NCBI GenBank assembly: GCA_051859245.1 | Contig: JBHYGA010000004.1 | Coordinates: 416,001 to 480,000 of the forward strand | Length of the DNA stretch: 64,000 nucleotides | Reading direction: 5' to 3' | Source: Gemmatimonadaceae bacterium | Lineage (GTDB): Bacteria; Gemmatimonadota; Gemmatimonadetes; Gemmatimonadales; Gemmatimonadaceae | Part shown: one piece after another, positions 1 through 64,000 of the stretch | Layout: each line of letters opens with the position of its first letter | How positions within the stretch are numbered: the stretch's first letter is position 1 | The notes under the pieces: model-generated | Database searches by the model: none | Told to the model about the DNA's origin: nothing | The model's input: the letters and a program-made list of their open reading frames with translations, nothing else | Made by a program: the position numbers and the translations under genes

Positions 1-42
1 CCTGCGTACGTGGGCGATCGCAACGGGCACGCAGTCGAGCGA

Positions 43-954
43 CTAGCCGCTGTCTTTGCTACGGTGGGCCGGTGGACTGACCAGCACCGGTAGCGTGGCA
101 CCGCGAATGACTTTGTCGGCGACACTGCCCAGAACCGCCCGCTGCAGTGCGGCGCGTCCGTGCGTGGCGAGTGCGATCAGGAACGCATTCTCCGCTTTGG
201 CCACGGCCAGCAGCGCACGCGCCGGATCGTCGTCCACCACCACGCGTGAGACAAACGTACGACCGGGCGCGGCGTATTTGGCGGCGAGTGGCGCGAGATA
301 CTGCGTGCTGTGCAGTTCGGTGACTTCCTGTACCCAGCTTTGCGGGGTCACGTTGGCCGGGAGTGGCCGCTGCACACGACTGAGCACCACCTGACATGGC
401 GCATGTCCGATTAATGCCATCGCGTCGCGCAGCGCCCGCTCGGAGTGTTCACTGCCATCAAGCCCCACCAGCACGCGCGGATAGAGCGGTTCCGCAGTGG
501 TAACCAGCGCCCAGGGGCGCGCGTTGCGCACCACCAGCACCGGCGTATGGGTCTGTCGCAGTAATGCGTCGGTCACGCTTCCAAGCCACAAACGACTCAC
601 GCCGCTGCGACCGTGTGATGCCATGACGATCAGATCAGCGCTCACGTCCTTGGCCACGGCGAGTAGCTGATCCACGATGGCGCCGTCGCGAAAATGCGTA
701 GATGCGTTGACCTCGTGCTTGATGCGAAGGCGACGCGCCACGCGCTCGAGCTGCGAGCGAAGGTGGGTGCGGACGACGTCGACTCCACCGTCGCCAATAT
801 CGGGGGCACCGAACTCGTTGGGCGCCGGCAGCACAACGGCAAGCGCCGTGGTCAGCGCCAAGGTAGCGCGGTGTTCCTGCGCCAGGGGGACCGCGACCGT
901 GAGGGCGCGCTCGGCAAACCGGGAACCGTCCAGCGGGACGAGAATCGTCTGCAT
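43..954 (-). CDS. Universal stress protein with two tandem USP domains
   Basis: Start trimmed to MQTILVPLDGS. Two domains (ILVPLDGS...MASHGRSG...LGSVTD; VLVGLDGS...ATHGR...LGSV) match the USP signature. Confidence 0.92.
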   Translation of the reverse strand: MQTILVPLDGSRFAERALTVAVPLAQEHRATLALTTALAVVLPAPNEFGAPDIGDGGVDVVRTHLRSQLERVARRLRIKHEVNASTHFRDGAIVDQLLAVAKDVSADLIVMASHGRSGVSRLWLGSVTDALLRQTHTPVLVVRNARPWALVTTAEPLYPRVLVGLDGSEHSERALRDAMALIGHAPCQVVLSRVQRPLPANVTPQSWVQEVTELHSTQYLAPLAAKYAAPGRTFVSRVVVDDDPARALLAVAKAENAFLIALATHGRAALQRAVLGSVADKVIRGATLPVLVSPPAHRSKDSG

Positions 955-1100
955 TATGGGGCACCTCGCCAGAGAACAAAGCAGCCGGCGTCGCTGCCTT
1001 GCTGTAGTATGGCGCATCACTGGCTCCGACGCGAGGTACATGAATTCGCTTAACTTGGAGCCACGCGCCCGATCTCGCCTCCCGCCTCCCCATCGTGAAC

Positions 1101-3359
1101 ATGCGCCTGCTCGCCCTTCGTTCAATCGTCCTGCTCAGCAGTTTCGTCACGCTTGCCTGTAGCAGTGATTCGCCGCCAATGCGCGACAACGCGTCAACCA
1201 CCGGAGCGTCAGCAGAGGATATTGCCCGCTGGCAAGCGACGGCCGAACGCGTCACCATTACACGCGATGATTGGGGCGTACCGCATGTGCGAGGCGCGAC
1301 GGATGCGGATGTGGTGTTCGGCGTGATGTATGCGCAGGCTGAAGATGATTTTACGCGCATTGAGCAGAACTATCTCAACGCCATGGGTCGGCTGGCCGAG
1401 GCCGAGGGTGAGTCGGCGATCTATCAGGATTTGCGCATGAAGCTGTTCATCAATCCGGACAGCATGCGTGCGAAGTACGAGGCCAGCGGCGACTCGCTCA
1501 AAGTGCTGATGAATGCATTTGCTGATGGACTCAACTTCTATTTGCATACGCATCAGGAAACAAAGCCGCGCGTCATCACGCGTTTTGAACCATGGATGGC
1601 ACTCACGTTCAGCGAAGGCAGCATTGGCGGCGATATCGAATCCATTTCACTGCGTGATCTGCGCGCGTTTTACGAACCGCGGAATGCCACCGCAGCCGTT
1701 GGATCGTCCGCTTCCATGCAGGTCGCATTCGAGGAGTCGGTGCCGACGCCACGCGCCATCGAACCCGGTGGTTCGAATGGATTTGCGATTGCGCCATCGC
1801 GCAGTGCTTCAGGACACGCGCTGCTGCTCATCAATCCGCACACCTCGTTTTTCTTTCGTGCCGAAGCGCAGATGACCAGCGACGAAGGACTCAATGCCTA
1901 CGGGGCCATGACGTGGGGGCAGTTCTTCATCTACCAGGGATTCAACGAACGCACGGGCTGGATGCACACCTCGACGGGCGCCGATGCGATCGATGAGTAC
2001 GCCGAAACGATCACGGAATCGCCGGACGGAATCACCTACGCCTTTGGTACCGAGCAGCGGGCCGTGGTTTCTCAGCAGATCACGGTGCCGTTCAAGAGTG
2101 ACACGGGCATGGCCACGCGCACCTTCACGGTGTATCGCACGCATCACGGTCCGATTGTGCGCGAAGCCGACGGCAAATGGATTGCGATCAAGCTCATGGA
2201 AGAGCCGGTGAAAGCGCTTACCCAATCGTACTGGCGCACCAAGCAGCGCGACTTTGCGGGCTTCAAGCAAACGATGCAGTTGTACACCAACTCGTCGAAC
2301 AACACGGTGTTTGCAGATGGCGACGGCAGCATCGCCTACTTTCACGCGAACTTCATTCCCAAGCGCGATCCGCGATTTGACTGGGAGCGTCCGGTCGATG
2401 GCAGCAATCCGGCCACTGAATGGCAGGGCATTCACACGGTCGACGAAAGCCCGCTGATCAAGGATCCGGCGAACGGCTGGTTGCAGAATACGAACAACTG
2501 GCCCTACTCCGTAATCGGTGCCGGCAGCCCGAAGCCGAGCGCGTTTCCAAAGTACATGGACTATTTCGGTGAGAATCCGCGCGGGATTCATGCGGTACGC
2601 GTGCTGGAAAACCGCACGAACATGACGCTGGACTCGCTGATTGCCGCCGCGTACGACAATGAACTCACGGCGTTTGAAACGCTGCTGCCGGTTCTGTTTC
2701 GCGACTACGACGCGCTGCCCGCAGCGAGCCCACTTAAGGCGAAACTCGCCGATCAGATTGCGGCGTTGCGTGCGTGGGATCGTCGCTACTCGCTCACCAG
2801 CACGGAAACGTCACTGGCCATCTACTTTGGCGAGAATCTCTGGCGTACGGTCAGTGCCGATGCGGCCCGTGATCGTGTGAACACGTACGTGTACATGGAA
2901 ACGCGTGCGACGCCAGCGCAGCGCATTGAAGCGTTGAGCGCGGCGAGTGATACGCTGGCCGCACATTTTGGTTCGTGGCAAACGGCGTGGGGTGAGATCA
3001 ATCGCTTCCAGCGCATTACGGGTGATATTGTGCAACCGTTCAACGATGCGTCGCCCAGTGTGGCGGTGCCGTTCGCGTCGTCGCGTTGGGGATCACTGGC
3101 CGCCTTTGGTGCCGCCACGTTCAACGGCACGAAAAAACTCTACGGTACGCGCGGCAACAGTTTTGTTGCGGCGGTGGAGTTCGGTCCGCGCGTGAAAGCG
3201 AAGGCGGTTGTCGCCGGCGGGCAAAATGGCAATCCATCGTCGCCGCACTTTATGGATCAGGCCGAACGTTACGCGCGCGGTGAGTTCCGCGATGTGTATT
3301 TCTATCCAGATGAGCTGTCATCGCACACCGAACGTACGTACAAGCCAGGCCAGCCGTAG
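1101..3359 (+). CDS. Penicillin/AHL acylase family Ntn-hydrolase, probable lipoprotein
   Basis: TITRDDWGVPHV, YAQAED, beta-chain start GSNGFAIAP, LLINPH, QNTNN; signal peptide ending TLAC. Confidence 0.92.
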   Translation: MRLLALRSIVLLSSFVTLACSSDSPPMRDNASTTGASAEDIARWQATAERVTITRDDWGVPHVRGATDADVVFGVMYAQAEDDFTRIEQNYLNAMGRLAEAEGESAIYQDLRMKLFINPDSMRAKYEASGDSLKVLMNAFADGLNFYLHTHQETKPRVITRFEPWMALTFSEGSIGGDIESISLRDLRAFYEPRNATAAVGSSASMQVAFEESVPTPRAIEPGGSNGFAIAPSRSASGHALLLINPHTSFFFRAEAQMTSDEGLNAYGAMTWGQFFIYQGFNERTGWMHTSTGADAIDEYAETITESPDGITYAFGTEQRAVVSQQITVPFKSDTGMATRTFTVYRTHHGPIVREADGKWIAIKLMEEPVKALTQSYWRTKQRDFAGFKQTMQLYTNSSNNTVFADGDGSIAYFHANFIPKRDPRFDWERPVDGSNPATEWQGIHTVDESPLIKDPANGWLQNTNNWPYSVIGAGSPKPSAFPKYMDYFGENPRGIHAVRVLENRTNMTLDSLIAAAYDNELTAFETLLPVLFRDYDALPAASPLKAKLADQIAALRAWDRRYSLTSTETSLAIYFGENLWRTVSADAARDRVNTYVYMETRATPAQRIEALSAASDTLAAHFGSWQTAWGEINRFQRITGDIVQPFNDASPSVAVPFASSRWGSLAAFGAATFNGTKKLYGTRGNSFVAAVEFGPRVKAKAVVAGGQNGNPSSPHFMDQAERYARGEFRDVYFYPDELSSHTERTYKPGQP

Positions 3360-3401
3360 TTCGCGTTCACACCGCGCGCCTTTTGTTGAGGAGTGATCCA
3401 C

Positions 3402-3812
3402 ATGTCGGAGATCAGCTGGTACTCACGGATGGCGCGCCTCACCGCTCAACAAACGGGGCGGCCGAAAACCTTTGCGCTCGCGGTTGGCGTGATCGCGGCG
3501 TGGATTGTGACGGGTCCGGTGTTCGGTTTCAGTGACACGTGGCAACTGGTGATCAACACTGGCACCACGATCATCACCTTTCTCATGGTGTTTCTGATTC
3601 AGAACACACAGAACCGCGATACGGAAGCCATGCAGGTGAAGCTGGACGAACTCATTCGCGCGACCCAAGGCGCACACAACGCGCTGCTCGATCTGGAAGA
3701 GATGGAAGCGGAGGAACTGGACGCGTTTCGTTCGCGCTATCAGGCGCTGGCAAAATCAGCGCGACGCGAACTGGCGCGTGGCAATGATGATACCGGCTCT
3801 CCGTCCGCGTAG
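3402..3812 (+). CDS. Low-affinity iron permease (Fet4-like) small membrane protein
   Basis: [31 protein letters not shown]...KLDELI family motif; GAGGAG upstream. Confidence 0.9.
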
Positions 3813-3877
3813 CACGCTCGCGGCAACACGCACCGTCTGGTGTTGCCAACACTCCACGTCAACACGCAAGACTGACC

Positions 3878-4198
3878 ATGATCGTCACCACCACACCGTC
3901 CATTGAAGGCAAGTCCATCACCAAATACTGTGGCATTGTGACCGGCGAAACGGTCATGGGCGCCAACATGTTCAAGGATCTGTTCGCCGGCATTCGTGAT
4001 ATGGTAGGCGGGCGGTCCGGCACGTACGAGAAGGAACTGCAGAAGGCGCGCGAAATGGCGATGGAAGAAATGCAGATGCGCGCCGCCGAGCTCGGGGCGA
4101 ATGCCGTGGTCGGTGTGGACCTCGACTACGAAGTGCTCGGCGAGACCAACGGCATGCTGATGGTGTCGGCCAGTGGAACGGCGGTCGTGGTGCGATAG
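3878..4198 (+). CDS. ybjQ: YbjQ/UPF0145 putative heavy-metal-binding protein
   Basis: [11 protein letters not shown]...[11 protein letters not shown]...[13 protein letters not shown]...ASGTAV. Confidence 0.93.
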
Positions 4199-4264
4199 CG
4201 TGTTTGCGACATGATGTGTACCACACGGTGACCGCATCGTCACGGGTGCACGTCATGTTGCAGC

Positions 4265-5230
4265 ATGCAACGTCGTGGACGCTCGGGGGTGGTGGGCCTG
4301 GTTGGTGCTTCGCTGGCACTCGCGTTCGCTGCCCCTGCGCCACCAACGTTTGTCACAGTGGCGAGTGGAGAGCGCGTGGCTATTGTTCGCAGCAATCCAA
4401 CATCGCGCGATGCGCATCGTGCTCCGGTTGTCCTGTTGCCGGGCGTGCTTGGTTCGGCATTCTCCATGCGACACGTCACGCACGAGTTGCTGGAGCTCGG
4501 GCACGATGTCGCGGTGATTGATCCGCTGGGAATGGGCGCCTCGGATCGGCCGCGTCAGGCGAATTATTCGCTGGATGCGCAGGCGCGACGCGTGCTCGCG
4601 GTGCTCGACACCCTCGGTTGGCGCGACGTGGTGATTGCCGGGCATGGGACCAGTGCGACCATTGCGCTGCGCGCCGCGGCACTGGAGCGATTCAGGGTGC
4701 GCGGGATAGTGTCTATTTCTGGTGGTCCGGTTGACGCGCAGAGCACTGGCGGATTGCAGTCGGCGATGCGGTTTGCGCCACTGCTTGATTCGCCAATTGG
4801 TCGATCGCTTGGACGCCGGCGTTTCGCAAGCCAACTGCGCGCGCGCAGCGCTACACACCAGTGGGTGTCCGATAGCGTGGTGCGCGTGTATCTGCGTCCG
4901 TTCGAGGTGGACATGCGTGGTTCGCTCCGCGCGCTGCACGCTATGAGTACCAGTGTGGAGCCGCAAAGCGTGCGTGACGTACTGCGCGACGTGCGCGCTC
5001 CGCTTACCGTGGTGGTTGGCGATCGACCAACAGAAGGTGCACCCACGCCGGAGCAGTTACGCATGCTGCACGAGCTGCCGGGAATGGTGCGCATTGATAC
5101 GCTCGCGGGCGTTGGGGCAATGCCGCATGAAGAAGCGCCACGCGCGGTAGCCCTGGCCATTGCCCGGCTCACGCTACGCGGCGTGTCTGGCCACGATCCG
5201 CGAAACCCGGGTCAAATGACTCTGCGGTAG
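4265..5230 (+). CDS. Alpha/beta hydrolase-fold protein with degenerate catalytic residues, exported
   Basis: PVVLLPG, DPLGMGASDRP..YSLDAQA, PHEEAP. Nucleophile elbow reads GHGTS rather than GHSxG. Confidence 0.8.
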   Translation: MQRRGRSGVVGLVGASLALAFAAPAPPTFVTVASGERVAIVRSNPTSRDAHRAPVVLLPGVLGSAFSMRHVTHELLELGHDVAVIDPLGMGASDRPRQANYSLDAQARRVLAVLDTLGWRDVVIAGHGTSATIALRAAALERFRVRGIVSISGGPVDAQSTGGLQSAMRFAPLLDSPIGRSLGRRRFASQLRARSATHQWVSDSVVRVYLRPFEVDMRGSLRALHAMSTSVEPQSVRDVLRDVRAPLTVVVGDRPTEGAPTPEQLRMLHELPGMVRIDTLAGVGAMPHEEAPRAVALAIARLTLRGVSGHDPRNPGQMTLR

Positions 5231-5309
5231 CGCTGCATGGGTCCGTAAGGTTACTGTCGCGCGCACGGTGCGCTCGTACGCGCTCCTCAACCCTTTACGG
5301 AATACTCCC

Positions 5310-6203
5310 ATGACCTCCCCACGGCAGTTCCATTCCACGCGTTCGCTGCTGCTTGCTGCTGGTTCCTTCGCGCTGCTCGCCTGTGGCGGCAGCGACGCGG
5401 CGTCTGACACTGCGTCTGACCCTGCGGCGGATTCAACCGCTGTTGCTGCAGCGCCCGCGTCGCCAAACGTTGTTGACATTTCCGCTGGCGACTACTTCTA
5501 CACGATGGCCGACACGCTGCTTTCGGGCGCGACCACGTTTCGCCTGACGACCAACGGCCAGGAGATGCATCACGTGCAGCTGGTCCGCGTGCCGGCTGAC
5601 AAAGGCCTCGAAGAGTTGATGGGCGCGATGCAGGGCGGTGGTCCGGCACCGGAATGGGCCGAGTTTGTGGGCGGACCGAATGCGCCAACGCCGATGTCGG
5701 GCACGTCGACCGTGACGCTCGACCTGCAACCCGGCAAGTACATCGCGTTGTGCGTGATTCCGTCACCGGACGGTGCGCCGCACGTGGCCAAGGGCATGAG
5801 CAAAACGCTGGTCGTGACGCAGAATCCGGCGGCAGCCGCGCTGCCCGCCGCCACGATTACGATGAGCCTGACGGACTACGACTTTGCGTTGTCCGCGCCA
5901 CTCACGGCCGGTTCACACGTGATGCAGGTAACGAACAACGCCGAGCAGGAGCACGAAGTGTTCATTGCGAAGCTCGCGCCAGGCGCGACGGCCGCACAGC
6001 TGCTCAGCTGGATCGAAAAGCCGAATGGACCACCACCGGGCGAAGCCATTGGTGGCACGGTGGGCATGGAGAAGGGCGCTTCAAATCTCGTGCACCTTGA
6101 TCTGACGCCTGGCGAGTACGCGCTGATCTGCTTCATTCCAGATGCAAAGGATGGCAAGCCACACTTTGTGCACGGCATGATGAAACAGATCAGCGTGATG
6201 TAG
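5310..6203 (+). CDS. Lipoprotein with two cupredoxin-like domains
   Basis: Lipobox LLAC; two repeats of H...Y-x-x-x-C-x-I-P...DG-x-PH-x3-GM. Confidence 0.75.
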   Translation: MTSPRQFHSTRSLLLAAGSFALLACGGSDAASDTASDPAADSTAVAAAPASPNVVDISAGDYFYTMADTLLSGATTFRLTTNGQEMHHVQLVRVPADKGLEELMGAMQGGGPAPEWAEFVGGPNAPTPMSGTSTVTLDLQPGKYIALCVIPSPDGAPHVAKGMSKTLVVTQNPAAAALPAATITMSLTDYDFALSAPLTAGSHVMQVTNNAEQEHEVFIAKLAPGATAAQLLSWIEKPNGPPPGEAIGGTVGMEKGASNLVHLDLTPGEYALICFIPDAKDGKPHFVHGMMKQISVM

Positions 6204-6259
6204 TTCGATCACGTGCTGCGGCTGCGGAGTGGCAACCGGCCACTCCGCAGCATCAGGAG

Positions 6260-8926
6260 TTACGGAACGATGGCGTTTGTGGGACTTCCCGCGGGCGCCT
6301 TCGCGTTTTTCACATACACATCAAACCACGCAAACCAGCGTGCCCACAAATCCAGATCACTCTGGTACGTGGCGACGCTGTGGTCTTCGTACGGATACAT
6401 GTAGAGCGCCGCGTTCTTGCCGAGGCCATTGAGCGCCTGATACATGCGCGTGGAGCTCATCGGGGCTGTGCCCTGATTCTGATCTTCGATGGCGTGATAG
6501 AGCAGCAGCGCGCCGGCGAGTTTGTCGGCGCGGAAGAACGGCGACATGTCGAGATAAGTGGCCTGCGCTTCAAAAAAGTTGCGACGTTCGCTCTGAAAAC
6601 CGAATGGTGTGAGTGAACGATTGTACATGCCGTCACCGGCAATGCCCGCCTTGAAGTACGGCGTGAGCGTCATCGCGTTCACCGTGCTGAACGCGCCGTA
6701 GCTGTGCCCGCCGAGTCCCATCTTGTGACGGTCCACAAATCCCGAGTCCACAACGGCGTCGAGCACGGCGTCGAGGTTTTCTTTCAGGTCGCGCGTGTAG
6801 TTGTCATTCATGCGACCCGCATCGCCGAAGATGGGAATGTCGGGTTGAATGAACGCGTAACCCTGCGTGACCCACAACGAGGTGGCCGTTGCCGGGCGTG
6901 CGGCCGGTACGGCGGGGAACTGATGAATGTTGGTGGTGAATCGCGAGCGCTCGTAGTCTTCCACCGACGCGTATTCACGCGGATAAAACCAGATGATACC
7001 GGGAAGCTTTGTGCCGGGTGTCCAGCCTTTCGGGAGCGTGATCTCCACCCAGAAACGTCCACCGTCGCGTGGTCGCACCACCTGAAAGCGCTTGAATACG
7101 GCGCCGGTCACTTCTGGTGCGACGTCGACATTGCTGGTGAGCTTGCGGCTCGAGCCGGCGGCGACATCTCGCAGATACGCGTCGGGAATCACGGTGCGCG
7201 ACTGCTGCGTGTAGATGTACTGCGAGTAATCATCGTCGAGCGCGGTGACAAACTCGTGGTATGCGTCGGTTGGACTTTCAAAAATGCGCGTGCGTGCGCC
7301 GGTTTCAATCTCCACGCGATCAATCCACGGACGCGGTGCCTGTTCGTGCCACTTGGCGCCCGGCGTGCGCGTACCGGCCACGTACACTGATTTGCCGTCG
7401 GTGCTCGTGACGACACGCGTTTCGCCCAGCACGCCATTCACGGTTGTGATTCGTCCGTTGTTGCTCGTGTCACCCGTTGCGCCACCACGCGCTGCCGCGG
7501 CAGCACCACCACCACCGCCAAACGGTCCTCCGCCTCCAACGGCGAGTGCAACGCCGCGCGGCAACCGAACGCGCTTTGATTGATCGGCGACATTCACCGC
7601 GATGACGGCGCCACTGTCGTTCACAAACATCGTGCGACCATCTCGGCTGTACGTCACGCCTGTGAGCTGCGTGCCACCTGCATACAACGTGCTCGTATCA
7701 CTGTTGCCGTACGGCGCGCGCCACGCGACGTAGCGCACACCCGTGGTGCCGCGTCCGCCGTTGGTGCCGCCGTTCACGATATTCTGCAGATATACCAGGC
7801 CAGGACCGATCGGATTCCAGGCAATGCTGCGGCGTGCCGTGTCACTCGCGACCGCCGCGCCGGTACCCGTGCCCGGCGCGCCAGCGCGCGGATTGCCTTC
7901 ACGCAGCGGCGATGTCGCGAGTGTGACCAGCGACTTGCCGGAGAGATCCCACACTTCCTGCACCGTGCCGAAGTTGCTCACCGGCACGAGGTACGAGTAC
8001 GGCGTGGTAACGCGCGTAATGCGTACCTGCTGGGCATCGCTCGACAAGTCGACTGATCGGAACATCTGCGGCGTACCAATGCGACGTTCCGAACGAGCGC
8101 GCACATCAAGCAGCGCCAGCTGACCGATGGCGTAGTGCTCAAGCATCGCCTTGTCATGCGGCGTCTCGAGCAAGCTGAAGTGCACCGGCTGCGGCACCGC
8201 TTTGGATTCGGTCAGGCGAACCTGCGGTCCGTCTTCAACACCGTTTTTGCCGCGCACCGGGACCGGCCCACGGTTCGCGGGCACCAACACCACCAACAGC
8301 TGCTTTCCGTCGGCGCTCCACGACAGCCCTGTTACGAGGGTCGCCAGCAGCGGTGTCCGGCTGACCTGCGTGCTGCGTCCGGTCGCCACATCGGCCACGA
8401 CGGCATGCGACGCGTTCACGTAGTTGGCGATGTAGGCGATGTGCGCACCGTTTGGTGACCACTCCGGCGACGAAATGGACTGCACGCCGCGCGGCGGTTC
8501 AATCGTGCGGGTGGCGCCGGTGCGCGGATTGACGAGCGTGAGCGTACGCGTCGTGCTCGTGGTGAGTGACCGTGCGCGATTCGCCTGGGTATCTACCTGG
8601 ACACCGCCGAGCCAGAGATGCGGTTTGCCGAAGTCGGCGATGTCGCCGCGATCGGGGCCGCTCGTGCGCAGGAACCAACTCCGGTCGGGACTGGCGTTCG
8701 TAAAGGAAATGTCGACACGCGGCGCCATGATGATGCGTTCGACATCGGCGGGCGGACGTGTGAACGTTTCTGTTCGCAGCACGGCCTGCGGGTCCCAGCC
8801 CGATCCGTTACCGTTTCCATTGGCTTGGGCGGCGATCGGTGTTGTGGAGAGGGGAATCGCGGCACAGAGCAACAACGCGGCTACAATTTGCGGATGTGTG
8901 ACGTGTCGCACTTTCGGTGAACGCAT
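6260..8926 (-). CDS. S9 (prolyl oligopeptidase family) serine peptidase, secreted
   Basis: GGHSYGA nucleophile, YNRSLTPFGFQSE, YPYEDH; N-terminal propeller region; signal peptide. Confidence 0.92.
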   Translation of the reverse strand: MRSPKVRHVTHPQIVAALLLCAAIPLSTTPIAAQANGNGNGSGWDPQAVLRTETFTRPPADVERIIMAPRVDISFTNASPDRSWFLRTSGPDRGDIADFGKPHLWLGGVQVDTQANRARSLTTSTTRTLTLVNPRTGATRTIEPPRGVQSISSPEWSPNGAHIAYIANYVNASHAVVADVATGRSTQVSRTPLLATLVTGLSWSADGKQLLVVLVPANRGPVPVRGKNGVEDGPQVRLTESKAVPQPVHFSLLETPHDKAMLEHYAIGQLALLDVRARSERRIGTPQMFRSVDLSSDAQQVRITRVTTPYSYLVPVSNFGTVQEVWDLSGKSLVTLATSPLREGNPRAGAPGTGTGAAVASDTARRSIAWNPIGPGLVYLQNIVNGGTNGGRGTTGVRYVAWRAPYGNSDTSTLYAGGTQLTGVTYSRDGRTMFVNDSGAVIAVNVADQSKRVRLPRGVALAVGGGGPFGGGGGAAAAARGGATGDTSNNGRITTVNGVLGETRVVTSTDGKSVYVAGTRTPGAKWHEQAPRPWIDRVEIETGARTRIFESPTDAYHEFVTALDDDYSQYIYTQQSRTVIPDAYLRDVAAGSSRKLTSNVDVAPEVTGAVFKRFQVVRPRDGGRFWVEITLPKGWTPGTKLPGIIWFYPREYASVEDYERSRFTTNIHQFPAVPAARPATATSLWVTQGYAFIQPDIPIFGDAGRMNDNYTRDLKENLDAVLDAVVDSGFVDRHKMGLGGHSYGAFSTVNAMTLTPYFKAGIAGDGMYNRSLTPFGFQSERRNFFEAQATYLDMSPFFRADKLAGALLLYHAIEDQNQGTAPMSSTRMYQALNGLGKNAALYMYPYEDHSVATYQSDLDLWARWFAWFDVYVKNAKAPAGSPTNAIVP

Positions 8927-9106
8927 GCAGTCTCCAAGGTGGTACGGATCCGCGAGTCGGACGTCCGTTCGCTGGAAATACGGCTGAGCGGGCGAGATGC
9001 TGAATTGTGACGTGCGTCTCAGGCAACGTGCACCGCATCGGGTTGGGCGGAGTATTAGTTCTTCTATGATAGCGTCTGGCGTAACTTTTTCTTCTTTCCC
9101 TGCTGC

Positions 9107-9955
9107 ATGACCGCTGACAACGCGTTGTTGATTGCGCTTGGTCTGTTCGCGCTCGTGGGCAGCGGTGCCGCCGTGTACTGGTGGCTGAACCGTACGCCAT
9201 CAGGGTACCGACGAGATCGGGACGCTGAGCTGCCGCTGTTTTCGGTTTCGATGCCCGACTCGCGTCGCACGCCACCGCGTCCCGCCACGCCGCCGGCGGC
9301 CGCGCCAGTGGTGCCCAAGTCCGCCGGAAAGGCGCCTGAGACGCCGGTGGCTGTTCCTGCGGCGGCGGCGCCCAAGCCGGCGAAGAAAAGTTCGGAGCCG
9401 AACATTATTGAGATTTCGACCGCAACGGCCGCGGCGCCGGTTGCCACGCCGGTTGCCACACCGGTTGCACCGCCGGTCGCCACTCCAGTCGCCACGCCGC
9501 CTGCGGCGGCAGGAGTCACGAATCCCGCGCCCACGCCGGAGCCGGTTCTCGCCCACGGCGTGCCTGGATCCGTGGTCGAAGGGCATCTGTTGCGGTTCAG
9601 CGTGCCTCAGGAGGGCACGCTGCAGTTTCTGCCCGGACGTCTCGAAGTGTCGGGCGGTCTGGACGCCGGACGTGAGATCCGCTTTGTCCGCGTTCCTGGC
9701 CCGGATGGGACACAGGTCACATTTGGGCGTAGCGAAGGCCCGGCCTATCGCCACATTCAATTGCGCGAGGCCACGGTGAGCCGATTGCACGCCCGCCTCA
9801 CGCTGCGTGAGGGCACGTGGCATCTGACCAACCTCTCGTCGACCAACCCCGCCGTATATAACGGACGCATCTTGAACACCGGCGAAGAACAGCCGCTGTC
9901 CGATGGTGACCGGATCGAGATGGGCGAAGTACTTTTCGGTTTCCGTAGCCGATAA
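9107..9955 (+). CDS. Membrane-anchored FHA domain protein with Pro/Ala/Thr-rich linker
   Basis: N-terminal TM helix; C-terminal FGRS...VSRLHA...STN...LSDGDRIEMG. Confidence 0.9.
   Translation: MTADNALLIALGLFALVGSGAAVYWWLNRTPSGYRRDRDAELPLFSVSMPDSRRTPPRPATPPAAAPVVPKSAGKAPETPVAVPAAAAPKPAKKSSEPNIIEISTATAAAPVATPVATPVAPPVATPVATPPAAAGVTNPAPTPEPVLAHGVPGSVVEGHLLRFSVPQEGTLQFLPGRLEVSGGLDAGREIRFVRVPGPDGTQVTFGRSEGPAYRHIQLREATVSRLHARLTLREGTWHLTNLSSTNPAVYNGRILNTGEEQPLSDGDRIEMGEVLFGFRSR
9433..9498 (+). repeat. Degenerate 12-bp coding tandem repeat (PVAT) x5
   Basis: ccggttgccacg-like units encoding APVATPVATPVAPPVATPVATP. Confidence 0.8.
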
Positions 9956-9997
9956 TTCAGCGCGCCGCAGGGCGCCGAAGGGCAAGGACTCTGTGGG

Positions 9998-12649
9998 ATG
10001 ATCGACGCGTTCGACGACAGCGAGGTTGCAGACCTCGAAGACGAATACGAACTGCTGGGTGAGCTAGGGCGTGGTGCCAGCGCGATTGTATATCGCGCAC
10101 GCGACCGCGCCCTCGGTCGCCTCGTGGCTATTAAAGTCGTGCGCGCGCATTCCATCGCGTCTGCTGATGATGCGATGCTCCGACTGGCGCGTGAAGCACG
10201 CACCGTCGCCAAGCTGCAACATCCGAACATCGTCACCGTGCACGCGGTCAAGCGTTTGCGAACGGGTGGACTGGCGCTCGTGATGCAGCTCGTACCCGGT
10301 CGCACGCTCAAACAAGCCATCGTCGAGCACGGTCCGTTTGCGCCGGAACAGGCTGAACGCGTGCTGCACGATGTGGCCGAAGCGCTGGCCTATGCGCATG
10401 CGCACGGCGTCGTGCACCGCGATGTCAAACCGGAAAACATTTTTCTCGACGCGGACAGCGGCCGCGCGCTGCTCAGCGACTTTGGCATTGCACACAGTGC
10501 AGACAATGAATCGCGACTGACGATGACCGGCGCGGCCATTGGTACGCCCGCGTACATGGCGCCAGAGCAGATTGATGGCGCGCCTGCCGACGCGCGCTCG
10601 GACATTTACAGTCTCGGTCTTGTGATGTGGGAGATGCTCACGGGCAAACGTCCGTGGGACGGCGAATCGCTGTTCAATGTGATCTCCAAACAGAAGCAGG
10701 AAGACCTGCCGGCAATTGATGCGCTGCGACCGGGTGTTGTACCACCACGATTGCAGTACATCACCGAGCGCATGTTGCAGAAGCGCGCCGCCGCGCGCTG
10801 GGCCGGTGCGGACGGCTTGCTCGCGAATCTCGATCATTGGGTGGTGCCGAACGACTGGCGCCAATGGGAAGCGGCCCACAAACGCCGCCGCGAAGCCGCG
10901 CGCGCGATGCGTGCTGAACAGCGCGAAGCAAACGAGACGGCGTCGCCCTCAGACATGGCGACCATCCGGTTCCGTCGTGATGGGAGTACGCCCGGATCCA
11001 ATGTGCAGGTGATTGATCGCGGCGCGATGGTCACACCCGCGTCCGCGGCGTCGCTGGTACCGGAAGACGACAAGCCGTCGTGGGCTGTTGAACCAACCGC
11101 GCCGCCGCGCCGAGCGTGGCGCGCCGCCATGGTTGCCGCAATGCTCATCGCCGTCGGAACAGGCGCGGCGTGGTACGCCGACGCAACGGGCCGGATCAAC
11201 ATGCGCGCACTGATCGGTGGATCGGCAAGCAGCGCGACGCTCGCCAATGCGAACGCTGACGCGCGGTCAGGAGCCGCGCTAGTGACTGACACGCAAGTTG
11301 GAACGCTGAGTGATTCCACGTCCGTGCTCGGCGCCGTTGCGGCGGACTCGGTGGTGGCAGCCACCACGGGCAGCCCCACCGGGGTGGCGCCAAGCAGTGA
11401 TCAAGTGGGCGCAACGGCGGCACTCAATGGCGCAACGCCACCGCTGACCACTGATCGACAGCCGACAACGGCGGTGCCAATCGTGCCGCCGGAATCCGTA
11501 CCGCCGCGTGCGCGTCGTGCGGCACCCGTGGCGTCGCCGGCGCCGAGTGTCGCAACAGAATCCACACCCGCCGCCCCCGCGGTTCGCGCAACGGATGACG
11601 CGGGCGTGGTGAGCGCCGGCGGCCGACACAGTTGTGCACTCGCCAATGGACGCGCGCTGTGCTGGGGTGCAAACGACGCGGGACAGTTGGGCAACGGTGA
11701 CGTCGAATCGAGTGATGCACCGAGTGCCGTGGCTGGAGATCTTGAGTTTGTACAGATCGCGGCCGGACTGGCGCACACGTGCGGCGTCGCCCGCGGCGGC
11801 GATGCGTACTGCTGGGGCGCCGATGATCGCGGTCAACTGGGTGATGCCACTACAACGTCGCGCAGTGCGCCGGTGCGGGTGAACTCGAATCTGAATTTTC
11901 GCGTGGTGCGCAGCGGCTCCAATCACACCTGCGGACTGACCACGGGCGCACAAATCGCCTGCTGGGGCTTAAACACCATGGGTCAGGTCGGCGATGGTAC
12001 GTATGGTATGCGCACCTCACCGGTGCGCATCAACAGTGATCAGCGGTTTGTGTCGGTCTCCACCGGTTGGAATCACAGCTGCGCAATCGCGTACGACGGT
12101 TCGGCGTGGTGCTGGGGAGCAAACAACGACGGTCAGCTTGGCGACGGTACGCGCACCAATCAGAACGCGCCGCAGCGTGTGCAGTCGAGTTTGCGTTTTA
12201 CCAGCTTGTCAGCGGGAGGCGGACACACCTGCGGTGTGACGGAAGACGGCGCGCTGCATTGCTGGGGACGCAATGCGTTTGGACAGCTTGGTATTGGAAA
12301 TACAACATCGCAATCTGCGCCGGTGCGTGTGGAGAGCACCGCGCGATTCGCGTCCGTGAGCCTGGGCGGTGTGCATAGCTGTGCGCGCACCACCAGTGGT
12401 CAGGCGTGGTGCTGGGGCCTCAACACGTACGGACAACTCGGCGACGGAAGCATGGTCAACCGATCGTCTCCGGTCCGGGTGATTGGCGTGAGCAACTTTG
12501 CCGTGATCAACGCAACGGGTGCGCACACTTGCGGCACCACGACTGACGGCTCGGTGTCGTGTTGGGGATTCAATGTGCAGGGACAGCTTGGTGATGGCAC
12601 TCGAAACCATCTGGCACGTCCGACTCGCGTAGCGATTCCGGGGCGCTAA
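9998..12649 (+). CDS. Hanks-type Ser/Thr kinase - TM - linker - 7 RCC1/BLIP-II repeats
   Basis: LGRGASAIVY, VAIK, HRDVKPEN, DFG, GTPAYMAPE; hydrophobic AAMVAAMLIAVGTGAAWY; seven H[ST]C...CWG.[ND]..GQ[LV]G repeats. Confidence 0.95.
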   Translation: MIDAFDDSEVADLEDEYELLGELGRGASAIVYRARDRALGRLVAIKVVRAHSIASADDAMLRLAREARTVAKLQHPNIVTVHAVKRLRTGGLALVMQLVPGRTLKQAIVEHGPFAPEQAERVLHDVAEALAYAHAHGVVHRDVKPENIFLDADSGRALLSDFGIAHSADNESRLTMTGAAIGTPAYMAPEQIDGAPADARSDIYSLGLVMWEMLTGKRPWDGESLFNVISKQKQEDLPAIDALRPGVVPPRLQYITERMLQKRAAARWAGADGLLANLDHWVVPNDWRQWEAAHKRRREAARAMRAEQREANETASPSDMATIRFRRDGSTPGSNVQVIDRGAMVTPASAASLVPEDDKPSWAVEPTAPPRRAWRAAMVAAMLIAVGTGAAWYADATGRINMRALIGGSASSATLANANADARSGAALVTDTQVGTLSDSTSVLGAVAADSVVAATTGSPTGVAPSSDQVGATAALNGATPPLTTDRQPTTAVPIVPPESVPPRARRAAPVASPAPSVATESTPAAPAVRATDDAGVVSAGGRHSCALANGRALCWGANDAGQLGNGDVESSDAPSAVAGDLEFVQIAAGLAHTCGVARGGDAYCWGADDRGQLGDATTTSRSAPVRVNSNLNFRVVRSGSNHTCGLTTGAQIACWGLNTMGQVGDGTYGMRTSPVRINSDQRFVSVSTGWNHSCAIAYDGSAWCWGANNDGQLGDGTRTNQNAPQRVQSSLRFTSLSAGGGHTCGVTEDGALHCWGRNAFGQLGIGNTTSQSAPVRVESTARFASVSLGGVHSCARTTSGQAWCWGLNTYGQLGDGSMVNRSSPVRVIGVSNFAVINATGAHTCGTTTDGSVSCWGFNVQGQLGDGTRNHLARPTRVAIPGR

Positions 12650-12650
12650 G

Positions 12651-15600
12651 GTGTCTCGTCGTAGTCGATCACAGGGTGCGCTCCTGTGGATGCGCGCTGT
12701 ATTGACGGCCATGATGGTGTTGTCGAGTAGTGCGTGTGTGCGCATGGGCGACATCAGCGGACCGACGCCAGTTGGCGGGATCGTGGAAACGATCACGCTG
12801 TCATCAACAGACGTCACGCTTGGTGTGGGTTCGACGGTCACACTGCAAGCGGTGGCGCGCGACCGAGATGGCGAAACGATCAGCGACCGTGTGGTCACGT
12901 GGTCATCGAGCGACAGCACGATTGTGCGCGTGACATCGGCGGGTGTTCTGACCGGCGTTTCGAACGGCACGGCGCAGGTTGCCGTATCGATTGCCGGACA
13001 AAGCGCACTGGCGCAGGTGCGCGTGATTCCGCGTCCTGTCAGCACGATTGAACTTGGCCCGCTCGCGCCGCGAATTCTGGTGGGCGGTTTTGTGCAACTG
13101 GTTGCGTTACCGCGTGACGAAACGGGCGCGCCGTTGCCCGAACGCACGGTGTTCTGGTCGAGCAGCGATGTGGCCGTTGCAACGGTAGATGCGGCCGGTT
13201 TTGTGAGCGGACTCTCACCGGGCGCCACAACGATCACGGCACGCAGCGAGTCGCGTGAGGCAGCGGTTGGTGTCACGGTCAGCGCGGTGCCGGTGCGATC
13301 GGTGCTCGTGTCGCCGCGTGTTGACACAATTGTTGTGGGGCAGAGCACACAGCTGACAGCGATCGCTCGCGATTCCAATACCGTGCCGTTGGTTGATCGA
13401 GTGTTCGCGTGGCGCTCGGAGAATCTTGGTAGGGCGACCGTATCGGCAACGGGGTTGGTGCTAGGTGTTTCGCCGGGCACGGTGACAATTGTTGCGCAGA
13501 CTGATGATGTGGTCGGGACGGCGACTGTCGTTGTACAGCCGAGACCAATTGGCGCCGTGATCGTTTCGCCCGCGCAGGCGTCGTTGTCCGTAGGTACGAC
13601 TGTCAGCGTGACCGTGCAGATCACCGATGCCAACGGCAATCTGTTGACCGGCCGACCGATCAGCTTTTCCAGCGAGAACACATCAATTGCGACGGTGACG
13701 AACGCTGGTGTTGTCCGAGCGGTGGCTGTTGGCACCACGAACATTCGTGCCACGAGCGAAGGACAAACTGGCGTGATGAGTGTGACGGTCACACCAACGC
13801 CGGTGGCATCAGTGCGCATTGCGCCGCTCAACTCATCGTTGACGGTAGGTGATAGTGTGCGTCTCACTGCGTCAGCGCTCGACGACGCGGGCAGCGTGCT
13901 CTCGCAGCGTCCTGCGACGTGGACCAGCGGTGCGCCGAGTGTGCTGTCGGTGTCGAGCACGGGACTGGTGCGCGCGCTGAGTGCGGGCACGGGTTTGGTG
14001 TTCGCCGTGATCGATGGACGTGTTGCATCGGCCACGATTGTGGTGGCCGCGGTGCCGGTTGGTGAGGTGGTGGTCACACCGGCCACGGCGAATGTGGTGG
14101 TGAACACGACGCTCGATCTCACGGCCGTGGCGCGTGACGCGAGTGGGGTGTTGATCAACAAACCGGTCGTGTGGTCAAGCGCGGATCCGCTGATCGCGCT
14201 CGTGTCGAGCACCGGTCGTGTACGTGGCGTGGCTGTGGGCACAGCACGAATCGAGGCGACCGTCGATGGTCAGACGGGCACGAGTACGATCACCGTGGTG
14301 CCCGTTCCTGTTGCCAGTGTGGCACTCACGCTCACCGATTCATCGCTGAACGTTGGACAAACCGCGCAGGGCGCGGTGGTGTTGCGCGATGCCGCGGGAA
14401 ATATTCTGACCGGTCGTCCCATCACGTGGACAAGCAGCGCGCCGTTGGTGGCAACGGTAAATGCATCGGGGTTGGTGACGGCCGTGAACGGCGGTGCGGC
14501 TAACATCACGGCCACCAGTGGTACGGTGTCGGCTTCGGTCAACGTAGTCGTGTCCGCCGTTGTTGGTTCGCTGTCCGTGCAAACGCAGCCAGCCGGTGCG
14601 GTGAGCGGCAGCGTGTTTACCACGCAGCCGGTCGTGCGCATTCTCGATGCAAACGGGAACCTGGTCGCCACAGGGCCGAGCTCTGTGCTTCCAGTCACCG
14701 TTACACGCGCATCCGGATCCGCCTCGCTCGGCGGCACGACCACCGTGACGGCCGTGAATGGCGTGGCCACGTTCACCAACCTGGCGTTCACAGGTGCCGG
14801 CATTGGGGCGCATACGTTGCGATTCTCCACCGTATCGCCGGCGCTTGAGGTGACCTCTGCGTCATTCAATGTGGCGCCCGGTGCGGCAACGACGTTGACA
14901 GCTGTCTCGAGTCTGAGTCAGAGTGCGGCGGCGGGTGCGCTGGTGAGTGCGCCCCCCAGCGTGCGTGTGTCGGACGCGAGTGGAAATCCTGTGAGTGGTG
15001 TGAGCGTGACGTTTGCGGTGATCAGTGGTGGCGGGACCATTACACCCGCCAGCACGGCAACGGTCGTCACGAATGCGAGTGGTGTGGCGGCGCTCACGCA
15101 GTGGCGACTCGGCACCATTGCAGGTGCGAACAGCGTACGCGCAACGGCGGCCGGACTCACGGGCAGTCCTATCACGTTCAGCGCGACGGGCACGGTTGGT
15201 ACACCAACGCAGCTGGCCGTACTCACGCAACCGGCCGGTGCGATCAGTGGTCGCGCGCTCACCACGCAACCTGTGGTCGAGATTCGCGACGCGGCGGGAA
15301 ATCGTGTCACCGGTGCGAGCGATGCCGTGACGGTATCCGTTGCGACTGGCAGTGGTGATGTGGCGGGCACCGTGACCGTGAATGCGGTGAACGGTGTGGC
15401 GACCTTTACCAATGTTCGTATTGATGGCGCCGGTGCCCACACCCTGCGATTTGCGGCAGCAGGTTTGACCTCGGCGACTTCGGCGTCAATCACGGTGACG
15501 CAGGTTCCCGTAGCCCTGTCGATCTTCACGCAGCCCGCCGGGGCCGTGAGCAGCGCAACGTTTACCACACAACCAGTTGTTCGCATTCTTGACGACGCTG

Positions 15601-18600
15601 GTCTGGTGGTGACCACAGGCAGCGGTTCATCGCTCACCGTTGCGGCGTCGGTCGCAAGCGGTACCGGCACACTTGGCGGTACGGCGAGCGTGAATGCCGT
15701 GAATGGTGTGGCCACGTTCTCGAACTTGTCACTGACCGGTTCTGGTGCGCACACGCTTCGGTTCAGCACCACATCACCAGCGCTTGCTGTTGTGTCGGGT
15801 TCGTTGAGTGTGGGAGTTGGTGCGCCTGCAACGATCGCTGCGGTGTCGGCAGTGTCGCAGAGCGCAACGGTGTTGACTGCGGTGGCCGCGGCACCAAGTG
15901 TGCGGGTAACGGACGCCGTTGGTAATCCCGTAAGTGGCGTTACAGTGACATTCGCGGTGACGGCAGGTGGCGGTGTAATTGCACCGGCGAATGGCGTCGT
16001 GAATACAAATGCGAGTGGCGTTGCCACGCTCACCAGTTGGACACTCGGTGCCACGCCCGGTGCAAACAGTGTGACCGGTTCGGCCACGGGCCTCTCCGGC
16101 AGCCCGGTCGTCTTTAACGCAACAGCAACGGTTGGTGCAGCAACTGATCTCGCGATCACCACACAGCCTTCCGGCGCCACGAGCGGTGTGCCATTCACAA
16201 CGCAACCGGTGGTGGAGATTCGCGACGCGCAGGGCAATCGCGTCGCTGGTGCAACCAATGCCGTGACGGCCGAGATTGCGAATGGCAGCGGTGCGCTGGC
16301 GGGAACGATCACCGTGAATGCCGTCAACGGCATCGCAACGTTCACGAATGCACGAGTGAACGGCGCTGGTCCGCACCGCATTCGTTTTGTGGCGTCGGGA
16401 CTGTCGAGTGCGACGTCAGGAAACTTTGTGGTGTCGCAGCGAGCTGCTGCGCTCAACATTTCTGCTCAGCCGGCGGGCAGTGTGAGCGGCGCCGCGCTCA
16501 CCACGCAGCCGGTTGTGCAGGTGCTTGATGATGCCGGGCTGGTCGTGACGACGGGAAGCGACGCGACCGTGACCGTCGCGACATCGATCGCAACCGGCAC
16601 GGGCACGCTTGGTGGCACGACCTCCGTGAATGCCGCAAGCGGCGTGGCAACGTTCACCAACCTGGCGATCTCCGGCTCGGGCGCGCACACGTTGCAGTTC
16701 AGTGTAGCCGCGCGTTCACTGACTGTGGTTTCACAGTCGATTGTTGTGGGCGCACCGCCGGCCACGACAATCGCTGCGAACTCCAGCGTATCGCAGAGCG
16801 CACCGGTGAACAGCAATGTGGCGGCACCGCCGAGTGTGCGTGTGACCGACGCGAATAGCAATCCGGTGAGTGGCGTGAATGTCACGTTCACGGTCACGGC
16901 CGGCGGTGGCACGACCAATCCCGCGAGTGGCGCAGTGGTTGCCACCAACGCCAGCGGTATCGCATCGCTCACGAGTTGGACACTCGGCGCCTCTCCTGGG
17001 GCGAACACGGTGACAGCAACCGCGGCCGGACTCTCGGGGAGTCCGGTCATTTTCAATTCAACGGGTGTGGCGCTTGGCGCCACGCAGCTCGCAATTGTGA
17101 CGCAGCCCACGGGTGCAGTAAGTGGTGTGAGCTTGGTCACGCAACCCGTCATTGAAGTGCGCGATGCGAACGGTGTGTTGGTGGCGAGTTCAACAGCCCC
17201 CGTGACAGCGACGCTTGCATCTGGTTCAGGTGCGCTCGCTGGAACGGTCACCGTCAACGCCGTAAATGGCGTGGCCACGTTCAGCAACTTGCGCATTAAC
17301 GGCAGCGGTGCGCACACGGTGCAGTTCGCGTCACCTGGTTTGACGTCGACCACGTCGAATGTGGTAAACGTTACGCAGGTTGCCGCGTCGCTCTCGGTGC
17401 AAACACAACCTGGCGGCGCCGTGAGCGGCAGTGTGTTCACGCAGCAGCCCGTGGTTCGGATTCTCGATAACGCCGGGCTGGTTGTGACCAGTGGAAGTGG
17501 CGCTTCCCTGAACGTGACCGCCACACGTGTTGCGGGAACGGCCACGTTGAGCGGTGTAACAACTGTGCAAGCCGTGAATGGTGTTGCCACATTCAGCAAT
17601 CTTGCATTTGGTGGCACTGGTGTGGGCGCGCATTCGCTGGACTTCGCCACGGGTACGCCAGCACTCAATGTTGTTTCGGCGAACTTCAATGTGAGCGCTG
17701 GACCCGCCGCGAATATTGGCGCGAACTCGAGTGTTGCGCAGAGCGCGCCAGCGGGTAGCAACGTCGCTGCGGCGCCCAGTGTGCGTGTATCGGATAGCAA
17801 CAACAATCCCGTGGCGGGCGTGAACGTGACGTTCGCCGTGACTGCGGGTGGCGGAACTACGAATCCAGCCAGTGGCGACGTTGTTGCTACAAATGCGAGT
17901 GGAGTGGCGGCGCTCACCAGCTGGACGTTGGGAGCGGCGCCGGGCGCGAACACTGTGACAGCAACGGTCGCAGGACTGATTGGCAGTCCGGTGGCGTTCA
18001 ACGCGACCGGAACAGCTGCCGCCGCGACGCAACTAGGTGTAACGACACAGCCGAGTGGAGCGGTGAGCGGTGTGAATCTCACCACGCAGCCGGTGGTCGA
18101 GGTGCGCGATGCGAACGGTGATCGTGTCACCACATCAACCGCGGCAATTACTGCGACGATTTCCTCCGGCAATGGTGTGTTGATTGGCACGGCAACGGTG
18201 AATGCAGTGGCTGGTGTTGCGACGTTTACGAATCTGCGCGTGAACGGCAGCGGGGATCAACAGTTGCAGTTTGCGTCGGCCGGACTCACAGCCGTCACAT
18301 CCAACACATTCGCTGTTGCTCAGGTGCCAGCATCACTTTCGGTGTTCACGCAGCCAAGCGGTGCGGTGAGTGGCGCCGCGTTTACTACGCAGCCGGTGGT
18401 GCGAATACTTGATAACGCTGGTCTGGTCGTAGTGAGCGGGAGCGGCGCCACACTGAACGTTTCTGCGGCTCGCATGGCGGGAACAGCAACACTCGGCGGA
18501 GTGACCACGATTGTGGCCGTAAATGGCGTCGCCACGTTTACGGATCTTTCGTTTGGCGGCGCCGGCATTGGCACCCATTCACTCGACTTCACCACGGTCG

Positions 18601-21600
18601 CGCCCGCGCTGAGTGTGACGTCGGCGAACTTCAATGTGAGTGCTGGACCGGCTTCTTCGATCGCTGCGGTTTCCAGCACCGCACAGAGTGCACCTGCGGG
18701 ATCGACGGTGAGCGCACCGCCGAGTGTGCGTGTGGCGGATAGCAACAACAATCCGGTGAGCGGTGTGGCCGTCACGTTTGCTGTGGCGAGTGGCGGCGGA
18801 TCGATTGTGCCGGGCGATGGTGCAGTCAGTACGAACGCGAGTGGAATTGCCACGCTCACGTCGTGGACCCTTGGGGCGGCACCGGGTGCGAACTCAGTAA
18901 CAGCGACGGCCGCGGGACTTGTTGGAAGTCCGGTGGCGTTTAACGCGACGGGAACAGCTGCCGCCGCAACGCAGCTGGGCATCACAACGCAGCCTGGCGG
19001 TGCGGTGAGTGGCGTGAATCTGACAACGCAGCCGGTGGTTGAGGTGCGTGATGCCAACGGTGATCGTGTGACCACGTCAACGGCGGCGGTGACTGCCGTG
19101 ATTACCTCTGGTACCGGCGCGCTTGTCGGCACGGCTACCGTAAACGCCGTCGCTGGTGTGGCGACCTTTACAACATTGCGTGTGAACGGCAGTGGTGATC
19201 ATCAGCTGCAGTTCACTGCGGCTGGGCTTACGGCGGCGAGCTCGAATACGTTCGCTGTGACTCAGGTGCCGGCATCGCTTTCGGTATTGACACAGCCGAG
19301 CGGTGCGGTGAGCGGTACGGCGTTCACTACGCAGCCGGTAGTGCGGATTCTTGACAACGCGGGCCTGGTTGTCGTGAGTGGAAGTGGAGCCACGCTCAAT
19401 GTGTCAGCGGCGCGCATGGCGGGCACGGCCACGCTGAGCGGTGTGCTCACCATTGCGGCGGCAAATGGTGTCGCCACGTTTACGAATCTGGCGTTCACCG
19501 GCACTGGTGTTGGCGCGCACTCCATAGACTTTACGACCAGTGCGCCAGCGCTGACTGTGACGTCGGCGAACTTTACCGTGAGCGCAGGTGCGGCCGCGAC
19601 GATTGCGTCTGCATCAAGTGTTGCACAAAACGCACCCGCCGGATCACCGGTTGCGGCGCCGCCGAGTGTGCGCGTGGCGGATAGCAACAACAATCCGGTG
19701 AGTGGTGTGGCCGTGACGTTTGCGGTGGCAAGTGGTGGCGGATCCATTGTGCCGGGCGATGGTGCGGTCAGTACAAATGCGAGTGGCATTGCGACGCTCA
19801 CGTCGTGGACGCTTGGTGCGGCGCCGGGGGCAAACTCGGTGACAGCGACCGCGGCGGGGTTGGTGGGCAGTCCGGTCACGTTCAATGCGACCGGAACGGC
19901 TGGGGCAGCGACGCAGCTTGGTATCACGACGCAGCCTGGCGGCTCAGTGAGTGGCGTGAATCTCACGACGCAGCCAGTGGTGGAAGTACGTGATGCGAAT
20001 GGTGATCGTGTGGCGACGTCAACGGCGGCGGTGACGGCGACGATTACGTCGGGAACTGGTGCGCTGGTTGGCACGCAGACTGTGAACGCTGTAGCCGGTG
20101 TCGCGACGTTCACCAATCTGCGAGTGAACGGCGGCGGTGATCATCAGTTGCAGTTCACCGCGGCCGGACTCACCGCAGCCACGTCCAATACCTTTGCGGT
20201 GACACAGGTGCCGGCTTCGTTGTCCGTGCAAACGCAGCCGAATGGCGCGGTGAATGGCGTGGCGTTCACCACGCAGCCGGTTGTGCGCATTCTGGACAAC
20301 GCAGGTCTTGTGGTGACGACTGGTTCGGGCGCAACACTTGATGTTGTGGCCGCACGCGCAACTGGCACGGCCAACCTCAGCGGGACGGTGACCAAAGCCG
20401 CGGTGGCGGGTGTCGCGACATTCGACAACCTTGTGCTTACGGGGACGGCTGGCGCGCACACGCTGTCATTCACCACCGCTGCACCAGCGCTGAATGTTTC
20501 CTCGGCGAGCTTCACGCTGGCTGCAGGGAGTGCGGCGAGCATCGCGGCAACGTCGAGCACTTCGCAGTCAGCAACTGCCGGAACTAATGTATCGGCCGCG
20601 CCCACCGTGCGAGTGGCGGATGCGAACAACAATCCGGTGGCCGGCGTGAATGTCACGTTTGCAGTGGCGAGTGGTGGCGGATCGATTGTGCCGGGTGACG
20701 GTGCGGCGAGCACGAATGCGAGTGGCATTGCTACGCTGACGTCGTGGACGCTTGGTGCGACGCCAGGGGCAAACTCGGTGACAGCGACGGCGGCGGGGTT
20801 AGCGGGCAGTCCCATCACGTTCAACGCCACGGGTGACCCACTGCCCGCAACACAGCTCGCTGTACTCACGCAGCCAGCCGGTGCCGTGAGTGGTGTTGCG
20901 TTCACCACACAACCGGTGATCGAAGTGCGTGATGCGAATGGCAATCGGGTCACATCATCCACGGTAGCGGTGACCGCCACGCGCACGGATGGTAATGGCG
21001 TCATCGCTGGTACCACCACCGTGAACGCCGTCGCCGGCGTGGCAACGTTTACCAACCTGCAGCTCAATGGAAGCGGCTCCAACACATTGCAGTTCACATC
21101 CGGTGCGTTGACGGCGGCGAACTCCAACGCGTTTACTGTCACGCAAGTCGCCGCGTCACTTGCAATACAGTCGCAGCCAACAACAGCGGTGAGCGGAAGC
21201 GCGTTGTCGCCTCAGCCTGTGATTCACATTCTTGATAACGCGGGATTGCTGGTGGTAACTGGCTCGGGTGCAACACTGACCGTGGAGGCCACACGTGTCG
21301 CGGGCACGGCGAACCTGGGCGGCACGCTGACTGCAGTCGCGGCTGGAGGCATCGCGTCGTTCAGCAACGTGTCAATTACCGGTGTTGGCACAGGCACGCA
21401 CACAATTCAGTTCAGTACGTCGGCACCGGCGCTTGCCGTGACGTCAGGCAACATTGCAGTCAGTGCGGGCGTGGCAACAACAATCGCCGCCGTCTCTGCC
21501 GCGCCGCAAAATGCACCGGTTGGCACGAACGTAGCGGTTGCACCCAGCGTGCGCGTGACCGACGCCAACGGCAATCCGGTGGCCGGCGTGAACGTCACGT

Positions 21601-21872
21601 TCACCCTCACTGGCGGTAGTGGCAGCATAAATCCTCAGAGCGCAGCCGTGATCGCGACCAACGTCAGTGGCATTGCGGCGCTCACGAGCTGGACAGTCGG
21701 CGCGGCACCTGGCGCAAACACCGTGGAAGCGACCGCCGCTGGTCTCGCCGGTTCGCCCGTGGTGTTCACCGCGAACGGCACGGCGCTTGAACCGCTGGCC
21801 GTTGTGCGCGCACTGAGTAACGCGCCGAGCAACGCACTCCCGCGTACCATGCAGCGCACGGTGGAGCGATGA
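12651..21872 (+). CDS. Giant (3073 aa) Ig-like repeat surface lipoprotein/adhesin
   Basis: Signal peptide with SSAC; 7 Big_2-like domains (WSSS...ATV...G.V); then a repeated three-domain Ig module including Big_1/invasin-like NPVSGV.VTF...TNASG.A. Confidence 0.9.
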   Translation: MSRRSRSQGALLWMRAVLTAMMVLSSSACVRMGDISGPTPVGGIVETITLSSTDVTLGVGSTVTLQAVARDRDGETISDRVVTWSSSDSTIVRVTSAGVLTGVSNGTAQVAVSIAGQSALAQVRVIPRPVSTIELGPLAPRILVGGFVQLVALPRDETGAPLPERTVFWSSSDVAVATVDAAGFVSGLSPGATTITARSESREAAVGVTVSAVPVRSVLVSPRVDTIVVGQSTQLTAIARDSNTVPLVDRVFAWRSENLGRATVSATGLVLGVSPGTVTIVAQTDDVVGTATVVVQPRPIGAVIVSPAQASLSVGTTVSVTVQITDANGNLLTGRPISFSSENTSIATVTNAGVVRAVAVGTTNIRATSEGQTGVMSVTVTPTPVASVRIAPLNSSLTVGDSVRLTASALDDAGSVLSQRPATWTSGAPSVLSVSSTGLVRALSAGTGLVFAVIDGRVASATIVVAAVPVGEVVVTPATANVVVNTTLDLTAVARDASGVLINKPVVWSSADPLIALVSSTGRVRGVAVGTARIEATVDGQTGTSTITVVPVPVASVALTLTDSSLNVGQTAQGAVVLRDAAGNILTGRPITWTSSAPLVATVNASGLVTAVNGGAANITATSGTVSASVNVVVSAVVGSLSVQTQPAGAVSGSVFTTQPVVRILDANGNLVATGPSSVLPVTVTRASGSASLGGTTTVTAVNGVATFTNLAFTGAGIGAHTLRFSTVSPALEVTSASFNVAPGAATTLTAVSSLSQSAAAGALVSAPPSVRVSDASGNPVSGVSVTFAVISGGGTITPASTATVVTNASGVAALTQWRLGTIAGANSVRATAAGLTGSPITFSATGTVGTPTQLAVLTQPAGAISGRALTTQPVVEIRDAAGNRVTGASDAVTVSVATGSGDVAGTVTVNAVNGVATFTNVRIDGAGAHTLRFAAAGLTSATSASITVTQVPVALSIFTQPAGAVSSATFTTQPVVRILDDAGLVVTTGSGSSLTVAASVASGTGTLGGTASVNAVNGVATFSNLSLTGSGAHTLRFSTTSPALAVVSGSLSVGVGAPATIAAVSAVSQSATVLTAVAAAPSVRVTDAVGNPVSGVTVTFAVTAGGGVIAPANGVVNTNASGVATLTSWTLGATPGANSVTGSATGLSGSPVVFNATATVGAATDLAITTQPSGATSGVPFTTQPVVEIRDAQGNRVAGATNAVTAEIANGSGALAGTITVNAVNGIATFTNARVNGAGPHRIRFVASGLSSATSGNFVVSQRAAALNISAQPAGSVSGAALTTQPVVQVLDDAGLVVTTGSDATVTVATSIATGTGTLGGTTSVNAASGVATFTNLAISGSGAHTLQFSVAARSLTVVSQSIVVGAPPATTIAANSSVSQSAPVNSNVAAPPSVRVTDANSNPVSGVNVTFTVTAGGGTTNPASGAVVATNASGIASLTSWTLGASPGANTVTATAAGLSGSPVIFNSTGVALGATQLAIVTQPTGAVSGVSLVTQPVIEVRDANGVLVASSTAPVTATLASGSGALAGTVTVNAVNGVATFSNLRINGSGAHTVQFASPGLTSTTSNVVNVTQVAASLSVQTQPGGAVSGSVFTQQPVVRILDNAGLVVTSGSGASLNVTATRVAGTATLSGVTTVQAVNGVATFSNLAFGGTGVGAHSLDFATGTPALNVVSANFNVSAGPAANIGANSSVAQSAPAGSNVAAAPSVRVSDSNNNPVAGVNVTFAVTAGGGTTNPASGDVVATNASGVAALTSWTLGAAPGANTVTATVAGLIGSPVAFNATGTAAAATQLGVTTQPSGAVSGVNLTTQPVVEVRDANGDRVTTSTAAITATISSGNGVLIGTATVNAVAGVATFTNLRVNGSGDQQLQFASAGLTAVTSNTFAVAQVPASLSVFTQPSGAVSGAAFTTQPVVRILDNAGLVVVSGSGATLNVSAARMAGTATLGGVTTIVAVNGVATFTDLSFGGAGIGTHSLDFTTVAPALSVTSANFNVSAGPASSIAAVSSTAQSAPAGSTVSAPPSVRVADSNNNPVSGVAVTFAVASGGGSIVPGDGAVSTNASGIATLTSWTLGAAPGANSVTATAAGLVGSPVAFNATGTAAAATQLGITTQPGGAVSGVNLTTQPVVEVRDANGDRVTTSTAAVTAVITSGTGALVGTATVNAVAGVATFTTLRVNGSGDHQLQFTAAGLTAASSNTFAVTQVPASLSVLTQPSGAVSGTAFTTQPVVRILDNAGLVVVSGSGATLNVSAARMAGTATLSGVLTIAAANGVATFTNLAFTGTGVGAHSIDFTTSAPALTVTSANFTVSAGAAATIASASSVAQNAPAGSPVAAPPSVRVADSNNNPVSGVAVTFAVASGGGSIVPGDGAVSTNASGIATLTSWTLGAAPGANSVTATAAGLVGSPVTFNATGTAGAATQLGITTQPGGSVSGVNLTTQPVVEVRDANGDRVATSTAAVTATITSGTGALVGTQTVNAVAGVATFTNLRVNGGGDHQLQFTAAGLTAATSNTFAVTQVPASLSVQTQPNGAVNGVAFTTQPVVRILDNAGLVVTTGSGATLDVVAARATGTANLSGTVTKAAVAGVATFDNLVLTGTAGAHTLSFTTAAPALNVSSASFTLAAGSAASIAATSSTSQSATAGTNVSAAPTVRVADANNNPVAGVNVTFAVASGGGSIVPGDGAASTNASGIATLTSWTLGATPGANSVTATAAGLAGSPITFNATGDPLPATQLAVLTQPAGAVSGVAFTTQPVIEVRDANGNRVTSSTVAVTATRTDGNGVIAGTTTVNAVAGVATFTNLQLNGSGSNTLQFTSGALTAANSNAFTVTQVAASLAIQSQPTTAVSGSALSPQPVIHILDNAGLLVVTGSGATLTVEATRVAGTANLGGTLTAVAAGGIASFSNVSITGVGTGTHTIQFSTSAPALAVTSGNIAVSAGVATTIAAVSAAPQNAPVGTNVAVAPSVRVTDANGNPVAGVNVTFTLTGGSGSINPQSAAVIATNVSGIAALTSWTVGAAPGANTVEATAAGLAGSPVVFTANGTALEPLAVVRALSNAPSNALPRTMQRTVER
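14563..21790 (+). repeat. About 940-bp (about 313-aa) tandem module, 7 full copies plus one partial
   Basis: NPV[SA]GV motif recurs 8 times at roughly 940-bp spacing (near 14985, 15925, 16860, 17805, 18750, 19690, 20630, 21575). Boundaries approximate. Confidence 0.88.
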
Positions 21873-23533
21873 GTATGGATCAAACTGCAACACGCCCCCT
21901 CGTGGAACGCACGTTCACCCAATGCGGTCGCGCGCTTCGCTCCGTGTGCAGCGCCATGTTCGCCTTCACACTCGCCGCGTGCTCCGCCAGTGTGACGGAC
22001 ACGCCACAAGTCGCGCAGGTGCAGCTCACACCGCCCTCCGCCAGCGTTGAAGCCGGACGTACCCTGGTCTTGGTCGCACGTCCAACAGATGCCAGCGGCG
22101 CGGCGATCACCGCACGACAGATCACCTGGTCGAGCAACAACACGCAAGTTGCCACCGTGTCTGCGGCTGGTGTGGTGTCGGCGCGCGCCACTGGTCAGGC
22201 GCGCATCGCCGCGAGTGTTGACGGACAGAGTGCGGTGACCACGATTACGGTCACGGCGCGCGAAGTGGCAAGTGTGCAAGTCGCGCCGGTATCCGTCTCT
22301 GTGCGCGTGAATCGTACCGCACAGGTGAGTGCCAGCGCGCTCGATGCAGACGGTGTGGCGCTTCCTGGCAAAACGTTCGTGTGGAGCAGCAGCAATACGG
22401 CCGTCGCAACGATCACGCAGGCCGGCGTGATCACGGCTGTTGCGCCTGGTGCGGCAACAATCACGGCCACATCCGATGGTCGCAGCGGTCAGGCCGCCGT
22501 AACCGTGACACCGGAACCTGTCGCGTCGGTGACGATTGCGCCCACGCGCGATACGCTCGCTGTTGGCACGGATCGCACGTTCGTTGCGACCGTGCGCGAT
22601 GAAAGTGGCGCGGCGCTCACGGGTCGCACCGTGGTGTGGAATGTGAGTGATCCCGCAATCGCGACGGTGTCATCAACCGGTGTTGTTACGGCACGTGCTC
22701 CAGGCACAGTGACCGTCGTTGCCGTGAGTGAAAACCGTGTGGGCCAGGCCACGCTGGTGGTGCTGCAACGTCTCGCCAACGCGGTCATCCTCACGCCGTC
22801 GTCTGCCACGCTCGAAACAGGCGCCACACTGCAGCTTGTCACGCAAGTGACCGATCCCTCGGGCAATCTGATTCCAGGTCGCGTGGTGACGTACACGAGC
22901 AACAACACTGCGGCCGCAACAGTGAGCAACGCCGGGTTGGTGACCGCGCGTGCTCCGGGTGTGGCACGCATTACCGCAACCAGCGATGGTCGATCGAGCG
23001 TTGCAACAATCACGGTGATTGCGGTGCCGGTGAGTACCGTGCAGGTGTCACCACTCACCAACGACGTGCTGACCGGGTCAACTGTTCCGCTTACCGTGCA
23101 GGTACGTTCTGCCACGGGCACACTGCTCACGGGGCGTACCGTCACGTGGACGAGTGGTGCACCGAGCGTGGCCACGGTATCGGCAAGCGGTGTCGTATCG
23201 GCTGTCTCACCGGGTGTGGTTGTGATCGCCGCGACGGTTGATGGCATTAGCGGATTTGCCACCGTGACCGTGCGTGCACCAACGGTCGCCGCTGTTGTGA
23301 TCACGCCGAATGCGCCGTCACTCGCGGTCGACGCGCGTGTGTTGCTTTCGGCATCCGTGCGCGACAGTAACGGCAACGTGCTCACCGGACGCGCCGTCAC
23401 GTGGCGCAGCAGCAATGAACAAGTCGCCTTTGTGTCGAGTACCGGCACAGTGATCGCCATCAGCGCCGGAACGGCAACCATTACGGCGACCTCGGAGGGA
23501 GTCAGTGCTTCGATTCTTGTCACAGTTCGCTAA
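21869..23533 (+). CDS. Lipoprotein with six Big_2 Ig-like domains
   Basis: Lipobox LAAC; six ~85-aa repeats; ATGA overlap with the giant gene's stop. Confidence 0.9.
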   Translation: MSMDQTATRPLVERTFTQCGRALRSVCSAMFAFTLAACSASVTDTPQVAQVQLTPPSASVEAGRTLVLVARPTDASGAAITARQITWSSNNTQVATVSAAGVVSARATGQARIAASVDGQSAVTTITVTAREVASVQVAPVSVSVRVNRTAQVSASALDADGVALPGKTFVWSSSNTAVATITQAGVITAVAPGAATITATSDGRSGQAAVTVTPEPVASVTIAPTRDTLAVGTDRTFVATVRDESGAALTGRTVVWNVSDPAIATVSSTGVVTARAPGTVTVVAVSENRVGQATLVVLQRLANAVILTPSSATLETGATLQLVTQVTDPSGNLIPGRVVTYTSNNTAAATVSNAGLVTARAPGVARITATSDGRSSVATITVIAVPVSTVQVSPLTNDVLTGSTVPLTVQVRSATGTLLTGRTVTWTSGAPSVATVSASGVVSAVSPGVVVIAATVDGISGFATVTVRAPTVAAVVITPNAPSLAVDARVLLSASVRDSNGNVLTGRAVTWRSSNEQVAFVSSTGTVIAISAGTATITATSEGVSASILVTVR

Positions 23534-24626
23534 GCGCAGTGCGCTCGGCGCTTTGCTCGCGATGTCCGTCAGCGTGCCGCTGCATTCAGCGCACGCGCAG
23601 TTGCTGCGCCCGAAACGCACACTCACGGCCGGTGCGGCACCGGGGTGCGAACTTGCGCCTGCTGCCGTTGATAACAACGCGCCGCGCAACAACGCCGAAG
23701 CGCGGCGATTGGCGGCCGCCGCACAGGAAGCCGCGTTGCAGGGTGATCAGGTCGCTGCTCGCGCCGCGTATGTGCGCGCCGCGCAGCTCAATCCGGCTGA
23801 TGAACGTCTCACGTACGACCTCGCACGCGCGCACGAAGAACTGTCGGACACACTGCCAGCAATCGGTGCGTACTGTCGTTACCTCGCGCTTGCACCCAAT
23901 GGCACCGAAGCGAGTGATGTGCGCAATCGTCTGCGCACCCTGGTGCCGAACGACGCGCGTCAGCGTGCCGAAGACGCGGGCATCGCGTTCCGGCTCGGAC
24001 TTGGTTACATGGACTCGCAGAACTACAACGCGGCCGTGCGCGCGTTTGACGAAGTGGTGCGACTCTCTCCCGCGGCACCGGAAGGACATTTCAATCGTGG
24101 ACTCGCACGCTCTGCGGTTGGCGCGAGAGCGGGCGCGTTGTCCGATCTCGAGACGTATCGCGCGGGTGCGAGCACGGTAGAAGAGCGCGTGGAAACGGCG
24201 CGCGCGATTGATGTGCTGCGTCGTCCGGTGTATTCACCAACCACGGCGCTACTGCGCAGTGCGTTGCCAGGATTTGGACAGTTCTATACGGCGCGGCCGG
24301 TGCGCGGTGTAGTGGTGCTCGCGGCCGTGGCCGGTGCACTTGGCGCCGCGCTCACGCAGCAAACCACGGAAACCGTGATCAATTACGTTGACCCGAACGG
24401 ATTTCCGGCGCCGTACACGGAAACCACCACCGAGCGAAAGTTTTTCGTGCCTGGTGTGGCGGCGGCAGCTGGCGTGACGGTGATCGCCGCGATCGAAGCG
24501 GTATGGTACGCGAATCGCTCGCAGCGGGGCACGTCAATTCTTGATCGATCGGGTGGTGTGTCGGTTACGCCCACGATCTCGCGTGATGGCCGCTTTGGCC
24601 TCGCGCTTCGCGCGCCGCTATTCTAG
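23505..24626 (+). CDS. Exported TPR protein with C-terminal PGxGQFY (DUF5683-like) hydrophobic region
   Basis: GGAGGGAG RBS before GTG; signal peptide ending AHA-Q; TPR-like helices (YCRYLALAP, AFDEVVRLSP, HFNRGLAR); LPGFGQFY plus two hydrophobic segments. Confidence 0.8.
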   Translation: MLRFLSQFAKRSALGALLAMSVSVPLHSAHAQLLRPKRTLTAGAAPGCELAPAAVDNNAPRNNAEARRLAAAAQEAALQGDQVAARAAYVRAAQLNPADERLTYDLARAHEELSDTLPAIGAYCRYLALAPNGTEASDVRNRLRTLVPNDARQRAEDAGIAFRLGLGYMDSQNYNAAVRAFDEVVRLSPAAPEGHFNRGLARSAVGARAGALSDLETYRAGASTVEERVETARAIDVLRRPVYSPTTALLRSALPGFGQFYTARPVRGVVVLAAVAGALGAALTQQTTETVINYVDPNGFPAPYTETTTERKFFVPGVAAAAGVTVIAAIEAVWYANRSQRGTSILDRSGGVSVTPTISRDGRFGLALRAPLF

Positions 24627-24677
24627 TTCGACCGTTCCACATCGATCGCCGTTTCTCCTCTCCCTCCCCGCACCCGC

Positions 24678-25706
24678 ATGCGTCTCACGGTTCTCCTCGG
24701 CGGTGTTTCGGCCGAACGCGACGTCTCGTTGTCTACCGGCCTGCGCATGGCCGCCGCGCTGCGCGAGGTCGGGCATGAGGTGACTTGTTTTGACCCCGCG
24801 TTTGGTGTGCTGGGCGCGGAGACGGAGCGGTCACTGCTGGCGGCTGGCGTGGGCTCAAAGCCGCCGGCGCTGGCCGAACTGGCCGAGCTGCGGCACCGGT
24901 CGCTTTCAGCGGACTGGGTATCGCATTCCGCCATCCGGAATGCAGAATGTATCGTGATCGGACTGCACGGCGGTCAGGGGGAAGACGGCACGGTACAGGC
25001 GGCGCTTGATCTGGCTGGCGTTCCATATACTGGAAGTGGGCACATGGCCAGCGCGCTCTCGATGGACAAACATCTGAGCAAGATTGTGCTGCGCTTTGCC
25101 GGGGTGCCCACGGCCGACTGGATCATGGCGCCGCCACTTGGCGATGCACCGCTCGATCCGGCGCTGGTTACCGAGCAGGTGGGCTGGCCGGCCGTGGTCA
25201 AACCGTCCAGACAAGGCAGCACGGTTGGCCTGAGCATCGTAAACGGCCCCGAGGAGCTGCAAGCAGCGATCGAAGAGGCGTACAGATTCGATGATGCCGT
25301 GATGGTGGAGCGATTCGTCGCCGGTCGGGAGTTCACGGTGGGCATTCTGGGCGACGAAGCCTTGCCGGTGATCGAGATCGTGCCGGCCAAAGCGCTCTAC
25401 GATTACGAGTGCAAGTACACGCCCGGCATGGCGCAGGAGTTTGTGGCGGATCTGCCGGCGGAAACGGTGGAGCGTATCACCGCGTATTCCTTGCAGGCGT
25501 TTGGTGCGTGTGGACTGAGCGGCTACGGTCGGGTGGATTTTCGCATGGACCCTGACGGTGGCCTCTGGTGTCTGGAACTCAACACGTTGCCGGGGATGAC
25601 GCCTACCAGTCTCATTCCACAGGCTGCAGCGGCGGCGGATCTATTGTTTCCGGCGCTCTGCAACCGCATCGTGGAGTTGGCCCTCGCGTCACGGCGGCGC
25701 GGGTAA
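24678..25706 (+). CDS. ddl: D-alanine--D-alanine ligase
   Basis: GGVSAERDVSL, LHGGQGEDG, KPSRQGSTVG, YDYECKY, ELNTLPGMT. Confidence 0.96.
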   Translation: MRLTVLLGGVSAERDVSLSTGLRMAAALREVGHEVTCFDPAFGVLGAETERSLLAAGVGSKPPALAELAELRHRSLSADWVSHSAIRNAECIVIGLHGGQGEDGTVQAALDLAGVPYTGSGHMASALSMDKHLSKIVLRFAGVPTADWIMAPPLGDAPLDPALVTEQVGWPAVVKPSRQGSTVGLSIVNGPEELQAAIEEAYRFDDAVMVERFVAGREFTVGILGDEALPVIEIVPAKALYDYECKYTPGMAQEFVADLPAETVERITAYSLQAFGACGLSGYGRVDFRMDPDGGLWCLELNTLPGMTPTSLIPQAAAAADLLFPALCNRIVELALASRRRG

Positions 25707-25734
25707 ACCCACGCGCACGCGCCCTCCCCCGATC

Positions 25735-26664
25735 ATGTCTTTCGCCATCGCGGACGAATACGAACCGCAACGAAGCAGTGCGCCGGCCGTGGCGTGGATC
25801 ATTGGCCTGTGCGTGGCTGTCGCGTTTCTCCAGGAGACGCTCACCGGCGACGCGCTGATGAGTGGCTGGCTGGGCTATCGCGCCACGGATCTTGGCGAGC
25901 GCCGCCTGTGGACCACGGTCACGTACATGTTTGTGCACGGCGGTCTGCTGCACCTCGTGTTCAACATGTACATGCTGTGGATGTTCGGACGCCGAGTTGA
26001 ACGCGCGTGGGGCAGCAGCACGTTCACGTGGTTCTACTTGTGGTGCGGCGTGAGTGGCTGGGCATTCCACTGGATGTTCACACCGCGTGCGGGTGTGCTC
26101 GTTGGTGCAAGCGCGGCGATTCTTGGTGTGGCCGTTGCGTATGCATCACGCTGGCCCGATGACGAACTGTATCTGTTCGGCATTGTGCCCATGAAAGTGC
26201 GCTGGCTCGTGGTTTTTCTCGCCGCGCTCAGTCTGGTCATGGTTGTGGTGAACGCAGGCGCTGTTGGTGGCACGGCGTACGCCGCACACTTTGGCGGCAT
26301 GTTTGGTGGTTGGTTGTATTTGCGCACACCAAACGCGCAGAGCATTGATCGGTTGCGCCGTCGCATTGCACCCGCGCCCGATTACGGCGACGATCCACCA
26401 CGCGCCGTTCCTCGGCATTCGTCACGTCCGCGTGAACGCGAGCCCGAGATTGATGACATCGTGGCGCAGAGCAAAGCCGCGATGGCGCGCACGCGCAACG
26501 TGATGCCTGCGGCGAGTGCGCCCGCTGCACCAACGAGCATGGTAGCCGCGCGCGCGGCGATGGATATGCTGCTCGACAAGATTGCCGATCAGGGCATGCA
26601 GTCGCTCTCGAATGATGAGCGACAGTTGCTGGACGAGATGAGCCGGAAGTTGCGCGGGGGCTAA
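25735..26664 (+). CDS. Rhomboid family intramembrane serine protease with C-terminal DUF6576-like tail
   Basis: TYMFVHGG..HLVFNM, VGASAA, AHFGG; tail LLDKIADQGMQSLSNDERQLL. Confidence 0.92.
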   Translation: MSFAIADEYEPQRSSAPAVAWIIGLCVAVAFLQETLTGDALMSGWLGYRATDLGERRLWTTVTYMFVHGGLLHLVFNMYMLWMFGRRVERAWGSSTFTWFYLWCGVSGWAFHWMFTPRAGVLVGASAAILGVAVAYASRWPDDELYLFGIVPMKVRWLVVFLAALSLVMVVVNAGAVGGTAYAAHFGGMFGGWLYLRTPNAQSIDRLRRRIAPAPDYGDDPPRAVPRHSSRPREREPEIDDIVAQSKAAMARTRNVMPAASAPAAPTSMVAARAAMDMLLDKIADQGMQSLSNDERQLLDEMSRKLRGG

Positions 26665-26709
26665 GCGCGAGGCTCGGTGACAGCAGTGGAGCGCTCACCG
26701 AGCGATCCA

Positions 26710-26934
26710 TTAGACAGGATCACTAACTGGTCGCCGTTCCCGGTCCGCAGCGAAGGCGTACACGGCGCGAAAGTCTTCGCGTTCGAGATCGGGAAACTCT
26801 ACCAGAATCTCCGCTTCGGACATGCCTGCAGCCAGGTACGACAGCACGTCATCGACGGTGATGCGCAGTCCGCGGATGCAAGGTTTTCCGCTTCGCTTCC
26901 CAGGCTCAATGGTGATGCGATCCGCAATACTCAT
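26710..26934 (-). CDS. DUF433 domain protein (putative antitoxin)
   Basis: RITIEPGKRSGKPCIRGLRITVDDVL...FPDLEREDF; start trimmed to MSIADR. Confidence 0.9.
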   Translation of the reverse strand: MSIADRITIEPGKRSGKPCIRGLRITVDDVLSYLAAGMSEAEILVEFPDLEREDFRAVYAFAADRERRPVSDPV

Positions 26935-27096
26935 AACTTGAGTGTAGGCGGTCCTATTGGCGCCGGTAAGTATGTCACGAAGGTAGCCGAGTACATGGCA
27001 TTCGCTTTCCTTGCCATATTTGCCCCCGCGTGCGAAGCTCGATAAGATCTGCGGTAATCGGACGACCATCAAGATGGGGACGGCAACGGAGGAGCG

Positions 27097-27630
27097 ATGA
27101 AAATCCGAACGGTTGCTTGCGCCCTGCTAGCACTTACGCTTGTCGCCTGCAGCGGCGCGTGGTCATCAGCGACAGTCGCACCCGAAAAAGACGAAGACGC
27201 GCCAGTATTCGCCGGCTACCCACTTGCGCGTGCGCGCCTCGAACTCGCTCCGGATCGCCCGCTTGAACCAGACAGCGGGCAACTCGTGATGGGCACGGTG
27301 CTTTCGCTCTGGCATTCGAGGCCGGCCCCGGGGCGCGCCGTGTACGTGGGCGAAGAGATCAACTACCACACCTGGTCACACGGCTTTCGCCGTTACGAGT
27401 TCGACAGCACCGGTGTGTTGCGGTACTTCCGCGAAGATCGCCGGTATGTGAACGGTGATGATTCAACGCGTGCCGGCGGCGAGGGATGGATTGAATTCGT
27501 TGACGGCAAGCCGGTGTTGCTGGCGCGCGTTTCAGAACATGGTGAGCCCATTCGATACGCGCGGTCGGAGTTGCACGCGATTGCAAGGCGCGCGTATTTG
27601 CTGTGGGATTCGGCGGTGGTGGGGAGGTGA
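27097..27630 (+). CDS. Hypothetical lipoprotein
   Basis: GGAGGAG RBS; MKIR plus hydrophobic stretch and LVAC lipobox. Confidence 0.7.
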   Translation: MKIRTVACALLALTLVACSGAWSSATVAPEKDEDAPVFAGYPLARARLELAPDRPLEPDSGQLVMGTVLSLWHSRPAPGRAVYVGEEINYHTWSHGFRRYEFDSTGVLRYFREDRRYVNGDDSTRAGGEGWIEFVDGKPVLLARVSEHGEPIRYARSELHAIARRAYLLWDSAVVGR

Positions 27631-27670
27631 AGACCAGGCGATGCCGTTGCAAATGCGTCGCACGTTTTGA

Positions 27671-28801
27671 ATGAACCTTCGCAACACTCCGCTCATGACA
27701 TTTCGAACTCGAAAAATGCTCGGCGCGGTCGGTGCGATTCTCTTGCTCGGCCCGTTGGTCGCGGGGGGTCAGAACGTGCCTATTGTGCGGTTGGCACCGC
27801 CCAACGCTCGGCTCGCTGAGGAACTCTTTGGTATTAGCACTGGACGCGAACTGGCAGACGGACGATTCCTCATCGGCGAGGGGAGTCAGACATCGCGTCG
27901 CTTGCTCGTCGTGGACTTTCAACGCGGGACCACGCAGCAAATCGGCAGACGCGGTCGGGGTCCGGGCGAATACCGACTCGTGAGCCGCCTCTTCCCTTTG
28001 GCCAAAGATTCAACACTGTTTGTTGCCGACGACATGCGCTGGCTGGTGCTCTCGGGAAGTAGCATCGTACGTACGATCAGCGGCCCGGACGCGGCTACAA
28101 TGTCCGCACGAATCGTTCACGGGGCTGATTCGATGGGCAATTTGCTTTCGTCGGAGCGCCGCACACTGTCACCCGACTCCAGCGGCCACACGCTTGTCGC
28201 ACGAGCAAACGGCAAGACAACATTCGTCGCGCGCCTGCGCTCCTCGACGGAGGCGGCGTACCCTCCACGCTCAACGCCTCGCGGCCGAGGCGGGCTGAAC
28301 TATTTCAACGGCCCGTGGAATGGCTTCGAACTCGCGCAGCTCTTTCCGGATGCTTGGCTCGCCGTTGCACGGGTGCAGCCGTACCGCGTTGATTGGCGTA
28401 CGCCAGATGGCAAATGGATACTCGGCCAACCGATACCGTCGCCAGTGGTTCGCGTCACCGAGAAAGAAAAGCTTGCGTACATGCAGCGAGAAGCTGCGCG
28501 CAGCGGAAACGCTCCGCAGTCTCCGTCCGTACATTCAACGTGGCCAAAGGAGATTCCACCGTTTCTTCCTGGATCGTTGATTGCGAGCAGCGACGGACGG
28601 TTATTGATCTTGCGCACGCCGACCGCAGAACGTCCGGAACTGCGCTACGACATTGTCGATCGCCGGGGACGCGTTGAACAACAACTGCTGCTGGAACCCA
28701 ATCAGCGAATCTTCGCCTTCGGAAAGCAGTCCGTGTATGTGGTCGTCACAGACGACAGCGATCTAGAGCGCATCCAACGACATCCTTGGCCTCCCCGCTG
28801 A
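27671..28801 (+). CDS. Exported six-bladed beta-propeller (NHL/TolB-like) protein
   Basis: Signal peptide; IGRRGRGPGEY, DSTL, YRVDWRTPDG motifs. True start may be the second Met. Confidence 0.7.
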   Translation: MNLRNTPLMTFRTRKMLGAVGAILLLGPLVAGGQNVPIVRLAPPNARLAEELFGISTGRELADGRFLIGEGSQTSRRLLVVDFQRGTTQQIGRRGRGPGEYRLVSRLFPLAKDSTLFVADDMRWLVLSGSSIVRTISGPDAATMSARIVHGADSMGNLLSSERRTLSPDSSGHTLVARANGKTTFVARLRSSTEAAYPPRSTPRGRGGLNYFNGPWNGFELAQLFPDAWLAVARVQPYRVDWRTPDGKWILGQPIPSPVVRVTEKEKLAYMQREAARSGNAPQSPSVHSTWPKEIPPFLPGSLIASSDGRLLILRTPTAERPELRYDIVDRRGRVEQQLLLEPNQRIFAFGKQSVYVVVTDDSDLERIQRHPWPPR

Positions 28802-30000
28802 AACTGTTGCCACCGCTGGTGAAGGAGCACGCGCGGCGCGTTGTATTGCTCTGCGCGCTGTCTGCATGTCACTCGCCGAGTGCGGATGGCGCTTCTGCAG
28901 CGATCGAAATAGTGGCTCGCGATCAGCGCGTCGAACTTTGCGCGCTCCCCACTCCGATCCCGGCTCGCCGAGTCTACTCGGAGTACGAGACATATCCATG
29001 TCGAGTTGTCGCGATTCCAACCTCGACTGTGTTACGTCCCTCGACAGATGGTCAGACCCCCGATCCCAATCCCGGCGTTGTTACGGAAGTCGCACGCGAT
29101 AGCCGCGGCCGGTTCTACACCACGTCACGTCGCGGTGAACCTGTCGAAGTGTGGGATTCTCTTGGCCGACACCTTGCCACGGTGGGTCGACGCGGATCGG
29201 GTCCCGGTGAGTTTTCCGGTTGGCCGCTGTCGCTGTTTATCGACGTTGGAGACACACTGCATGTGTTGGACGGTCTTGGGCGATGGAGTGTGTTCGACTC
29301 TGCTTTCAATAGCGTTCGTACGTTTACCGCGGCGCGCGCCTTTCGGTCGAGCACACTGATCGACGGCGGTCCACTCGTCTTCACGTCTTCGGTGTCGTGG
29401 GGCGAACCGGACGCGGCGTTCTTCCGAATGACGCGCGACGGCCGTCCCGACGGGTCACACGGAAAGAGCGATGCGCCGTCGTCGCTCGGATCGGGACAGC
29501 TAAGCAGCACAGGTCCTGATCAAACGATCTGGATCGCACCAGCCCCGGGAACCGGCAAAGGTTTTGTGCTTGAGAATCGATCCATCAACGGCGAGCTGCT
29601 CAACGTGGTAAGTCGAGATGCGCCGTGGTTGCCGCTGACTGGATATCCTGACGAGCCCAATGTGCCAACGTTTCGCACACTGCATGTCGACGATGACGGA
29701 CTGCTCTGGGTGGCATTGTCCGTCAAGGATCCACGCTGGCAAGCACGAAAACCCGGAGAAAGTCCGGCCGCGCAATCGCGACGAAAAGGGGAGATGTACG
29801 ACATGCGATTTGAGGTACTGGACCCTCGGACTGGAAGCGTGTTAGCGTCGGTGCGGTACGACGATATGAGCGAGTCAGACCTGGTGCCGATCTATTCGGT
29901 CGGCGGTAGCAGCCGTCTCTTCTGGGGCAGCAGCTCAGATTCGCTCGGGCAGAAGACGCTTACCGTTTACTCGCTCCAACTGGCGCGGCAGAAGCAATGA
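28786..30000 (+). CDS. Beta-propeller lipoprotein
   Basis: LSAC lipobox; DSRGRFY, VGRRGSGPGEF, GDTLHV, VDDDGLLWV. Start uncertain. Confidence 0.7.
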   Translation: MASPLKLLPPLVKEHARRVVLLCALSACHSPSADGASAAIEIVARDQRVELCALPTPIPARRVYSEYETYPCRVVAIPTSTVLRPSTDGQTPDPNPGVVTEVARDSRGRFYTTSRRGEPVEVWDSLGRHLATVGRRGSGPGEFSGWPLSLFIDVGDTLHVLDGLGRWSVFDSAFNSVRTFTAARAFRSSTLIDGGPLVFTSSVSWGEPDAAFFRMTRDGRPDGSHGKSDAPSSLGSGQLSSTGPDQTIWIAPAPGTGKGFVLENRSINGELLNVVSRDAPWLPLTGYPDEPNVPTFRTLHVDDDGLLWVALSVKDPRWQARKPGESPAAQSRRKGEMYDMRFEVLDPRTGSVLASVRYDDMSESDLVPIYSVGGSSRLFWGSSSDSLGQKTLTVYSLQLARQKQ

Positions 30001-31211
30001 GAGAAAAAAGTGTGCTGCTGTTTCTGTTGCTCAGCGCGTGCGTTGCGGAAAGCAAGCCGATTGAACCCGTGCAGTGGTCGGTCGCTGACAGCGCGATGCA
30101 GATACCTACAACAGCGCTGACGATTGCGCAGTTGGAAGCGGCGCCTGTGTTCGTTCCAGACTTTGCGAAGCAGGTACTGATCGAAACATCACTGCTTCGC
30201 GACGTCCAGACGACGACAGCAGTCAGCGCTGCACTCATACTGCCAAACGGTCAGACTGTCGTCCAGATGGACGACTGGCACACGATCGTATTTGCAGATA
30301 CCGCCGGAACGCCTGCCTCGCAAACACGCATCGAGAGATATCGTGCGGACAAAATGACAGTGGGGTTAGGTGATACTGTTTACGTGTCCGTTGGAGACAT
30401 GCGCGCGGGGAATGACCGGGTGCTGCGTTTCACTGACGGAAAGTTTCTGGATTCATTGCCGTCGGCGTTTCGGCAACTACGCGGGGTACGAGCCGACGGC
30501 TCGTTCGTGTACTGGAATGTTGCGCCGTACAGAACGCCGAAAGGGGCACCCGACTATCCGTCGTACGTGCATCCAGAGGCGTTCGTCACGATCGTCGCGA
30601 ACAAAGACTCAAATGCCGTCGCTGAAGTGGGCATCATCCTCGAGACTCGACTCGGTCGCCAACTGCCGTGGACGCGGACGAGCCGTGCGGCTGTTGCGAA
30701 AGGCGTCCTCTGGTTGTCCCCTACGGATGGGCCGGAAATCCTTCGCGTTGGTGTTGACGGAAGACCCGACTTACGAGTGCGCTGGCCACTGACGGACTCC
30801 GTTGTTTCAGCGGAAGAGCTTCAGGCGGTCAAAACATCGATCCGAAGCGGCGTTCCTGTTTCATGGGACTCGGTTCGACGCCAAACAGTGCTCGACTCCA
30901 TAGCGCTACTCACGCCTACAGCGAACGCGCGCGCAACTGATCGGCTCCTCGGCGCGAGTGACGGATCTGTCTGGGTGCGTCGTCGCGTGCCCCTCTACAG
31001 CGGCGCCACAGAAGATGTCGAGTGGCTCGGCTTTCGAGAGAACGGCGAGTTAATCGGAACGCTGCGGTTAGCTCACGGCACCTACGTTCACGACATATCC
31101 GAACGCGAAGCGTTGTTGGAGCTTTCGAATGGACAATCTGGCGTCGTGCGTGTGCCATTGGTGCAAGACCTCGTGAATCGCAATGAGGCGTCTCTCCAAC
31201 GAACGCGATGA
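29997..31211 (+). CDS. Divergent beta-propeller lipoprotein
   Basis: MREK...LLSAC lipobox; GDTVYV, DGSVWV, GELIGTLRL; ATGA overlap with the previous gene. Confidence 0.65.
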   Translation: MREKSVLLFLLLSACVAESKPIEPVQWSVADSAMQIPTTALTIAQLEAAPVFVPDFAKQVLIETSLLRDVQTTTAVSAALILPNGQTVVQMDDWHTIVFADTAGTPASQTRIERYRADKMTVGLGDTVYVSVGDMRAGNDRVLRFTDGKFLDSLPSAFRQLRGVRADGSFVYWNVAPYRTPKGAPDYPSYVHPEAFVTIVANKDSNAVAEVGIILETRLGRQLPWTRTSRAAVAKGVLWLSPTDGPEILRVGVDGRPDLRVRWPLTDSVVSAEELQAVKTSIRSGVPVSWDSVRRQTVLDSIALLTPTANARATDRLLGASDGSVWVRRRVPLYSGATEDVEWLGFRENGELIGTLRLAHGTYVHDISEREALLELSNGQSGVVRVPLVQDLVNRNEASLQRTR

Positions 31212-31445
31212 CACAGATGAGTGACGATGGGCTCAAGCCAGCTCAGCGATACGCGAAGTAAGCAGCGTGGCGCGTCGTGGCGCCGATGCATCAGTACACC
31301 GTGCATTGTGTGACGCCCATCGCACCCGACACTGGCTGTCGAACTCCCACCCACTTTTGGGCTATATCAGTAGATCAGACATCATCGCACATTGCTCAGG
31401 AACGCGAAGATGAGATGACGCTGACCCAAGCACGGGGTGTCCTGC

Positions 31446-32957
31446 ATGATCATAGCCGAGGATGACAAACAGACGCACACTGCACGACCGCTTGCCAGCT
31501 CCGGTGTGCAGGGCCTCGATGAAATCCTGAGCGGTGGACTGACACCGAATCGGTTGTATCTCGTGGAGGGTGTGCCCGGTTCAGGGAAAACCACACTCGC
31601 CTTGCAGTTCCTGCTCGAAGGGGTGCGCCTGGGAGAGCGGGTCCTCTATGTCACGCTGTCCGAATCGCGCGACGAGTTGGCAGCGGTGGTGGCCGCACAT
31701 GGATGGTCGCTTGAGGGCGTGACGGTACGAGAACTTAGTCCTACGGCCGAGAGCCTCGCACCAGACGAGACGTACACCATGTTTCATCCGTCCGAAGTTG
31801 AGCTGAGCGAAACCACGAAAACAATTCTTGCGGATGTCGATCGCATCAAACCGGCTCGGATCGCATTCGATTCGCTTTCGGAACTGCGACTGCTGGCGGG
31901 AAACGCGTTGCGCTACCGACGTCAAATTCTGGCACTGAAGCAGTTCTTCAGCGGTCGGCGATGCACCGTGATGTTACTCGACGACATGACAAGTGCGGCG
32001 CATGATCTGCAGGTGCAGAGCATCGCGCACGGCGTCATTCTGCTCGAGCAGTCCAATCCTGACTATGGCGCCGAACGACGTCGACTGCGTGTGGTGAAGT
32101 TTCGCGGCGTTGGATTTCGTGGAGGCTTTCACGACTACATCATTCGCCGGGGCGGCCTGACGGTATTTCCGCGTCTGGTTGTGGGCTCAAGCCGGAGTGC
32201 GATTGGCGCCGAGAAGTTGAGTACTGATATTGACGCGCTCGATCGTTTGCTTGGCGGAGGGATCGAGCCTGGCACGAGTACCCTCATTACGGGCGCTGCC
32301 GGCACTGGCAAATCCACGGTCGCTGCACAGTTCGTGTGGGCCGCAGCCAATCGTGGCCAACGTTCGGCCATGTTTCTCTTCGACGAAAGTCTGGTCACAC
32401 TCATCGCGCGTACAGCTGCGCTCGGGATTGACCTGGCGCCGCACATCGAGTCGGGATTGGTCACGATTCAACAGATCGATCCGGCCGAGTTGTCTCCGGG
32501 AGAACTCACGCTCGCGGTACGCGAAGCGGTTGCACGCGGTGTGGAGCTCATGGTGATCGACAGCCTGAATGGCTATTTGAACGCCATGCCGGGTGAGCGA
32601 TATCTCATTATTCAGCTTCACGAGATGCTCACATATCTCGGCAACAAGAATGTCGTCACATTGCTGGTGAGCGCACAACACGGACTCATTGGCAGCAATA
32701 TGATCTCGCCCATCGATGCGAGTTATCTCGCCGATGGCGTGGTGCTCATGCGTTACTTCGAAGCAAACGGTGAAGTGCGTCAGTCCATTTCCGTGCTGAA
32801 GAAGCGCGGCAGCAAGCATGAGCGCAGTATTCGCGAGTTCCGCATGGCCGACGGGACAATCGCGATTGGCGAGCCGCTGCGCGAATTCCGTGGTGTGCTC
32901 ACGGGCGTGCCGCAGCTGGTTGCAGAAACGTTCGATCTGCGGAAGGCTGGATTGTGA
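31446..32957 (+). CDS. KaiC-like double-domain RecA-fold ATPase
   Basis: Two Walker A motifs (GVPGSGKT, GAAGTGKS); LRVVKFRG; ISVLKKRGSKHE..IREF. Confidence 0.92.
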   Translation: MIIAEDDKQTHTARPLASSGVQGLDEILSGGLTPNRLYLVEGVPGSGKTTLALQFLLEGVRLGERVLYVTLSESRDELAAVVAAHGWSLEGVTVRELSPTAESLAPDETYTMFHPSEVELSETTKTILADVDRIKPARIAFDSLSELRLLAGNALRYRRQILALKQFFSGRRCTVMLLDDMTSAAHDLQVQSIAHGVILLEQSNPDYGAERRRLRVVKFRGVGFRGGFHDYIIRRGGLTVFPRLVVGSSRSAIGAEKLSTDIDALDRLLGGGIEPGTSTLITGAAGTGKSTVAAQFVWAAANRGQRSAMFLFDESLVTLIARTAALGIDLAPHIESGLVTIQQIDPAELSPGELTLAVREAVARGVELMVIDSLNGYLNAMPGERYLIIQLHEMLTYLGNKNVVTLLVSAQHGLIGSNMISPIDASYLADGVVLMRYFEANGEVRQSISVLKKRGSKHERSIREFRMADGTIAIGEPLREFRGVLTGVPQLVAETFDLRKAGL

Positions 32958-34612
32958 CGCACGCGTTGCCACGCGCGGCGGATCCCGACGAGAGTCTGGC
33001 CGTGACGCGCGAACTACGCGTGGTTGTACTCGCGCCGACGGGTCGTGATGCGTCGTTAACGCGCACCATCTTTGAACGGGCGCAAATCGACTCGGTTAAC
33101 TGTGGCGACATTGCAGCCGCGTGCGCCGCGCTGACCGAGGGCGCCGCAGCGCTGCTGATCGCGGAGGAAGCGGTGACGGCAGAACCGACCTGTGTGCTCG
33201 TGGAGTGGTTGTCTCATCAACCACCATGGTCGGACCTGCCGATTCTGGTGCTCGCGCAGCCCGGTGCAGATTCAGATGCCGTGGCGCGCGCGATGGATCT
33301 GTTGGGGAATGTGACCGTGCTCGAACGACCCATGCGCATCGCATCGCTCGTCAGTGCCGTGCGAAGCGCCAACCGTGCGCGGCTGCGCCAGTATCAGATT
33401 CGCGAACATCTGGCCGAGCGCGAGTCGGCGGAGCGCGCACTTCGCGATGCGGACCAACGCAAGAACGAGTTCTTGGCGGTGCTGGCGCACGAACTGCGCA
33501 ATCCGCTTTCGCCAATTCGAAACGCGCTCCACATGTTGCGCAACGTGAAAGACGATTGGGCGCAAGCCGAAAAACTTTCGGCAATCATGAATCGGCAGGT
33601 TACGCACCTGGTGCGTCTCGTAGACGATCTGCTGGAGATTTCACGCATCACGCGCGATCGACTGGAGCTGCGCACGGAACAGGTGTCGCTGGCCAGCGTG
33701 ATGAGGGCGGCTGTTGAGGGAAGCAAGCCGCACATTGAAGCGCGTCGGCATCAACTCGACGTCGACTTGCCAGCGGATACAATCACGCTGCGTGCGGATC
33801 CTGTGCGCCTTGCGCAGGTCTTCATGAATTTGCTGAACAACGCCGCCAAATACACAGCACCTGGTGGACACATTCTTGTGTCCGCACAGCACGATGGTGA
33901 TTGCGTGCTGGTGTCCGTACGCGACAACGGACTGGGAATTCCTGCTGATCGTATGGAACAGATTTTCGATCTGTTTGTACAGTTGGATCGACGACCGGAT
34001 GGCGTGCAGAGTGGTCTGGGTGTCGGCCTGACACTTGTGAAGCGGCTGGTGGAACTCCACGGCGGCCGCGTGGATGTGCGCAGCAAAGGTGTGGATGAGG
34101 GCAGCGAGTTCCGCGTCACGTTGCCGCGGGTTGCACGCCCGGTACATGAAGGGGTCGTGATGTCCACAGAACGCGATACAAACTTGCCACCGCGCCGTGT
34201 GCTTGTGGTCGATGACAACAAGGACGCCGCTGATACGCTCGCCCTCGTGCTGGAAAGCCGCGGAGAACACGTGCGCGTAGCCTACGGCGGCGAGGAGGCG
34301 CTTCGCGTCCTTGATGAAGAGCCGGTGTCCGTGGCGTTCGTCGACATCGGTATGCCCGGCATGGATGGCTACGAAGTCGCGCGACGCGTCCGCCAGTCAG
34401 AGCATATGCGTGACGTGACGCTGGTCGCGCTCACGGGTTGGGGTCAGCAGGAAGACATTCAGAACGCGCACGCGGCAGGCTTTGCGCATCACCTGATCAA
34501 ACCAGCGGATCTGGACGAACTGCAGGCGCTGCTTGACAGTGTTGATGAGGCGACGTCTTCGTCGAACGCAGACGGATTTACCGCACCCGCGCCATCGCCG
34601 CCTGAACGCTGA
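32954..34612 (+). CDS. Hybrid sensor histidine kinase with C-terminal receiver
   Basis: LAHELRNPL, NLLNNAAKYT, DNGLGI, GLGVGL; receiver VVDDN...DIGMPGMDG...KP; GTGA overlap with the kaiC-like gene. Confidence 0.94.
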   Translation: MTHALPRAADPDESLAVTRELRVVVLAPTGRDASLTRTIFERAQIDSVNCGDIAAACAALTEGAAALLIAEEAVTAEPTCVLVEWLSHQPPWSDLPILVLAQPGADSDAVARAMDLLGNVTVLERPMRIASLVSAVRSANRARLRQYQIREHLAERESAERALRDADQRKNEFLAVLAHELRNPLSPIRNALHMLRNVKDDWAQAEKLSAIMNRQVTHLVRLVDDLLEISRITRDRLELRTEQVSLASVMRAAVEGSKPHIEARRHQLDVDLPADTITLRADPVRLAQVFMNLLNNAAKYTAPGGHILVSAQHDGDCVLVSVRDNGLGIPADRMEQIFDLFVQLDRRPDGVQSGLGVGLTLVKRLVELHGGRVDVRSKGVDEGSEFRVTLPRVARPVHEGVVMSTERDTNLPPRRVLVVDDNKDAADTLALVLESRGEHVRVAYGGEEALRVLDEEPVSVAFVDIGMPGMDGYEVARRVRQSEHMRDVTLVALTGWGQQEDIQNAHAAGFAHHLIKPADLDELQALLDSVDEATSSSNADGFTAPAPSPPER

Positions 34613-35675
34613 CGAATTCGCCTACGTTCTCCATTGTCAGCAGACCCACCAGCGCGCCGCGGTTCAGCACGGGCATCGTGCGGATTGGTGAGCTCTGCAT
34701 GCGCTGCAGCGCCACATCGAGCATCTCGCCCACTTCCGCGTGCGGCACATCGCGCTGCATCGCGTCGATCACACGCAAGTGTTCAGTCTTGCGCGCGAGC
34801 GCCGTGAGCAGCGCCTGGCGCGTGAGCACGCCCATCACGCGTCCTTCGTCGGCCACGGGGAAATCCTGCTGGCTGCCAGCGAGCAACAGCTCGACCGCAT
34901 ACGACAGAGAGTCACTCGGCGACAACGTTTTGTAGTCAGTGATCATCGCCTGCACTACCGTCACACCGTCCAGTGCACCCTTGGTTTGCGCGGCCGCTGC
35001 TTCCTGTGACGCACCAACCCACACGAATACCGCAATCAGGATCAGAAACGGATTCGAATAGAATCCAACCACGGCAAAGAACGCCGCGAACACTTTACCA
35101 ACCGACGCAGCACGCGCCGTCGCCACCGCGTACGGCCAGCGCATCGCGAGCAACGCGCGCAGCACTCGGCCACCGTCCATGGGAAACGCCGGAATCATGT
35201 TGAACGCGACCAACATCACGTTCACCACCAGCAGTCGCTCCAGCAGTCCTGGACCGGCGAGTGCCATATCGGCGTTGCTCAGCGACTCCGCGCTCACAGG
35301 ACGGCCCGATGTGCCGAGTACAACAACGAGCAGAACGGCGATTACGATATTGACCGCAGGTCCGGCGATTGCGACCAGCAACTCCTGCACCGGTTTGTCG
35401 GGCATGCGCTCAAGGCGCGCGACACCGCCAATTGGCAGCAGCGTGATGTCGCGCGTGCGGACGCCAAAACGTCGGGCCGTGAGCGCGTGACCAAATTCAT
35501 GCAGTAGCACACAGAGAAACAGCGCGAGCATGAATCCAACACCGCGCAACGCCATTGCCGCACTCTGTTCTGTGGCGTACAGCGACAACCCAACCCACAC
35601 GAGCAGCACCAGAAACGTGAGGTGGATCTGGACGCGAATGCCTGCGTATCGACCAATAAACAGCGACCACTTCAT
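34578..35675 (-). CDS. Site-2 (M50) zinc metalloprotease with CBS pair
   Basis: LLHEFGH, AGPAVN, FNMIPAFPMDGGR; C-terminal CBS domains. Confidence 0.94.
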   Translation of the reverse strand: MKWSLFIGRYAGIRVQIHLTFLVLLVWVGLSLYATEQSAAMALRGVGFMLALFLCVLLHEFGHALTARRFGVRTRDITLLPIGGVARLERMPDKPVQELLVAIAGPAVNIVIAVLLVVVLGTSGRPVSAESLSNADMALAGPGLLERLLVVNVMLVAFNMIPAFPMDGGRVLRALLAMRWPYAVATARAASVGKVFAAFFAVVGFYSNPFLILIAVFVWVGASQEAAAAQTKGALDGVTVVQAMITDYKTLSPSDSLSYAVELLLAGSQQDFPVADEGRVMGVLTRQALLTALARKTEHLRVIDAMQRDVPHAEVGEMLDVALQRMQSSPIRTMPVLNRGALVGLLTMENVGEFVSVQAAMARVR

Positions 35676-36841
35676 AACGATCGACCAAAGAGCCACGCGA
35701 TCGCATCAGGGAGCACGCGCCCAACAATCAGCGTGTGTCCTTCAGACGCAAGCTCGCGGTACTCGATGCGCTGCCCGGCTGCGCGCGTGGCGTCGGCCGC
35801 GCTCTTCACACGTGCCGCCGGAATGACCGGATCGAGTGTGCCGGTGATAAACAGCGCCGGCGGTGCGCCAGCCGCGGTGATTGCCGCGCCGCCCGCAATG
35901 CACGCCACCGCCGCAATGCGCGTGCCACGTGCGTTCGCGAGTGACGACGTCAGACCAGCGCCCATGGAGTGACCCACCACATAAATGCGTTTCGCATCTA
36001 TCGTGTACTCGCGCGACATTACCGCGACGAGCGTGTCAAACATGGCCGGTGTGAAGCCGTTGGCGAGCGGAGACACGATCATGGCGCCGAGTGAGTCGGC
36101 GAGGCGCGTGAGCACGCCGGCACCGTACGCGTCGACAAACATGTTCTCGTCACCACCCGCACCGTGCAGCGCAATAATCAGCGGTGCCGGCGTGGTGCGC
36201 TCCACACTGCTCGGCGGCACCACCACTCGCGCCGGCACACGACGAGCGCCGTCTGTTGCAAACACACGCCACCAGTCGCCGCTGCGCTTGGCGTAGGGAT
36301 TGCGGCCCGCCTTGAGCTCCGCCACTTCGCGCGTGATCGCTGCAGCATGCACACGCGGGTCGATCATGAGTTCAATGCTGCGCGTTCTCGACGCTACATC
36401 GGTGAGCAGGCCCGCGCGTGCGACCGCTGACGCATGTGCCTGCTGCAAAATGCCGGCGGAATCAATCGTGGAGAGCGTGGCCAGCAACTCGCGCTGCACA
36501 ACAGAGGGAGCGCGACCATTGATCAATCGTGCGTCACCGGCCGGCGGTGCGAGCGGCACGTCGTCTGCTGTAGCACCAAGTGAACGCGCCAGCGAATCAA
36601 GGCTCGAAACCGCCGCCGCAAACTGTCCGCCGAAAAACTGAAACGTGGTGCGATCGAACGCGCGGTTCACACGCGATCGTTCGTCGTCGGTGAGCGTACG
36701 TGTGGAGACCAATCGATCAACCAGCAGATACGATTGTGCGAGCGCCGCGCGCATCGTGTCGCCGGCGGCGGCTTGCGCGTGCAACGGGTGCGCGGTGAAC
36801 ACAACCAGCACAACGAGGGCCGCACGAGAAAGAGCACGCAT
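35672..36841 (-). CDS. Secreted alpha/beta hydrolase (esterase/PHB-depolymerase-like)
   Basis: ALHGAGG, VGHSMGA, GTLDPV, EGH; signal peptide ending LHA-Q. Confidence 0.85.
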   Translation of the reverse strand: MRALSRAALVVLVVFTAHPLHAQAAAGDTMRAALAQSYLLVDRLVSTRTLTDDERSRVNRAFDRTTFQFFGGQFAAAVSSLDSLARSLGATADDVPLAPPAGDARLINGRAPSVVQRELLATLSTIDSAGILQQAHASAVARAGLLTDVASRTRSIELMIDPRVHAAAITREVAELKAGRNPYAKRSGDWWRVFATDGARRVPARVVVPPSSVERTTPAPLIIALHGAGGDENMFVDAYGAGVLTRLADSLGAMIVSPLANGFTPAMFDTLVAVMSREYTIDAKRIYVVGHSMGAGLTSSLANARGTRIAAVACIAGGAAITAAGAPPALFITGTLDPVIPAARVKSAADATRAAGQRIEYRELASEGHTLIVGRVLPDAIAWLFGRSL

Positions 36842-37005
36842 GTGATTCGGCATGTCGGGGAAAAAGCGGCGAACGCGTGACATTGGCAGCAAAGCGGAGA
36901 CGAGCCAACACTTTGCCGACCTTGTGTGCATAGATTACGCACAGCGACGTCGCTCTGGATAGTAAAGACACGGTGTGCACCATCGCGTTCCTCAACGGAG
37001 TCGAC

Positions 37006-37701
37006 ATGCGAGCCTTACACGCGGAACGCCACTACTTCGATCGCATCGGCTGGCTTCGTGCCGCCGTACTTGGTGCGAACGACGGGATTGTCTCAACCGC
37101 CAGCCTGGTGGTTGGTGTGGCGGCGTCAGGAGCAGAAAAGAGCGCCATTCTCATTGCCGGTGTCGCGGGTCTTGTGGCCGGTGCCATGTCCATGGCGGCG
37201 GGTGAGTACGTGTCGGTGAGTTCGCAGTCCGACACCGAAGAGGCCGACCTCACTCGTGAGCGACAGGAACTCGCCACCGTACCGGACGCTGAGCTCATGG
37301 AGCTCGCGGACTTGTACGTGAAGCGCGGGCTCCCGGCCGAACTCGCAAAAAGCGTTGCACAGGCACTTACCTCACATGACGCGCTCGGTGCACACGCTCG
37401 CGAAGAGCTTGGCATTGTGGAGCATCAGCGCGCTAATCCGTTGCAAGCCGCGTTTGCGTCGGCCGGAACGTTCGCCGTGGGCGCCGCGCTGCCACTCGTT
37501 GTCGCCTGGCTCTCCCCAACCCGTTTGCTCTCATGGATTGTGACGGGCAGCGCGCTCGCGTTCCTGATGCTGCTCGGCTGGACGTCCGCGAATGCCGGTG
37601 GCGCGAACCGTGTGACCGGCACCGCACGCGTCACCTTCTGGGGCGCGATTGCGATGGCGATTACGTACGCTGTGGGCCGTTTGTTTGGTGCGGTGGTGTA
37701 A
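37006..37701 (+). CDS. VIT1/CCC1 family iron/manganese transporter
   Basis: WLRAAVLGANDGIVS, AMSMAAGEYVSVSSQ, HAREELG; GGAG RBS. Confidence 0.95.
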   Translation: MRALHAERHYFDRIGWLRAAVLGANDGIVSTASLVVGVAASGAEKSAILIAGVAGLVAGAMSMAAGEYVSVSSQSDTEEADLTRERQELATVPDAELMELADLYVKRGLPAELAKSVAQALTSHDALGAHAREELGIVEHQRANPLQAAFASAGTFAVGAALPLVVAWLSPTRLLSWIVTGSALAFLMLLGWTSANAGGANRVTGTARVTFWGAIAMAITYAVGRLFGAVV

Positions 37702-37783
37702 CTGGCGAGCCGGTGTGATGCGTGGCGCATGACGTCGGGCAATGACGCTCACTCGCAAGGACCGTTCACACCGGCTCCACCGT

Positions 37784-38314
37784 TTAGTTGTCGTCTGCTC
37801 CGTTTTGCTCTCCGGTCGTGACCGCTACTCCGCGCACCGCGCTATTGGTGTACGCCGAGCCCGCGCCGTACTGATACACGAGCGCGCCGCCCGAATGACC
37901 GACCTGATATCCAGCGAAAACAAGGCCGAGCGATCCAATGGTGGCCAGCACGCGGGCGCCGGTGCCAATGCGTCCTTTGAGCAGACCGACAGCGGCAATG
38001 CCGAGCACGGCCATGGAGAGCGTCAGGAACTGATCGGCCGCATCTTCGTGTGACTCGAGCGCCGAGTCTGGCACGACGGATTCCACCTGTTCTTCCTGAT
38101 CTTCACCGGTCTCTATTGAGGCCCAACTGCTGAGCGACAGCGCCGCAAACATGGCGGCGGCCACACCCCACGCGCGCAGCGGGCGGCCTCCGCGTTGCAC
38201 CACGATCAACGCGCCGATGGCAAAGACCGGCACCAATACCGCGAGTGCCATTGGCAAGTGGACAATGGCCGGGTGGAGTGGACTTGGAATGATCGAGCTG
38301 AGTTGTGCGAGCAC
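37784..38314 (-). CDS. DUF2231-like membrane protein
   Basis: LHPAIVHLP, ETGE, HEDAA, GHSGGALVY; AGGAGG RBS before GTG at 38314. Confidence 0.85.
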   Translation of the reverse strand: MLAQLSSIIPSPLHPAIVHLPMALAVLVPVFAIGALIVVQRGGRPLRAWGVAAAMFAALSLSSWASIETGEDQEEQVESVVPDSALESHEDAADQFLTLSMAVLGIAAVGLLKGRIGTGARVLATIGSLGLVFAGYQVGHSGGALVYQYGAGSAYTNSAVRGVAVTTGEQNGADDN

Positions 38315-38393
38315 GGTGCCTCCTGAGAAAGGGACGCGGGTGAATCCCGCTTCCTTGGGTGAAGCATCGTGTATCCGAGCCGGCCAGAACATC

Positions 38394-38457
38394 CGACACA
38401 TGTCGCAACACGCTGATTCTGCGGCACTTGTCTGATATCTCCGGCAAATGCCTGATA
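38394..38457. promoter_or_regulatory. Three CGRCA-NN-TGYC boxes between the divergent DUF2231 and LuxR genes
   Basis: CGACACATGTCG (38394), CGGCACTTGTCTGATA (38422), CGGCAAATGCCTGATA (38442). Confidence 0.55.
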
Positions 38458-38491
38458 GCGCACGCGGGGTCGTGGCTCAATAGTTCTTCGC

Positions 38492-39061
38492 ATGAAGACC
38501 CCGGCTGAACTTGAGGAACACGAAGGCATAGACGACAGCGAGGGCCGCCTGCGCTGGCTCGTGTTGGCAGTTCTCGCCGTGGTGGTGCTAGGCGGCGCGT
38601 TCGATCTCTACATGGACGCGCCCGATGATCTGCTATCGGCACACGTGCTGGTGGAGCTCGCGCTGATGACCGTGAGTGCCACCGTCGGTGTGGTGTTGTG
38701 GCGTGCGTGGCGACGTACCGCGCAGCAGCTCAGCGTGACGCGTCAATCGCTTGAGGCATCACAAGCCGACCGCGAAGCGTGGCGAGGGCGTGCCGAGCAG
38801 GCGCTGCACGGACTCGGCCAGGCCATCAACGAGCAGTTTGACGCGTGGGGCCTCACACCGAGCGAGCGCGAAGTCGCGCTGTTGCTGCTCAAGGGATACG
38901 GCCACAAACAGATCGCGGCGCAGACCAATCGCGGTGAGCGCACGGTGCGTCAGCATGCGGTGGCGGTGTACAGCAAGTCGGGACAGGGAGGCCGCGCGGA
39001 GCTGGCGGCGTTCTTTCTGGAGGGGTTGATGCTGCCGGTCGCGGAGACTGCCGATCACTAG
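38492..39061 (+). CDS. Membrane-anchored LuxR-type HTH regulator
   Basis: Two TM helices, then WGLTPSEREVALLLLKG...ERTVRQH...VYSKS. Confidence 0.9.
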   Translation: MKTPAELEEHEGIDDSEGRLRWLVLAVLAVVVLGGAFDLYMDAPDDLLSAHVLVELALMTVSATVGVVLWRAWRRTAQQLSVTRQSLEASQADREAWRGRAEQALHGLGQAINEQFDAWGLTPSEREVALLLLKGYGHKQIAAQTNRGERTVRQHAVAVYSKSGQGGRAELAAFFLEGLMLPVAETADH

Positions 39062-39150
39062 CGGCGCGGGTGTGGGAGGCTGATGTGGTGGTGATGATGT
39101 AGTATCTCTGCACACACATCGTTGCCGCATTCATTCCTGACGACATTCAC

Positions 39151-39834
39151 GTGAAGCCATACGTCCGCCTCGCCGAAGCGCGAACACCCAAAGGATCAAC
39201 GCTCGCGTTGTACCGCCATGACGGCGCCTATCTGATACGCGCTGACGGCGTGGAGCTCATGTCCACGCGTCGTCATTTCTCGGAAGATCGATTGGCCGAG
39301 TTGGCGTGTGCGCCGTTTCGCGACAAGGCTGAGGCACGTGTGCTGATTGGTGGACTCGGACTTGGGTTCACCATGCGTGCCGCGCTGCTGCAGTTGAATA
39401 GCAGCGCGCGTGTGGTGGTCGCGGAGTTGTTGCCCGAAGTGATCGAGTGGAATGCGAATCCGGAGTACGGCATCTCGACCGAGTCCATGCGCGATCCGCG
39501 TGTGGAGATGGTGCAGGATGATGTGGTAAATGTGCTCAAGAACAATCGCGGCGGTTTTGACGCGATCATGCTGGATACCGACAACGGTCCGGACGGCATG
39601 TTGTTGTCGGAGAACGCGCCGCTGTACACGGCGCGCGGCATTACCACGACGATGGCAGCGCTACGACCGGGCGGTGTGATCGCGTACTGGTCGGTGGCGG
39701 ATGACCACAAGTTTGCGCGGTCCCTCAAACACGTGGGCTTGGAGCCCGAGGTTGTGCGGGTGCGCGCGCACGAGACGTCGGGGCCGATTCATACGCTCTA
39801 CATCGTGACGACGCCGCCGGCCGCTGCCCTGTAG
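39151..39834 (+). CDS. Spermidine synthase-like SAM-dependent methyltransferase
   Basis: ELMSTR, VLIGGLGLGFT, VAEL, FDAIMLDTDNGP. Confidence 0.88.
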   Translation: MKPYVRLAEARTPKGSTLALYRHDGAYLIRADGVELMSTRRHFSEDRLAELACAPFRDKAEARVLIGGLGLGFTMRAALLQLNSSARVVVAELLPEVIEWNANPEYGISTESMRDPRVEMVQDDVVNVLKNNRGGFDAIMLDTDNGPDGMLLSENAPLYTARGITTTMAALRPGGVIAYWSVADDHKFARSLKHVGLEPEVVRVRAHETSGPIHTLYIVTTPPAAAL

Positions 39835-39856
39835 TCCCGGCCGTCCCGGCCCCGGT

Positions 39857-39956
39857 CGGATGCCCCCACTTCGCGCCCACTGCCGGCCCGGGCGCGCCGG
39901 GAGCGGGCAAGCCCGCCCGGCGCTGGCCGACAGAAGGCGCGGCGTGGGGGCATCCG
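39857..39956. repeat. 100-nt GC-rich imperfect inverted repeat (long hairpin)
   Basis: CGGATGCCCCCAC (39857-69) pairs perfectly with GTGGGGGCATCCG (39944-56); inner stems CGCGCC/GGCGCG, CGGCC/GGCCG, GCGCCGG/CCGGCGC, GCGGG/CCCGC. Confidence 0.75.
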
Positions 39957-40099
39957 CGCGGGGCCTGCGGTGGTGCTGGGGCGGGGGGAGGAGCGCACCG
40001 GCACGCCCAGTCGTAGGCGGCCGCTGGCGTCACGCGATCCCGAAGCTCGGCGCCGCGCCTCGCCCACCTCGAGCTTTTCCCAGCCCCCACTCAGCAAAG

Positions 40100-40135
40100 T
40101 TGCAAACTCCTACTATTTCCTCCATATTGGAGGAA
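40100..40135 (+). promoter_or_regulatory. Putative sigma70 promoter with overlapping inverted-repeat operator for the TA operon
   Basis: TTGCAA-17 nt-CATATT; TTCCTCCA-tat-TGGAGGAA at 40117-40135. Confidence 0.65.
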
Positions 40136-40148
40136 TAACGGAGGATAG

Positions 40149-40379
40149 ATGGCCACGCTGAACATCAAGAATCTCGACGACGAGCTGTACCGCAAGCTGA
40201 AGGAGCGAGCCGAGGAACAGCATCGCTCGATCGCGCAGGAGGTCACGCACATTCTCGCGCAAACACTTCGTGCGGCACCCCCACGCTCCATCCTGGAGCT
40301 GGAAGGACTCGGCCGCGAGTTGTGGGTAGGTGTCGACGCAGCCGCACATGTCGCCGCTGAGCGCGACGCGTGGGATTGA
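40149..40379 (+). CDS. FitA-like ribbon-helix-helix antitoxin
   Basis: MATLNIKNLDDELYRKLKERA...RSIAQEV; GGAGG RBS. Confidence 0.88.
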   Translation: MATLNIKNLDDELYRKLKERAEEQHRSIAQEVTHILAQTLRAAPPRSILELEGLGRELWVGVDAAAHVAAERDAWD

Positions 40380-40816
40380 TCGATGTGGTCGGTGTTGGCC
40401 CGCTCGCGCTCGATACGGCCTGCTTCATCTATTTCGCTGAACAACATCCGAGCTACGCCGCGCTCCTCCGCCCACTTTTTGAAGCGGCGGATCAGGAGCG
40501 GCTTGTGTTGTGCACGTCGGCTTTGACGTTGCTGGAAGTGCTCGTCGTGCCGTACCGATCCAATCGCCCAGAGCTTGCGTCGCAATACGAGTCGTTGCTC
40601 ACCGAGAGTCGCGGAATACATCTGATTGCGATTGATCACGCACAGTTGCGAGTCGCGGCAGAGCTTCGCGCGCGATTCGCTGTTCGAACTCCAGACGCGA
40701 TGCAGCTCGCGGCCGCGATCTCGGCGCGTTGCTCTTGTTTTGTGACGAACGATAGACGATTGCCTGACGTGCCTGGGTTACAGGTTGTTCAGCTGAGCTC
40801 GTTGACCGGAGCATGA
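40370..40816 (+). CDS. vapC: PIN-domain (VapC-like) toxin
   Basis: LDTACFIY, TLLEVL, RTPDAMQLA, FVTNDRRL; overlaps the antitoxin gene. Confidence 0.88.
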   Translation: MGLIDVVGVGPLALDTACFIYFAEQHPSYAALLRPLFEAADQERLVLCTSALTLLEVLVVPYRSNRPELASQYESLLTESRGIHLIAIDHAQLRVAAELRARFAVRTPDAMQLAAAISARCSCFVTNDRRLPDVPGLQVVQLSSLTGA

Positions 40817-40913
40817 TGCGCGCTCAATGCGTGCAACCCGTCGAGTCAGTTGGGCAACCGATATTTGACGAGGTCACCGTGGCGACACCGCGTCCCCGTC
40901 GCCAGATTGCCGT

Positions 40914-41318
40914 ATGCCTAAACCTGAACTGCTCGAGAACTTTCCCAATCCGTACGCCGATCGCGACTACGAAATCGCGATCGAAACCACTGAGTTCACC
41001 TCGCTCTGCCCACTCGGCGGCATTGAGAGCGACGCCACCGAGCTCGACCTGCTCAAGGGCGGTGCGCCGGATTTTGCCACGATCCGGCTGAGCTACGTGC
41101 CCGATGTGAACTGCATCGAGCTCAAAAGCCTCAAGCTGTATTTCTGGAGCTTCCGCAACGACGGCATTTTTTACGAGCGTGCCGTGAACCGGATTCTTGA
41201 TGACCTCGTGGCCAAATGTGCCCCGCGTCGCATGACGGTGGTGGGCGACTTTAATGTGCGCGGCGGGCTCAAGAGCGTGATCACCGCGACCTGGCCGCCC
41301 ACGCCGGCGCGCGGCTAA
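40914..41318 (+). CDS. queF: NADPH-dependent 7-cyano-7-deazaguanine reductase (type I)
   Basis: LENFPNP, EFTSLCP...PDFATI, ELKSLKLY..SFRN, FNVRGG. Confidence 0.93.
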   Translation: MPKPELLENFPNPYADRDYEIAIETTEFTSLCPLGGIESDATELDLLKGGAPDFATIRLSYVPDVNCIELKSLKLYFWSFRNDGIFYERAVNRILDDLVAKCAPRRMTVVGDFNVRGGLKSVITATWPPTPARG

Positions 41319-41341
41319 GCCCCGCTTCCCACGCACACGCC

Positions 41342-42184
41342 ATGACCGCGCCGCCGCCGCTCACCTACGTTGAGTTTGCGCCCGGCAGCGCGGTGCAGGA
41401 CCTCGCGCTCACCTACTGGGGATTCACCGTCCGGGCGTTGCCTTGGGACGGTTTTCAGCATGTGGTCTGGCCCGACGGATGCCTCGTCATCTCGCTCGCG
41501 CTCATGCACGGCGAGCCGGTCGCCACACCCCTGGTGGGCCCGCGGCGCACGCCCCTCACCGTGCCGGTGCAGCCAGGCCTTCAATATTGGGGCGTACGCT
41601 TTCGCCCCGAAATGGGCGCGGCCTTCCTCGGCCGGCCGGCGCCGCAGCTGCGCGATCAGTCGGGACCCGCGCACCACTGGTTAGGTGCCGAACCGCTCCG
41701 CATGCTCACGCTCCGCGTGATGAGTGCGCTGGAGCCGTTTCCGCCGCTCAGCACCGGACCCGACGTGGAGGCCGCAGTGGGGCTGGCGCTCGACCGGTGG
41801 CTGTTCGATTCGGCCGACTCCACGATGCCGCCGGAACAGTGCGTGCGAGACGCTGTTAAGGCAATTGTCGCGACAGAAGGCGCGCAACAAATGGCCACAA
41901 TAGCAACAGTTGTGGGTGTAAGTCCGCGGCACCTCCAGCGATGCTTTAAGGAGGCGGTCGGACTGAGCCCCAAAGAGTACGCGCTGGTTCGGCGGGCCCG
42001 ACACGCGCTCAAGCGTATTGCCCTGGAAGACGCGAACGACGGCGCACTGGCCCGCGTGGCCGTAGAAACCGGCTTCGCAGACCAATCCCACCTCACCCGC
42101 GACTTCCAGCGGTTAATGAGCGGCGCGCCCGAGCAGCTTCGCATGCGCCTCGCCGCGATCGAGCACAGCGCGCTGCTGGACTGA
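41342..42184 (+). CDS. AraC family regulator with DUF6597-like N-terminus
   Basis: VWPDGC, GVRFRP, SPRHLQRCF...GLSPK, GFADQSHLTRDF. Confidence 0.92.
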   Translation: MTAPPPLTYVEFAPGSAVQDLALTYWGFTVRALPWDGFQHVVWPDGCLVISLALMHGEPVATPLVGPRRTPLTVPVQPGLQYWGVRFRPEMGAAFLGRPAPQLRDQSGPAHHWLGAEPLRMLTLRVMSALEPFPPLSTGPDVEAAVGLALDRWLFDSADSTMPPEQCVRDAVKAIVATEGAQQMATIATVVGVSPRHLQRCFKEAVGLSPKEYALVRRARHALKRIALEDANDGALARVAVETGFADQSHLTRDFQRLMSGAPEQLRMRLAAIEHSALLD

Positions 42185-42344
42185 CGCCAGTCCCGCCGAG
42201 TGCCCGATTCTGCGCGGCGGCAGCGAGTGCCCGATACGCGCCCACCGGCGTGCGGCGCGTGGCGCAATTGTTCAAGACGGGCGGTATTCCGACCGTTATC
42301 CTGCGCGCTGACTTGAGGTTCACCTAACGCATGAGGTCAGCGAC

Positions 42345-42920
42345 ATGAAGAATAGAGCGGCACGACGTTTAGCTTTCGTGGCTTTCGCGGGTTATCTAAT
42401 AGCAGCATCAACGAGTCATGCACAGAGCACTAACGGATCAGCAGACGCTGAGGTAGCGCAGGCTCAGAAGGCGATGGAGCGCGTCGCGTTCCTCGTCGGG
42501 GAATGGGAGGGCGAAGGCTGGATCATCCGCGGACCGGGACCACGAACTACATTCCGGCAGAAGGAAAGCATTGCCTACGGCGCGAACCGGACGGCCGTGA
42601 CGCTTCGGGGCGAGGGATCGGTGCTCGATTCCGCGTCGGGTCGTTGGCAGGTTGTCTTTGAAGCCGGTGGTCTGCTCACCTACGACGCCGCGGAAAAGCG
42701 CTACAAGATGCTCAACGTGGGAGGCAATGGACGCGCGCTTGCGCTCGAACCGGAGATCCGTGAGAACGGCATGACGTGGGGATTCGACCTGCCCGGCAGC
42801 CGGATCCGATACGTCATCTCCCACCCGCCCGACGGCACCTTTACGGAAATCGGCGAAATGTCATCCGACAACGGCGCCACCTGGCGGCAGTTCTTCTACA
42901 TGAAACTCCGTCGCCGTTAA
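42345..42920 (+). CDS. Secreted DUF1579-like beta-barrel protein
   Basis: Signal peptide; FLVGEWEGEG, GEMSSDNGATWRQFF. Confidence 0.7.
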   Translation: MKNRAARRLAFVAFAGYLIAASTSHAQSTNGSADAEVAQAQKAMERVAFLVGEWEGEGWIIRGPGPRTTFRQKESIAYGANRTAVTLRGEGSVLDSASGRWQVVFEAGGLLTYDAAEKRYKMLNVGGNGRALALEPEIRENGMTWGFDLPGSRIRYVISHPPDGTFTEIGEMSSDNGATWRQFFYMKLRRR

Positions 42921-42965
42921 AACGACGGTGACCGAACCGACCGGCCGGTCGGCTATCTTGCAAAG

Positions 42966-43487
42966 GTGACTGATCCCTTTGCTCCCGAATCCGACGCGGC
43001 GCAGCCGGCGTGGCGTCGCTGGATTGAAAACCCCAGATACATGCTCGTGCTCGCGGTGGTGGCCCTCGCCGCGGGCATCTGGATGAGCCGCAACGCCTCG
43101 CGCAACGCGGCCGCCCGCGCCGAACTCCCGCCGCCCGCCGACTGCCGGCGTTTTCCGGGCGCGTGTGCCAAGGATCTGCCGAGTGCGCCGCCGGCTGAAG
43201 TGGCATCGCTGCACGCGGAGGTCGCGTTTGCCGATTCCGCGTGGCGCGCTACGCTGGAGCGCGAGCGTCGATCGGGCGTGTTTCCCGACAAGGGACTCAC
43301 CGCCATGCGCGATGCGTTGGTAGCCACCGAGTCGGCGATTCTCGACGCGCGCGCGATTGTGCACGAGGCCGAGCAAACTGGAGATGCTGACGCACGCACG
43401 CGGGCACTCGAATCGCTAACGGTGGCGTATGAGAACAAGCGGGCGCTGTTGCTGCGCGCGCGCCGTTTGCTCGAGGAGGCGATCTGA
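42966..43487 (+). CDS. Hypothetical membrane-anchored protein, anti-sigma-like
   Basis: TM helix, then a helical domain ending AI...L..AYENKRALL; directly abuts the DUF4097-like gene. Confidence 0.55.
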   Translation: MTDPFAPESDAAQPAWRRWIENPRYMLVLAVVALAAGIWMSRNASRNAAARAELPPPADCRRFPGACAKDLPSAPPAEVASLHAEVAFADSAWRATLERERRSGVFPDKGLTAMRDALVATESAILDARAIVHEAEQTGDADARTRALESLTVAYENKRALLLRARRLLEEAI

Positions 43488-44539
43488 TGCGCGCGGCATT
43501 TGCATCGTTGTGTGCTTTTTCAATCGCAATCGCGGCAACGCCGAACGTTGCGGCCGCACAAAAACCCGTGAACGCCAGCGCGCGTGTCGCGCCCGGTTCC
43601 GTAATCCACCTGCGTTTGCAGAGTGGCTCCGTACGACTCTCCGGCTGGGAGCACGACTCTGTACATGTGAGCGGCATGCTCGCTCCCGGCGAGTCCTGGG
43701 CCATGCGCGCCGATGGTGACACAATGCGTTTGCGCGCCGAGGGAATTCCGCGCGGGCTCGCCGCACCGAGTGAGCTCGAGATTTTTGTGCCGCGACGTTC
43801 TGTACTCATTGTGCGTGCCGCTGCGGCGTCACTAGTCGTGCGCGACTTTGATCAAACGGTCGACGTTGCGACAGCGGCCGGCAACCTGCTCGTGGAAGCG
43901 GTGCGCGGAACTGTGCGCGCCGAAACGATGCAAGGCACGCTTACCGTACTTGGCCCGATACCGCGCGTTGAAGCGAGCACGGCCTCGGGTGCACTGCTCG
44001 TGAGCGTGCCCTACGATACGATCAACGACACCGTCTATGCTCGGCGCCGTGAAAGTGCGGCTGCGCCGAAAGAGCAACCATTTGGTGTGGTCGTACTGCG
44101 CAGTGTAAGCGGCCGCATCACATTCGATGCACCAGAGGTGGACAGCGCCGAGATTCACAACGTGCGTGGTGATGTGCGTGTGGTGACATCGCCGAGTGAT
44201 AGTGGGCGTGTGTATGTCACGTCGCACACGGGTCGTGTGACGGTGGGATGGACGCTTGATACACACGCACTCATTGATGCGATTACACAACGTGGTGGTG
44301 TGCGCGGACGTTTGGTGGCGTACGCGATGCCCGCGTCGTCTGCGCAGCCGTCGCCAATGCCGGGTGCTGAAGTGTCGATGGAAGTTGATGTGGAAACGTT
44401 GCTCACGAAAACGCCGTCGGGTGTTCGTGTGACGCATGCGCTGCGACGATTGCCCGATGCGCCGCTGTTTCCGATTCTGATTCGTGTGGTGCGCGGTGAC
44501 ATTGTGTTTGAGCGCGTGGACATTCGTCCGGCGCCGTAG
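43487..44539 (+). CDS. DUF4097-like beta-strand repeat (putative adhesin) protein
   Basis: SGSVRLSGW, ELEIFVP, repeated T..G/S..G strands; signal peptide. Confidence 0.7.
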   Translation: MRAAFASLCAFSIAIAATPNVAAAQKPVNASARVAPGSVIHLRLQSGSVRLSGWEHDSVHVSGMLAPGESWAMRADGDTMRLRAEGIPRGLAAPSELEIFVPRRSVLIVRAAAASLVVRDFDQTVDVATAAGNLLVEAVRGTVRAETMQGTLTVLGPIPRVEASTASGALLVSVPYDTINDTVYARRRESAAAPKEQPFGVVVLRSVSGRITFDAPEVDSAEIHNVRGDVRVVTSPSDSGRVYVTSHTGRVTVGWTLDTHALIDAITQRGGVRGRLVAYAMPASSAQPSPMPGAEVSMEVDVETLLTKTPSGVRVTHALRRLPDAPLFPILIRVVRGDIVFERVDIRPAP

Positions 44540-44675
44540 CGCAAAACGTGCGCGCCGCGGTCAATACGCCAAACGGGCAGCGCGCGCATCTGGTTGGGAC
44601 GGGACGATCTCGGGGGCTGGCGCACTCACTCCGGATCGCGCAGAATTTCCGTCCCCTTCCTACCGAGGAGATGCA

Positions 44676-45311
44676 ATGCGTGTGTTTCGCGTGCTGCCGT
44701 ATGTGATGGCGGTGGTGCTGTGCGTGCCGGCCGTGATGAGCGCACAAGGCCGACCAGCGGGTTGGTTAACACGATTTGACAAGGGCGAACACGCCGGTCA
44801 CGGCGCCGACTCGCTCGCGTTTCAGGACATGAAGCCCGGCTTTCATGTGACCACGGGGCCCGCAGCGATCCTGTGGCACCCCGACAGTTCAGCGCGCGGC
44901 GACTTTACGATTGAGTCGACGCTGCACCTGTTCGACACCAAGGGCCGTGACCGTGAAGGCTACGGCGTGATCGTTGGCGGACGTGATCTGAACGCTGACG
45001 CGCAGAGTTACACGTACTTTCTGCTCCGCAACGACGGCAAGTTCATTGTGAAGCAGCGCAAGGGTGCGGAGACGCCCACGGTGGCGCCCTGGACCGATCA
45101 CGCGTCGATCAACAAGTGGTCCACGTCGGCGGGATCAAGTGTGAAGAACGTGCTGGCGGTGAAGGCGACGGGCCCGACGGTGCAGTTTCTGGTGAACGGC
45201 CAGGTGGTGCACAGCGCGCCGCGTGCGACGGTGAATCCCGATGGCATTTTTGGCATTCGCGCCAACCACAGTGTGAACCTGCACGTGCAGACGATCGGTC
45301 GCGCGCCGTAG
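44676..45311 (+). CDS. Secreted concanavalin A-like (DUF1080-like) domain protein
   Basis: GAGGAG RBS; signal peptide; FHVTTGPA, EGYGVIVGG, YTYFLLR.DGKF, FLVNG. Confidence 0.7.
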   Translation: MRVFRVLPYVMAVVLCVPAVMSAQGRPAGWLTRFDKGEHAGHGADSLAFQDMKPGFHVTTGPAAILWHPDSSARGDFTIESTLHLFDTKGRDREGYGVIVGGRDLNADAQSYTYFLLRNDGKFIVKQRKGAETPTVAPWTDHASINKWSTSAGSSVKNVLAVKATGPTVQFLVNGQVVHSAPRATVNPDGIFGIRANHSVNLHVQTIGRAP

Positions 45312-45386
45312 GGCACTGGCAGGGGGAGGTCGAGGCGATTATGTATTGTGGATGGGCCGGTCGGCACAACCGACTGGCCCGTTGTT

Positions 45387-45459
<73 letters not shown>

Positions 45460-45493
45460 CTTCGAGCAAAAGCACGTCACATAACGACTACGC

Positions 45494-45525
45494 GAGCGGC
45501 GCCTGGGCTAATCCGGGCGCCGTTC
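45494..45525 (+). terminator. Hairpin downstream of the tRNA, probable terminator
   Basis: GAGCGGCGCCTGG / CCGGGCGCCGTTC 13-bp stem with two G-U pairs; weak U-tract. Confidence 0.55.
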
Positions 45526-45647
45526 TGCAATTTGCTCGCAAAACACTTTCGAAGAGGGAGATAGGCGGTCGCGAAGAGGGAGCTAGGCCCAGAGACTCGC
45601 GACTCAAGCGACAGCGGACGAAACGATGTCGCGTTCTCACAGTCGAG

Positions 45648-46805
45648 CTATTGCAAATACGACTCCGTCAACGCGACCCAGTATGCCGCGCCCTTCGGAA
45701 GGATCTCTTGGTTCAGCACAAACCGCGGGTGATGCACCATCGGCGTGTCGCCGTTGCCGAGGAAGCAGTACGTGCCCTTCTGCGCCTGCAGCATGAAGGC
45801 AAAGTCCTCCGACCCCAAGAACGTGGGGCCGGGATAGATGACCTCCGCATCGCCGAACGCGGCGCGCGCGATCTCAGCGGCCCGCCGCGTCTCGGACTCG
45901 TCGTTCACAAGGACCGCACCTGGCACTCCCTCGCGGATCTCCCAGGTGCAGCCGAACCCCTCGGCCTGCGATCGTGTAAGTGAGCGCACCTTACCGAGCA
46001 CCAACTCTCGGTCGGCGTCCGTCTTCGTGCGAATCGACAGCCGAAGGATTGCGCTCTGGGCGATCACGTTGCCGGCGTTCCCCGACAGAAATGCACCAAC
46101 GGTCACCACCGCGCTGTTGTGTGGTGAAACGTTGCGTGCCACGATGGACTGCAACGCCATCACGAGTGACGCGCCGGCAATCACGGGGTCGACACTGAGC
46201 TCGGGCATCGATCCATGTCCGCCCTTGCCCGTGAGCTCGATCTCCCAGTTGTCGACTGCTGCCATGACATCGCCATGTGCGAAATAGAGCTTGCCGAGCT
46301 CGAGTCCGGGCATGTTGTGCATGCCGAACACGGCGTCGACGGGAAAGCGCTCGAACAGGCCATCGCGAATCATCGCCGGCCCACCTTCCATCGTCTCTTC
46401 GCCCGGCTGGAAGATCAGCCGTACCGTGCCGTTAAAGTGCTTTGACTCGGCGAGGTACTTCCCGGCAGCGAGCAGCATCGTGGTGTGTCCGTCGTGGCCA
46501 CACAGGTGCGCGACATCCGCAACCTCGCTCCGATAAGCGAGATCGTTGACCTCTTCTATCGGCAACGCGTCGAAGTCCGCACGCAACCCAATGGCCTTTC
46601 CGCTGCTCCCAACCGTCATCGACGCGACGATGCCGTGCTTGCCCACTCCCGTCACAACCTCGTAGCCCCACGGCTCGAGGATGCTCGCGATGTACCGTGC
46701 CGTCTCCGTTTCGCGCATTGACAGTTCGGGATGGCGGTGCATGTGCTCGAACCACTGCGTCATCTGTTCGCGGTCGGTGCGCAGGGCGGAGAGAATGGCG
46801 TTCAT
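45648..46805 (-). CDS. M20D amidohydrolase (hippurate hydrolase-like)
   Basis: HRHPEL, LRADFDALP, HLCGHDGH, FQPGEE, GSEDF, HHP. Confidence 0.94.
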   Translation of the reverse strand: MNAILSALRTDREQMTQWFEHMHRHPELSMRETETARYIASILEPWGYEVVTGVGKHGIVASMTVGSSGKAIGLRADFDALPIEEVNDLAYRSEVADVAHLCGHDGHTTMLLAAGKYLAESKHFNGTVRLIFQPGEETMEGGPAMIRDGLFERFPVDAVFGMHNMPGLELGKLYFAHGDVMAAVDNWEIELTGKGGHGSMPELSVDPVIAGASLVMALQSIVARNVSPHNSAVVTVGAFLSGNAGNVIAQSAILRLSIRTKTDADRELVLGKVRSLTRSQAEGFGCTWEIREGVPGAVLVNDESETRRAAEIARAAFGDAEVIYPGPTFLGSEDFAFMLQAQKGTYCFLGNGDTPMVHHPRFVLNQEILPKGAAYWVALTESYLQ

Positions 46806-48361
46806 GCGCGTTCCCTCTTGGGAGAAGCCGAGTCGCTTTCGTACCCCGATGCCGGAAGACCGGTCGACAAGTTCGCGTCGAGCGCGCTCTCGTCGTCGCG
46901 TCGCGGCCGCGCGGGGATTGTGAGTCGGATGGATACGATTGCCGCCACGACCATCAGCAAGTTGATCGCAAGTGCGAAAAACGCGGCTTGACGGATCGCG
47001 AGGTTGTCCTGTCGGCCCACGTAGCTAATCACGCCCTCGATCCAGGTGACCGAGTCGTTGCTACCGCTCAATGCAGTAAAGATTGTAGCGGAGATCGCAA
47101 CGCCAAACGATGCGCCGAGCGACGACGCCATCTTGTAGAGGCCAGCGCCGCTCCCGGCTTTGTCGTCCGGCAAGGCCGACAGCGCGGCATCGGTCGACGG
47201 CGTCGCGTAAAACGCGAGTCCGAGACCGAACAGCGTGAAGCCCACGACGGTAAGGATCTTGTACGTCCCGAGCATCACGTTGGTCGGCATCAGACACGCG
47301 ATGGACGCACCGACGATCAACGAGCCCCATATCATCGGTCGCCGCGGACCGAAACGCTGCAGCAGTTTCTCGCCGACTCGGATGAATGCCACGATGGCGA
47401 TGGCGTAGCCTATGGTGAGGAAGCCTGCCTGTTGCGCCGACATCCCACCTCCCGCCTGCACGAGCATCATGGCTACGATCAAAATGCCTGCGGTGGCATT
47501 GAGCAGGAAGTTTGATATCGTCGCGCCGGTGTACGTCATGTTGCGGAACAGCGCAAAATCGACGAAGGCATGTGGGTTGCCGGACTCGATCCTGAAGAAC
47601 AGTCCGCCGAAGACGATGGTGGCGGCAAGCAATCCTAGAGCGGGGACGCTCGTCCACCCGAGACTTGCTCCCTGCGTCGCAAAGATCTGCAACGCGACCA
47701 TCGAGCCCATGAACGTCAGCACGCCCGCTGTGTCGAAGCGGTAGGCCCCTTTCGAAGCGGCACGGCTCTCAGGAGTTCCAGCCACCATGAGCATGCCGAG
47801 CAAGGACAGAGCGGCTCCCGCAAAGAAAATCCAGCGCCAGCCAACGTTTTCGGCCATGAGGCCGCCAAACAGCGCCGCGAATCCCGAACCGCCCCAGGAC
47901 CCCATCGACCAAAGGGAGACGGCACGCTGACGTGCCGCGCCGGTCCAGTACGCTTTTACGAGCGCCAAACTCGCGGACATGATGAAGGCGCCCGAAAGGC
48001 CCTGCAGAATGCGCCCGAACATCAAGAACGTAGTGGCCAACCGACCGGACGGCGCCGCGCCAACCAGCACCGAGCCGGCAATACTGAGCGCGAAGCCGAT
48101 TTGCACAATCTTCACGCGGCCAAATCGGTCTGCGAGGCTTCCAACGACAACGATAAAGATGCCGGAGAACAGCGCCGTGATCGACACGGCGATGTTCATG
48201 ACACTCGTCTCGATGCCGAGGTCCTGCGCCATGACCGGCGAGATGTTCAGCGTCGTCTGCGCAAAGAGCCAGAACGCGAGCACGCCGAAGATGATGCCGA
48301 AGAGAACGCGGTCGTTCCCGACGAAGCTGACGTCGCGGTGCCGAGCGGTGGGGAGATCCAT
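46802..48361 (-). CDS. DHA2 MFS transporter, NorB/NorC-like
   Basis: GNDRVLFGIIFGVLAFWLFAQ, GSLADRFGR, RQRAVSLWSMGSWGGSG, YKMASSLG; stop overlaps the M20 start. Confidence 0.9.
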   Translation of the reverse strand: MDLPTARHRDVSFVGNDRVLFGIIFGVLAFWLFAQTTLNISPVMAQDLGIETSVMNIAVSITALFSGIFIVVVGSLADRFGRVKIVQIGFALSIAGSVLVGAAPSGRLATTFLMFGRILQGLSGAFIMSASLALVKAYWTGAARQRAVSLWSMGSWGGSGFAALFGGLMAENVGWRWIFFAGAALSLLGMLMVAGTPESRAASKGAYRFDTAGVLTFMGSMVALQIFATQGASLGWTSVPALGLLAATIVFGGLFFRIESGNPHAFVDFALFRNMTYTGATISNFLLNATAGILIVAMMLVQAGGGMSAQQAGFLTIGYAIAIVAFIRVGEKLLQRFGPRRPMIWGSLIVGASIACLMPTNVMLGTYKILTVVGFTLFGLGLAFYATPSTDAALSALPDDKAGSGAGLYKMASSLGASFGVAISATIFTALSGSNDSVTWIEGVISYVGRQDNLAIRQAAFFALAINLLMVVAAIVSIRLTIPARPRRDDESALDANLSTGLPASGYESDSASPKRERA

Positions 48362-48598
48362 GGTGTAGCGCTCCGCGGTGAACGCCTGCCGGGAGGTGCG
48401 TGGAACCCGATGCCTCCCGAAGATGCCCATTCCGCTGGAAACCGCAAGCGTGAGATGCCTTCGTGGGGAGGGACGCCTTCCGATCTTTCACGAAAGCACA
48501 CGGATGAGCACATTTTCGCGGACGGGCGTGCCGACAACGGCAAGTGAAGCGACTCAGCCCCGGGTGACGATGGGAATCACGCACACCGAAATCCAGCG

Positions 48599-49258
48599 AT
48601 GACACCGGACGAGCAGGTCATCATTGCGCGCTTCTTGGTCGTCTTCGACCTCCTCGGCACCTTCGTCTTTGCACTGAGCGGTGCGGCGGCCGGGACCCGG
48701 CATCGGTTGGACCTGTTCGGCGTGCTCGTGCTCTCGATCACGGCCGCAACCGCGGGTGGGGTCATACGCGACGTGCTGATAGGGATGGGCGTGCCGGCCG
48801 CCATTCACGATTGGCGCTACATCGCGGTGCCGGTGTGCGCCGGCCTCGTCTATTTCTACTGGCGCCCGCGCGTCGACCGGTTTCGGAACACCATGCTGTG
48901 GTTCGATGCCGCTGGCCTCGCCCTCTTCGCGGTGACCGGCACAAGCAAGGCACTCGCTTATGACATCAATCCGGTTTCCGCGGCGCTGCTCGGCATGCTG
49001 ACTGGCATCGGGGGTGGCATCGCGCGTGACGTACTCGTGTCTGAAGTACCAACGGTGCTGCGCGCCGAGCTGTACGCCATCACGGCGCTTGCAGGTGCCA
49101 CAGTGGTAGTGGGCGGTCACTTGATGCAGTTGCCAGCGGGTCCCGTCGCAACCGTCGGGGCGGTGGTGTGCTTCGGACTCCGCTACATGGGCATCCGCCA
49201 CGGATGGCGACTTCCACTCGCCGCGGTGGGCGAATCTACCGACACGGGCGAGCGCTGA
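48599..49258 (+). CDS. TRIC/UPF0126 family membrane protein
   Basis: DLLGTFVFALSGA, GGVIRDVLIG, DAAGL, GGGIARDVL, ELYA. Confidence 0.93.
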   Translation: MTPDEQVIIARFLVVFDLLGTFVFALSGAAAGTRHRLDLFGVLVLSITAATAGGVIRDVLIGMGVPAAIHDWRYIAVPVCAGLVYFYWRPRVDRFRNTMLWFDAAGLALFAVTGTSKALAYDINPVSAALLGMLTGIGGGIARDVLVSEVPTVLRAELYAITALAGATVVVGGHLMQLPAGPVATVGAVVCFGLRYMGIRHGWRLPLAAVGESTDTGER

Positions 49259-49291
49259 ATCGCTGAACGACGGGAGCGACTCCGCGGCCCT

Positions 49292-51172
49292 TTAGTCGAC
49301 TGCGTTCGTGTCCGGCGCATGGGAGTGTGCGAACGTGCCGGTGATGCTGGCTTCGGCCGACGGAGCCGACCACAAGATCGCAATCCCAACAACGCCCGCC
49401 AGAAGCGACGCACCGAAGATCGCGAGTTTCGTTGCCCCGAAGTCTGCGCCCTCAAGCGCCGCACCTGCGATGAAGAGCGACATCGTGAATCCGATTCCTC
49501 CGAGAGCTCCCGCGCCTGCGACGTGCCGCCACGTGTAGACCGCTGGCTTGTTCGCGATCCGAAGCCGCACCGCTCCCCAGGCGCCAGCCAGGATCCCGAC
49601 CAGCTTACCCACGACTAGTGCAGCAATGGTTGCCGTGATCAGTCGTCCTCGGCCCGTCAGTACGTCAGTGGACCACACCACACCAGCGTTTGCCAATGCG
49701 AAGATTGGCAACACGAAGAAGTTGGACCACGGCTCCATCGCGCGGAGGAGTTTGTTCGCCGGCGAGGAAAGGCGGTCGTGTACGGCATCGAGATCGTGCA
49801 GCGCATTGGCGGAGAGTCTGTGCGGCTGCGCTGGGGCACCCGCGAGTCGCGTTTCCACGTCGATGATCGCCTGCGCCTGCGCCATGAGCGCAGTGACGTT
49901 CGCGGGCGGTCGTGTCGGCGTAACGGCGGCCAGGATCACGCCCGCGAGGGTCGCATGCAGTCCCGACTCGTGGATCGCGAACCATAGCGCCACACCAAGC
50001 AGCACGTACGGAAGTGCGCGGTACACTTGCACCCGATTTAGCAGCACGAGCATGGCTGTGATGACCGCCGATGTGATGAGCCACGGTATGCTGATCGCGC
50101 TGGTGTAGAAGAGTGCGACGATGAGGATCGCCGCGAGGTCGTCGGCAATGACAACCGCCGTTAGAAACACCCGTAGCTCGACAGGCACCCGGTTGCCGAG
50201 CACGACGAGAAGCGCCACGGCGAAGGCGGTGTCGGTGGCAATGGTCATGCCCCATGCATGCCGGAATTGCGCTGGCACGATCAGGAAGTAGATCAGCGCC
50301 GGCACGATCATGCCCCCGAGCGCCGCTACCAACGGAAGCGCGGCAGCTTTGGGCGTCGCTAGACGGCCCACCGTCAACTCGCGCTTGATCTCAAGACCGA
50401 CGACCAGAAAAAAGACTGCCAGCAGGCCGTGGTTCACCCAGTCGATGAGAGTGAGCGCGAAGCCGGCGCCGCCGAAGGTGAAACCGGCTGGTGCGTCCCA
50501 GAACCCAAGAAACGCCGGGCCGAACGACGAGTTGCTCGCCACAACCGCAATCACGGTCATGAGCAGGAGCAACAGCCCGGTTGACGGTGCCCAGCGCGCA
50601 AAGTTTACGCTCGCAGTGCGGACGATTTCGCCCAAAGACCGCTCCATCGCTTCGCTGAGCGCGGTCTCGTCCCACGCTCCTTCATAGCGCCGCCCGTTGA
50701 TGAAAAAGGTCGGCGTGAGGCGGGCGCCACTATCAATGCCGCTGCGCGCATCGTCGCGCACGCGCGACGTCGCCGTCTGTGCGGACACCTTATCCCACTG
50801 CTCGCGAGGTGGTAGGCCCAGGTCACCGGCAATGGCGTCCAGTTCGCCGTCAGCGAATGTCGGGCTGTGCTGCATCAGCACATCGTGAACTGCCCAGAAA
50901 TCACCAGTACGTGCCGCTGCGTATTCGGCGAACACCGCCGCACGCGTCGCCAGTTCGCGGTCGGCGAGCGGGAGATGCCGATACACGTAGCGGAGGCGTG
51001 CGCCGAATCGTTCACGCAGGCGAGCGACCACCTCGTGCGTCGTGTGGCAGTGATCGCACAGGTAGCTCCCGTACTCGACCAGTGTAATCTCTGCGCCGTC
51101 GTCCCCCAGCACGTGGTCGTGGCGGGGATCGACGTCGCGCACCAGACGATACATCTGCTTTTCTGGCGACAT
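49292..51172 (-). CDS. nhaA: Na+/H+ antiporter NhaA with N-terminal DsbA/thioredoxin domain
   Basis: N-terminal [10 protein letters not shown]...YRHLP...TPTFFING; NhaA motifs [27 protein letters not shown]. Confidence 0.93.
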
Positions 51173-51321
51173 GCCTCACCTGCGCTGCGTAGTTTTTCAC
51201 GGCGGACGTGCGCGTCGACACGCACGAGCGAGCTGCTACATCGACCTCAAGGACTCGACCTGCAACCCGCAGTTGGACGGCGGAACGACGCCACCGTCCA
51301 ACGCGAGCTGATGCATTCGGC

Positions 51322-52077
51322 TTACACAGCGGTGTAGCCACCATCCACGAGGTAATAACCGCCCGTGATGAATGACGCGTCTTCCGAGAGGAGGAAGGAC
51401 ACCAGCGTCGCGACTTCGTCCGAACGGCCAAGGCGACCAAGCGGATGGCGCGCGACGAGCGCGTTCTTCTGGTCATCGGGCAGCGTGGCGAGCAGCGGCG
51501 TCTCGATATACCCGGGGCCCACACTGTTCACGCGCAACCCCTGCGCGCCATACTCTACGGCGGCGTTACGTGTCAGGCCAACGACACCGTGCTTGGCGGC
51601 GGTGTACGCACTGTTGCCAGCTGCCGCCACGGAGCCATGGATCGAGGCAATGTTTACAATCGCGCTCTCGGACGCACCCGCCTGGAGCATCGCGGGGATC
51701 TGATATCGCATGCCGTACAGCACGCCATTCAAGTTAATGTCGATCACGCGCCTCCAATCCGCGAGATCGACTTCACCTGTTGGTGCCTGCGCACCACCGA
51801 TTCCGGCATTGTTTACCGCGTAGTGCAGCGCACCGTACGTCGACACAGCATGCGCAACGACGCGTTCGGCGTCCTCAGGCTTGGCCGTGTCCTGTCGGAT
51901 CGCGGTCGCGATACCACCGGCATTGGTGATCTCCTTCACTACGCTTTCGGCGGCATCCAGGTTGATGTCGGACAAGACCAACTTGACGCCGCTCTTCGCG
52001 AGCCGCTGTGCGATGGCTTTACCGAGCCCGGAGCCGCCGCCCGTCACGAGTGCTACCTTGCCGCTGAATCCTGACAT
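51322..52077 (-). CDS. Short-chain dehydrogenase/reductase
   Basis: TGGGSGLG, NNAGI, YTAAKHG, PGYIETP. Confidence 0.95.
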   Translation of the reverse strand: MSGFSGKVALVTGGGSGLGKAIAQRLAKSGVKLVLSDINLDAAESVVKEITNAGGIATAIRQDTAKPEDAERVVAHAVSTYGALHYAVNNAGIGGAQAPTGEVDLADWRRVIDINLNGVLYGMRYQIPAMLQAGASESAIVNIASIHGSVAAAGNSAYTAAKHGVVGLTRNAAVEYGAQGLRVNSVGPGYIETPLLATLPDDQKNALVARHPLGRLGRSDEVATLVSFLLSEDASFITGGYYLVDGGYTAV

Positions 52078-52161
52078 ATCTGCTCCTTGATCGTTGTCGA
52101 CGTTCGGTCCGGCGCGTTCGCGCCAGCTCCAGAACGAGGACGGGTGAACTATTTGCGCCCG

Positions 52162-52284
52162 TCACGCAGCGGCCGAGAGCACAAGCTTGCGCGCAGTGAC
52201 AGCCGGTGTCGAGCCTGGACTGAAGCCGGTGACGTTGCCCACCATCAGCATGAGGGCAGCGTTGATTCGGAATGCCTTGCGCAT
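52162..52284 (-). CDS. Putative 40-aa small ORF (not in the ORF track)
   Basis: GGAGAG RBS then MRKAFRINAALMLMVGNVTGFSPGSTPAVTARKLVLSAAA*; translated by hand. Confidence 0.35.
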   Translation of the reverse strand: MRKAFRINAALMLMVGNVTGFSPGSTPAVTARKLVLSAAA

Positions 52285-52378
52285 TCTGCTCTCCGATTGC
52301 CTCCCCCGGTGAATGGTCTCGGCCGCCGACGTGCCGGATGCGTTGCGAGGAAGTCAGCGATGTCGCTCTTCAAACCCC

Positions 52379-52603
52379 TCATGATTTCGCGTCCCAGCTG
52401 GCGTCGGAGACGCTGCGGTGGGGCACCCTGCGTGCGCCGGCGGCGAGGCGAGCGGCGAGAATCGTGAGCGCCAGAAAGAGTGCGGCCCCGACAACGAAAA
52501 GCGGATGGGATTCAGCGATTGAAAAGAGGAAGACGGCGACAAGCAACGCCAAGATGAGCAGACCACTGCCCAGAAGCCCAGAACCGGAACTCTTTTTGCT
52601 CAT
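52379..52603 (-). CDS. Small two-TM membrane protein
   Basis: Strong RBS AAGGAGGAG; two hydrophobic helices. Confidence 0.7.
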   Translation of the reverse strand: MSKKSSGSGLLGSGLLILALLVAVFLFSIAESHPLFVVGAALFLALTILAARLAAGARRVPHRSVSDASWDAKS

Positions 52604-52624
52604 GACACTCCTCCTTATAGATAT

Positions 52625-52640
52625 TGTCCTTGCAAGGACA
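52625..52640. promoter_or_regulatory. Palindromic operator 1
   Basis: Perfect 16-bp palindrome TGTCCTTGCAAGGACA. Confidence 0.7.
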
Positions 52641-52656
52641 TTTAGTGATGGCCTGA

Positions 52657-53118
52657 CTATGGGCCGATGCGTGCCTCCGCCAGCTGCTGCATGGTATTCC
52701 GCAGCACCGTGAGTTGCGATTTGGGTAGTCCGGCAAACTGCCTGGCGTGTACCGCCGCGACGGGCCCCTCAAGCCGCTCGAGCAGCTTCTTTCCCTGCCC
52801 GGTGATCGACGCCAGCACTACGCGCCTGTCGGACTCGTCGCGCATCCGCGTGGCCCAACCCTGCTTTTCGAGACGGTCGAGCAGGCGTGTTACGTCGGGA
52901 TCACCACTGACCGATCGCTCTGCGACCGCGTTGCAGGCGAGCCCTGCACTTCCCGCGTCGCGCAGCACCCGGAGCACGTGGTACTGCTCCGGGGTAATGC
53001 CGGCGTGCCGAAGCACTACCGCCAACTCTTGGATGAAGACACCCGCGACATGTTGGATCAGGAGGTAGACCTCCCGTTCCGTACTTTCCACCGTGCCAAA
53101 GCGCCAAACTCGTTTCAT
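52657..53118 (-). CDS. MarR family transcriptional regulator
   Basis: GITPEQYHVLRVL, PDVTRLLDRLEKQG, R..DRRVV..SIT..G; start trimmed to MKRVW. Confidence 0.92.
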   Translation of the reverse strand: MKRVWRFGTVESTEREVYLLIQHVAGVFIQELAVVLRHAGITPEQYHVLRVLRDAGSAGLACNAVAERSVSGDPDVTRLLDRLEKQGWATRMRDESDRRVVLASITGQGKKLLERLEGPVAAVHARQFAGLPKSQLTVLRNTMQQLAEARIGP

Positions 53119-53179
53119 CTCGCCCCCTCTTTCCCCAGTACGAGGCGCCGACGGCACCATTTCATAACCCTTAGTTTTA

Positions 53180-53208
53180 AGGATAGTCGTTACAACGACG
53201 ACTGCCAA
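53180..53208 (-). promoter_or_regulatory. Sigma70 promoter of marR with operator 2 in the spacer
   Basis: Minus strand TTGGCA-17 nt-TATCCT; spacer holds GTCGTTACAACGAC (53186-53199). Confidence 0.7.
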
Positions 53209-53588
53209 GCAATCATCCTGTTGTTTCCATACACAACTCCTGCTGACTTTGCTGCGTAAGAATCTCTCGACCCTACGGTAGTCCAGGACGGAGCGTCACT
53301 CGCTGGAAAGCTGGCATCGAGTACGGCGTCGATGTGAACCGTGGGCGGGTGGAGGCGGGCAGATCGCGCGGCGACCTCGTCAGCGTTCTCCCACGGCTGC
53401 GGCGGAGTGGCCTTCCGTACGGCTTCGGCCACAGCCACTGACCCCAGTGATGCCAAGGCGGCGGCTACCACCACCAATGGCGTGAGCGGGACGTTTGTCA
53501 CGATCAGTCCTGTGAGCAGCACGACCATGATTGACGCCGATGAGTAAAGCACTCGGCGGGACTTTCCAAAGGCGGAATAGCTGTTCAT
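53190..53588 (-). CDS. Small membrane protein with SFPASDAPSW motif
   Basis: GAGGA RBS; two hydrophobic segments; DASFPASDAPSWT. Confidence 0.7.
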   Translation of the reverse strand: MNSYSAFGKSRRVLYSSASIMVVLLTGLIVTNVPLTPLVVVAAALASLGSVAVAEAVRKATPPQPWENADEVAARSARLHPPTVHIDAVLDASFPASDAPSWTTVGSRDSYAAKSAGVVYGNNRMIAWQSSL

Positions 53589-53641
53589 GTGCGTGTCCTC
53601 TAGCAAACGGGTGATGAGTCGGTCATGCCTCGCCTCGCCGG

Positions 53642-53863
53642 CTATCTCGCCGAGGAGAAGACCACAGCCAATACGACTACCACGAGGATGAACCAGAAGC
53701 CTGCGAGCAACCGGTTCGGCGCGCGGCGTGGAATGCCTGTTGCGATGGGGGCCGGCACGTATAACGAGATGTCCGGAGGGAAGGGGGAATGCTTCGCCCG
53801 CCGCGAACTGAAGTTTTCTGCCGGCGGTGAAAGCGCGGAGTGGCGCGACTCGCTCTTGATCAT
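53642..53863 (-). CDS. 73-aa protein with C-terminal TM helix
   Basis: GGAGG RBS before MIKSES; C-terminal LLAGFWFILVVVVLAVVF. Confidence 0.6.
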   Translation of the reverse strand: MIKSESRHSALSPPAENFSSRRAKHSPFPPDISLYVPAPIATGIPRRAPNRLLAGFWFILVVVVLAVVFSSAR

Positions 53864-53912
53864 GTTATGCCTCCGAGAAGAAAGTGTCGGAACGTCTCCT
53901 GTGCTCCTCATA

Positions 53913-53941
53913 AGGTTAATCGTTATAACGACTAAAGTCAA
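53913..53941 (-). promoter_or_regulatory. Sigma70 promoter with operator 3 in the spacer
   Basis: Minus strand TTGACT-17 nt-TAACCT; spacer holds ATCGTTATAACGAC (53919-53932). Confidence 0.75.
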
Positions 53942-54159
53942 GGGGAGGCGCGAGGAAGCACTGCGACGGCCCGCGCAGTTGAACCCGCTTTTCGTGAAGC
54001 GCCAATCCGTCTCCCGCGGTCAGCGTTCGGCTAAGCGCGCGATCGTCTTGCGCACTTCTACTGGCACGCGTACCCTTTGCCGGTGCGCGCGACGCGAGCT
54101 GCCCCGAGCGCGAAGCTGCCGCACCACATTGCGCTTCTCTTCAGCTTGAGGACGGACGC

Positions 54160-54747
54160 ATGACCACGTTCACCGTGGGATACATGATCGGCAGCCTCGC
54201 CAAGGCCTCGATCAATCGGAAGCTCGCGATCGCGCTGACGCGACTCGCGCCGCCGGAACTGGAGTTCCGGGAAATCACAATCGCTGACCTGCCGCTCTAC
54301 TCGTACGACTACGACGCGAACTATCCTCCGGCGGGACGTGCCCTCAAGGACGCCATTGCCTCCGTCGACGCCGTGCTTTTTGTGACGCCCGAGTACAATC
54401 GGTCAATCCCGGGCGCGCTCAAGAACGCGATCGACTGGGCGAGTCGTCCGTGGGGTGAGAACTCTTTCAAGCGGAAGCCCTCAGCCGTTATAGGAACATC
54501 GCCGGGCAAGATCGGCACGGCCGTCGGTCAGCAACACGTTCGCAGCATCATGGCGTTCTGCAACTCGCCGATGTTCAACGCGGTCGAGGCATATATCGAG
54601 TTCACGCCCGGCCTCATTACCGATGATGGCGAGGTCACGGTAGATTCGACCCGCGAGTTCCTCGCGAACTTCCTGGAAGAGTTCTCCGGCTACATCGGAC
54701 GCGTCTACACCGTGCTCCCTCGCACGGGCGAATCGCCGCCTGGATAG
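54160..54747 (+). CDS. NAD(P)H-dependent FMN reductase (ChrR/SsuE-like)
   Basis: GSL...SINRKLA, LPLY, TPEYNRSIPGALKNAIDWASRP. Confidence 0.94.
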   Translation: MTTFTVGYMIGSLAKASINRKLAIALTRLAPPELEFREITIADLPLYSYDYDANYPPAGRALKDAIASVDAVLFVTPEYNRSIPGALKNAIDWASRPWGENSFKRKPSAVIGTSPGKIGTAVGQQHVRSIMAFCNSPMFNAVEAYIEFTPGLITDDGEVTVDSTREFLANFLEEFSGYIGRVYTVLPRTGESPPG

Positions 54748-54762
54748 GGATTCGGCTGGGCA

Positions 54763-56238
54763 CTACGAGTCCGGATTCTGCGTCACGCGAAGACGTCCGC
54801 CCTCTCCTTCCCAGCGCGCAACTGCGCGGGCCGCCATGCGTTCGTCCAAGTCGGGTGGGACGGCCGCGAGCAACACGTTGAGCCCCTCCGCCATGGTGGG
54901 GTGTGTGATGATGGCGTCACGCAGCATCGTGTATGGCATCTCGCCAAGCATGGCGGTCTGCACCACCGCGACTACCTCACCTGCGCCCGCCCCAAGCATC
55001 GAAAAGCCAAGGATGCGGTCGCTGTCTGCGGCGAGCAACATCTTCATGAAGCCGCGTGTTTCGCCAATGGCGCGCGCCCGCAGTACTGATGCCATCGGCA
55101 ACCGGGCGACGCGAACCGCGATTCGCAGCTGCTTTGCCATCGACTCGTCCAGTCCCACGCGCGCGAACTCTGGATCGATGAACGCACAATAGGGAATCAA
55201 TCGACCTCGTGTCGTGCGCACACCGCCGTCGAGGTGGTCGCGAACAACGCGAAAGTCATCGAGCGCAGCGTGCGTGAACTGCGGGCTCCCCGCGCACTCG
55301 CCCATCGCCCAGACTCCGTCGGCGGTCGTGCGCAGGTGATCGTCCACGCTGATGTAGCCGCGTGCGTCGAGCTCGATCCCCGCTTGCTCCAGCCCAGTCT
55401 CCCGCGTATTGGGAGCGCGCCCCGCCGCGACGAGAATGTCGGAGCCGTCGATTATTCGAATCTCGCGCCCCGTCTTCACGTGAAGCCGGACAGCCTCGCC
55501 GGACCGCCCTTCTACCGATTGGGTATCGGCGCCGAGAAACACCTCGATACCATCCTCCTCGAAGATCTTGTGAATGGCAGTCGCCACATCCGGATCCTCT
55601 CGGCCGAGCAGCTGTGTGCCGTACTCGAGAACAGTGACGCGACTTCCGAAGCGCCGAAACGCCTGCGCGAACTCAACGCCCACATATCCCCCACCGAGCA
55701 CGACCAAGTGAGCGGGCAGCCGATCGAGTTCAAGAGCGTCGACGTGTGTGAGAGGAAGTGCATTTGCAAGTCCGGGAATCCCGGGGATCGTCGCGGACGT
55801 GCCGAGATTGAGAAACAATCGTTCGGCGACAAAGCGGCGCATCCCGCCGTCGGGAAGACGTACCTCGATCGTCCGTTGCCCCACAAGACGGCCTTCTCCC
55901 AGAAGAAACTCAAGATGCGGGATTGCAAACTTCTGCTGATGAATAGCGATCAGGCCATCCACCATTTCGCGTTTGCGCTCACGCACCATCGGCATACTCA
56001 CGGTGGCATTGTCGATGCGCAGGCCGTACGAAGCGCTCCGACGGACCAGCTCCGCAACCTTGGCGCTTTGAATGATGTTCTTGCTTGGCAGGCACGCGAT
56101 ATTCGGACAGGAACCTCCCACCAGCGCGCGTTCGATCACGACAACCGGTCGGCGCTGTTGAGCCAAGTCCCACGCGAGGTATTTGCCTGCCTCACCGCCA
56201 CCCAGAATGACGTTCTCGATGTGCTCGAGTTCACTCAT
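54763..56238 (-). CDS. Pyridine nucleotide-disulfide oxidoreductase (MerA/RclA-like)
   Basis: GGGEAG, GGSCPNIACLPSK, GGGYVGVE, FTH, HPTMAE; no C-terminal CC pair. Confidence 0.92.
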   Translation of the reverse strand: MSELEHIENVILGGGEAGKYLAWDLAQQRRPVVVIERALVGGSCPNIACLPSKNIIQSAKVAELVRRSASYGLRIDNATVSMPMVRERKREMVDGLIAIHQQKFAIPHLEFLLGEGRLVGQRTIEVRLPDGGMRRFVAERLFLNLGTSATIPGIPGLANALPLTHVDALELDRLPAHLVVLGGGYVGVEFAQAFRRFGSRVTVLEYGTQLLGREDPDVATAIHKIFEEDGIEVFLGADTQSVEGRSGEAVRLHVKTGREIRIIDGSDILVAAGRAPNTRETGLEQAGIELDARGYISVDDHLRTTADGVWAMGECAGSPQFTHAALDDFRVVRDHLDGGVRTTRGRLIPYCAFIDPEFARVGLDESMAKQLRIAVRVARLPMASVLRARAIGETRGFMKMLLAADSDRILGFSMLGAGAGEVVAVVQTAMLGEMPYTMLRDAIITHPTMAEGLNVLLAAVPPDLDERMAARAVARWEGEGGRLRVTQNPDS

Positions 56239-56402
56239 GACAGCCTCTCGACCTTGGGATCAACACAGCATGGCTTCTGTTCCTGGGCACGGCTGCTTGC
56301 ACGGCGGTGGTCAAGCGATCTGACGGCCCCCAGTATCAGTAGCGTGCGGCTCTGACTGTCTAGTTGTCAACTCGCGCACACCTGCTCCTATCCCGCGCAA
56401 GA

Positions 56403-56430
56403 TTGACTTCACACAGGAAGCGTCTAGGTT
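56403..56430 (+). promoter_or_regulatory. Putative sigma70 promoter
   Basis: TTGACT-16 nt-TAGGTT upstream of the structured leader. Confidence 0.5.
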
Positions 56431-56437
56431 TCACTGC

Positions 56438-56636
56438 ATGTTGCGGATCGCTTCCCCCCTCACGCACAAGACCCGAGTGTCTGACTTGCGCCTCTCGGCG
56501 CGGTCTCGCTCGGCGCGGGGACGCACGTCTATCACGCCACTCGGCGGATAGACCCTCCCCGCGCTAACGGTGACGCAGCTGCGTCATCGCGAGACCGCCC
56601 CACCTGCCATCGCGCACGTGGGGCGGTTTGCATTTC
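56438..56636 (+). promoter_or_regulatory. Structured 5' leader / candidate attenuator with possible 37-aa uORF (56438-56551)
   Basis: Stems 56500-09/56589-98, 56513-21/56556-64, 56527-33/56547-53, 56569-76/56581-88; competing terminator 56594-603/56618-27. Confidence 0.6.
56592..56636 (+). terminator. Intrinsic terminator-like hairpin in the leader
   Basis: ACCGCCCCAC ... GTGGGGCGGT followed by TTGCATTT. Confidence 0.6.
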
Positions 56637-56657
56637 CCCAACAGAGGAATCAATCCC

Positions 56658-57008
56658 ATGCCCCCGCACCTGCGATTCAGTCGCCAGGACCAGGAGGGTT
56701 GGACCATCGCCGACGGCCTGCTGAGGCTCGGTGAAGTCTATCCCGATCGTATGACATTCGTCGGTTTTCCCGACGTAGACCGCGCGCGTGCTGCGGCTGA
56801 TATCGCGGCGTGCACGCTGCGCCACTGGCAGGCCTCGCGTCAGCGCGCGGACACCGGTCAAATCGCGGTGTCACTTACCACCGACCGCAGCGGGTTCACC
56901 TTCGCAATGCCCCACGGACTGTGGCACGCGCTTCGAGTCGAACTCGCCCAACGCATTCACGCCGCGACGCGCTCGCTGCGCTACTTCGAACAGGAGCCAG
57001 CGGCATGA
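56658..57008 (+). CDS. Hypothetical protein
   Basis: AGAGGA RBS, ATG at 56658; stop overlaps the gdh start (ATGA). Confidence 0.7.
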   Translation: MPPHLRFSRQDQEGWTIADGLLRLGEVYPDRMTFVGFPDVDRARAAADIAACTLRHWQASRQRADTGQIAVSLTTDRSGFTFAMPHGLWHALRVELAQRIHAATRSLRYFEQEPAA

Positions 57009-58297
57009 CGACGATGTTGCCACCACCCATCACGGTTGCCCCGATTCCTTCGACGGAAACCAATCCAATGCACGCGATGCTGGCCCGCTACGAACGCGCG
57101 GCGGCAGTGCTCAACCTCGATCCAGGAATCGACCGCATCCTGCGGCAGCCGGAGCGCGAAATCACCGTGGCGTTGCCGGTCGAAATGGATGACGGACGCA
57201 TCGAGGTATTCACTGGCTACCGCGTCGTGCACAACACGCTGCGTGGCCCTGGGAAAGGCGGCATCCGCTATGACCTCGGTGTGACCCCCGACGAGGTGCG
57301 CGCGCTCGCCGCGTGGATGACGTGGAAGTGTGCAGTCGTGGACCTGCCGTTCGGCGGAGCCAAAGGCGGAGTACACTGCGATCCGTACACCCTGTCGCTG
57401 GGGGAGAAGGAGCGCATCACGCGGCGGTACACCTCAGCACTGTGCGCCGCGTTCGGACCGGATTCGGACGTGCCGGCCAGCGATGTCGGTACCGATGAGC
57501 AGGTCATGGCCTGGGTGTTGGACACCTACTCCATGCATGTCGGTTACACCGTGCCGGCCGTCGTGACTGGAAAACCGCTGGTGCTTGGCGGCTCGGCCGG
57601 TCGTGCGGGTGCGACGGGACGCGGCGTGATGTTGTCGGCGCAATCAGCGCTGGCGCAGCTTGGCCGCAGTCTGTCCGGCAGTAGTGTTGCCGTGCAGGGC
57701 TTCGGAAAGGTCGGTGCCGCTGCGGCGCGTTTTTGCGCGGCGGCCGGCGCACGCGTTGTGGCCGTCAGCGACTTCACAGTGGCGATTCATGACTCGGGAG
57801 GACTCGACGTGGCCGCGCTCGAACGCCACGTGCAGCAGCATCGCACGTTGCAGGACTGCCGCCTCGGCGAACACCTCACGCACGCGGAGCTGCTCGCACT
57901 TGATGTCGACGTGCTGATCCCGGCCGCGACCGAAAACACCATCACATCGCAGAACGCGCACGCGGTACGCGCGCTCGTGGTCTGTGAAGGCGCGAACGGT
58001 CCAACGACCGCGGTCGCTGACGAAATCCTCGATGCCAATGGCGTCCTCGTCGTCCCGGATATTCTTGCCAACGCGGGAGGTGTCACCGTGAGCTACTTCG
58101 AGTGGGTCCAGAATCGAAACGGATATGCGTGGGAGGAGGCGGTCGTGGATGACCGTCTCGCTGATGTGATGCATCGGAGCTATACGGACGTGCAACAGCT
58201 CGCGGCGCGGCACGGTCAGTCGCTGCGCACTGCCGCGTACATGCTCGGCATCGGTCGCGTGGCAGCCGTCCAGAAACTTCGGGGGCTCTATGCGTGA
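57005..58297 (+). CDS. gdhA: Glu/Leu/Phe/Val dehydrogenase, glutamate dehydrogenase-type
   Basis: GYRVVH, GPGKGGIRY, MTWKCA, FGGAKGG, VTGKP, QGFGKVG, EGANGP, NAGGVTVSYFEWVQN. Confidence 0.92.
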   Translation: MTTMLPPPITVAPIPSTETNPMHAMLARYERAAAVLNLDPGIDRILRQPEREITVALPVEMDDGRIEVFTGYRVVHNTLRGPGKGGIRYDLGVTPDEVRALAAWMTWKCAVVDLPFGGAKGGVHCDPYTLSLGEKERITRRYTSALCAAFGPDSDVPASDVGTDEQVMAWVLDTYSMHVGYTVPAVVTGKPLVLGGSAGRAGATGRGVMLSAQSALAQLGRSLSGSSVAVQGFGKVGAAAARFCAAAGARVVAVSDFTVAIHDSGGLDVAALERHVQQHRTLQDCRLGEHLTHAELLALDVDVLIPAATENTITSQNAHAVRALVVCEGANGPTTAVADEILDANGVLVVPDILANAGGVTVSYFEWVQNRNGYAWEEAVVDDRLADVMHRSYTDVQQLAARHGQSLRTAAYMLGIGRVAAVQKLRGLYA

Positions 58298-58550
58298 GGC
58301 ACCGACAATCCCCGATATCAGCACGCGCGATCTTTTGTCATTGGAACGGGAGCTGCGGCGTGAGCTTGCGCGCCTCGAGCGCGGGAGTGTCACGGATGCG
58401 TTCTCGCACGAACGCGACGAGTTGCTGCTGGCGCTACAGCGGCTTAACGACGGGAGCTACGGCATCTGCGCTGGGTGCGCGGTTCGCGTTCCCGTGGAGC
58501 GGCTTGAGGTGATGCCCGCCACGCGCTGGTGCGTAAGCTGCGCGCGGTGA
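58290..58550 (+). CDS. TraR/DksA C4 zinc-finger protein
   Basis: ALQRLNDGSYGICAGC...ERLEVMPATRWCVSC. Confidence 0.88.
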   Translation: MREAPTIPDISTRDLLSLERELRRELARLERGSVTDAFSHERDELLLALQRLNDGSYGICAGCAVRVPVERLEVMPATRWCVSCAR

Positions 58551-58580
58551 GCTTCGGGTGCCGCGAACGCGCCTGCACTG

Positions 58581-60170
58581 TTAGGCGTTTCGCGGCTTCG
58601 CCCGCTCCCGATCCACCAGCAACCGCCGCAGAATCTTTCCCGACGGCGACTTCGGAATCGCGTCTACAAACTCCACCTGTCGCACCTTTTTGTACGGCGA
58701 CACACGTTCCGCCACGTAGGCCATCACCTGCGCCGCATCAATCGGCGTTCGCACCACGACGAACGCTTTCGGCACCTCGCCCGCTTCGTCATCAGGCACG
58801 GGAATCACCGCCGCATCAGCAATCGCCGGGTTCGATAACAACACCGCCTCGAGCTCGGCGGGCGCCACCTGCAGTCCTTTGTATTTGATCAGCTCCTTCA
58901 CGCGATCCACAATCGAAAACCAACCGCGATCATTCACCACGGCCACGTCGCCCGTCTTGAACCAGCCGTCGTCCGTCATGCACGCCGCGGTCGCCTCGGG
59001 CTTGTTGAAGTAACCCAGCATCACCTGCGGTCCACGAAGCCACAGCTCACCGCGCTCACCGGTTTCCACGTCGTCACCCGTGGCCGGATCCACAATGCGC
59101 GCCTCTGTGTTGGCAATCGCGGGACCAACCGACGCGCCATCCACAATGTCACTCTCCAGTGGATGCACGTGTGTGACCGGACTTGTTTCGGTGAGACCGT
59201 ATCCCTGGCGTACGCGACAGCCGAGTCGTGTTGCGCAGGCTGCGGTCAGTTCTGCGCCAAGTGGCGCCGCACCGCTGAACACCGTGTGCAATGACGACAG
59301 GTCGTAGTTGTCCACGATCGGATGTTTCGCGAGTGCCAACACAATTGGCGGCACGACATGCGCAAACGTGATGCGATGCTTTTGGATAATCTCCAAGACC
59401 TGCGGCAAATCAAAGCGCGGAACCGTGATTAGCGTTGCGCCTGACGACAGCACACCGCCCATGATCGGCACCATGCCGTAGATGTGAAAGAACGGCAACA
59501 CACCGAGCAGCGTATCGGACTCGTTGACCATGGGCACGGGCGCCTGAATCTGACATAGATTGGCGACGAGGTTGCGATGCGTGAGCATTACGCCCTTCGG
59601 AATACCGGAGGTGCCACTCGAGTACGGCAGTACACACACATCACGCGCGGGATCAATCGCGACCGGTGTGGGCGTATCGCCGAACGCGAACAGCTCGGTG
59701 AATGGTGTCGCCCCATCGGCCTCTCCGATCACCACGATTTCGCGCACCGTCGTAGCGAGTCGCGACGCAGTCATGCACTTCTCGAGCAGCTCGGGAATGG
59801 TGACCAGCATCAACGCTTCGCTGTCGGCGAACTGCGCGCCGATTTCTTCGGCCGTTGCAATCGGATTGACGGTGGAACAGATCGCGCCAATGCTCGCCAC
59901 TGCATAAAACACCACGGCGAATTCCGGAATGTTCGGACTCACCAGCCCGACCACATCGCCTTTGCCTATGCCGCGCGCCTGCAAACCGGCGGCCACGCGA
60001 TGTATCGCGCGCGCCAACTCGCCATACGTGTATCCGCGTCCCGTCACGCCGCACACAATCGCGGGTTTGTCTGACAGCGTGCTCGCGTGTTGCAGTACAA
60101 ATGGCACGAGCGATGTGTCGGGAATCTCGACGTCGGCGAACGGGCTCGAAATAACGCGCGGGGCGCTCAT
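58581..60170 (-). CDS. 4-coumarate--CoA ligase-like AMP-binding enzyme
   Basis: LPYSSGTSGIPKG, PFFHIYG, QGYGLTE, TGD, KELIKYKG, PKSPSGKILRR. Confidence 0.94.
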   Translation of the reverse strand: MSAPRVISSPFADVEIPDTSLVPFVLQHASTLSDKPAIVCGVTGRGYTYGELARAIHRVAAGLQARGIGKGDVVGLVSPNIPEFAVVFYAVASIGAICSTVNPIATAEEIGAQFADSEALMLVTIPELLEKCMTASRLATTVREIVVIGEADGATPFTELFAFGDTPTPVAIDPARDVCVLPYSSGTSGIPKGVMLTHRNLVANLCQIQAPVPMVNESDTLLGVLPFFHIYGMVPIMGGVLSSGATLITVPRFDLPQVLEIIQKHRITFAHVVPPIVLALAKHPIVDNYDLSSLHTVFSGAAPLGAELTAACATRLGCRVRQGYGLTETSPVTHVHPLESDIVDGASVGPAIANTEARIVDPATGDDVETGERGELWLRGPQVMLGYFNKPEATAACMTDDGWFKTGDVAVVNDRGWFSIVDRVKELIKYKGLQVAPAELEAVLLSNPAIADAAVIPVPDDEAGEVPKAFVVVRTPIDAAQVMAYVAERVSPYKKVRQVEFVDAIPKSPSGKILRRLLVDRERAKPRNA

Positions 60171-60287
60171 GGTGGGATTCGGCAGAGGCGAAGCGGGAGT
60201 ACTCACGAGCTCCCAGCACACAACAGGTGCGCAACGATGGCTGTCTCGGCCCAGTCGCGCTAGCGCGCCGCGCCGTTGCGTGCTGTG

Positions 60288-60320
60288 CGTGAAGATTCCG
60301 TGATGATTCCGTGAGGATTT
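60288..60320. promoter_or_regulatory. Three 11-bp direct repeats in a divergent intergenic region
   Basis: CGTGAAGATTC CGTGATGATTC CGTGAGGATTT. Confidence 0.6.
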
Positions 60321-60392
60321 GTTTCCGCGTGTTGCTGTGCTGAAAGACGCGCCCGCACATTAGCGCCGCCTCTCCCACCGCAGACGACACAC

Positions 60393-61103
60393 GTGCCGCA
60401 GCCCACCCGCCCTCGGCTCCTCCTCCCCCCGCTCGCCGCCGCCAGCTTCGCGCTCGTGGTGGCTGTGGGCCTGCAGGCCCCTGCCACGTCCGTGGGCTTC
60501 CGGTGGAAGCCAACACAGATCGAACGCAAGCTCAAGCCGCTAGAACTCGAGCCCGGCAAGATCGCCTTCGACACGAGCGGCCCTGCCGACGACAACTGGC
60601 TCTCGTGGCTGCTGACCATCCTGATGGCACTCGCGGCTCTGGCCGCCCTGCGCGTGCTGGTTCGCTGGCTCCTTCGCCGCACCCGCCGCGCGCCAGCCCT
60701 AACCGTTGCCCGCACGGGAGCTGACGCAGGTAGCCCGAGCGAAGCGGACGCACAGATCGTACGCTCGGGGCTCGCCGCCGCCCTGCACATCCTCACCACC
60801 GAGCCCTACTCCGGCAACGCCGTGGTGCGTGCCTGGCAGGGACTGCAGGACGCCGCGGCGCTCGCCGGCCTCGAACGCCGCCCCGCCGAAACCGCCTCGG
60901 AGTTCACTGCACGCATCCTGTACCGCTCAAAACGTTCGGCGGAGCCCATCGCCGTGTTGCTCTCGCTCTACCAGCGGGTGCGTTTCGGCCACTACTCGCC
61001 CAGTGAGGCCGAGGTCGCGGCCGCGCGCGAATCACTGGCCACGCTGGTGGACGTGTGGCAGGCCGATCTGCCCGAACGACGCCCATCCAAGGTGGCGCGA
61101 TGA
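60393..61103 (+). CDS. DUF4029/DUF4129-type MoxR-associated membrane protein (DUF4129)
   Basis: AVVRAW...RRPAETASEF...LY.RVRFG; TM helices. Confidence 0.85.
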   Translation: MPQPTRPRLLLPPLAAASFALVVAVGLQAPATSVGFRWKPTQIERKLKPLELEPGKIAFDTSGPADDNWLSWLLTILMALAALAALRVLVRWLLRRTRRAPALTVARTGADAGSPSEADAQIVRSGLAAALHILTTEPYSGNAVVRAWQGLQDAAALAGLERRPAETASEFTARILYRSKRSAEPIAVLLSLYQRVRFGHYSPSEAEVAAARESLATLVDVWQADLPERRPSKVAR

Positions 61104-61630
61104 GTCGGCGCATCGCACTTGGCGCGGTCGCCGCGGCGGCGTCTGCCTACGGCGTCTGGTTTCTCGGCTTCGACCCGTTCTGGGCCGTGGCCACCGTGAT
61201 CGTGGTTGGCCCCGTCGCGGCGGCACTCGCCACCGTCAAACTGGAAGAGGAAGCCCCGTGGGAGCTGCCGGCGAGCGAAACACCGCGCGGGATCCGCATC
61301 ACCGTGGCCATCCTGGAGCAATCGCTCGCCGCCTGCGATCGCCTCGCGCGTCCGCCGGCCCTGCGACGACTGCGCGCGTCGCTGATCGCTGAACGGGAAG
61401 ATCGCGTCGCTCGCACCACGCTCCTGCGACGCACACGCGCGCTGCTGCTCACCGAGTTGCAGCACCGTGGCCTCGACCCGGAAGACAATGTCGTGGTCGC
61501 GAAACTGCTTGGCCCCGACGCCCTCGCCATCCTGCAACCGAACGACGGCAAACCCGTCACCCCCGCCACCATCGAACGCTGCCTCGACGCCGTCGAGCGA
61601 CTCGGCACACACAGCAAGGGAGCCGCATGA
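61100..61630 (+). CDS. Hypothetical membrane protein of the MoxR operon
   Basis: ATGA overlaps at both ends; two N-terminal TM segments. Confidence 0.75.
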   Translation: MSRRIALGAVAAAASAYGVWFLGFDPFWAVATVIVVGPVAAALATVKLEEEAPWELPASETPRGIRITVAILEQSLAACDRLARPPALRRLRASLIAEREDRVARTTLLRRTRALLLTELQHRGLDPEDNVVVAKLLGPDALAILQPNDGKPVTPATIERCLDAVERLGTHSKGAA

Positions 61631-62631
61631 CAGATCCAGAGCCGAAGACGGTCGCCCCGCTCACCGTTCCTGAGATCACCGCACTCGTGGCGCGCATTCG
61701 CGCCGAAGTGGCCACCGCGGTGGTGGGCATGGAGAACGCAATCGAGTTCGCCCTCGCGGCGATCCTCGCTGGCGGTCACACCCTCTTCGAAGACGTGCCA
61801 GGGCTCGGCAAAACGCTCGCCGCGCGCAGCATCGCGTCGGCCATCGGTCTAGATTTCCGTCGACTGCAGTGCACGCCAGATCTGCTCCCCGCCGACATCA
61901 CGGGATCGTTCGTGTACGCACCGTCTACGGCATCCTTTGATTTCCGTCCCGGACCAGTGTTCACGGGGCTCTTCCTGGCCGACGAAATCAACCGCACCGC
62001 GCCCAAAACGCAGTCGGCGTTGCTCGAGGCGATGGCTGAGGGACAGGTCACGGTGGAGGGGCAGAGCTTTGCGCTGCCGCGCCCGTTCCACGTAATCGCC
62101 ACCGCGAACCCGATTGAATACGAGGGGACCTACGCGCTCCCCGAGGCGCAGCTCGACCGGTTCATGGTCCGACTCGCCGTGGGCTACCCGGGGCGCGACG
62201 GGGAACAGCAGGTGCTGCTCAACCGCGTGGCGCGGAAACGCGAGCGGGCCGACGTTGCCGCGATCATCAGCGCGGACACACTCGGCCGCATGCAAGCGGG
62301 CGTCGAAACGGTGACCGTGGATCCGGACGTGGTGCGCTACTGCGTGGACCTGGCCGAGGCCACGCGTGGCCATCCGGCGATCGCGGTGGGCGCCTCGCCG
62401 CGCGGCTCGCAGGCGTTGCTGCTGATGGCCCGGTCGCTGGCGGTGATTGCGGGGCGTGATTTCATCTTGCCGGAAGACGTGAAACGCGTGGCCGTGGCTG
62501 TGCTCGCGCACCGGCTGTCGCTCACCACCCAGGCATGGGCGGCGGGCACGGATCCGGCGCAGGTGGTGGCCGAGATTGTGGGGACTGTTCCCGGTCCGCG
62601 AGTCGCGGGCGGCGCAGCAGCTCGCGCGTGA
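61627..62631 (+). CDS. MoxR family AAA+ ATPase
   Basis: EDVPGLGKT, QCTPDLLPAD, ADEINR..PKTQSALLEAM, NPIEYEGTY.LPEAQLDRF. Confidence 0.96.
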   Translation: MTDPEPKTVAPLTVPEITALVARIRAEVATAVVGMENAIEFALAAILAGGHTLFEDVPGLGKTLAARSIASAIGLDFRRLQCTPDLLPADITGSFVYAPSTASFDFRPGPVFTGLFLADEINRTAPKTQSALLEAMAEGQVTVEGQSFALPRPFHVIATANPIEYEGTYALPEAQLDRFMVRLAVGYPGRDGEQQVLLNRVARKRERADVAAIISADTLGRMQAGVETVTVDPDVVRYCVDLAEATRGHPAIAVGASPRGSQALLLMARSLAVIAGRDFILPEDVKRVAVAVLAHRLSLTTQAWAAGTDPAQVVAEIVGTVPGPRVAGGAAARA

Positions 62632-63935
62632 CCAGTGATGTGACAAAGTCTATGTCTTGGCGAATGACGTCGGGCATCGAAGTGGCGATGGTACTCGGGC
62701 TGGCGCTCGCCACGGTCGGCACTTTCACGAGCCGAATAGACATTGTCATACTTGGACTGCCACTGCTGGCTGCCGCGGCGATCGCGCTCGACCGCAAGCC
62801 GGCCGCCGGCGAACGAAGCGCTGTTCGCGTCAACGTGACGCGAAGTCCGGGTGCCGGACACTTCACCTACGAAGTGGAGCTCGACGTTCCAACGAGCACC
62901 GAAATGGTCCATCTGCGACTCTCGCCGCAGAACTCGCACAGCCGTAACCTGATCCTGGCGCCGCGCAGCGAGGTGAGCGTTACCGGTTCCGTGCCCGTAC
63001 TGCACTCCGGACGACAACGCGTGCTCGCCGTTGAGTACCGGTTCCTCGGCACCGACGGAAGCTGGATCTCGCCGCCGTCACCGCGGGTGGTGGCCGATCG
63101 GGTCGTGTTACCGGCGATCGCGCCGCTGGCGTCGATTCCGCTGCCGCACCGACTGACGGGGCTCACCGGCACGCACGCGTCAACGCGACTAGGCGACGGC
63201 GGCGAGTTTCGCGATGTGCATCCGTACGCGCCTGGTGACCGGCTGCGTCGTATTGACTGGAAGGCGACGGCCCGGCGATCTCAGGGATTTGGCGACCTGT
63301 ACGTGCGCCGGACCGATGCGACGTCGGATGCGACAGTTGTGCTTGTTATTGACAGCAGCGAAGACGTTGGCGAGCGCGTGGCGAACTGGTCCGCCGGCGC
63401 GAGCAGGACTGATGGACTTCGTACAATGGACATCGCGCGTGAGGCGGCGGCGTCCCTGGCGACCGCGGCCATCGGATCGGGTGACCGCGTGGGTCTGATC
63501 GACCTAGCTTCGTATGGCGGCGTGGTCGCGCCCGGCGGCGGGAAGCGCCACTTAGACCGACTGCTTCGCCGCATCGCGGTGAGTGAACCGTCGGGTGTGC
63601 GACTCGACCGACGGCGCGCGCCCGTGGTGCCTACCGGGGCCATCATCTATCTGCTGTCGACGTTTCTCGACGACGAGACCACATCCGTGGCCCTGCTCTG
63701 GCGCGCCGTCGGCCATCGGGTGATCGCCGTGGACGTGCTCCCAGTGCCCAATCTGTTCGGCAGCGAACGCAACACACTTATCGCGCATCGCCTGGTGATG
63801 GCGGAGCGGCGGCGTCGCATCGCCGACGTGCGGGAAAACGGCGTTGAGATGTTTCGCTGGCAGGAAGACGCCGATCAGCCGTCCCGCGCCGTGGTGATTC
63901 GGGCGCTTGCCCGTGCCGGTCGGAGGCGTCGATGA
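62628..63935 (+). CDS. DUF58 domain protein
   Basis: GDGGEFRDVHPYAPGDRLRRIDWKATAR, VIDSS, GDRVGL; GTGA overlap with moxR. Confidence 0.92.
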   Translation: MTSDVTKSMSWRMTSGIEVAMVLGLALATVGTFTSRIDIVILGLPLLAAAAIALDRKPAAGERSAVRVNVTRSPGAGHFTYEVELDVPTSTEMVHLRLSPQNSHSRNLILAPRSEVSVTGSVPVLHSGRQRVLAVEYRFLGTDGSWISPPSPRVVADRVVLPAIAPLASIPLPHRLTGLTGTHASTRLGDGGEFRDVHPYAPGDRLRRIDWKATARRSQGFGDLYVRRTDATSDATVVLVIDSSEDVGERVANWSAGASRTDGLRTMDIAREAAASLATAAIGSGDRVGLIDLASYGGVVAPGGGKRHLDRLLRRIAVSEPSGVRLDRRRAPVVPTGAIIYLLSTFLDDETTSVALLWRAVGHRVIAVDVLPVPNLFGSERNTLIAHRLVMAERRRRIADVRENGVEMFRWQEDADQPSRAVVIRALARAGRRRR

Positions 63936-64000
63936 CTGGGGGCGTGCGCGCGACGAGCGGCTCGGAGCCCATGTTCGGGTCGTGGGTGCCCACGGCCGTG

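Follow-up and report, generated by a model that had tools for sequence, protein, structure and literature searches.

Five co-directional genes in the window analysed here, a stretch of 64,000 nt from a Gemmatimonadaceae bacterium, probably form an undescribed cell-envelope sensing unit. Judging from the sequence, the chances are about even that they represent an envelope signalling module restricted to one lineage, the Gemmatimonadota and mainly the family Gemmatimonadaceae, in which a TPR protein would serve as the hub for Ig lipoproteins and an RCC1-kinase, and an FHA protein as the relay.

Gene organization of the locus

All five genes are located on the plus strand. A gene for an FHA protein of 282 aa (9107..9955) is followed by those for a Hanks-type Ser/Thr receptor kinase with an RCC1 domain (883 aa, 9998..12649), a giant Ig-repeat lipoprotein (3073 aa, 12651..21872), a second lipoprotein with Big_2 domains (554 aa, 21869..23533), and a TPR/hairpin membrane protein (373 aa, 23505..24626). 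The successive spacings are 42 nt, 1 nt, a 4-nt overlap and a 29-nt overlap, of which the 1-nt gap and the 29-nt overlap rest on GTG starts; the GTG start of the giant protein is supported by its orthologues, which share its long, positively charged N-terminus. This layout and the domains of the five proteins had been proposed in the original prediction, and were borne out by the ORF coordinates and Pfam. Pfam scans found no ATPase or transporter within the module, and no outer-membrane component is encoded there. The module of the window also has no PP2C gene, while the Longimicrobiales version has one.

Receptor kinase and FHA protein

The kinase domain (aa 17-268, nt 10046-10801; Pkinase PF00069, 1.1e-51, above cut-off) shows the Pkinase fold with the VAIK Lys, HRD, DFG and APE motifs of the Hanks-type family. 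The residues K46, H140-R141-D142, N147, D161-F162-G163, P189-E190, D202 and R267 are present and conserved among 24 aligned orthologues, with those from K46 to P189-E190 being invariant or at least 90% conserved, and the kinase therefore looks catalytically competent. A juxtamembrane motif, T322-I-R-F-R-R (nt 10961-10978), is conserved in the same alignment, its T322 at 90% or above. Further downstream, a single TM helix recognised by hydrophobicity (~aa 376-396, nt 11123-11185) and a low-complexity linker lead to a seven-bladed RCC1-type propeller (aa 535-883, nt 11600-12646), which is matched by RCC1 PF00415 in seven stretches (4.2e-68) and by WD40_RLD PF25390 (1.1e-97, above cut-off). Sequence matches in the PDB include UVR8 (3.7e-55), the ACR4 ectodomain (4.7e-13) and BLIP-II (6e-8), as well as HERC2 and RCC1, and agree with Pfam on seven RCC1 repeats making one propeller. 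Each blade carries two cysteines, and all 14 are kept in 24/24 sequences. Thus, the catalytic motifs, the one TM helix and the seven-repeat propeller predicted for the kinase were confirmed by the sequence, Pfam and the orthologue alignment. The genome encodes 37 Hanks kinases in all.

The FHA protein begins with a TM helix (aa ~6-26) that is kept in the 22 aligned orthologues, continues with a Pro/Ala-rich linker that varies in length, and ends in an extended FHA domain (aa ~151-282, nt 9557-9952; FHA PF00498, 6e-14 at aa 204-273, above cut-off). The domain has the fold of the family together with its conserved Gly-Arg, Ser-x-x-His and Asn residues, and its motifs G-R (T-F-G-R), S-R-x-H (T-V-S-R-x-H) and T-N-P, which we take to be the pThr-binding residues, are kept in 22/22 orthologues. 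The FHA domain therefore looks ligand competent, and no effector domain was found in the protein.

Ig-repeat lipoproteins and TPR protein

The giant protein starts with a signal peptide and lipobox Cys29 (SSAC29; nt 12651-12737), followed by seven Big_2 domains (nt ~12783-14570, seven Pfam stretches). Its C-terminal 2,430 aa consist of seven full super-repeats of ~314 aa (nt 14571-21158), each with three invasin/FdeC-like Ig domains, and a partial eighth unit. Pfam detects Big_1 in eight stretches, autocorrelation peaks at 314 aa, and the units are 60-79% identical in DNA. AlphaFold2 modelled one unit as three beta-sandwiches (pLDDT 92.4), for which the best Foldseek matches were FdeC (TMq 0.56), InvD, invasin and S-layer proteins. 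The 554-aa lipoprotein, whose signal peptide ends at a lipobox-like LAAC38, has Big_2 in six stretches (6.5e-68), matches the Big_2 domains of LigA in the PDB (1.7e-10), and is paralogous to the N-terminal region of the giant protein, with 39% identity across 529 aa (E 5e-101). The lipobox Cys is invariant in 20 lipoprotein orthologues, and a Big_2 domain stands directly after the predicted lipidated Cys in every lipoprotein examined. Lipoprotein length varies across loci from 297 to 3693 aa, and the repeat number differs strongly between species; the giant filament is not what is conserved in the module.

The TPR protein starts with a signal peptide that looks cleavable (aa 1-32), followed by TPR helices assigned by Pfam TPR families (aa 63-239, nt 23691-24221) and two long hydrophobic helices forming a C-terminal hairpin (aa 265-283 and 314-341, nt 24297-24527). 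Cys48, Cys124 and the motif PGFGQFYTARPVRG are conserved among 25 aligned orthologues. The AlphaFold2 model (pLDDT 88.9), which cannot confirm membrane topology, places a short beta-hairpin after each hydrophobic helix, giving four short strands in all, and Foldseek returned generic TPR proteins only. If the signal peptide is cleaved, the loop between the two helices would be cytoplasmic and the tail periplasmic. Longer TPR-hairpin paralogues (679-705 aa) carry a Big_1-like domain and adjoin Big_2 genes in 3/3 cases examined.

Distribution and variation of the module

Loci were found via the TPR protein or the kinase, so that the following counts are conditional on the presence of one part. 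Within the genus of the window, FHA and kinase are kept in 11/11 loci, an Ig-lipoprotein gene lies directly 3' of the kinase in 10/11, and the TPR gene is present in all five loci whose contig extends far enough. In other genera of Gemmatimonadaceae, kinase, RCC1, Big_2 lipoprotein(s) and TPR are encoded on one strand in 17/17 untruncated loci, and FHA in 16 of these, the exception (L032) having none upstream. The complete set is thus found in 14 genera of the family, the window's own included, with unrelated flanks, and the synteny check across genomes was positive. The gene ddl always lies 3' of the module in the window's genus, and only there are ddl and a rhomboid gene its neighbours. Moreover, three loci (L015, L038 and L108) have a permuted gene order with the clustering kept. 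The gene set is not a chance neighbourhood.

An independent pattern scan of 185,579 species genomes gave 73 loci, and in 68 of them TPR was matched at E<=1e-8. The record titles name Gemmatimonadota in nearly every case; one is labelled Kuenenia and two 'uncultured bacterium'. Among the 30 loci having a full-length TPR orthologue and at least 8 kb upstream, 19 have kinase, RCC1 and Big_2 in that stretch, 16 of these with FHA as well, and in four more the giant-type repeats occupy the entire flank; L107 is without any partner, and L096 and L097 have only some. Of 69 genomes sampled from the family, only 26 had a TPR match at E<=1e-8, and the module is therefore dispensable.

Several natural variants lack one part or another. 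Loci L073 and L078 have FHA, kinase and TPR without a lipoprotein, while L043, L044, L045 and L047, from other families of the class and making up 4/6 class-level loci, pair TPR with an Ig-lipoprotein and have no kinase within 20 kb. In L046, a Big_1+RCC1 protein without kinase adjoins TPR and a Big_2/fn3 protein, and one Big_2+RCC1 protein is encoded in the window's own genome. The Longimicrobiales locus L113 has FHA, PP2C, kinase and then TPR, and its kinase ectodomain carries Invasin_D3/Big_1 domains ahead of the RCC1 propeller. The genus-mate L017 keeps FHA and kinase but has lost the lipoproteins and the TPR gene, which indicates that the kinase pair is able to persist alone. Compared with the window, its propeller is 49.6% and its kinase domain 79.5% identical, a ratio of 0.62 that is the lowest of 23 orthologues (the rest 0.73-1.04) in a single loss case confounded by phylogeny. 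For distance matrices of 20 related taxa, RCC1 and the TPR domain were the best-correlated pair (r 0.907; partial r 0.68 when controlled for the kinase domain), which is weak evidence, confounded by phylogeny. The TPR/two-helix protein is the partner common to every sub-combination with kinase or Ig-lipoproteins.

The original prediction of a complete module accordingly stands as regards the conserved gene unit and the competent-looking kinase/FHA pair. It does not stand in making a very long surface filament the defining part, because the lipoproteins range so widely in length and are absent in L073 and L078 and lost in L017; the common part is the TPR protein instead.

Proposed function and alternatives

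From the parts, their conservation and their co-occurrence, all observed in the genomes, we infer the topology, physical contacts, signalling direction and phospho-sites as follows. The helical hairpin at the C-terminus of the TPR protein would hold it in the inner membrane and leave the TPR domain in the periplasm, where the protein may act as a hub associating with one or more lipid-anchored Ig-repeat proteins that are variable in number, length and Ig type. The hub may also contact the presumably disulfide-stapled RCC1 propeller, which would be held into the periplasm on the long flexible linker of the kinase. A periplasmic location is supported by the 14 invariant propeller cysteines, the two cysteines of the TPR protein, the signal peptides and the lipoboxes. 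An altered assembly state of TPR protein and lipoproteins (presence, load, conformation or contact) would change the activity of the kinase, which might phosphorylate its own activation loop (T175/T177) and the juxtamembrane T322 (T-[IV]-R-F-R-R). The membrane-anchored FHA protein could then dock on pThr through its FHA domain, be phosphorylated, or both. The TPR adaptor would signal to the kinase whether or not an Ig lipoprotein is tethered alongside.

A sharper version, which seems improbable to us, is a self-contained outside-in sensor, in which the TPR adaptor would let the stapled propeller read the mechanical state or the occupancy of a lipid-anchored Ig filament with up to ~30 domains, and the FHA protein would be the first cytoplasmic relay. 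If true, bacteria would have a counterpart of receptor-kinase signalling coupled to adhesion, and of CRINKLY4 in plants, the ligand of which is, to our knowledge, still not known. Read as adhesion-coupled outside-in signalling, the original prediction would make the giant lipoprotein a filamentous adhesin at the surface, with the kinase responding to contact with it or tension along it. This reading draws on the ~30 tandem Ig domains with their invasin/FdeC/S-layer-like fold, the adhesin-like variation of repeat number between species, and the kinase gene lying immediately upstream of the giant lipoprotein gene. However, filament length is unconserved, some module copies have no lipoprotein, the module encodes no outer-membrane component, and surface exposure of lipoproteins in this phylum is putative; the adhesin explanation is a doubtful one.

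Control might also run inside-out, with the TPR/hairpin protein handling the Ig lipoproteins (retention, sorting, anchoring or surface delivery) and the kinase/FHA pair regulating or checkpointing their assembly from the cytoplasm rather than sensing an external cue. The kinase-free TPR and Ig-lipoprotein pairs, the TPR paralogues adjoining Big_2 genes and the Big_2 domain right behind each lipidated Cys agree with this, as do the TPR domains that adjoin lipoprotein cargo in Slam and pilotin-type proteins and the weak, sub-cut-off NCBIfam matches of the TPR protein to PilW, NlpI and SycD-type TPR proteins. It is nevertheless rather unlikely in our view, as the TPR protein would be cargo-less in L073 and L078, the module is without ATPase or transporter, and the modelled membrane part, two helices and no beta-barrel, makes outer-membrane translocation by the TPR protein alone unlikely. 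Linkage that outlasts full flank replacement in 14 genera, on the other hand, renders unlikely a chance pairing of two unrelated units, namely a general-purpose kinase/FHA pair (e.g., for cell-wall synthesis or division control like PknB/FhaA/FhaB) and a variable surface Ig cassette with its TPR partner. That explanation could appeal to L017, where ddl and a rhomboid gene follow FHA and kinase directly and the cassette is missing, to the constant position of ddl next after the module in the window's genus, and to NCBIfam, in which the PknB-type model is the one nearest to the kinase domain (284.6 bits, cut-off 450) and the FHA protein has a weak match to FhaB/FipA (27 bits, cut-off 125). Yet the ddl/rhomboid adjacency is limited to that genus, the genes stay together where their order is permuted, Ig domains are fused within the kinase ectodomain of L113, and the propeller has diverged disproportionately where the cassette was lost.

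Many environmental bacteria have large numbers of Hanks kinases, yet for very few of these is it known what the ectodomain senses. The module provides a kinase whose candidate partners in the periplasm are unusually explicit and are conserved across a phylum that has been little studied, and the natural variants without lipoprotein, TPR or kinase, or with fused parts, already sketch its wiring and could guide experiments. With it comes a defined family of membrane proteins of TPR/hairpin type travelling with Ig-repeat lipoproteins, and it offers a compact bacterial genetic system to ask what a cysteine-stapled RCC1/crinkly-type propeller binds.

Comparison with known systems

The lipoproteins of the module resemble Leptospira LigA/LigB in having tandem Big_2 domains after a lipobox; the lipobox-like Cys29 and Cys38, followed by seven and six Big_2 stretches, represent a match of architecture and not proof of orthology, with lipidation being predicted. 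As in invasin, intimin and FdeC, the Big_1/invasin-like Ig domains may form an extended stalk, judging by fold. Unlike these adhesins, the giant protein has neither an inverse-autotransporter beta-barrel nor a C-terminal lectin or adhesive tip domain, its stalk is a 3-domain super-repeat in 7.7 copies, and its host is free-living; an adhesin role is putative. An invasin/intimin inverse autotransporter was rejected because the protein starts with a lipoprotein signal peptide and then Big_2 domains, and Pfam found no barrel family in it. Slam proteins join a periplasmic TPR domain to an outer-membrane beta-barrel (DUF560). A Slam-type translocator was likewise rejected for the TPR protein, whose model contains TPR helices, two hydrophobic helices and four short strands with no barrel, and which has no DUF560 match in Pfam.

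In Mycobacterium tuberculosis, PknD is a receptor Hanks kinase with an NHL beta-propeller sensor, and PknB works with FhaA and FhaB (FipA). FHA proteins read pThr made by kinases, and FhaB/FipA is small with one membrane helix. The module similarly combines a receptor Hanks kinase having an extracytoplasmic sensor with an FHA protein having one membrane helix. However, its propeller belongs to a different family from that of PknD, its NCBIfam scores are all far under cut-off, no PASTA domain is present, and it also encodes a dedicated TPR protein and Ig lipoproteins.

According to the accessible parts of the literature, CRINKLY4/ACR4 is a single-pass receptor kinase with an extracellular seven-bladed RCC1-related propeller and one disulfide per blade (bioRxiv 10.1101/2020.08.10.245050; PMC4617170). 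To that extent, the module kinase is alike, with seven blades, two Cys per blade in C-G-[VL] ... C-W-G sub-motifs, and predicted disulfides. The order is reversed, with the kinase N-terminal and the propeller C-terminal, no TNFR-like cysteine-rich domain lies behind the propeller, and the propeller is far closer to ordinary RCC1/UVR8 than to ACR4; in addition, this kinase belongs to a bacterium and is paired with an FHA protein.

The T6SS threonine phosphorylation pathway (PpkA/PppA/Fha/TagQRST) was considered for the module and rejected, as a scan of 23 ORFs (window 43-37701) showed no T6SS family and the FHA protein scored 36.5 bits against the TagH model (cut-off 120). As far as the accessible text describes it, TagQ/TagR-PpkA-Fha1 is the threonine phosphorylation pathway of the Pseudomonas aeruginosa H1-T6SS, in which the periplasmic domain of a membrane-spanning Hanks kinase is acted on by a membrane lipoprotein together with a partner from the periplasm, and the kinase has an FHA protein as its substrate or partner, all encoded by clustered genes (PMC13713981). 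The original prediction knew of no characterised system with this layout; within the limits of that source, the claim fails in kind, given this analogue, and holds for the parts. Genes for a lipoprotein, a putative periplasmic partner, a membrane Hanks kinase and an FHA protein likewise lie clustered in the Gemmatimonadaceae module. Its sensor domain, by contrast, is an RCC1 propeller, its candidate partner a TPR protein anchored by a helical hairpin, its lipoprotein a multi-Ig filament, and its FHA protein is membrane-anchored with no other domain. By analogy, the module resembles TagQ/TagR-PpkA-Fha1 in kind but is built from other parts.

Gene layout and neighbouring genes

The module comprises five forward-strand genes, encoding an FHA protein (9107-9955, +; Pfam FHA, 6e-14), a kinase-RCC1 protein (9998-12649, +; Pkinase, 1.1e-51; seven RCC1 repeats, 4.2e-68; RCC1-like domain, 1.1e-97), a giant protein of 3073 aa (12651-21872, +; seven Big_2 and eight Big_1 stretches), a second Ig protein of 554 aa (21869-23533, +; six Big_2 stretches) and a TPR protein (23505-24626, +; Pfam TPR families). 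The ORF coordinates agree with the co-directional arrangement of the original prediction, with gaps of 42 nt and 1 nt and overlaps of 4 nt and 29 nt, and its domain calls for all five genes were each borne out by Pfam. The source assembly is 4.70 Mb in 11 contigs and 99.87% complete, and the window lies on contig 4. Scans of 8700-28000 for promoters (0 sigma-70-like sites; mean of 3.0 in shuffles) and terminators (16 terminator-like sites; 17.6 in shuffles) were uninformative.

Upstream, the module is flanked by a divergent S9 peptidase gene (6260-8926, -), and downstream by a D-Ala-D-Ala ligase gene, ddl (24678-25706, +), and a rhomboid protease gene (25735-26664, +), all assigned by Pfam. 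The ddl/rhomboid pair (24678-26664, +; the rhomboid with a C-terminal DUF6576), encoded on the module's strand, starts after a gap of 51 nt and has 28 nt between its two genes; it neighbours the module in the window's genus only. Further along, a KaiC-family double ATPase gene (31437-32957, +; PF06745, 1.9e-69) shares 4 nt with the gene of a hybrid histidine kinase (32954-34612, +) that has HisKA, HATPase_c and Response_reg receiver domains; the two form a predicted two-component pair linked to KaiC, outside the cyanobacteria. No Pfam family at E<=0.001 was assigned to five ORFs (177-404 aa) with coding-like codon position bias (27097-27630, 27671-28801 and 29997-31211, +; 4253-4966, -; 5268-6203, +). 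In addition, a penicillin amidase family gene (1095-3359, +; 1.3e-119) adjoins a tandem universal stress protein gene (43-1125, -); both appear to be ordinary genes unrelated to the module.

FHA protein and kinase-propeller

In the translated FHA protein, basic residues come after an N-terminal membrane helix. This helix is kept in 22 of 22 orthologues, together with the G-R, S-R-x-H and T-N-P motifs, by which FHA domains bind pThr. Two tandem TM-FHA genes, not one, stand upstream of the kinase in some genera (locus L015:2058-3862, from genome G022, as well as L028 and L031).

The kinase had been described as carrying all catalytic motifs, one TM helix and a seven-repeat propeller, and this description holds: the catalytic residues vary little or not at all among 24 aligned orthologues, a single hydrophobic helix at about aa 376-396 of the translation separates the kinase domain from the propeller, and Pfam counts seven RCC1 repeats. 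At least 90% of these sequences, read as 23/24, keep T322 in the juxtamembrane motif T-[IV]-[RQ]-F-R-R-P, and the activation loop L-T-M-T-G is retained in most of the 24. Each propeller blade has two cysteines, in the contexts H-[ST]-C-[GA]-[VL] … C-W-G, and all 14 are present in 24/24 sequences. A PDB sequence search with the propeller recovered the ACR4 ectodomain (4.7e-13), while UVR8 was far closer (3.7e-55). Among the 120 homologues listed, most were multi-propeller RCC1 proteins and a kinase occurred only in close relatives, a sample that says little on kinase-RCC1 fusions in other phyla. The window's genome encodes 37 Hanks kinases, one of them with RCC1. The same genome also has two RCC1 proteins of another kind: one of 664 aa (C1:743377-745371, -) that joins Big_2 (aa ~23-304) to an RCC1 propeller (aa ~272-650) without a kinase domain, and a second, RCC1-only protein (C1:1230235-1231713).

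Ig lipoproteins and TPR/hairpin protein

Both Ig proteins begin with a signal peptide ending in a lipobox-like cysteine (Cys29 and Cys38 in translation), and they are paralogues with 39% identity over 529 aa (E 5e-101). Beyond its seven Big_2 domains, the giant protein continues for ~2,430 aa, over which the identity autocorrelation peaks at 314 aa; this stretch comprises seven full units and one partial. The units share 60-79% identity at the DNA level and are therefore diverged repeats, not an assembly artefact. Tandem Repeats Finder, limited to periods shorter than the 942 nt of these repeats, returned 0 rows for 12651-23533, and the repeats came from autocorrelation. An AlphaFold2 model of one super-repeat, from an alignment of the seven units, has a pLDDT of 92.4 and three tandem beta-sandwiches; among its best structural matches are E. 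coli adhesin FdeC (TMq 0.56), Yersinia InvD and invasin, SbsB and SbsC from S-layers, and the extender of an RTX adhesin. A PDB sequence search with one super-repeat gave 0 matches. From the Big_2 count, the super-repeats and the three-sandwich model, the giant protein is thus predicted to be a string of ~30 Ig-like domains on a putative lipid anchor.

In translation, a signal peptide (…AHA-Q) heads the TPR protein, whose C-terminal part contains two hydrophobic helices, and the orthologue alignment shows conserved Cys48, Cys124 and the motif P-G-x-G-Q-x-x-T-x-R-P. In its structural model (pLDDT 88.9), TPR helices occupy aa 63-239, followed by long helices at 265-283 and 314-341, each with a short hairpin behind it. 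Foldseek searches with this model found generic TPR proteins only, and nothing matched the hairpin part. The TPR-hairpin paralogues (679-705 aa) have a Big_1-like domain of their own, above the Pfam cut-off in one of three, and all three adjoin multi-Big_2 genes. Taken together, the cysteines, signal peptides and lipoboxes argue that the propeller, the TPR domain and the Ig proteins share the periplasm or the outer surface.

Distribution and conserved synteny

A pattern scan with the TPR-protein alignment over one genome per species (185,579 species) found 73 loci, nearly all titled Gemmatimonadaceae, Gemmatimonas, Gemmatimonadales or Gemmatimonadota, with a few Longimicrobiales, two labelled merely 'uncultured bacterium' and one contig filed under a Kuenenia MAG. 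The latter ('Candidatus Kuenenia stuttgartiensis', L078) matches the window's FHA at 74%, kinase at 79%, propeller at 60% and TPR protein at 49%; in all likelihood it comes from a Gemmatimonadaceae genome and was placed in the anammox MAG by binning. A cultured Roseisolibacter strain is also among the carriers of a TPR orthologue, which lies on a short contig (L082). In a 301-genome sample of the phylum, whose tallies count genome G021, the TPR protein is matched at E<=1e-8 in 63 genomes, including 26/69 in the window's family, and full-length matches are concentrated in this family and two others of the class.

Of 14 genus-mates, 11 have full-length kinase-propeller orthologues; the other three genomes are 64-84% complete. 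Within the genus, the arrangement of an S9 peptidase divergent from FHA and kinase is kept in 11/11 loci, and an Ig-lipoprotein gene stands right behind the kinase in 10/11; five of these, on contigs long enough, continue with the Big_2 protein, TPR and, where the stretch reaches, ddl, and in the other five the contig ends inside the Ig genes. The exception, L017, reads FHA, kinase, ddl and rhomboid, without an Ig or TPR gene; its ddl/rhomboid pair (L017:5451-7474) comes straight after the kinase. In another genus-mate, the S9 peptidase was matched only in three short pieces within ~1 kb (L018:465-1487; query aa 60-205, 396-510 and 650-737), which suggests internal deletion or decay.

Outside the window's genus, all 17 untruncated loci of the family have the kinase, RCC1, one or more Big_2 lipoproteins and TPR on one strand, and 16 have FHA too; in the remaining one (L032), no FHA was found upstream in a search to E 10. 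The order is sometimes Big_2, TPR, Big_2 (L015, L038). Conservation of synteny in Gemmatimonadota, proposed as a check on the module, was thus observed in 14 genera, the window's own included, and in the other genera the module lies between flanking genes that are not related to those of the window. In 55 of the 73 loci, the match to the TPR protein spans at least 280 aa, with at least 8 kb of upstream sequence in 30 of the 55. Among the 30, 19 have kinase, RCC1 and Big_2 (16 of them also FHA), four have FHA, kinase and RCC1 without a Big_2-type match, two are partial and one has none; in four more, giant-type repeats fill the whole flank, so that the kinase position is beyond reach. All these synteny counts are conditional on the part by which the locus was found.

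Module variants

The module also occurs in variant forms. L108 has the order TPR, lipoprotein (one Big_2 and seven Invasin_D3/Big_1), FHA and kinase, and L113, from Longimicrobiales, has TM-FHA, PP2C, kinase and TPR, with Invasin_D3/Big_1 domains ahead of the propeller in the kinase ectodomain. In other families of the class, Ig-type lipoproteins come after the TPR orthologue in L043, L044, L045 and L047, where 20 kb contain no kinase or RCC1 match. The TPR orthologue of these families may also be preceded by an RCC1 protein; in L041 this protein is truncated where the contig starts, and in L046 it carries a Big_1 domain without a kinase domain. A TPR-Big_2-fn3 fusion considered for L046 was rejected, since the TPR match is out of frame with the 858-aa ORF and two adjacent genes are therefore present. 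The kinase/propeller, the TPR-hairpin protein and the Ig lipoprotein are pairwise associated, and the TPR protein is the sole element found in both reduced forms of the module.

Interpretation of the module

The best-supported reading of these sequences is that a periplasmic input assembly, in which the TPR-hairpin protein stands alone or with tethered Ig lipoproteins, would be read by the kinase propeller, while the membrane-anchored FHA protein might serve as the proximal pThr reader or kinase substrate. The predicted pThr sites of the kinase are T175/T177 and T322. No transcription factor or enzyme is encoded in the module as a pathway output, and the five PP2C-type genes of the window's genome all lie outside it. 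The signal might also run inside-out, with the kinase controlling lipoprotein handling by the TPR protein, which we consider rather unlikely. The original prediction of a surface filament with an export or anchor factor, a receptor kinase and a pThr reader, serving adhesion or contact sensing, seems improbable; next to the adhesin matches of the super-repeat stand lipoproteins that range from 297 to 3693 aa at orthologous positions, always starting with a lipobox Cys and a Big_2 domain, and two loci (L073, L078) with FHA, kinase and TPR and nothing between.

Mere linkage, in which a general kinase/FHA pair happens to lie beside a surface-protein cassette, appears quite improbable. Coupling of the parts was examined indirectly. 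In L017, where the TPR and Ig genes are lost, the kinase domain is 79.5% and the propeller 49.6% identical to the window's, and the propeller/kinase identity ratio of 0.62 is, as a single case, the lowest of 23 orthologues (0.73 to 1.04 in the others); all 14 propeller cysteines remain. Among distance matrices for 20 taxa, propeller versus TPR domain gave the highest correlation (r 0.907; 0.817 for the propeller versus its own kinase domain), with a partial r of 0.68 given the kinase domain and 0/2000 permutations as high; this points only weakly to propeller-TPR coupling, given the kinship of the taxa and the rate regimes that periplasmic proteins may have in common. Complex prediction with lipoprotein aa 30-300, TPR aa 33-250 and propeller aa 520-883 as partner scored 0.83, 0.83 and 0.84, the propeller-replaced controls 0.00 and 0.00, and the lipoprotein-replaced control 0.88; in such a three-chain job the score may come from a kept chain, and it counts neither for nor against binding.

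Comparison with known systems

The two-Cys arrangement of the module's propeller blades, with a putative disulfide in each, is also described for the 'crinkly' repeats of plant CRINKLY4 kinases, in which every blade has a stabilising disulfide (bioRxiv 10.1101/2020.08.10.245050; PMC4617170). In the type VI secretion context, scanned ORFs of the window included no T6SS genes near the module, and scores far under the cut-offs were obtained with the NCBIfam models for TagH, FhaB and PknB. The complex of the lipoprotein TagQ and the periplasmic TagR is reported to act on PpkA, with Fha1 as PpkA's only target (PMC13713981). The original statement that no characterised system has this layout stands for the gene set itself, of which no description was found in open-access papers and bioRxiv, but not for its kind. 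Although conserved, clearly delimited and amenable to experiment, the gene set is not categorically new: like TagQ/TagR-PpkA-Fha1, the module would combine a periplasmic input, a membrane kinase and an FHA protein, with homology between the two limited to the kinase and FHA folds.
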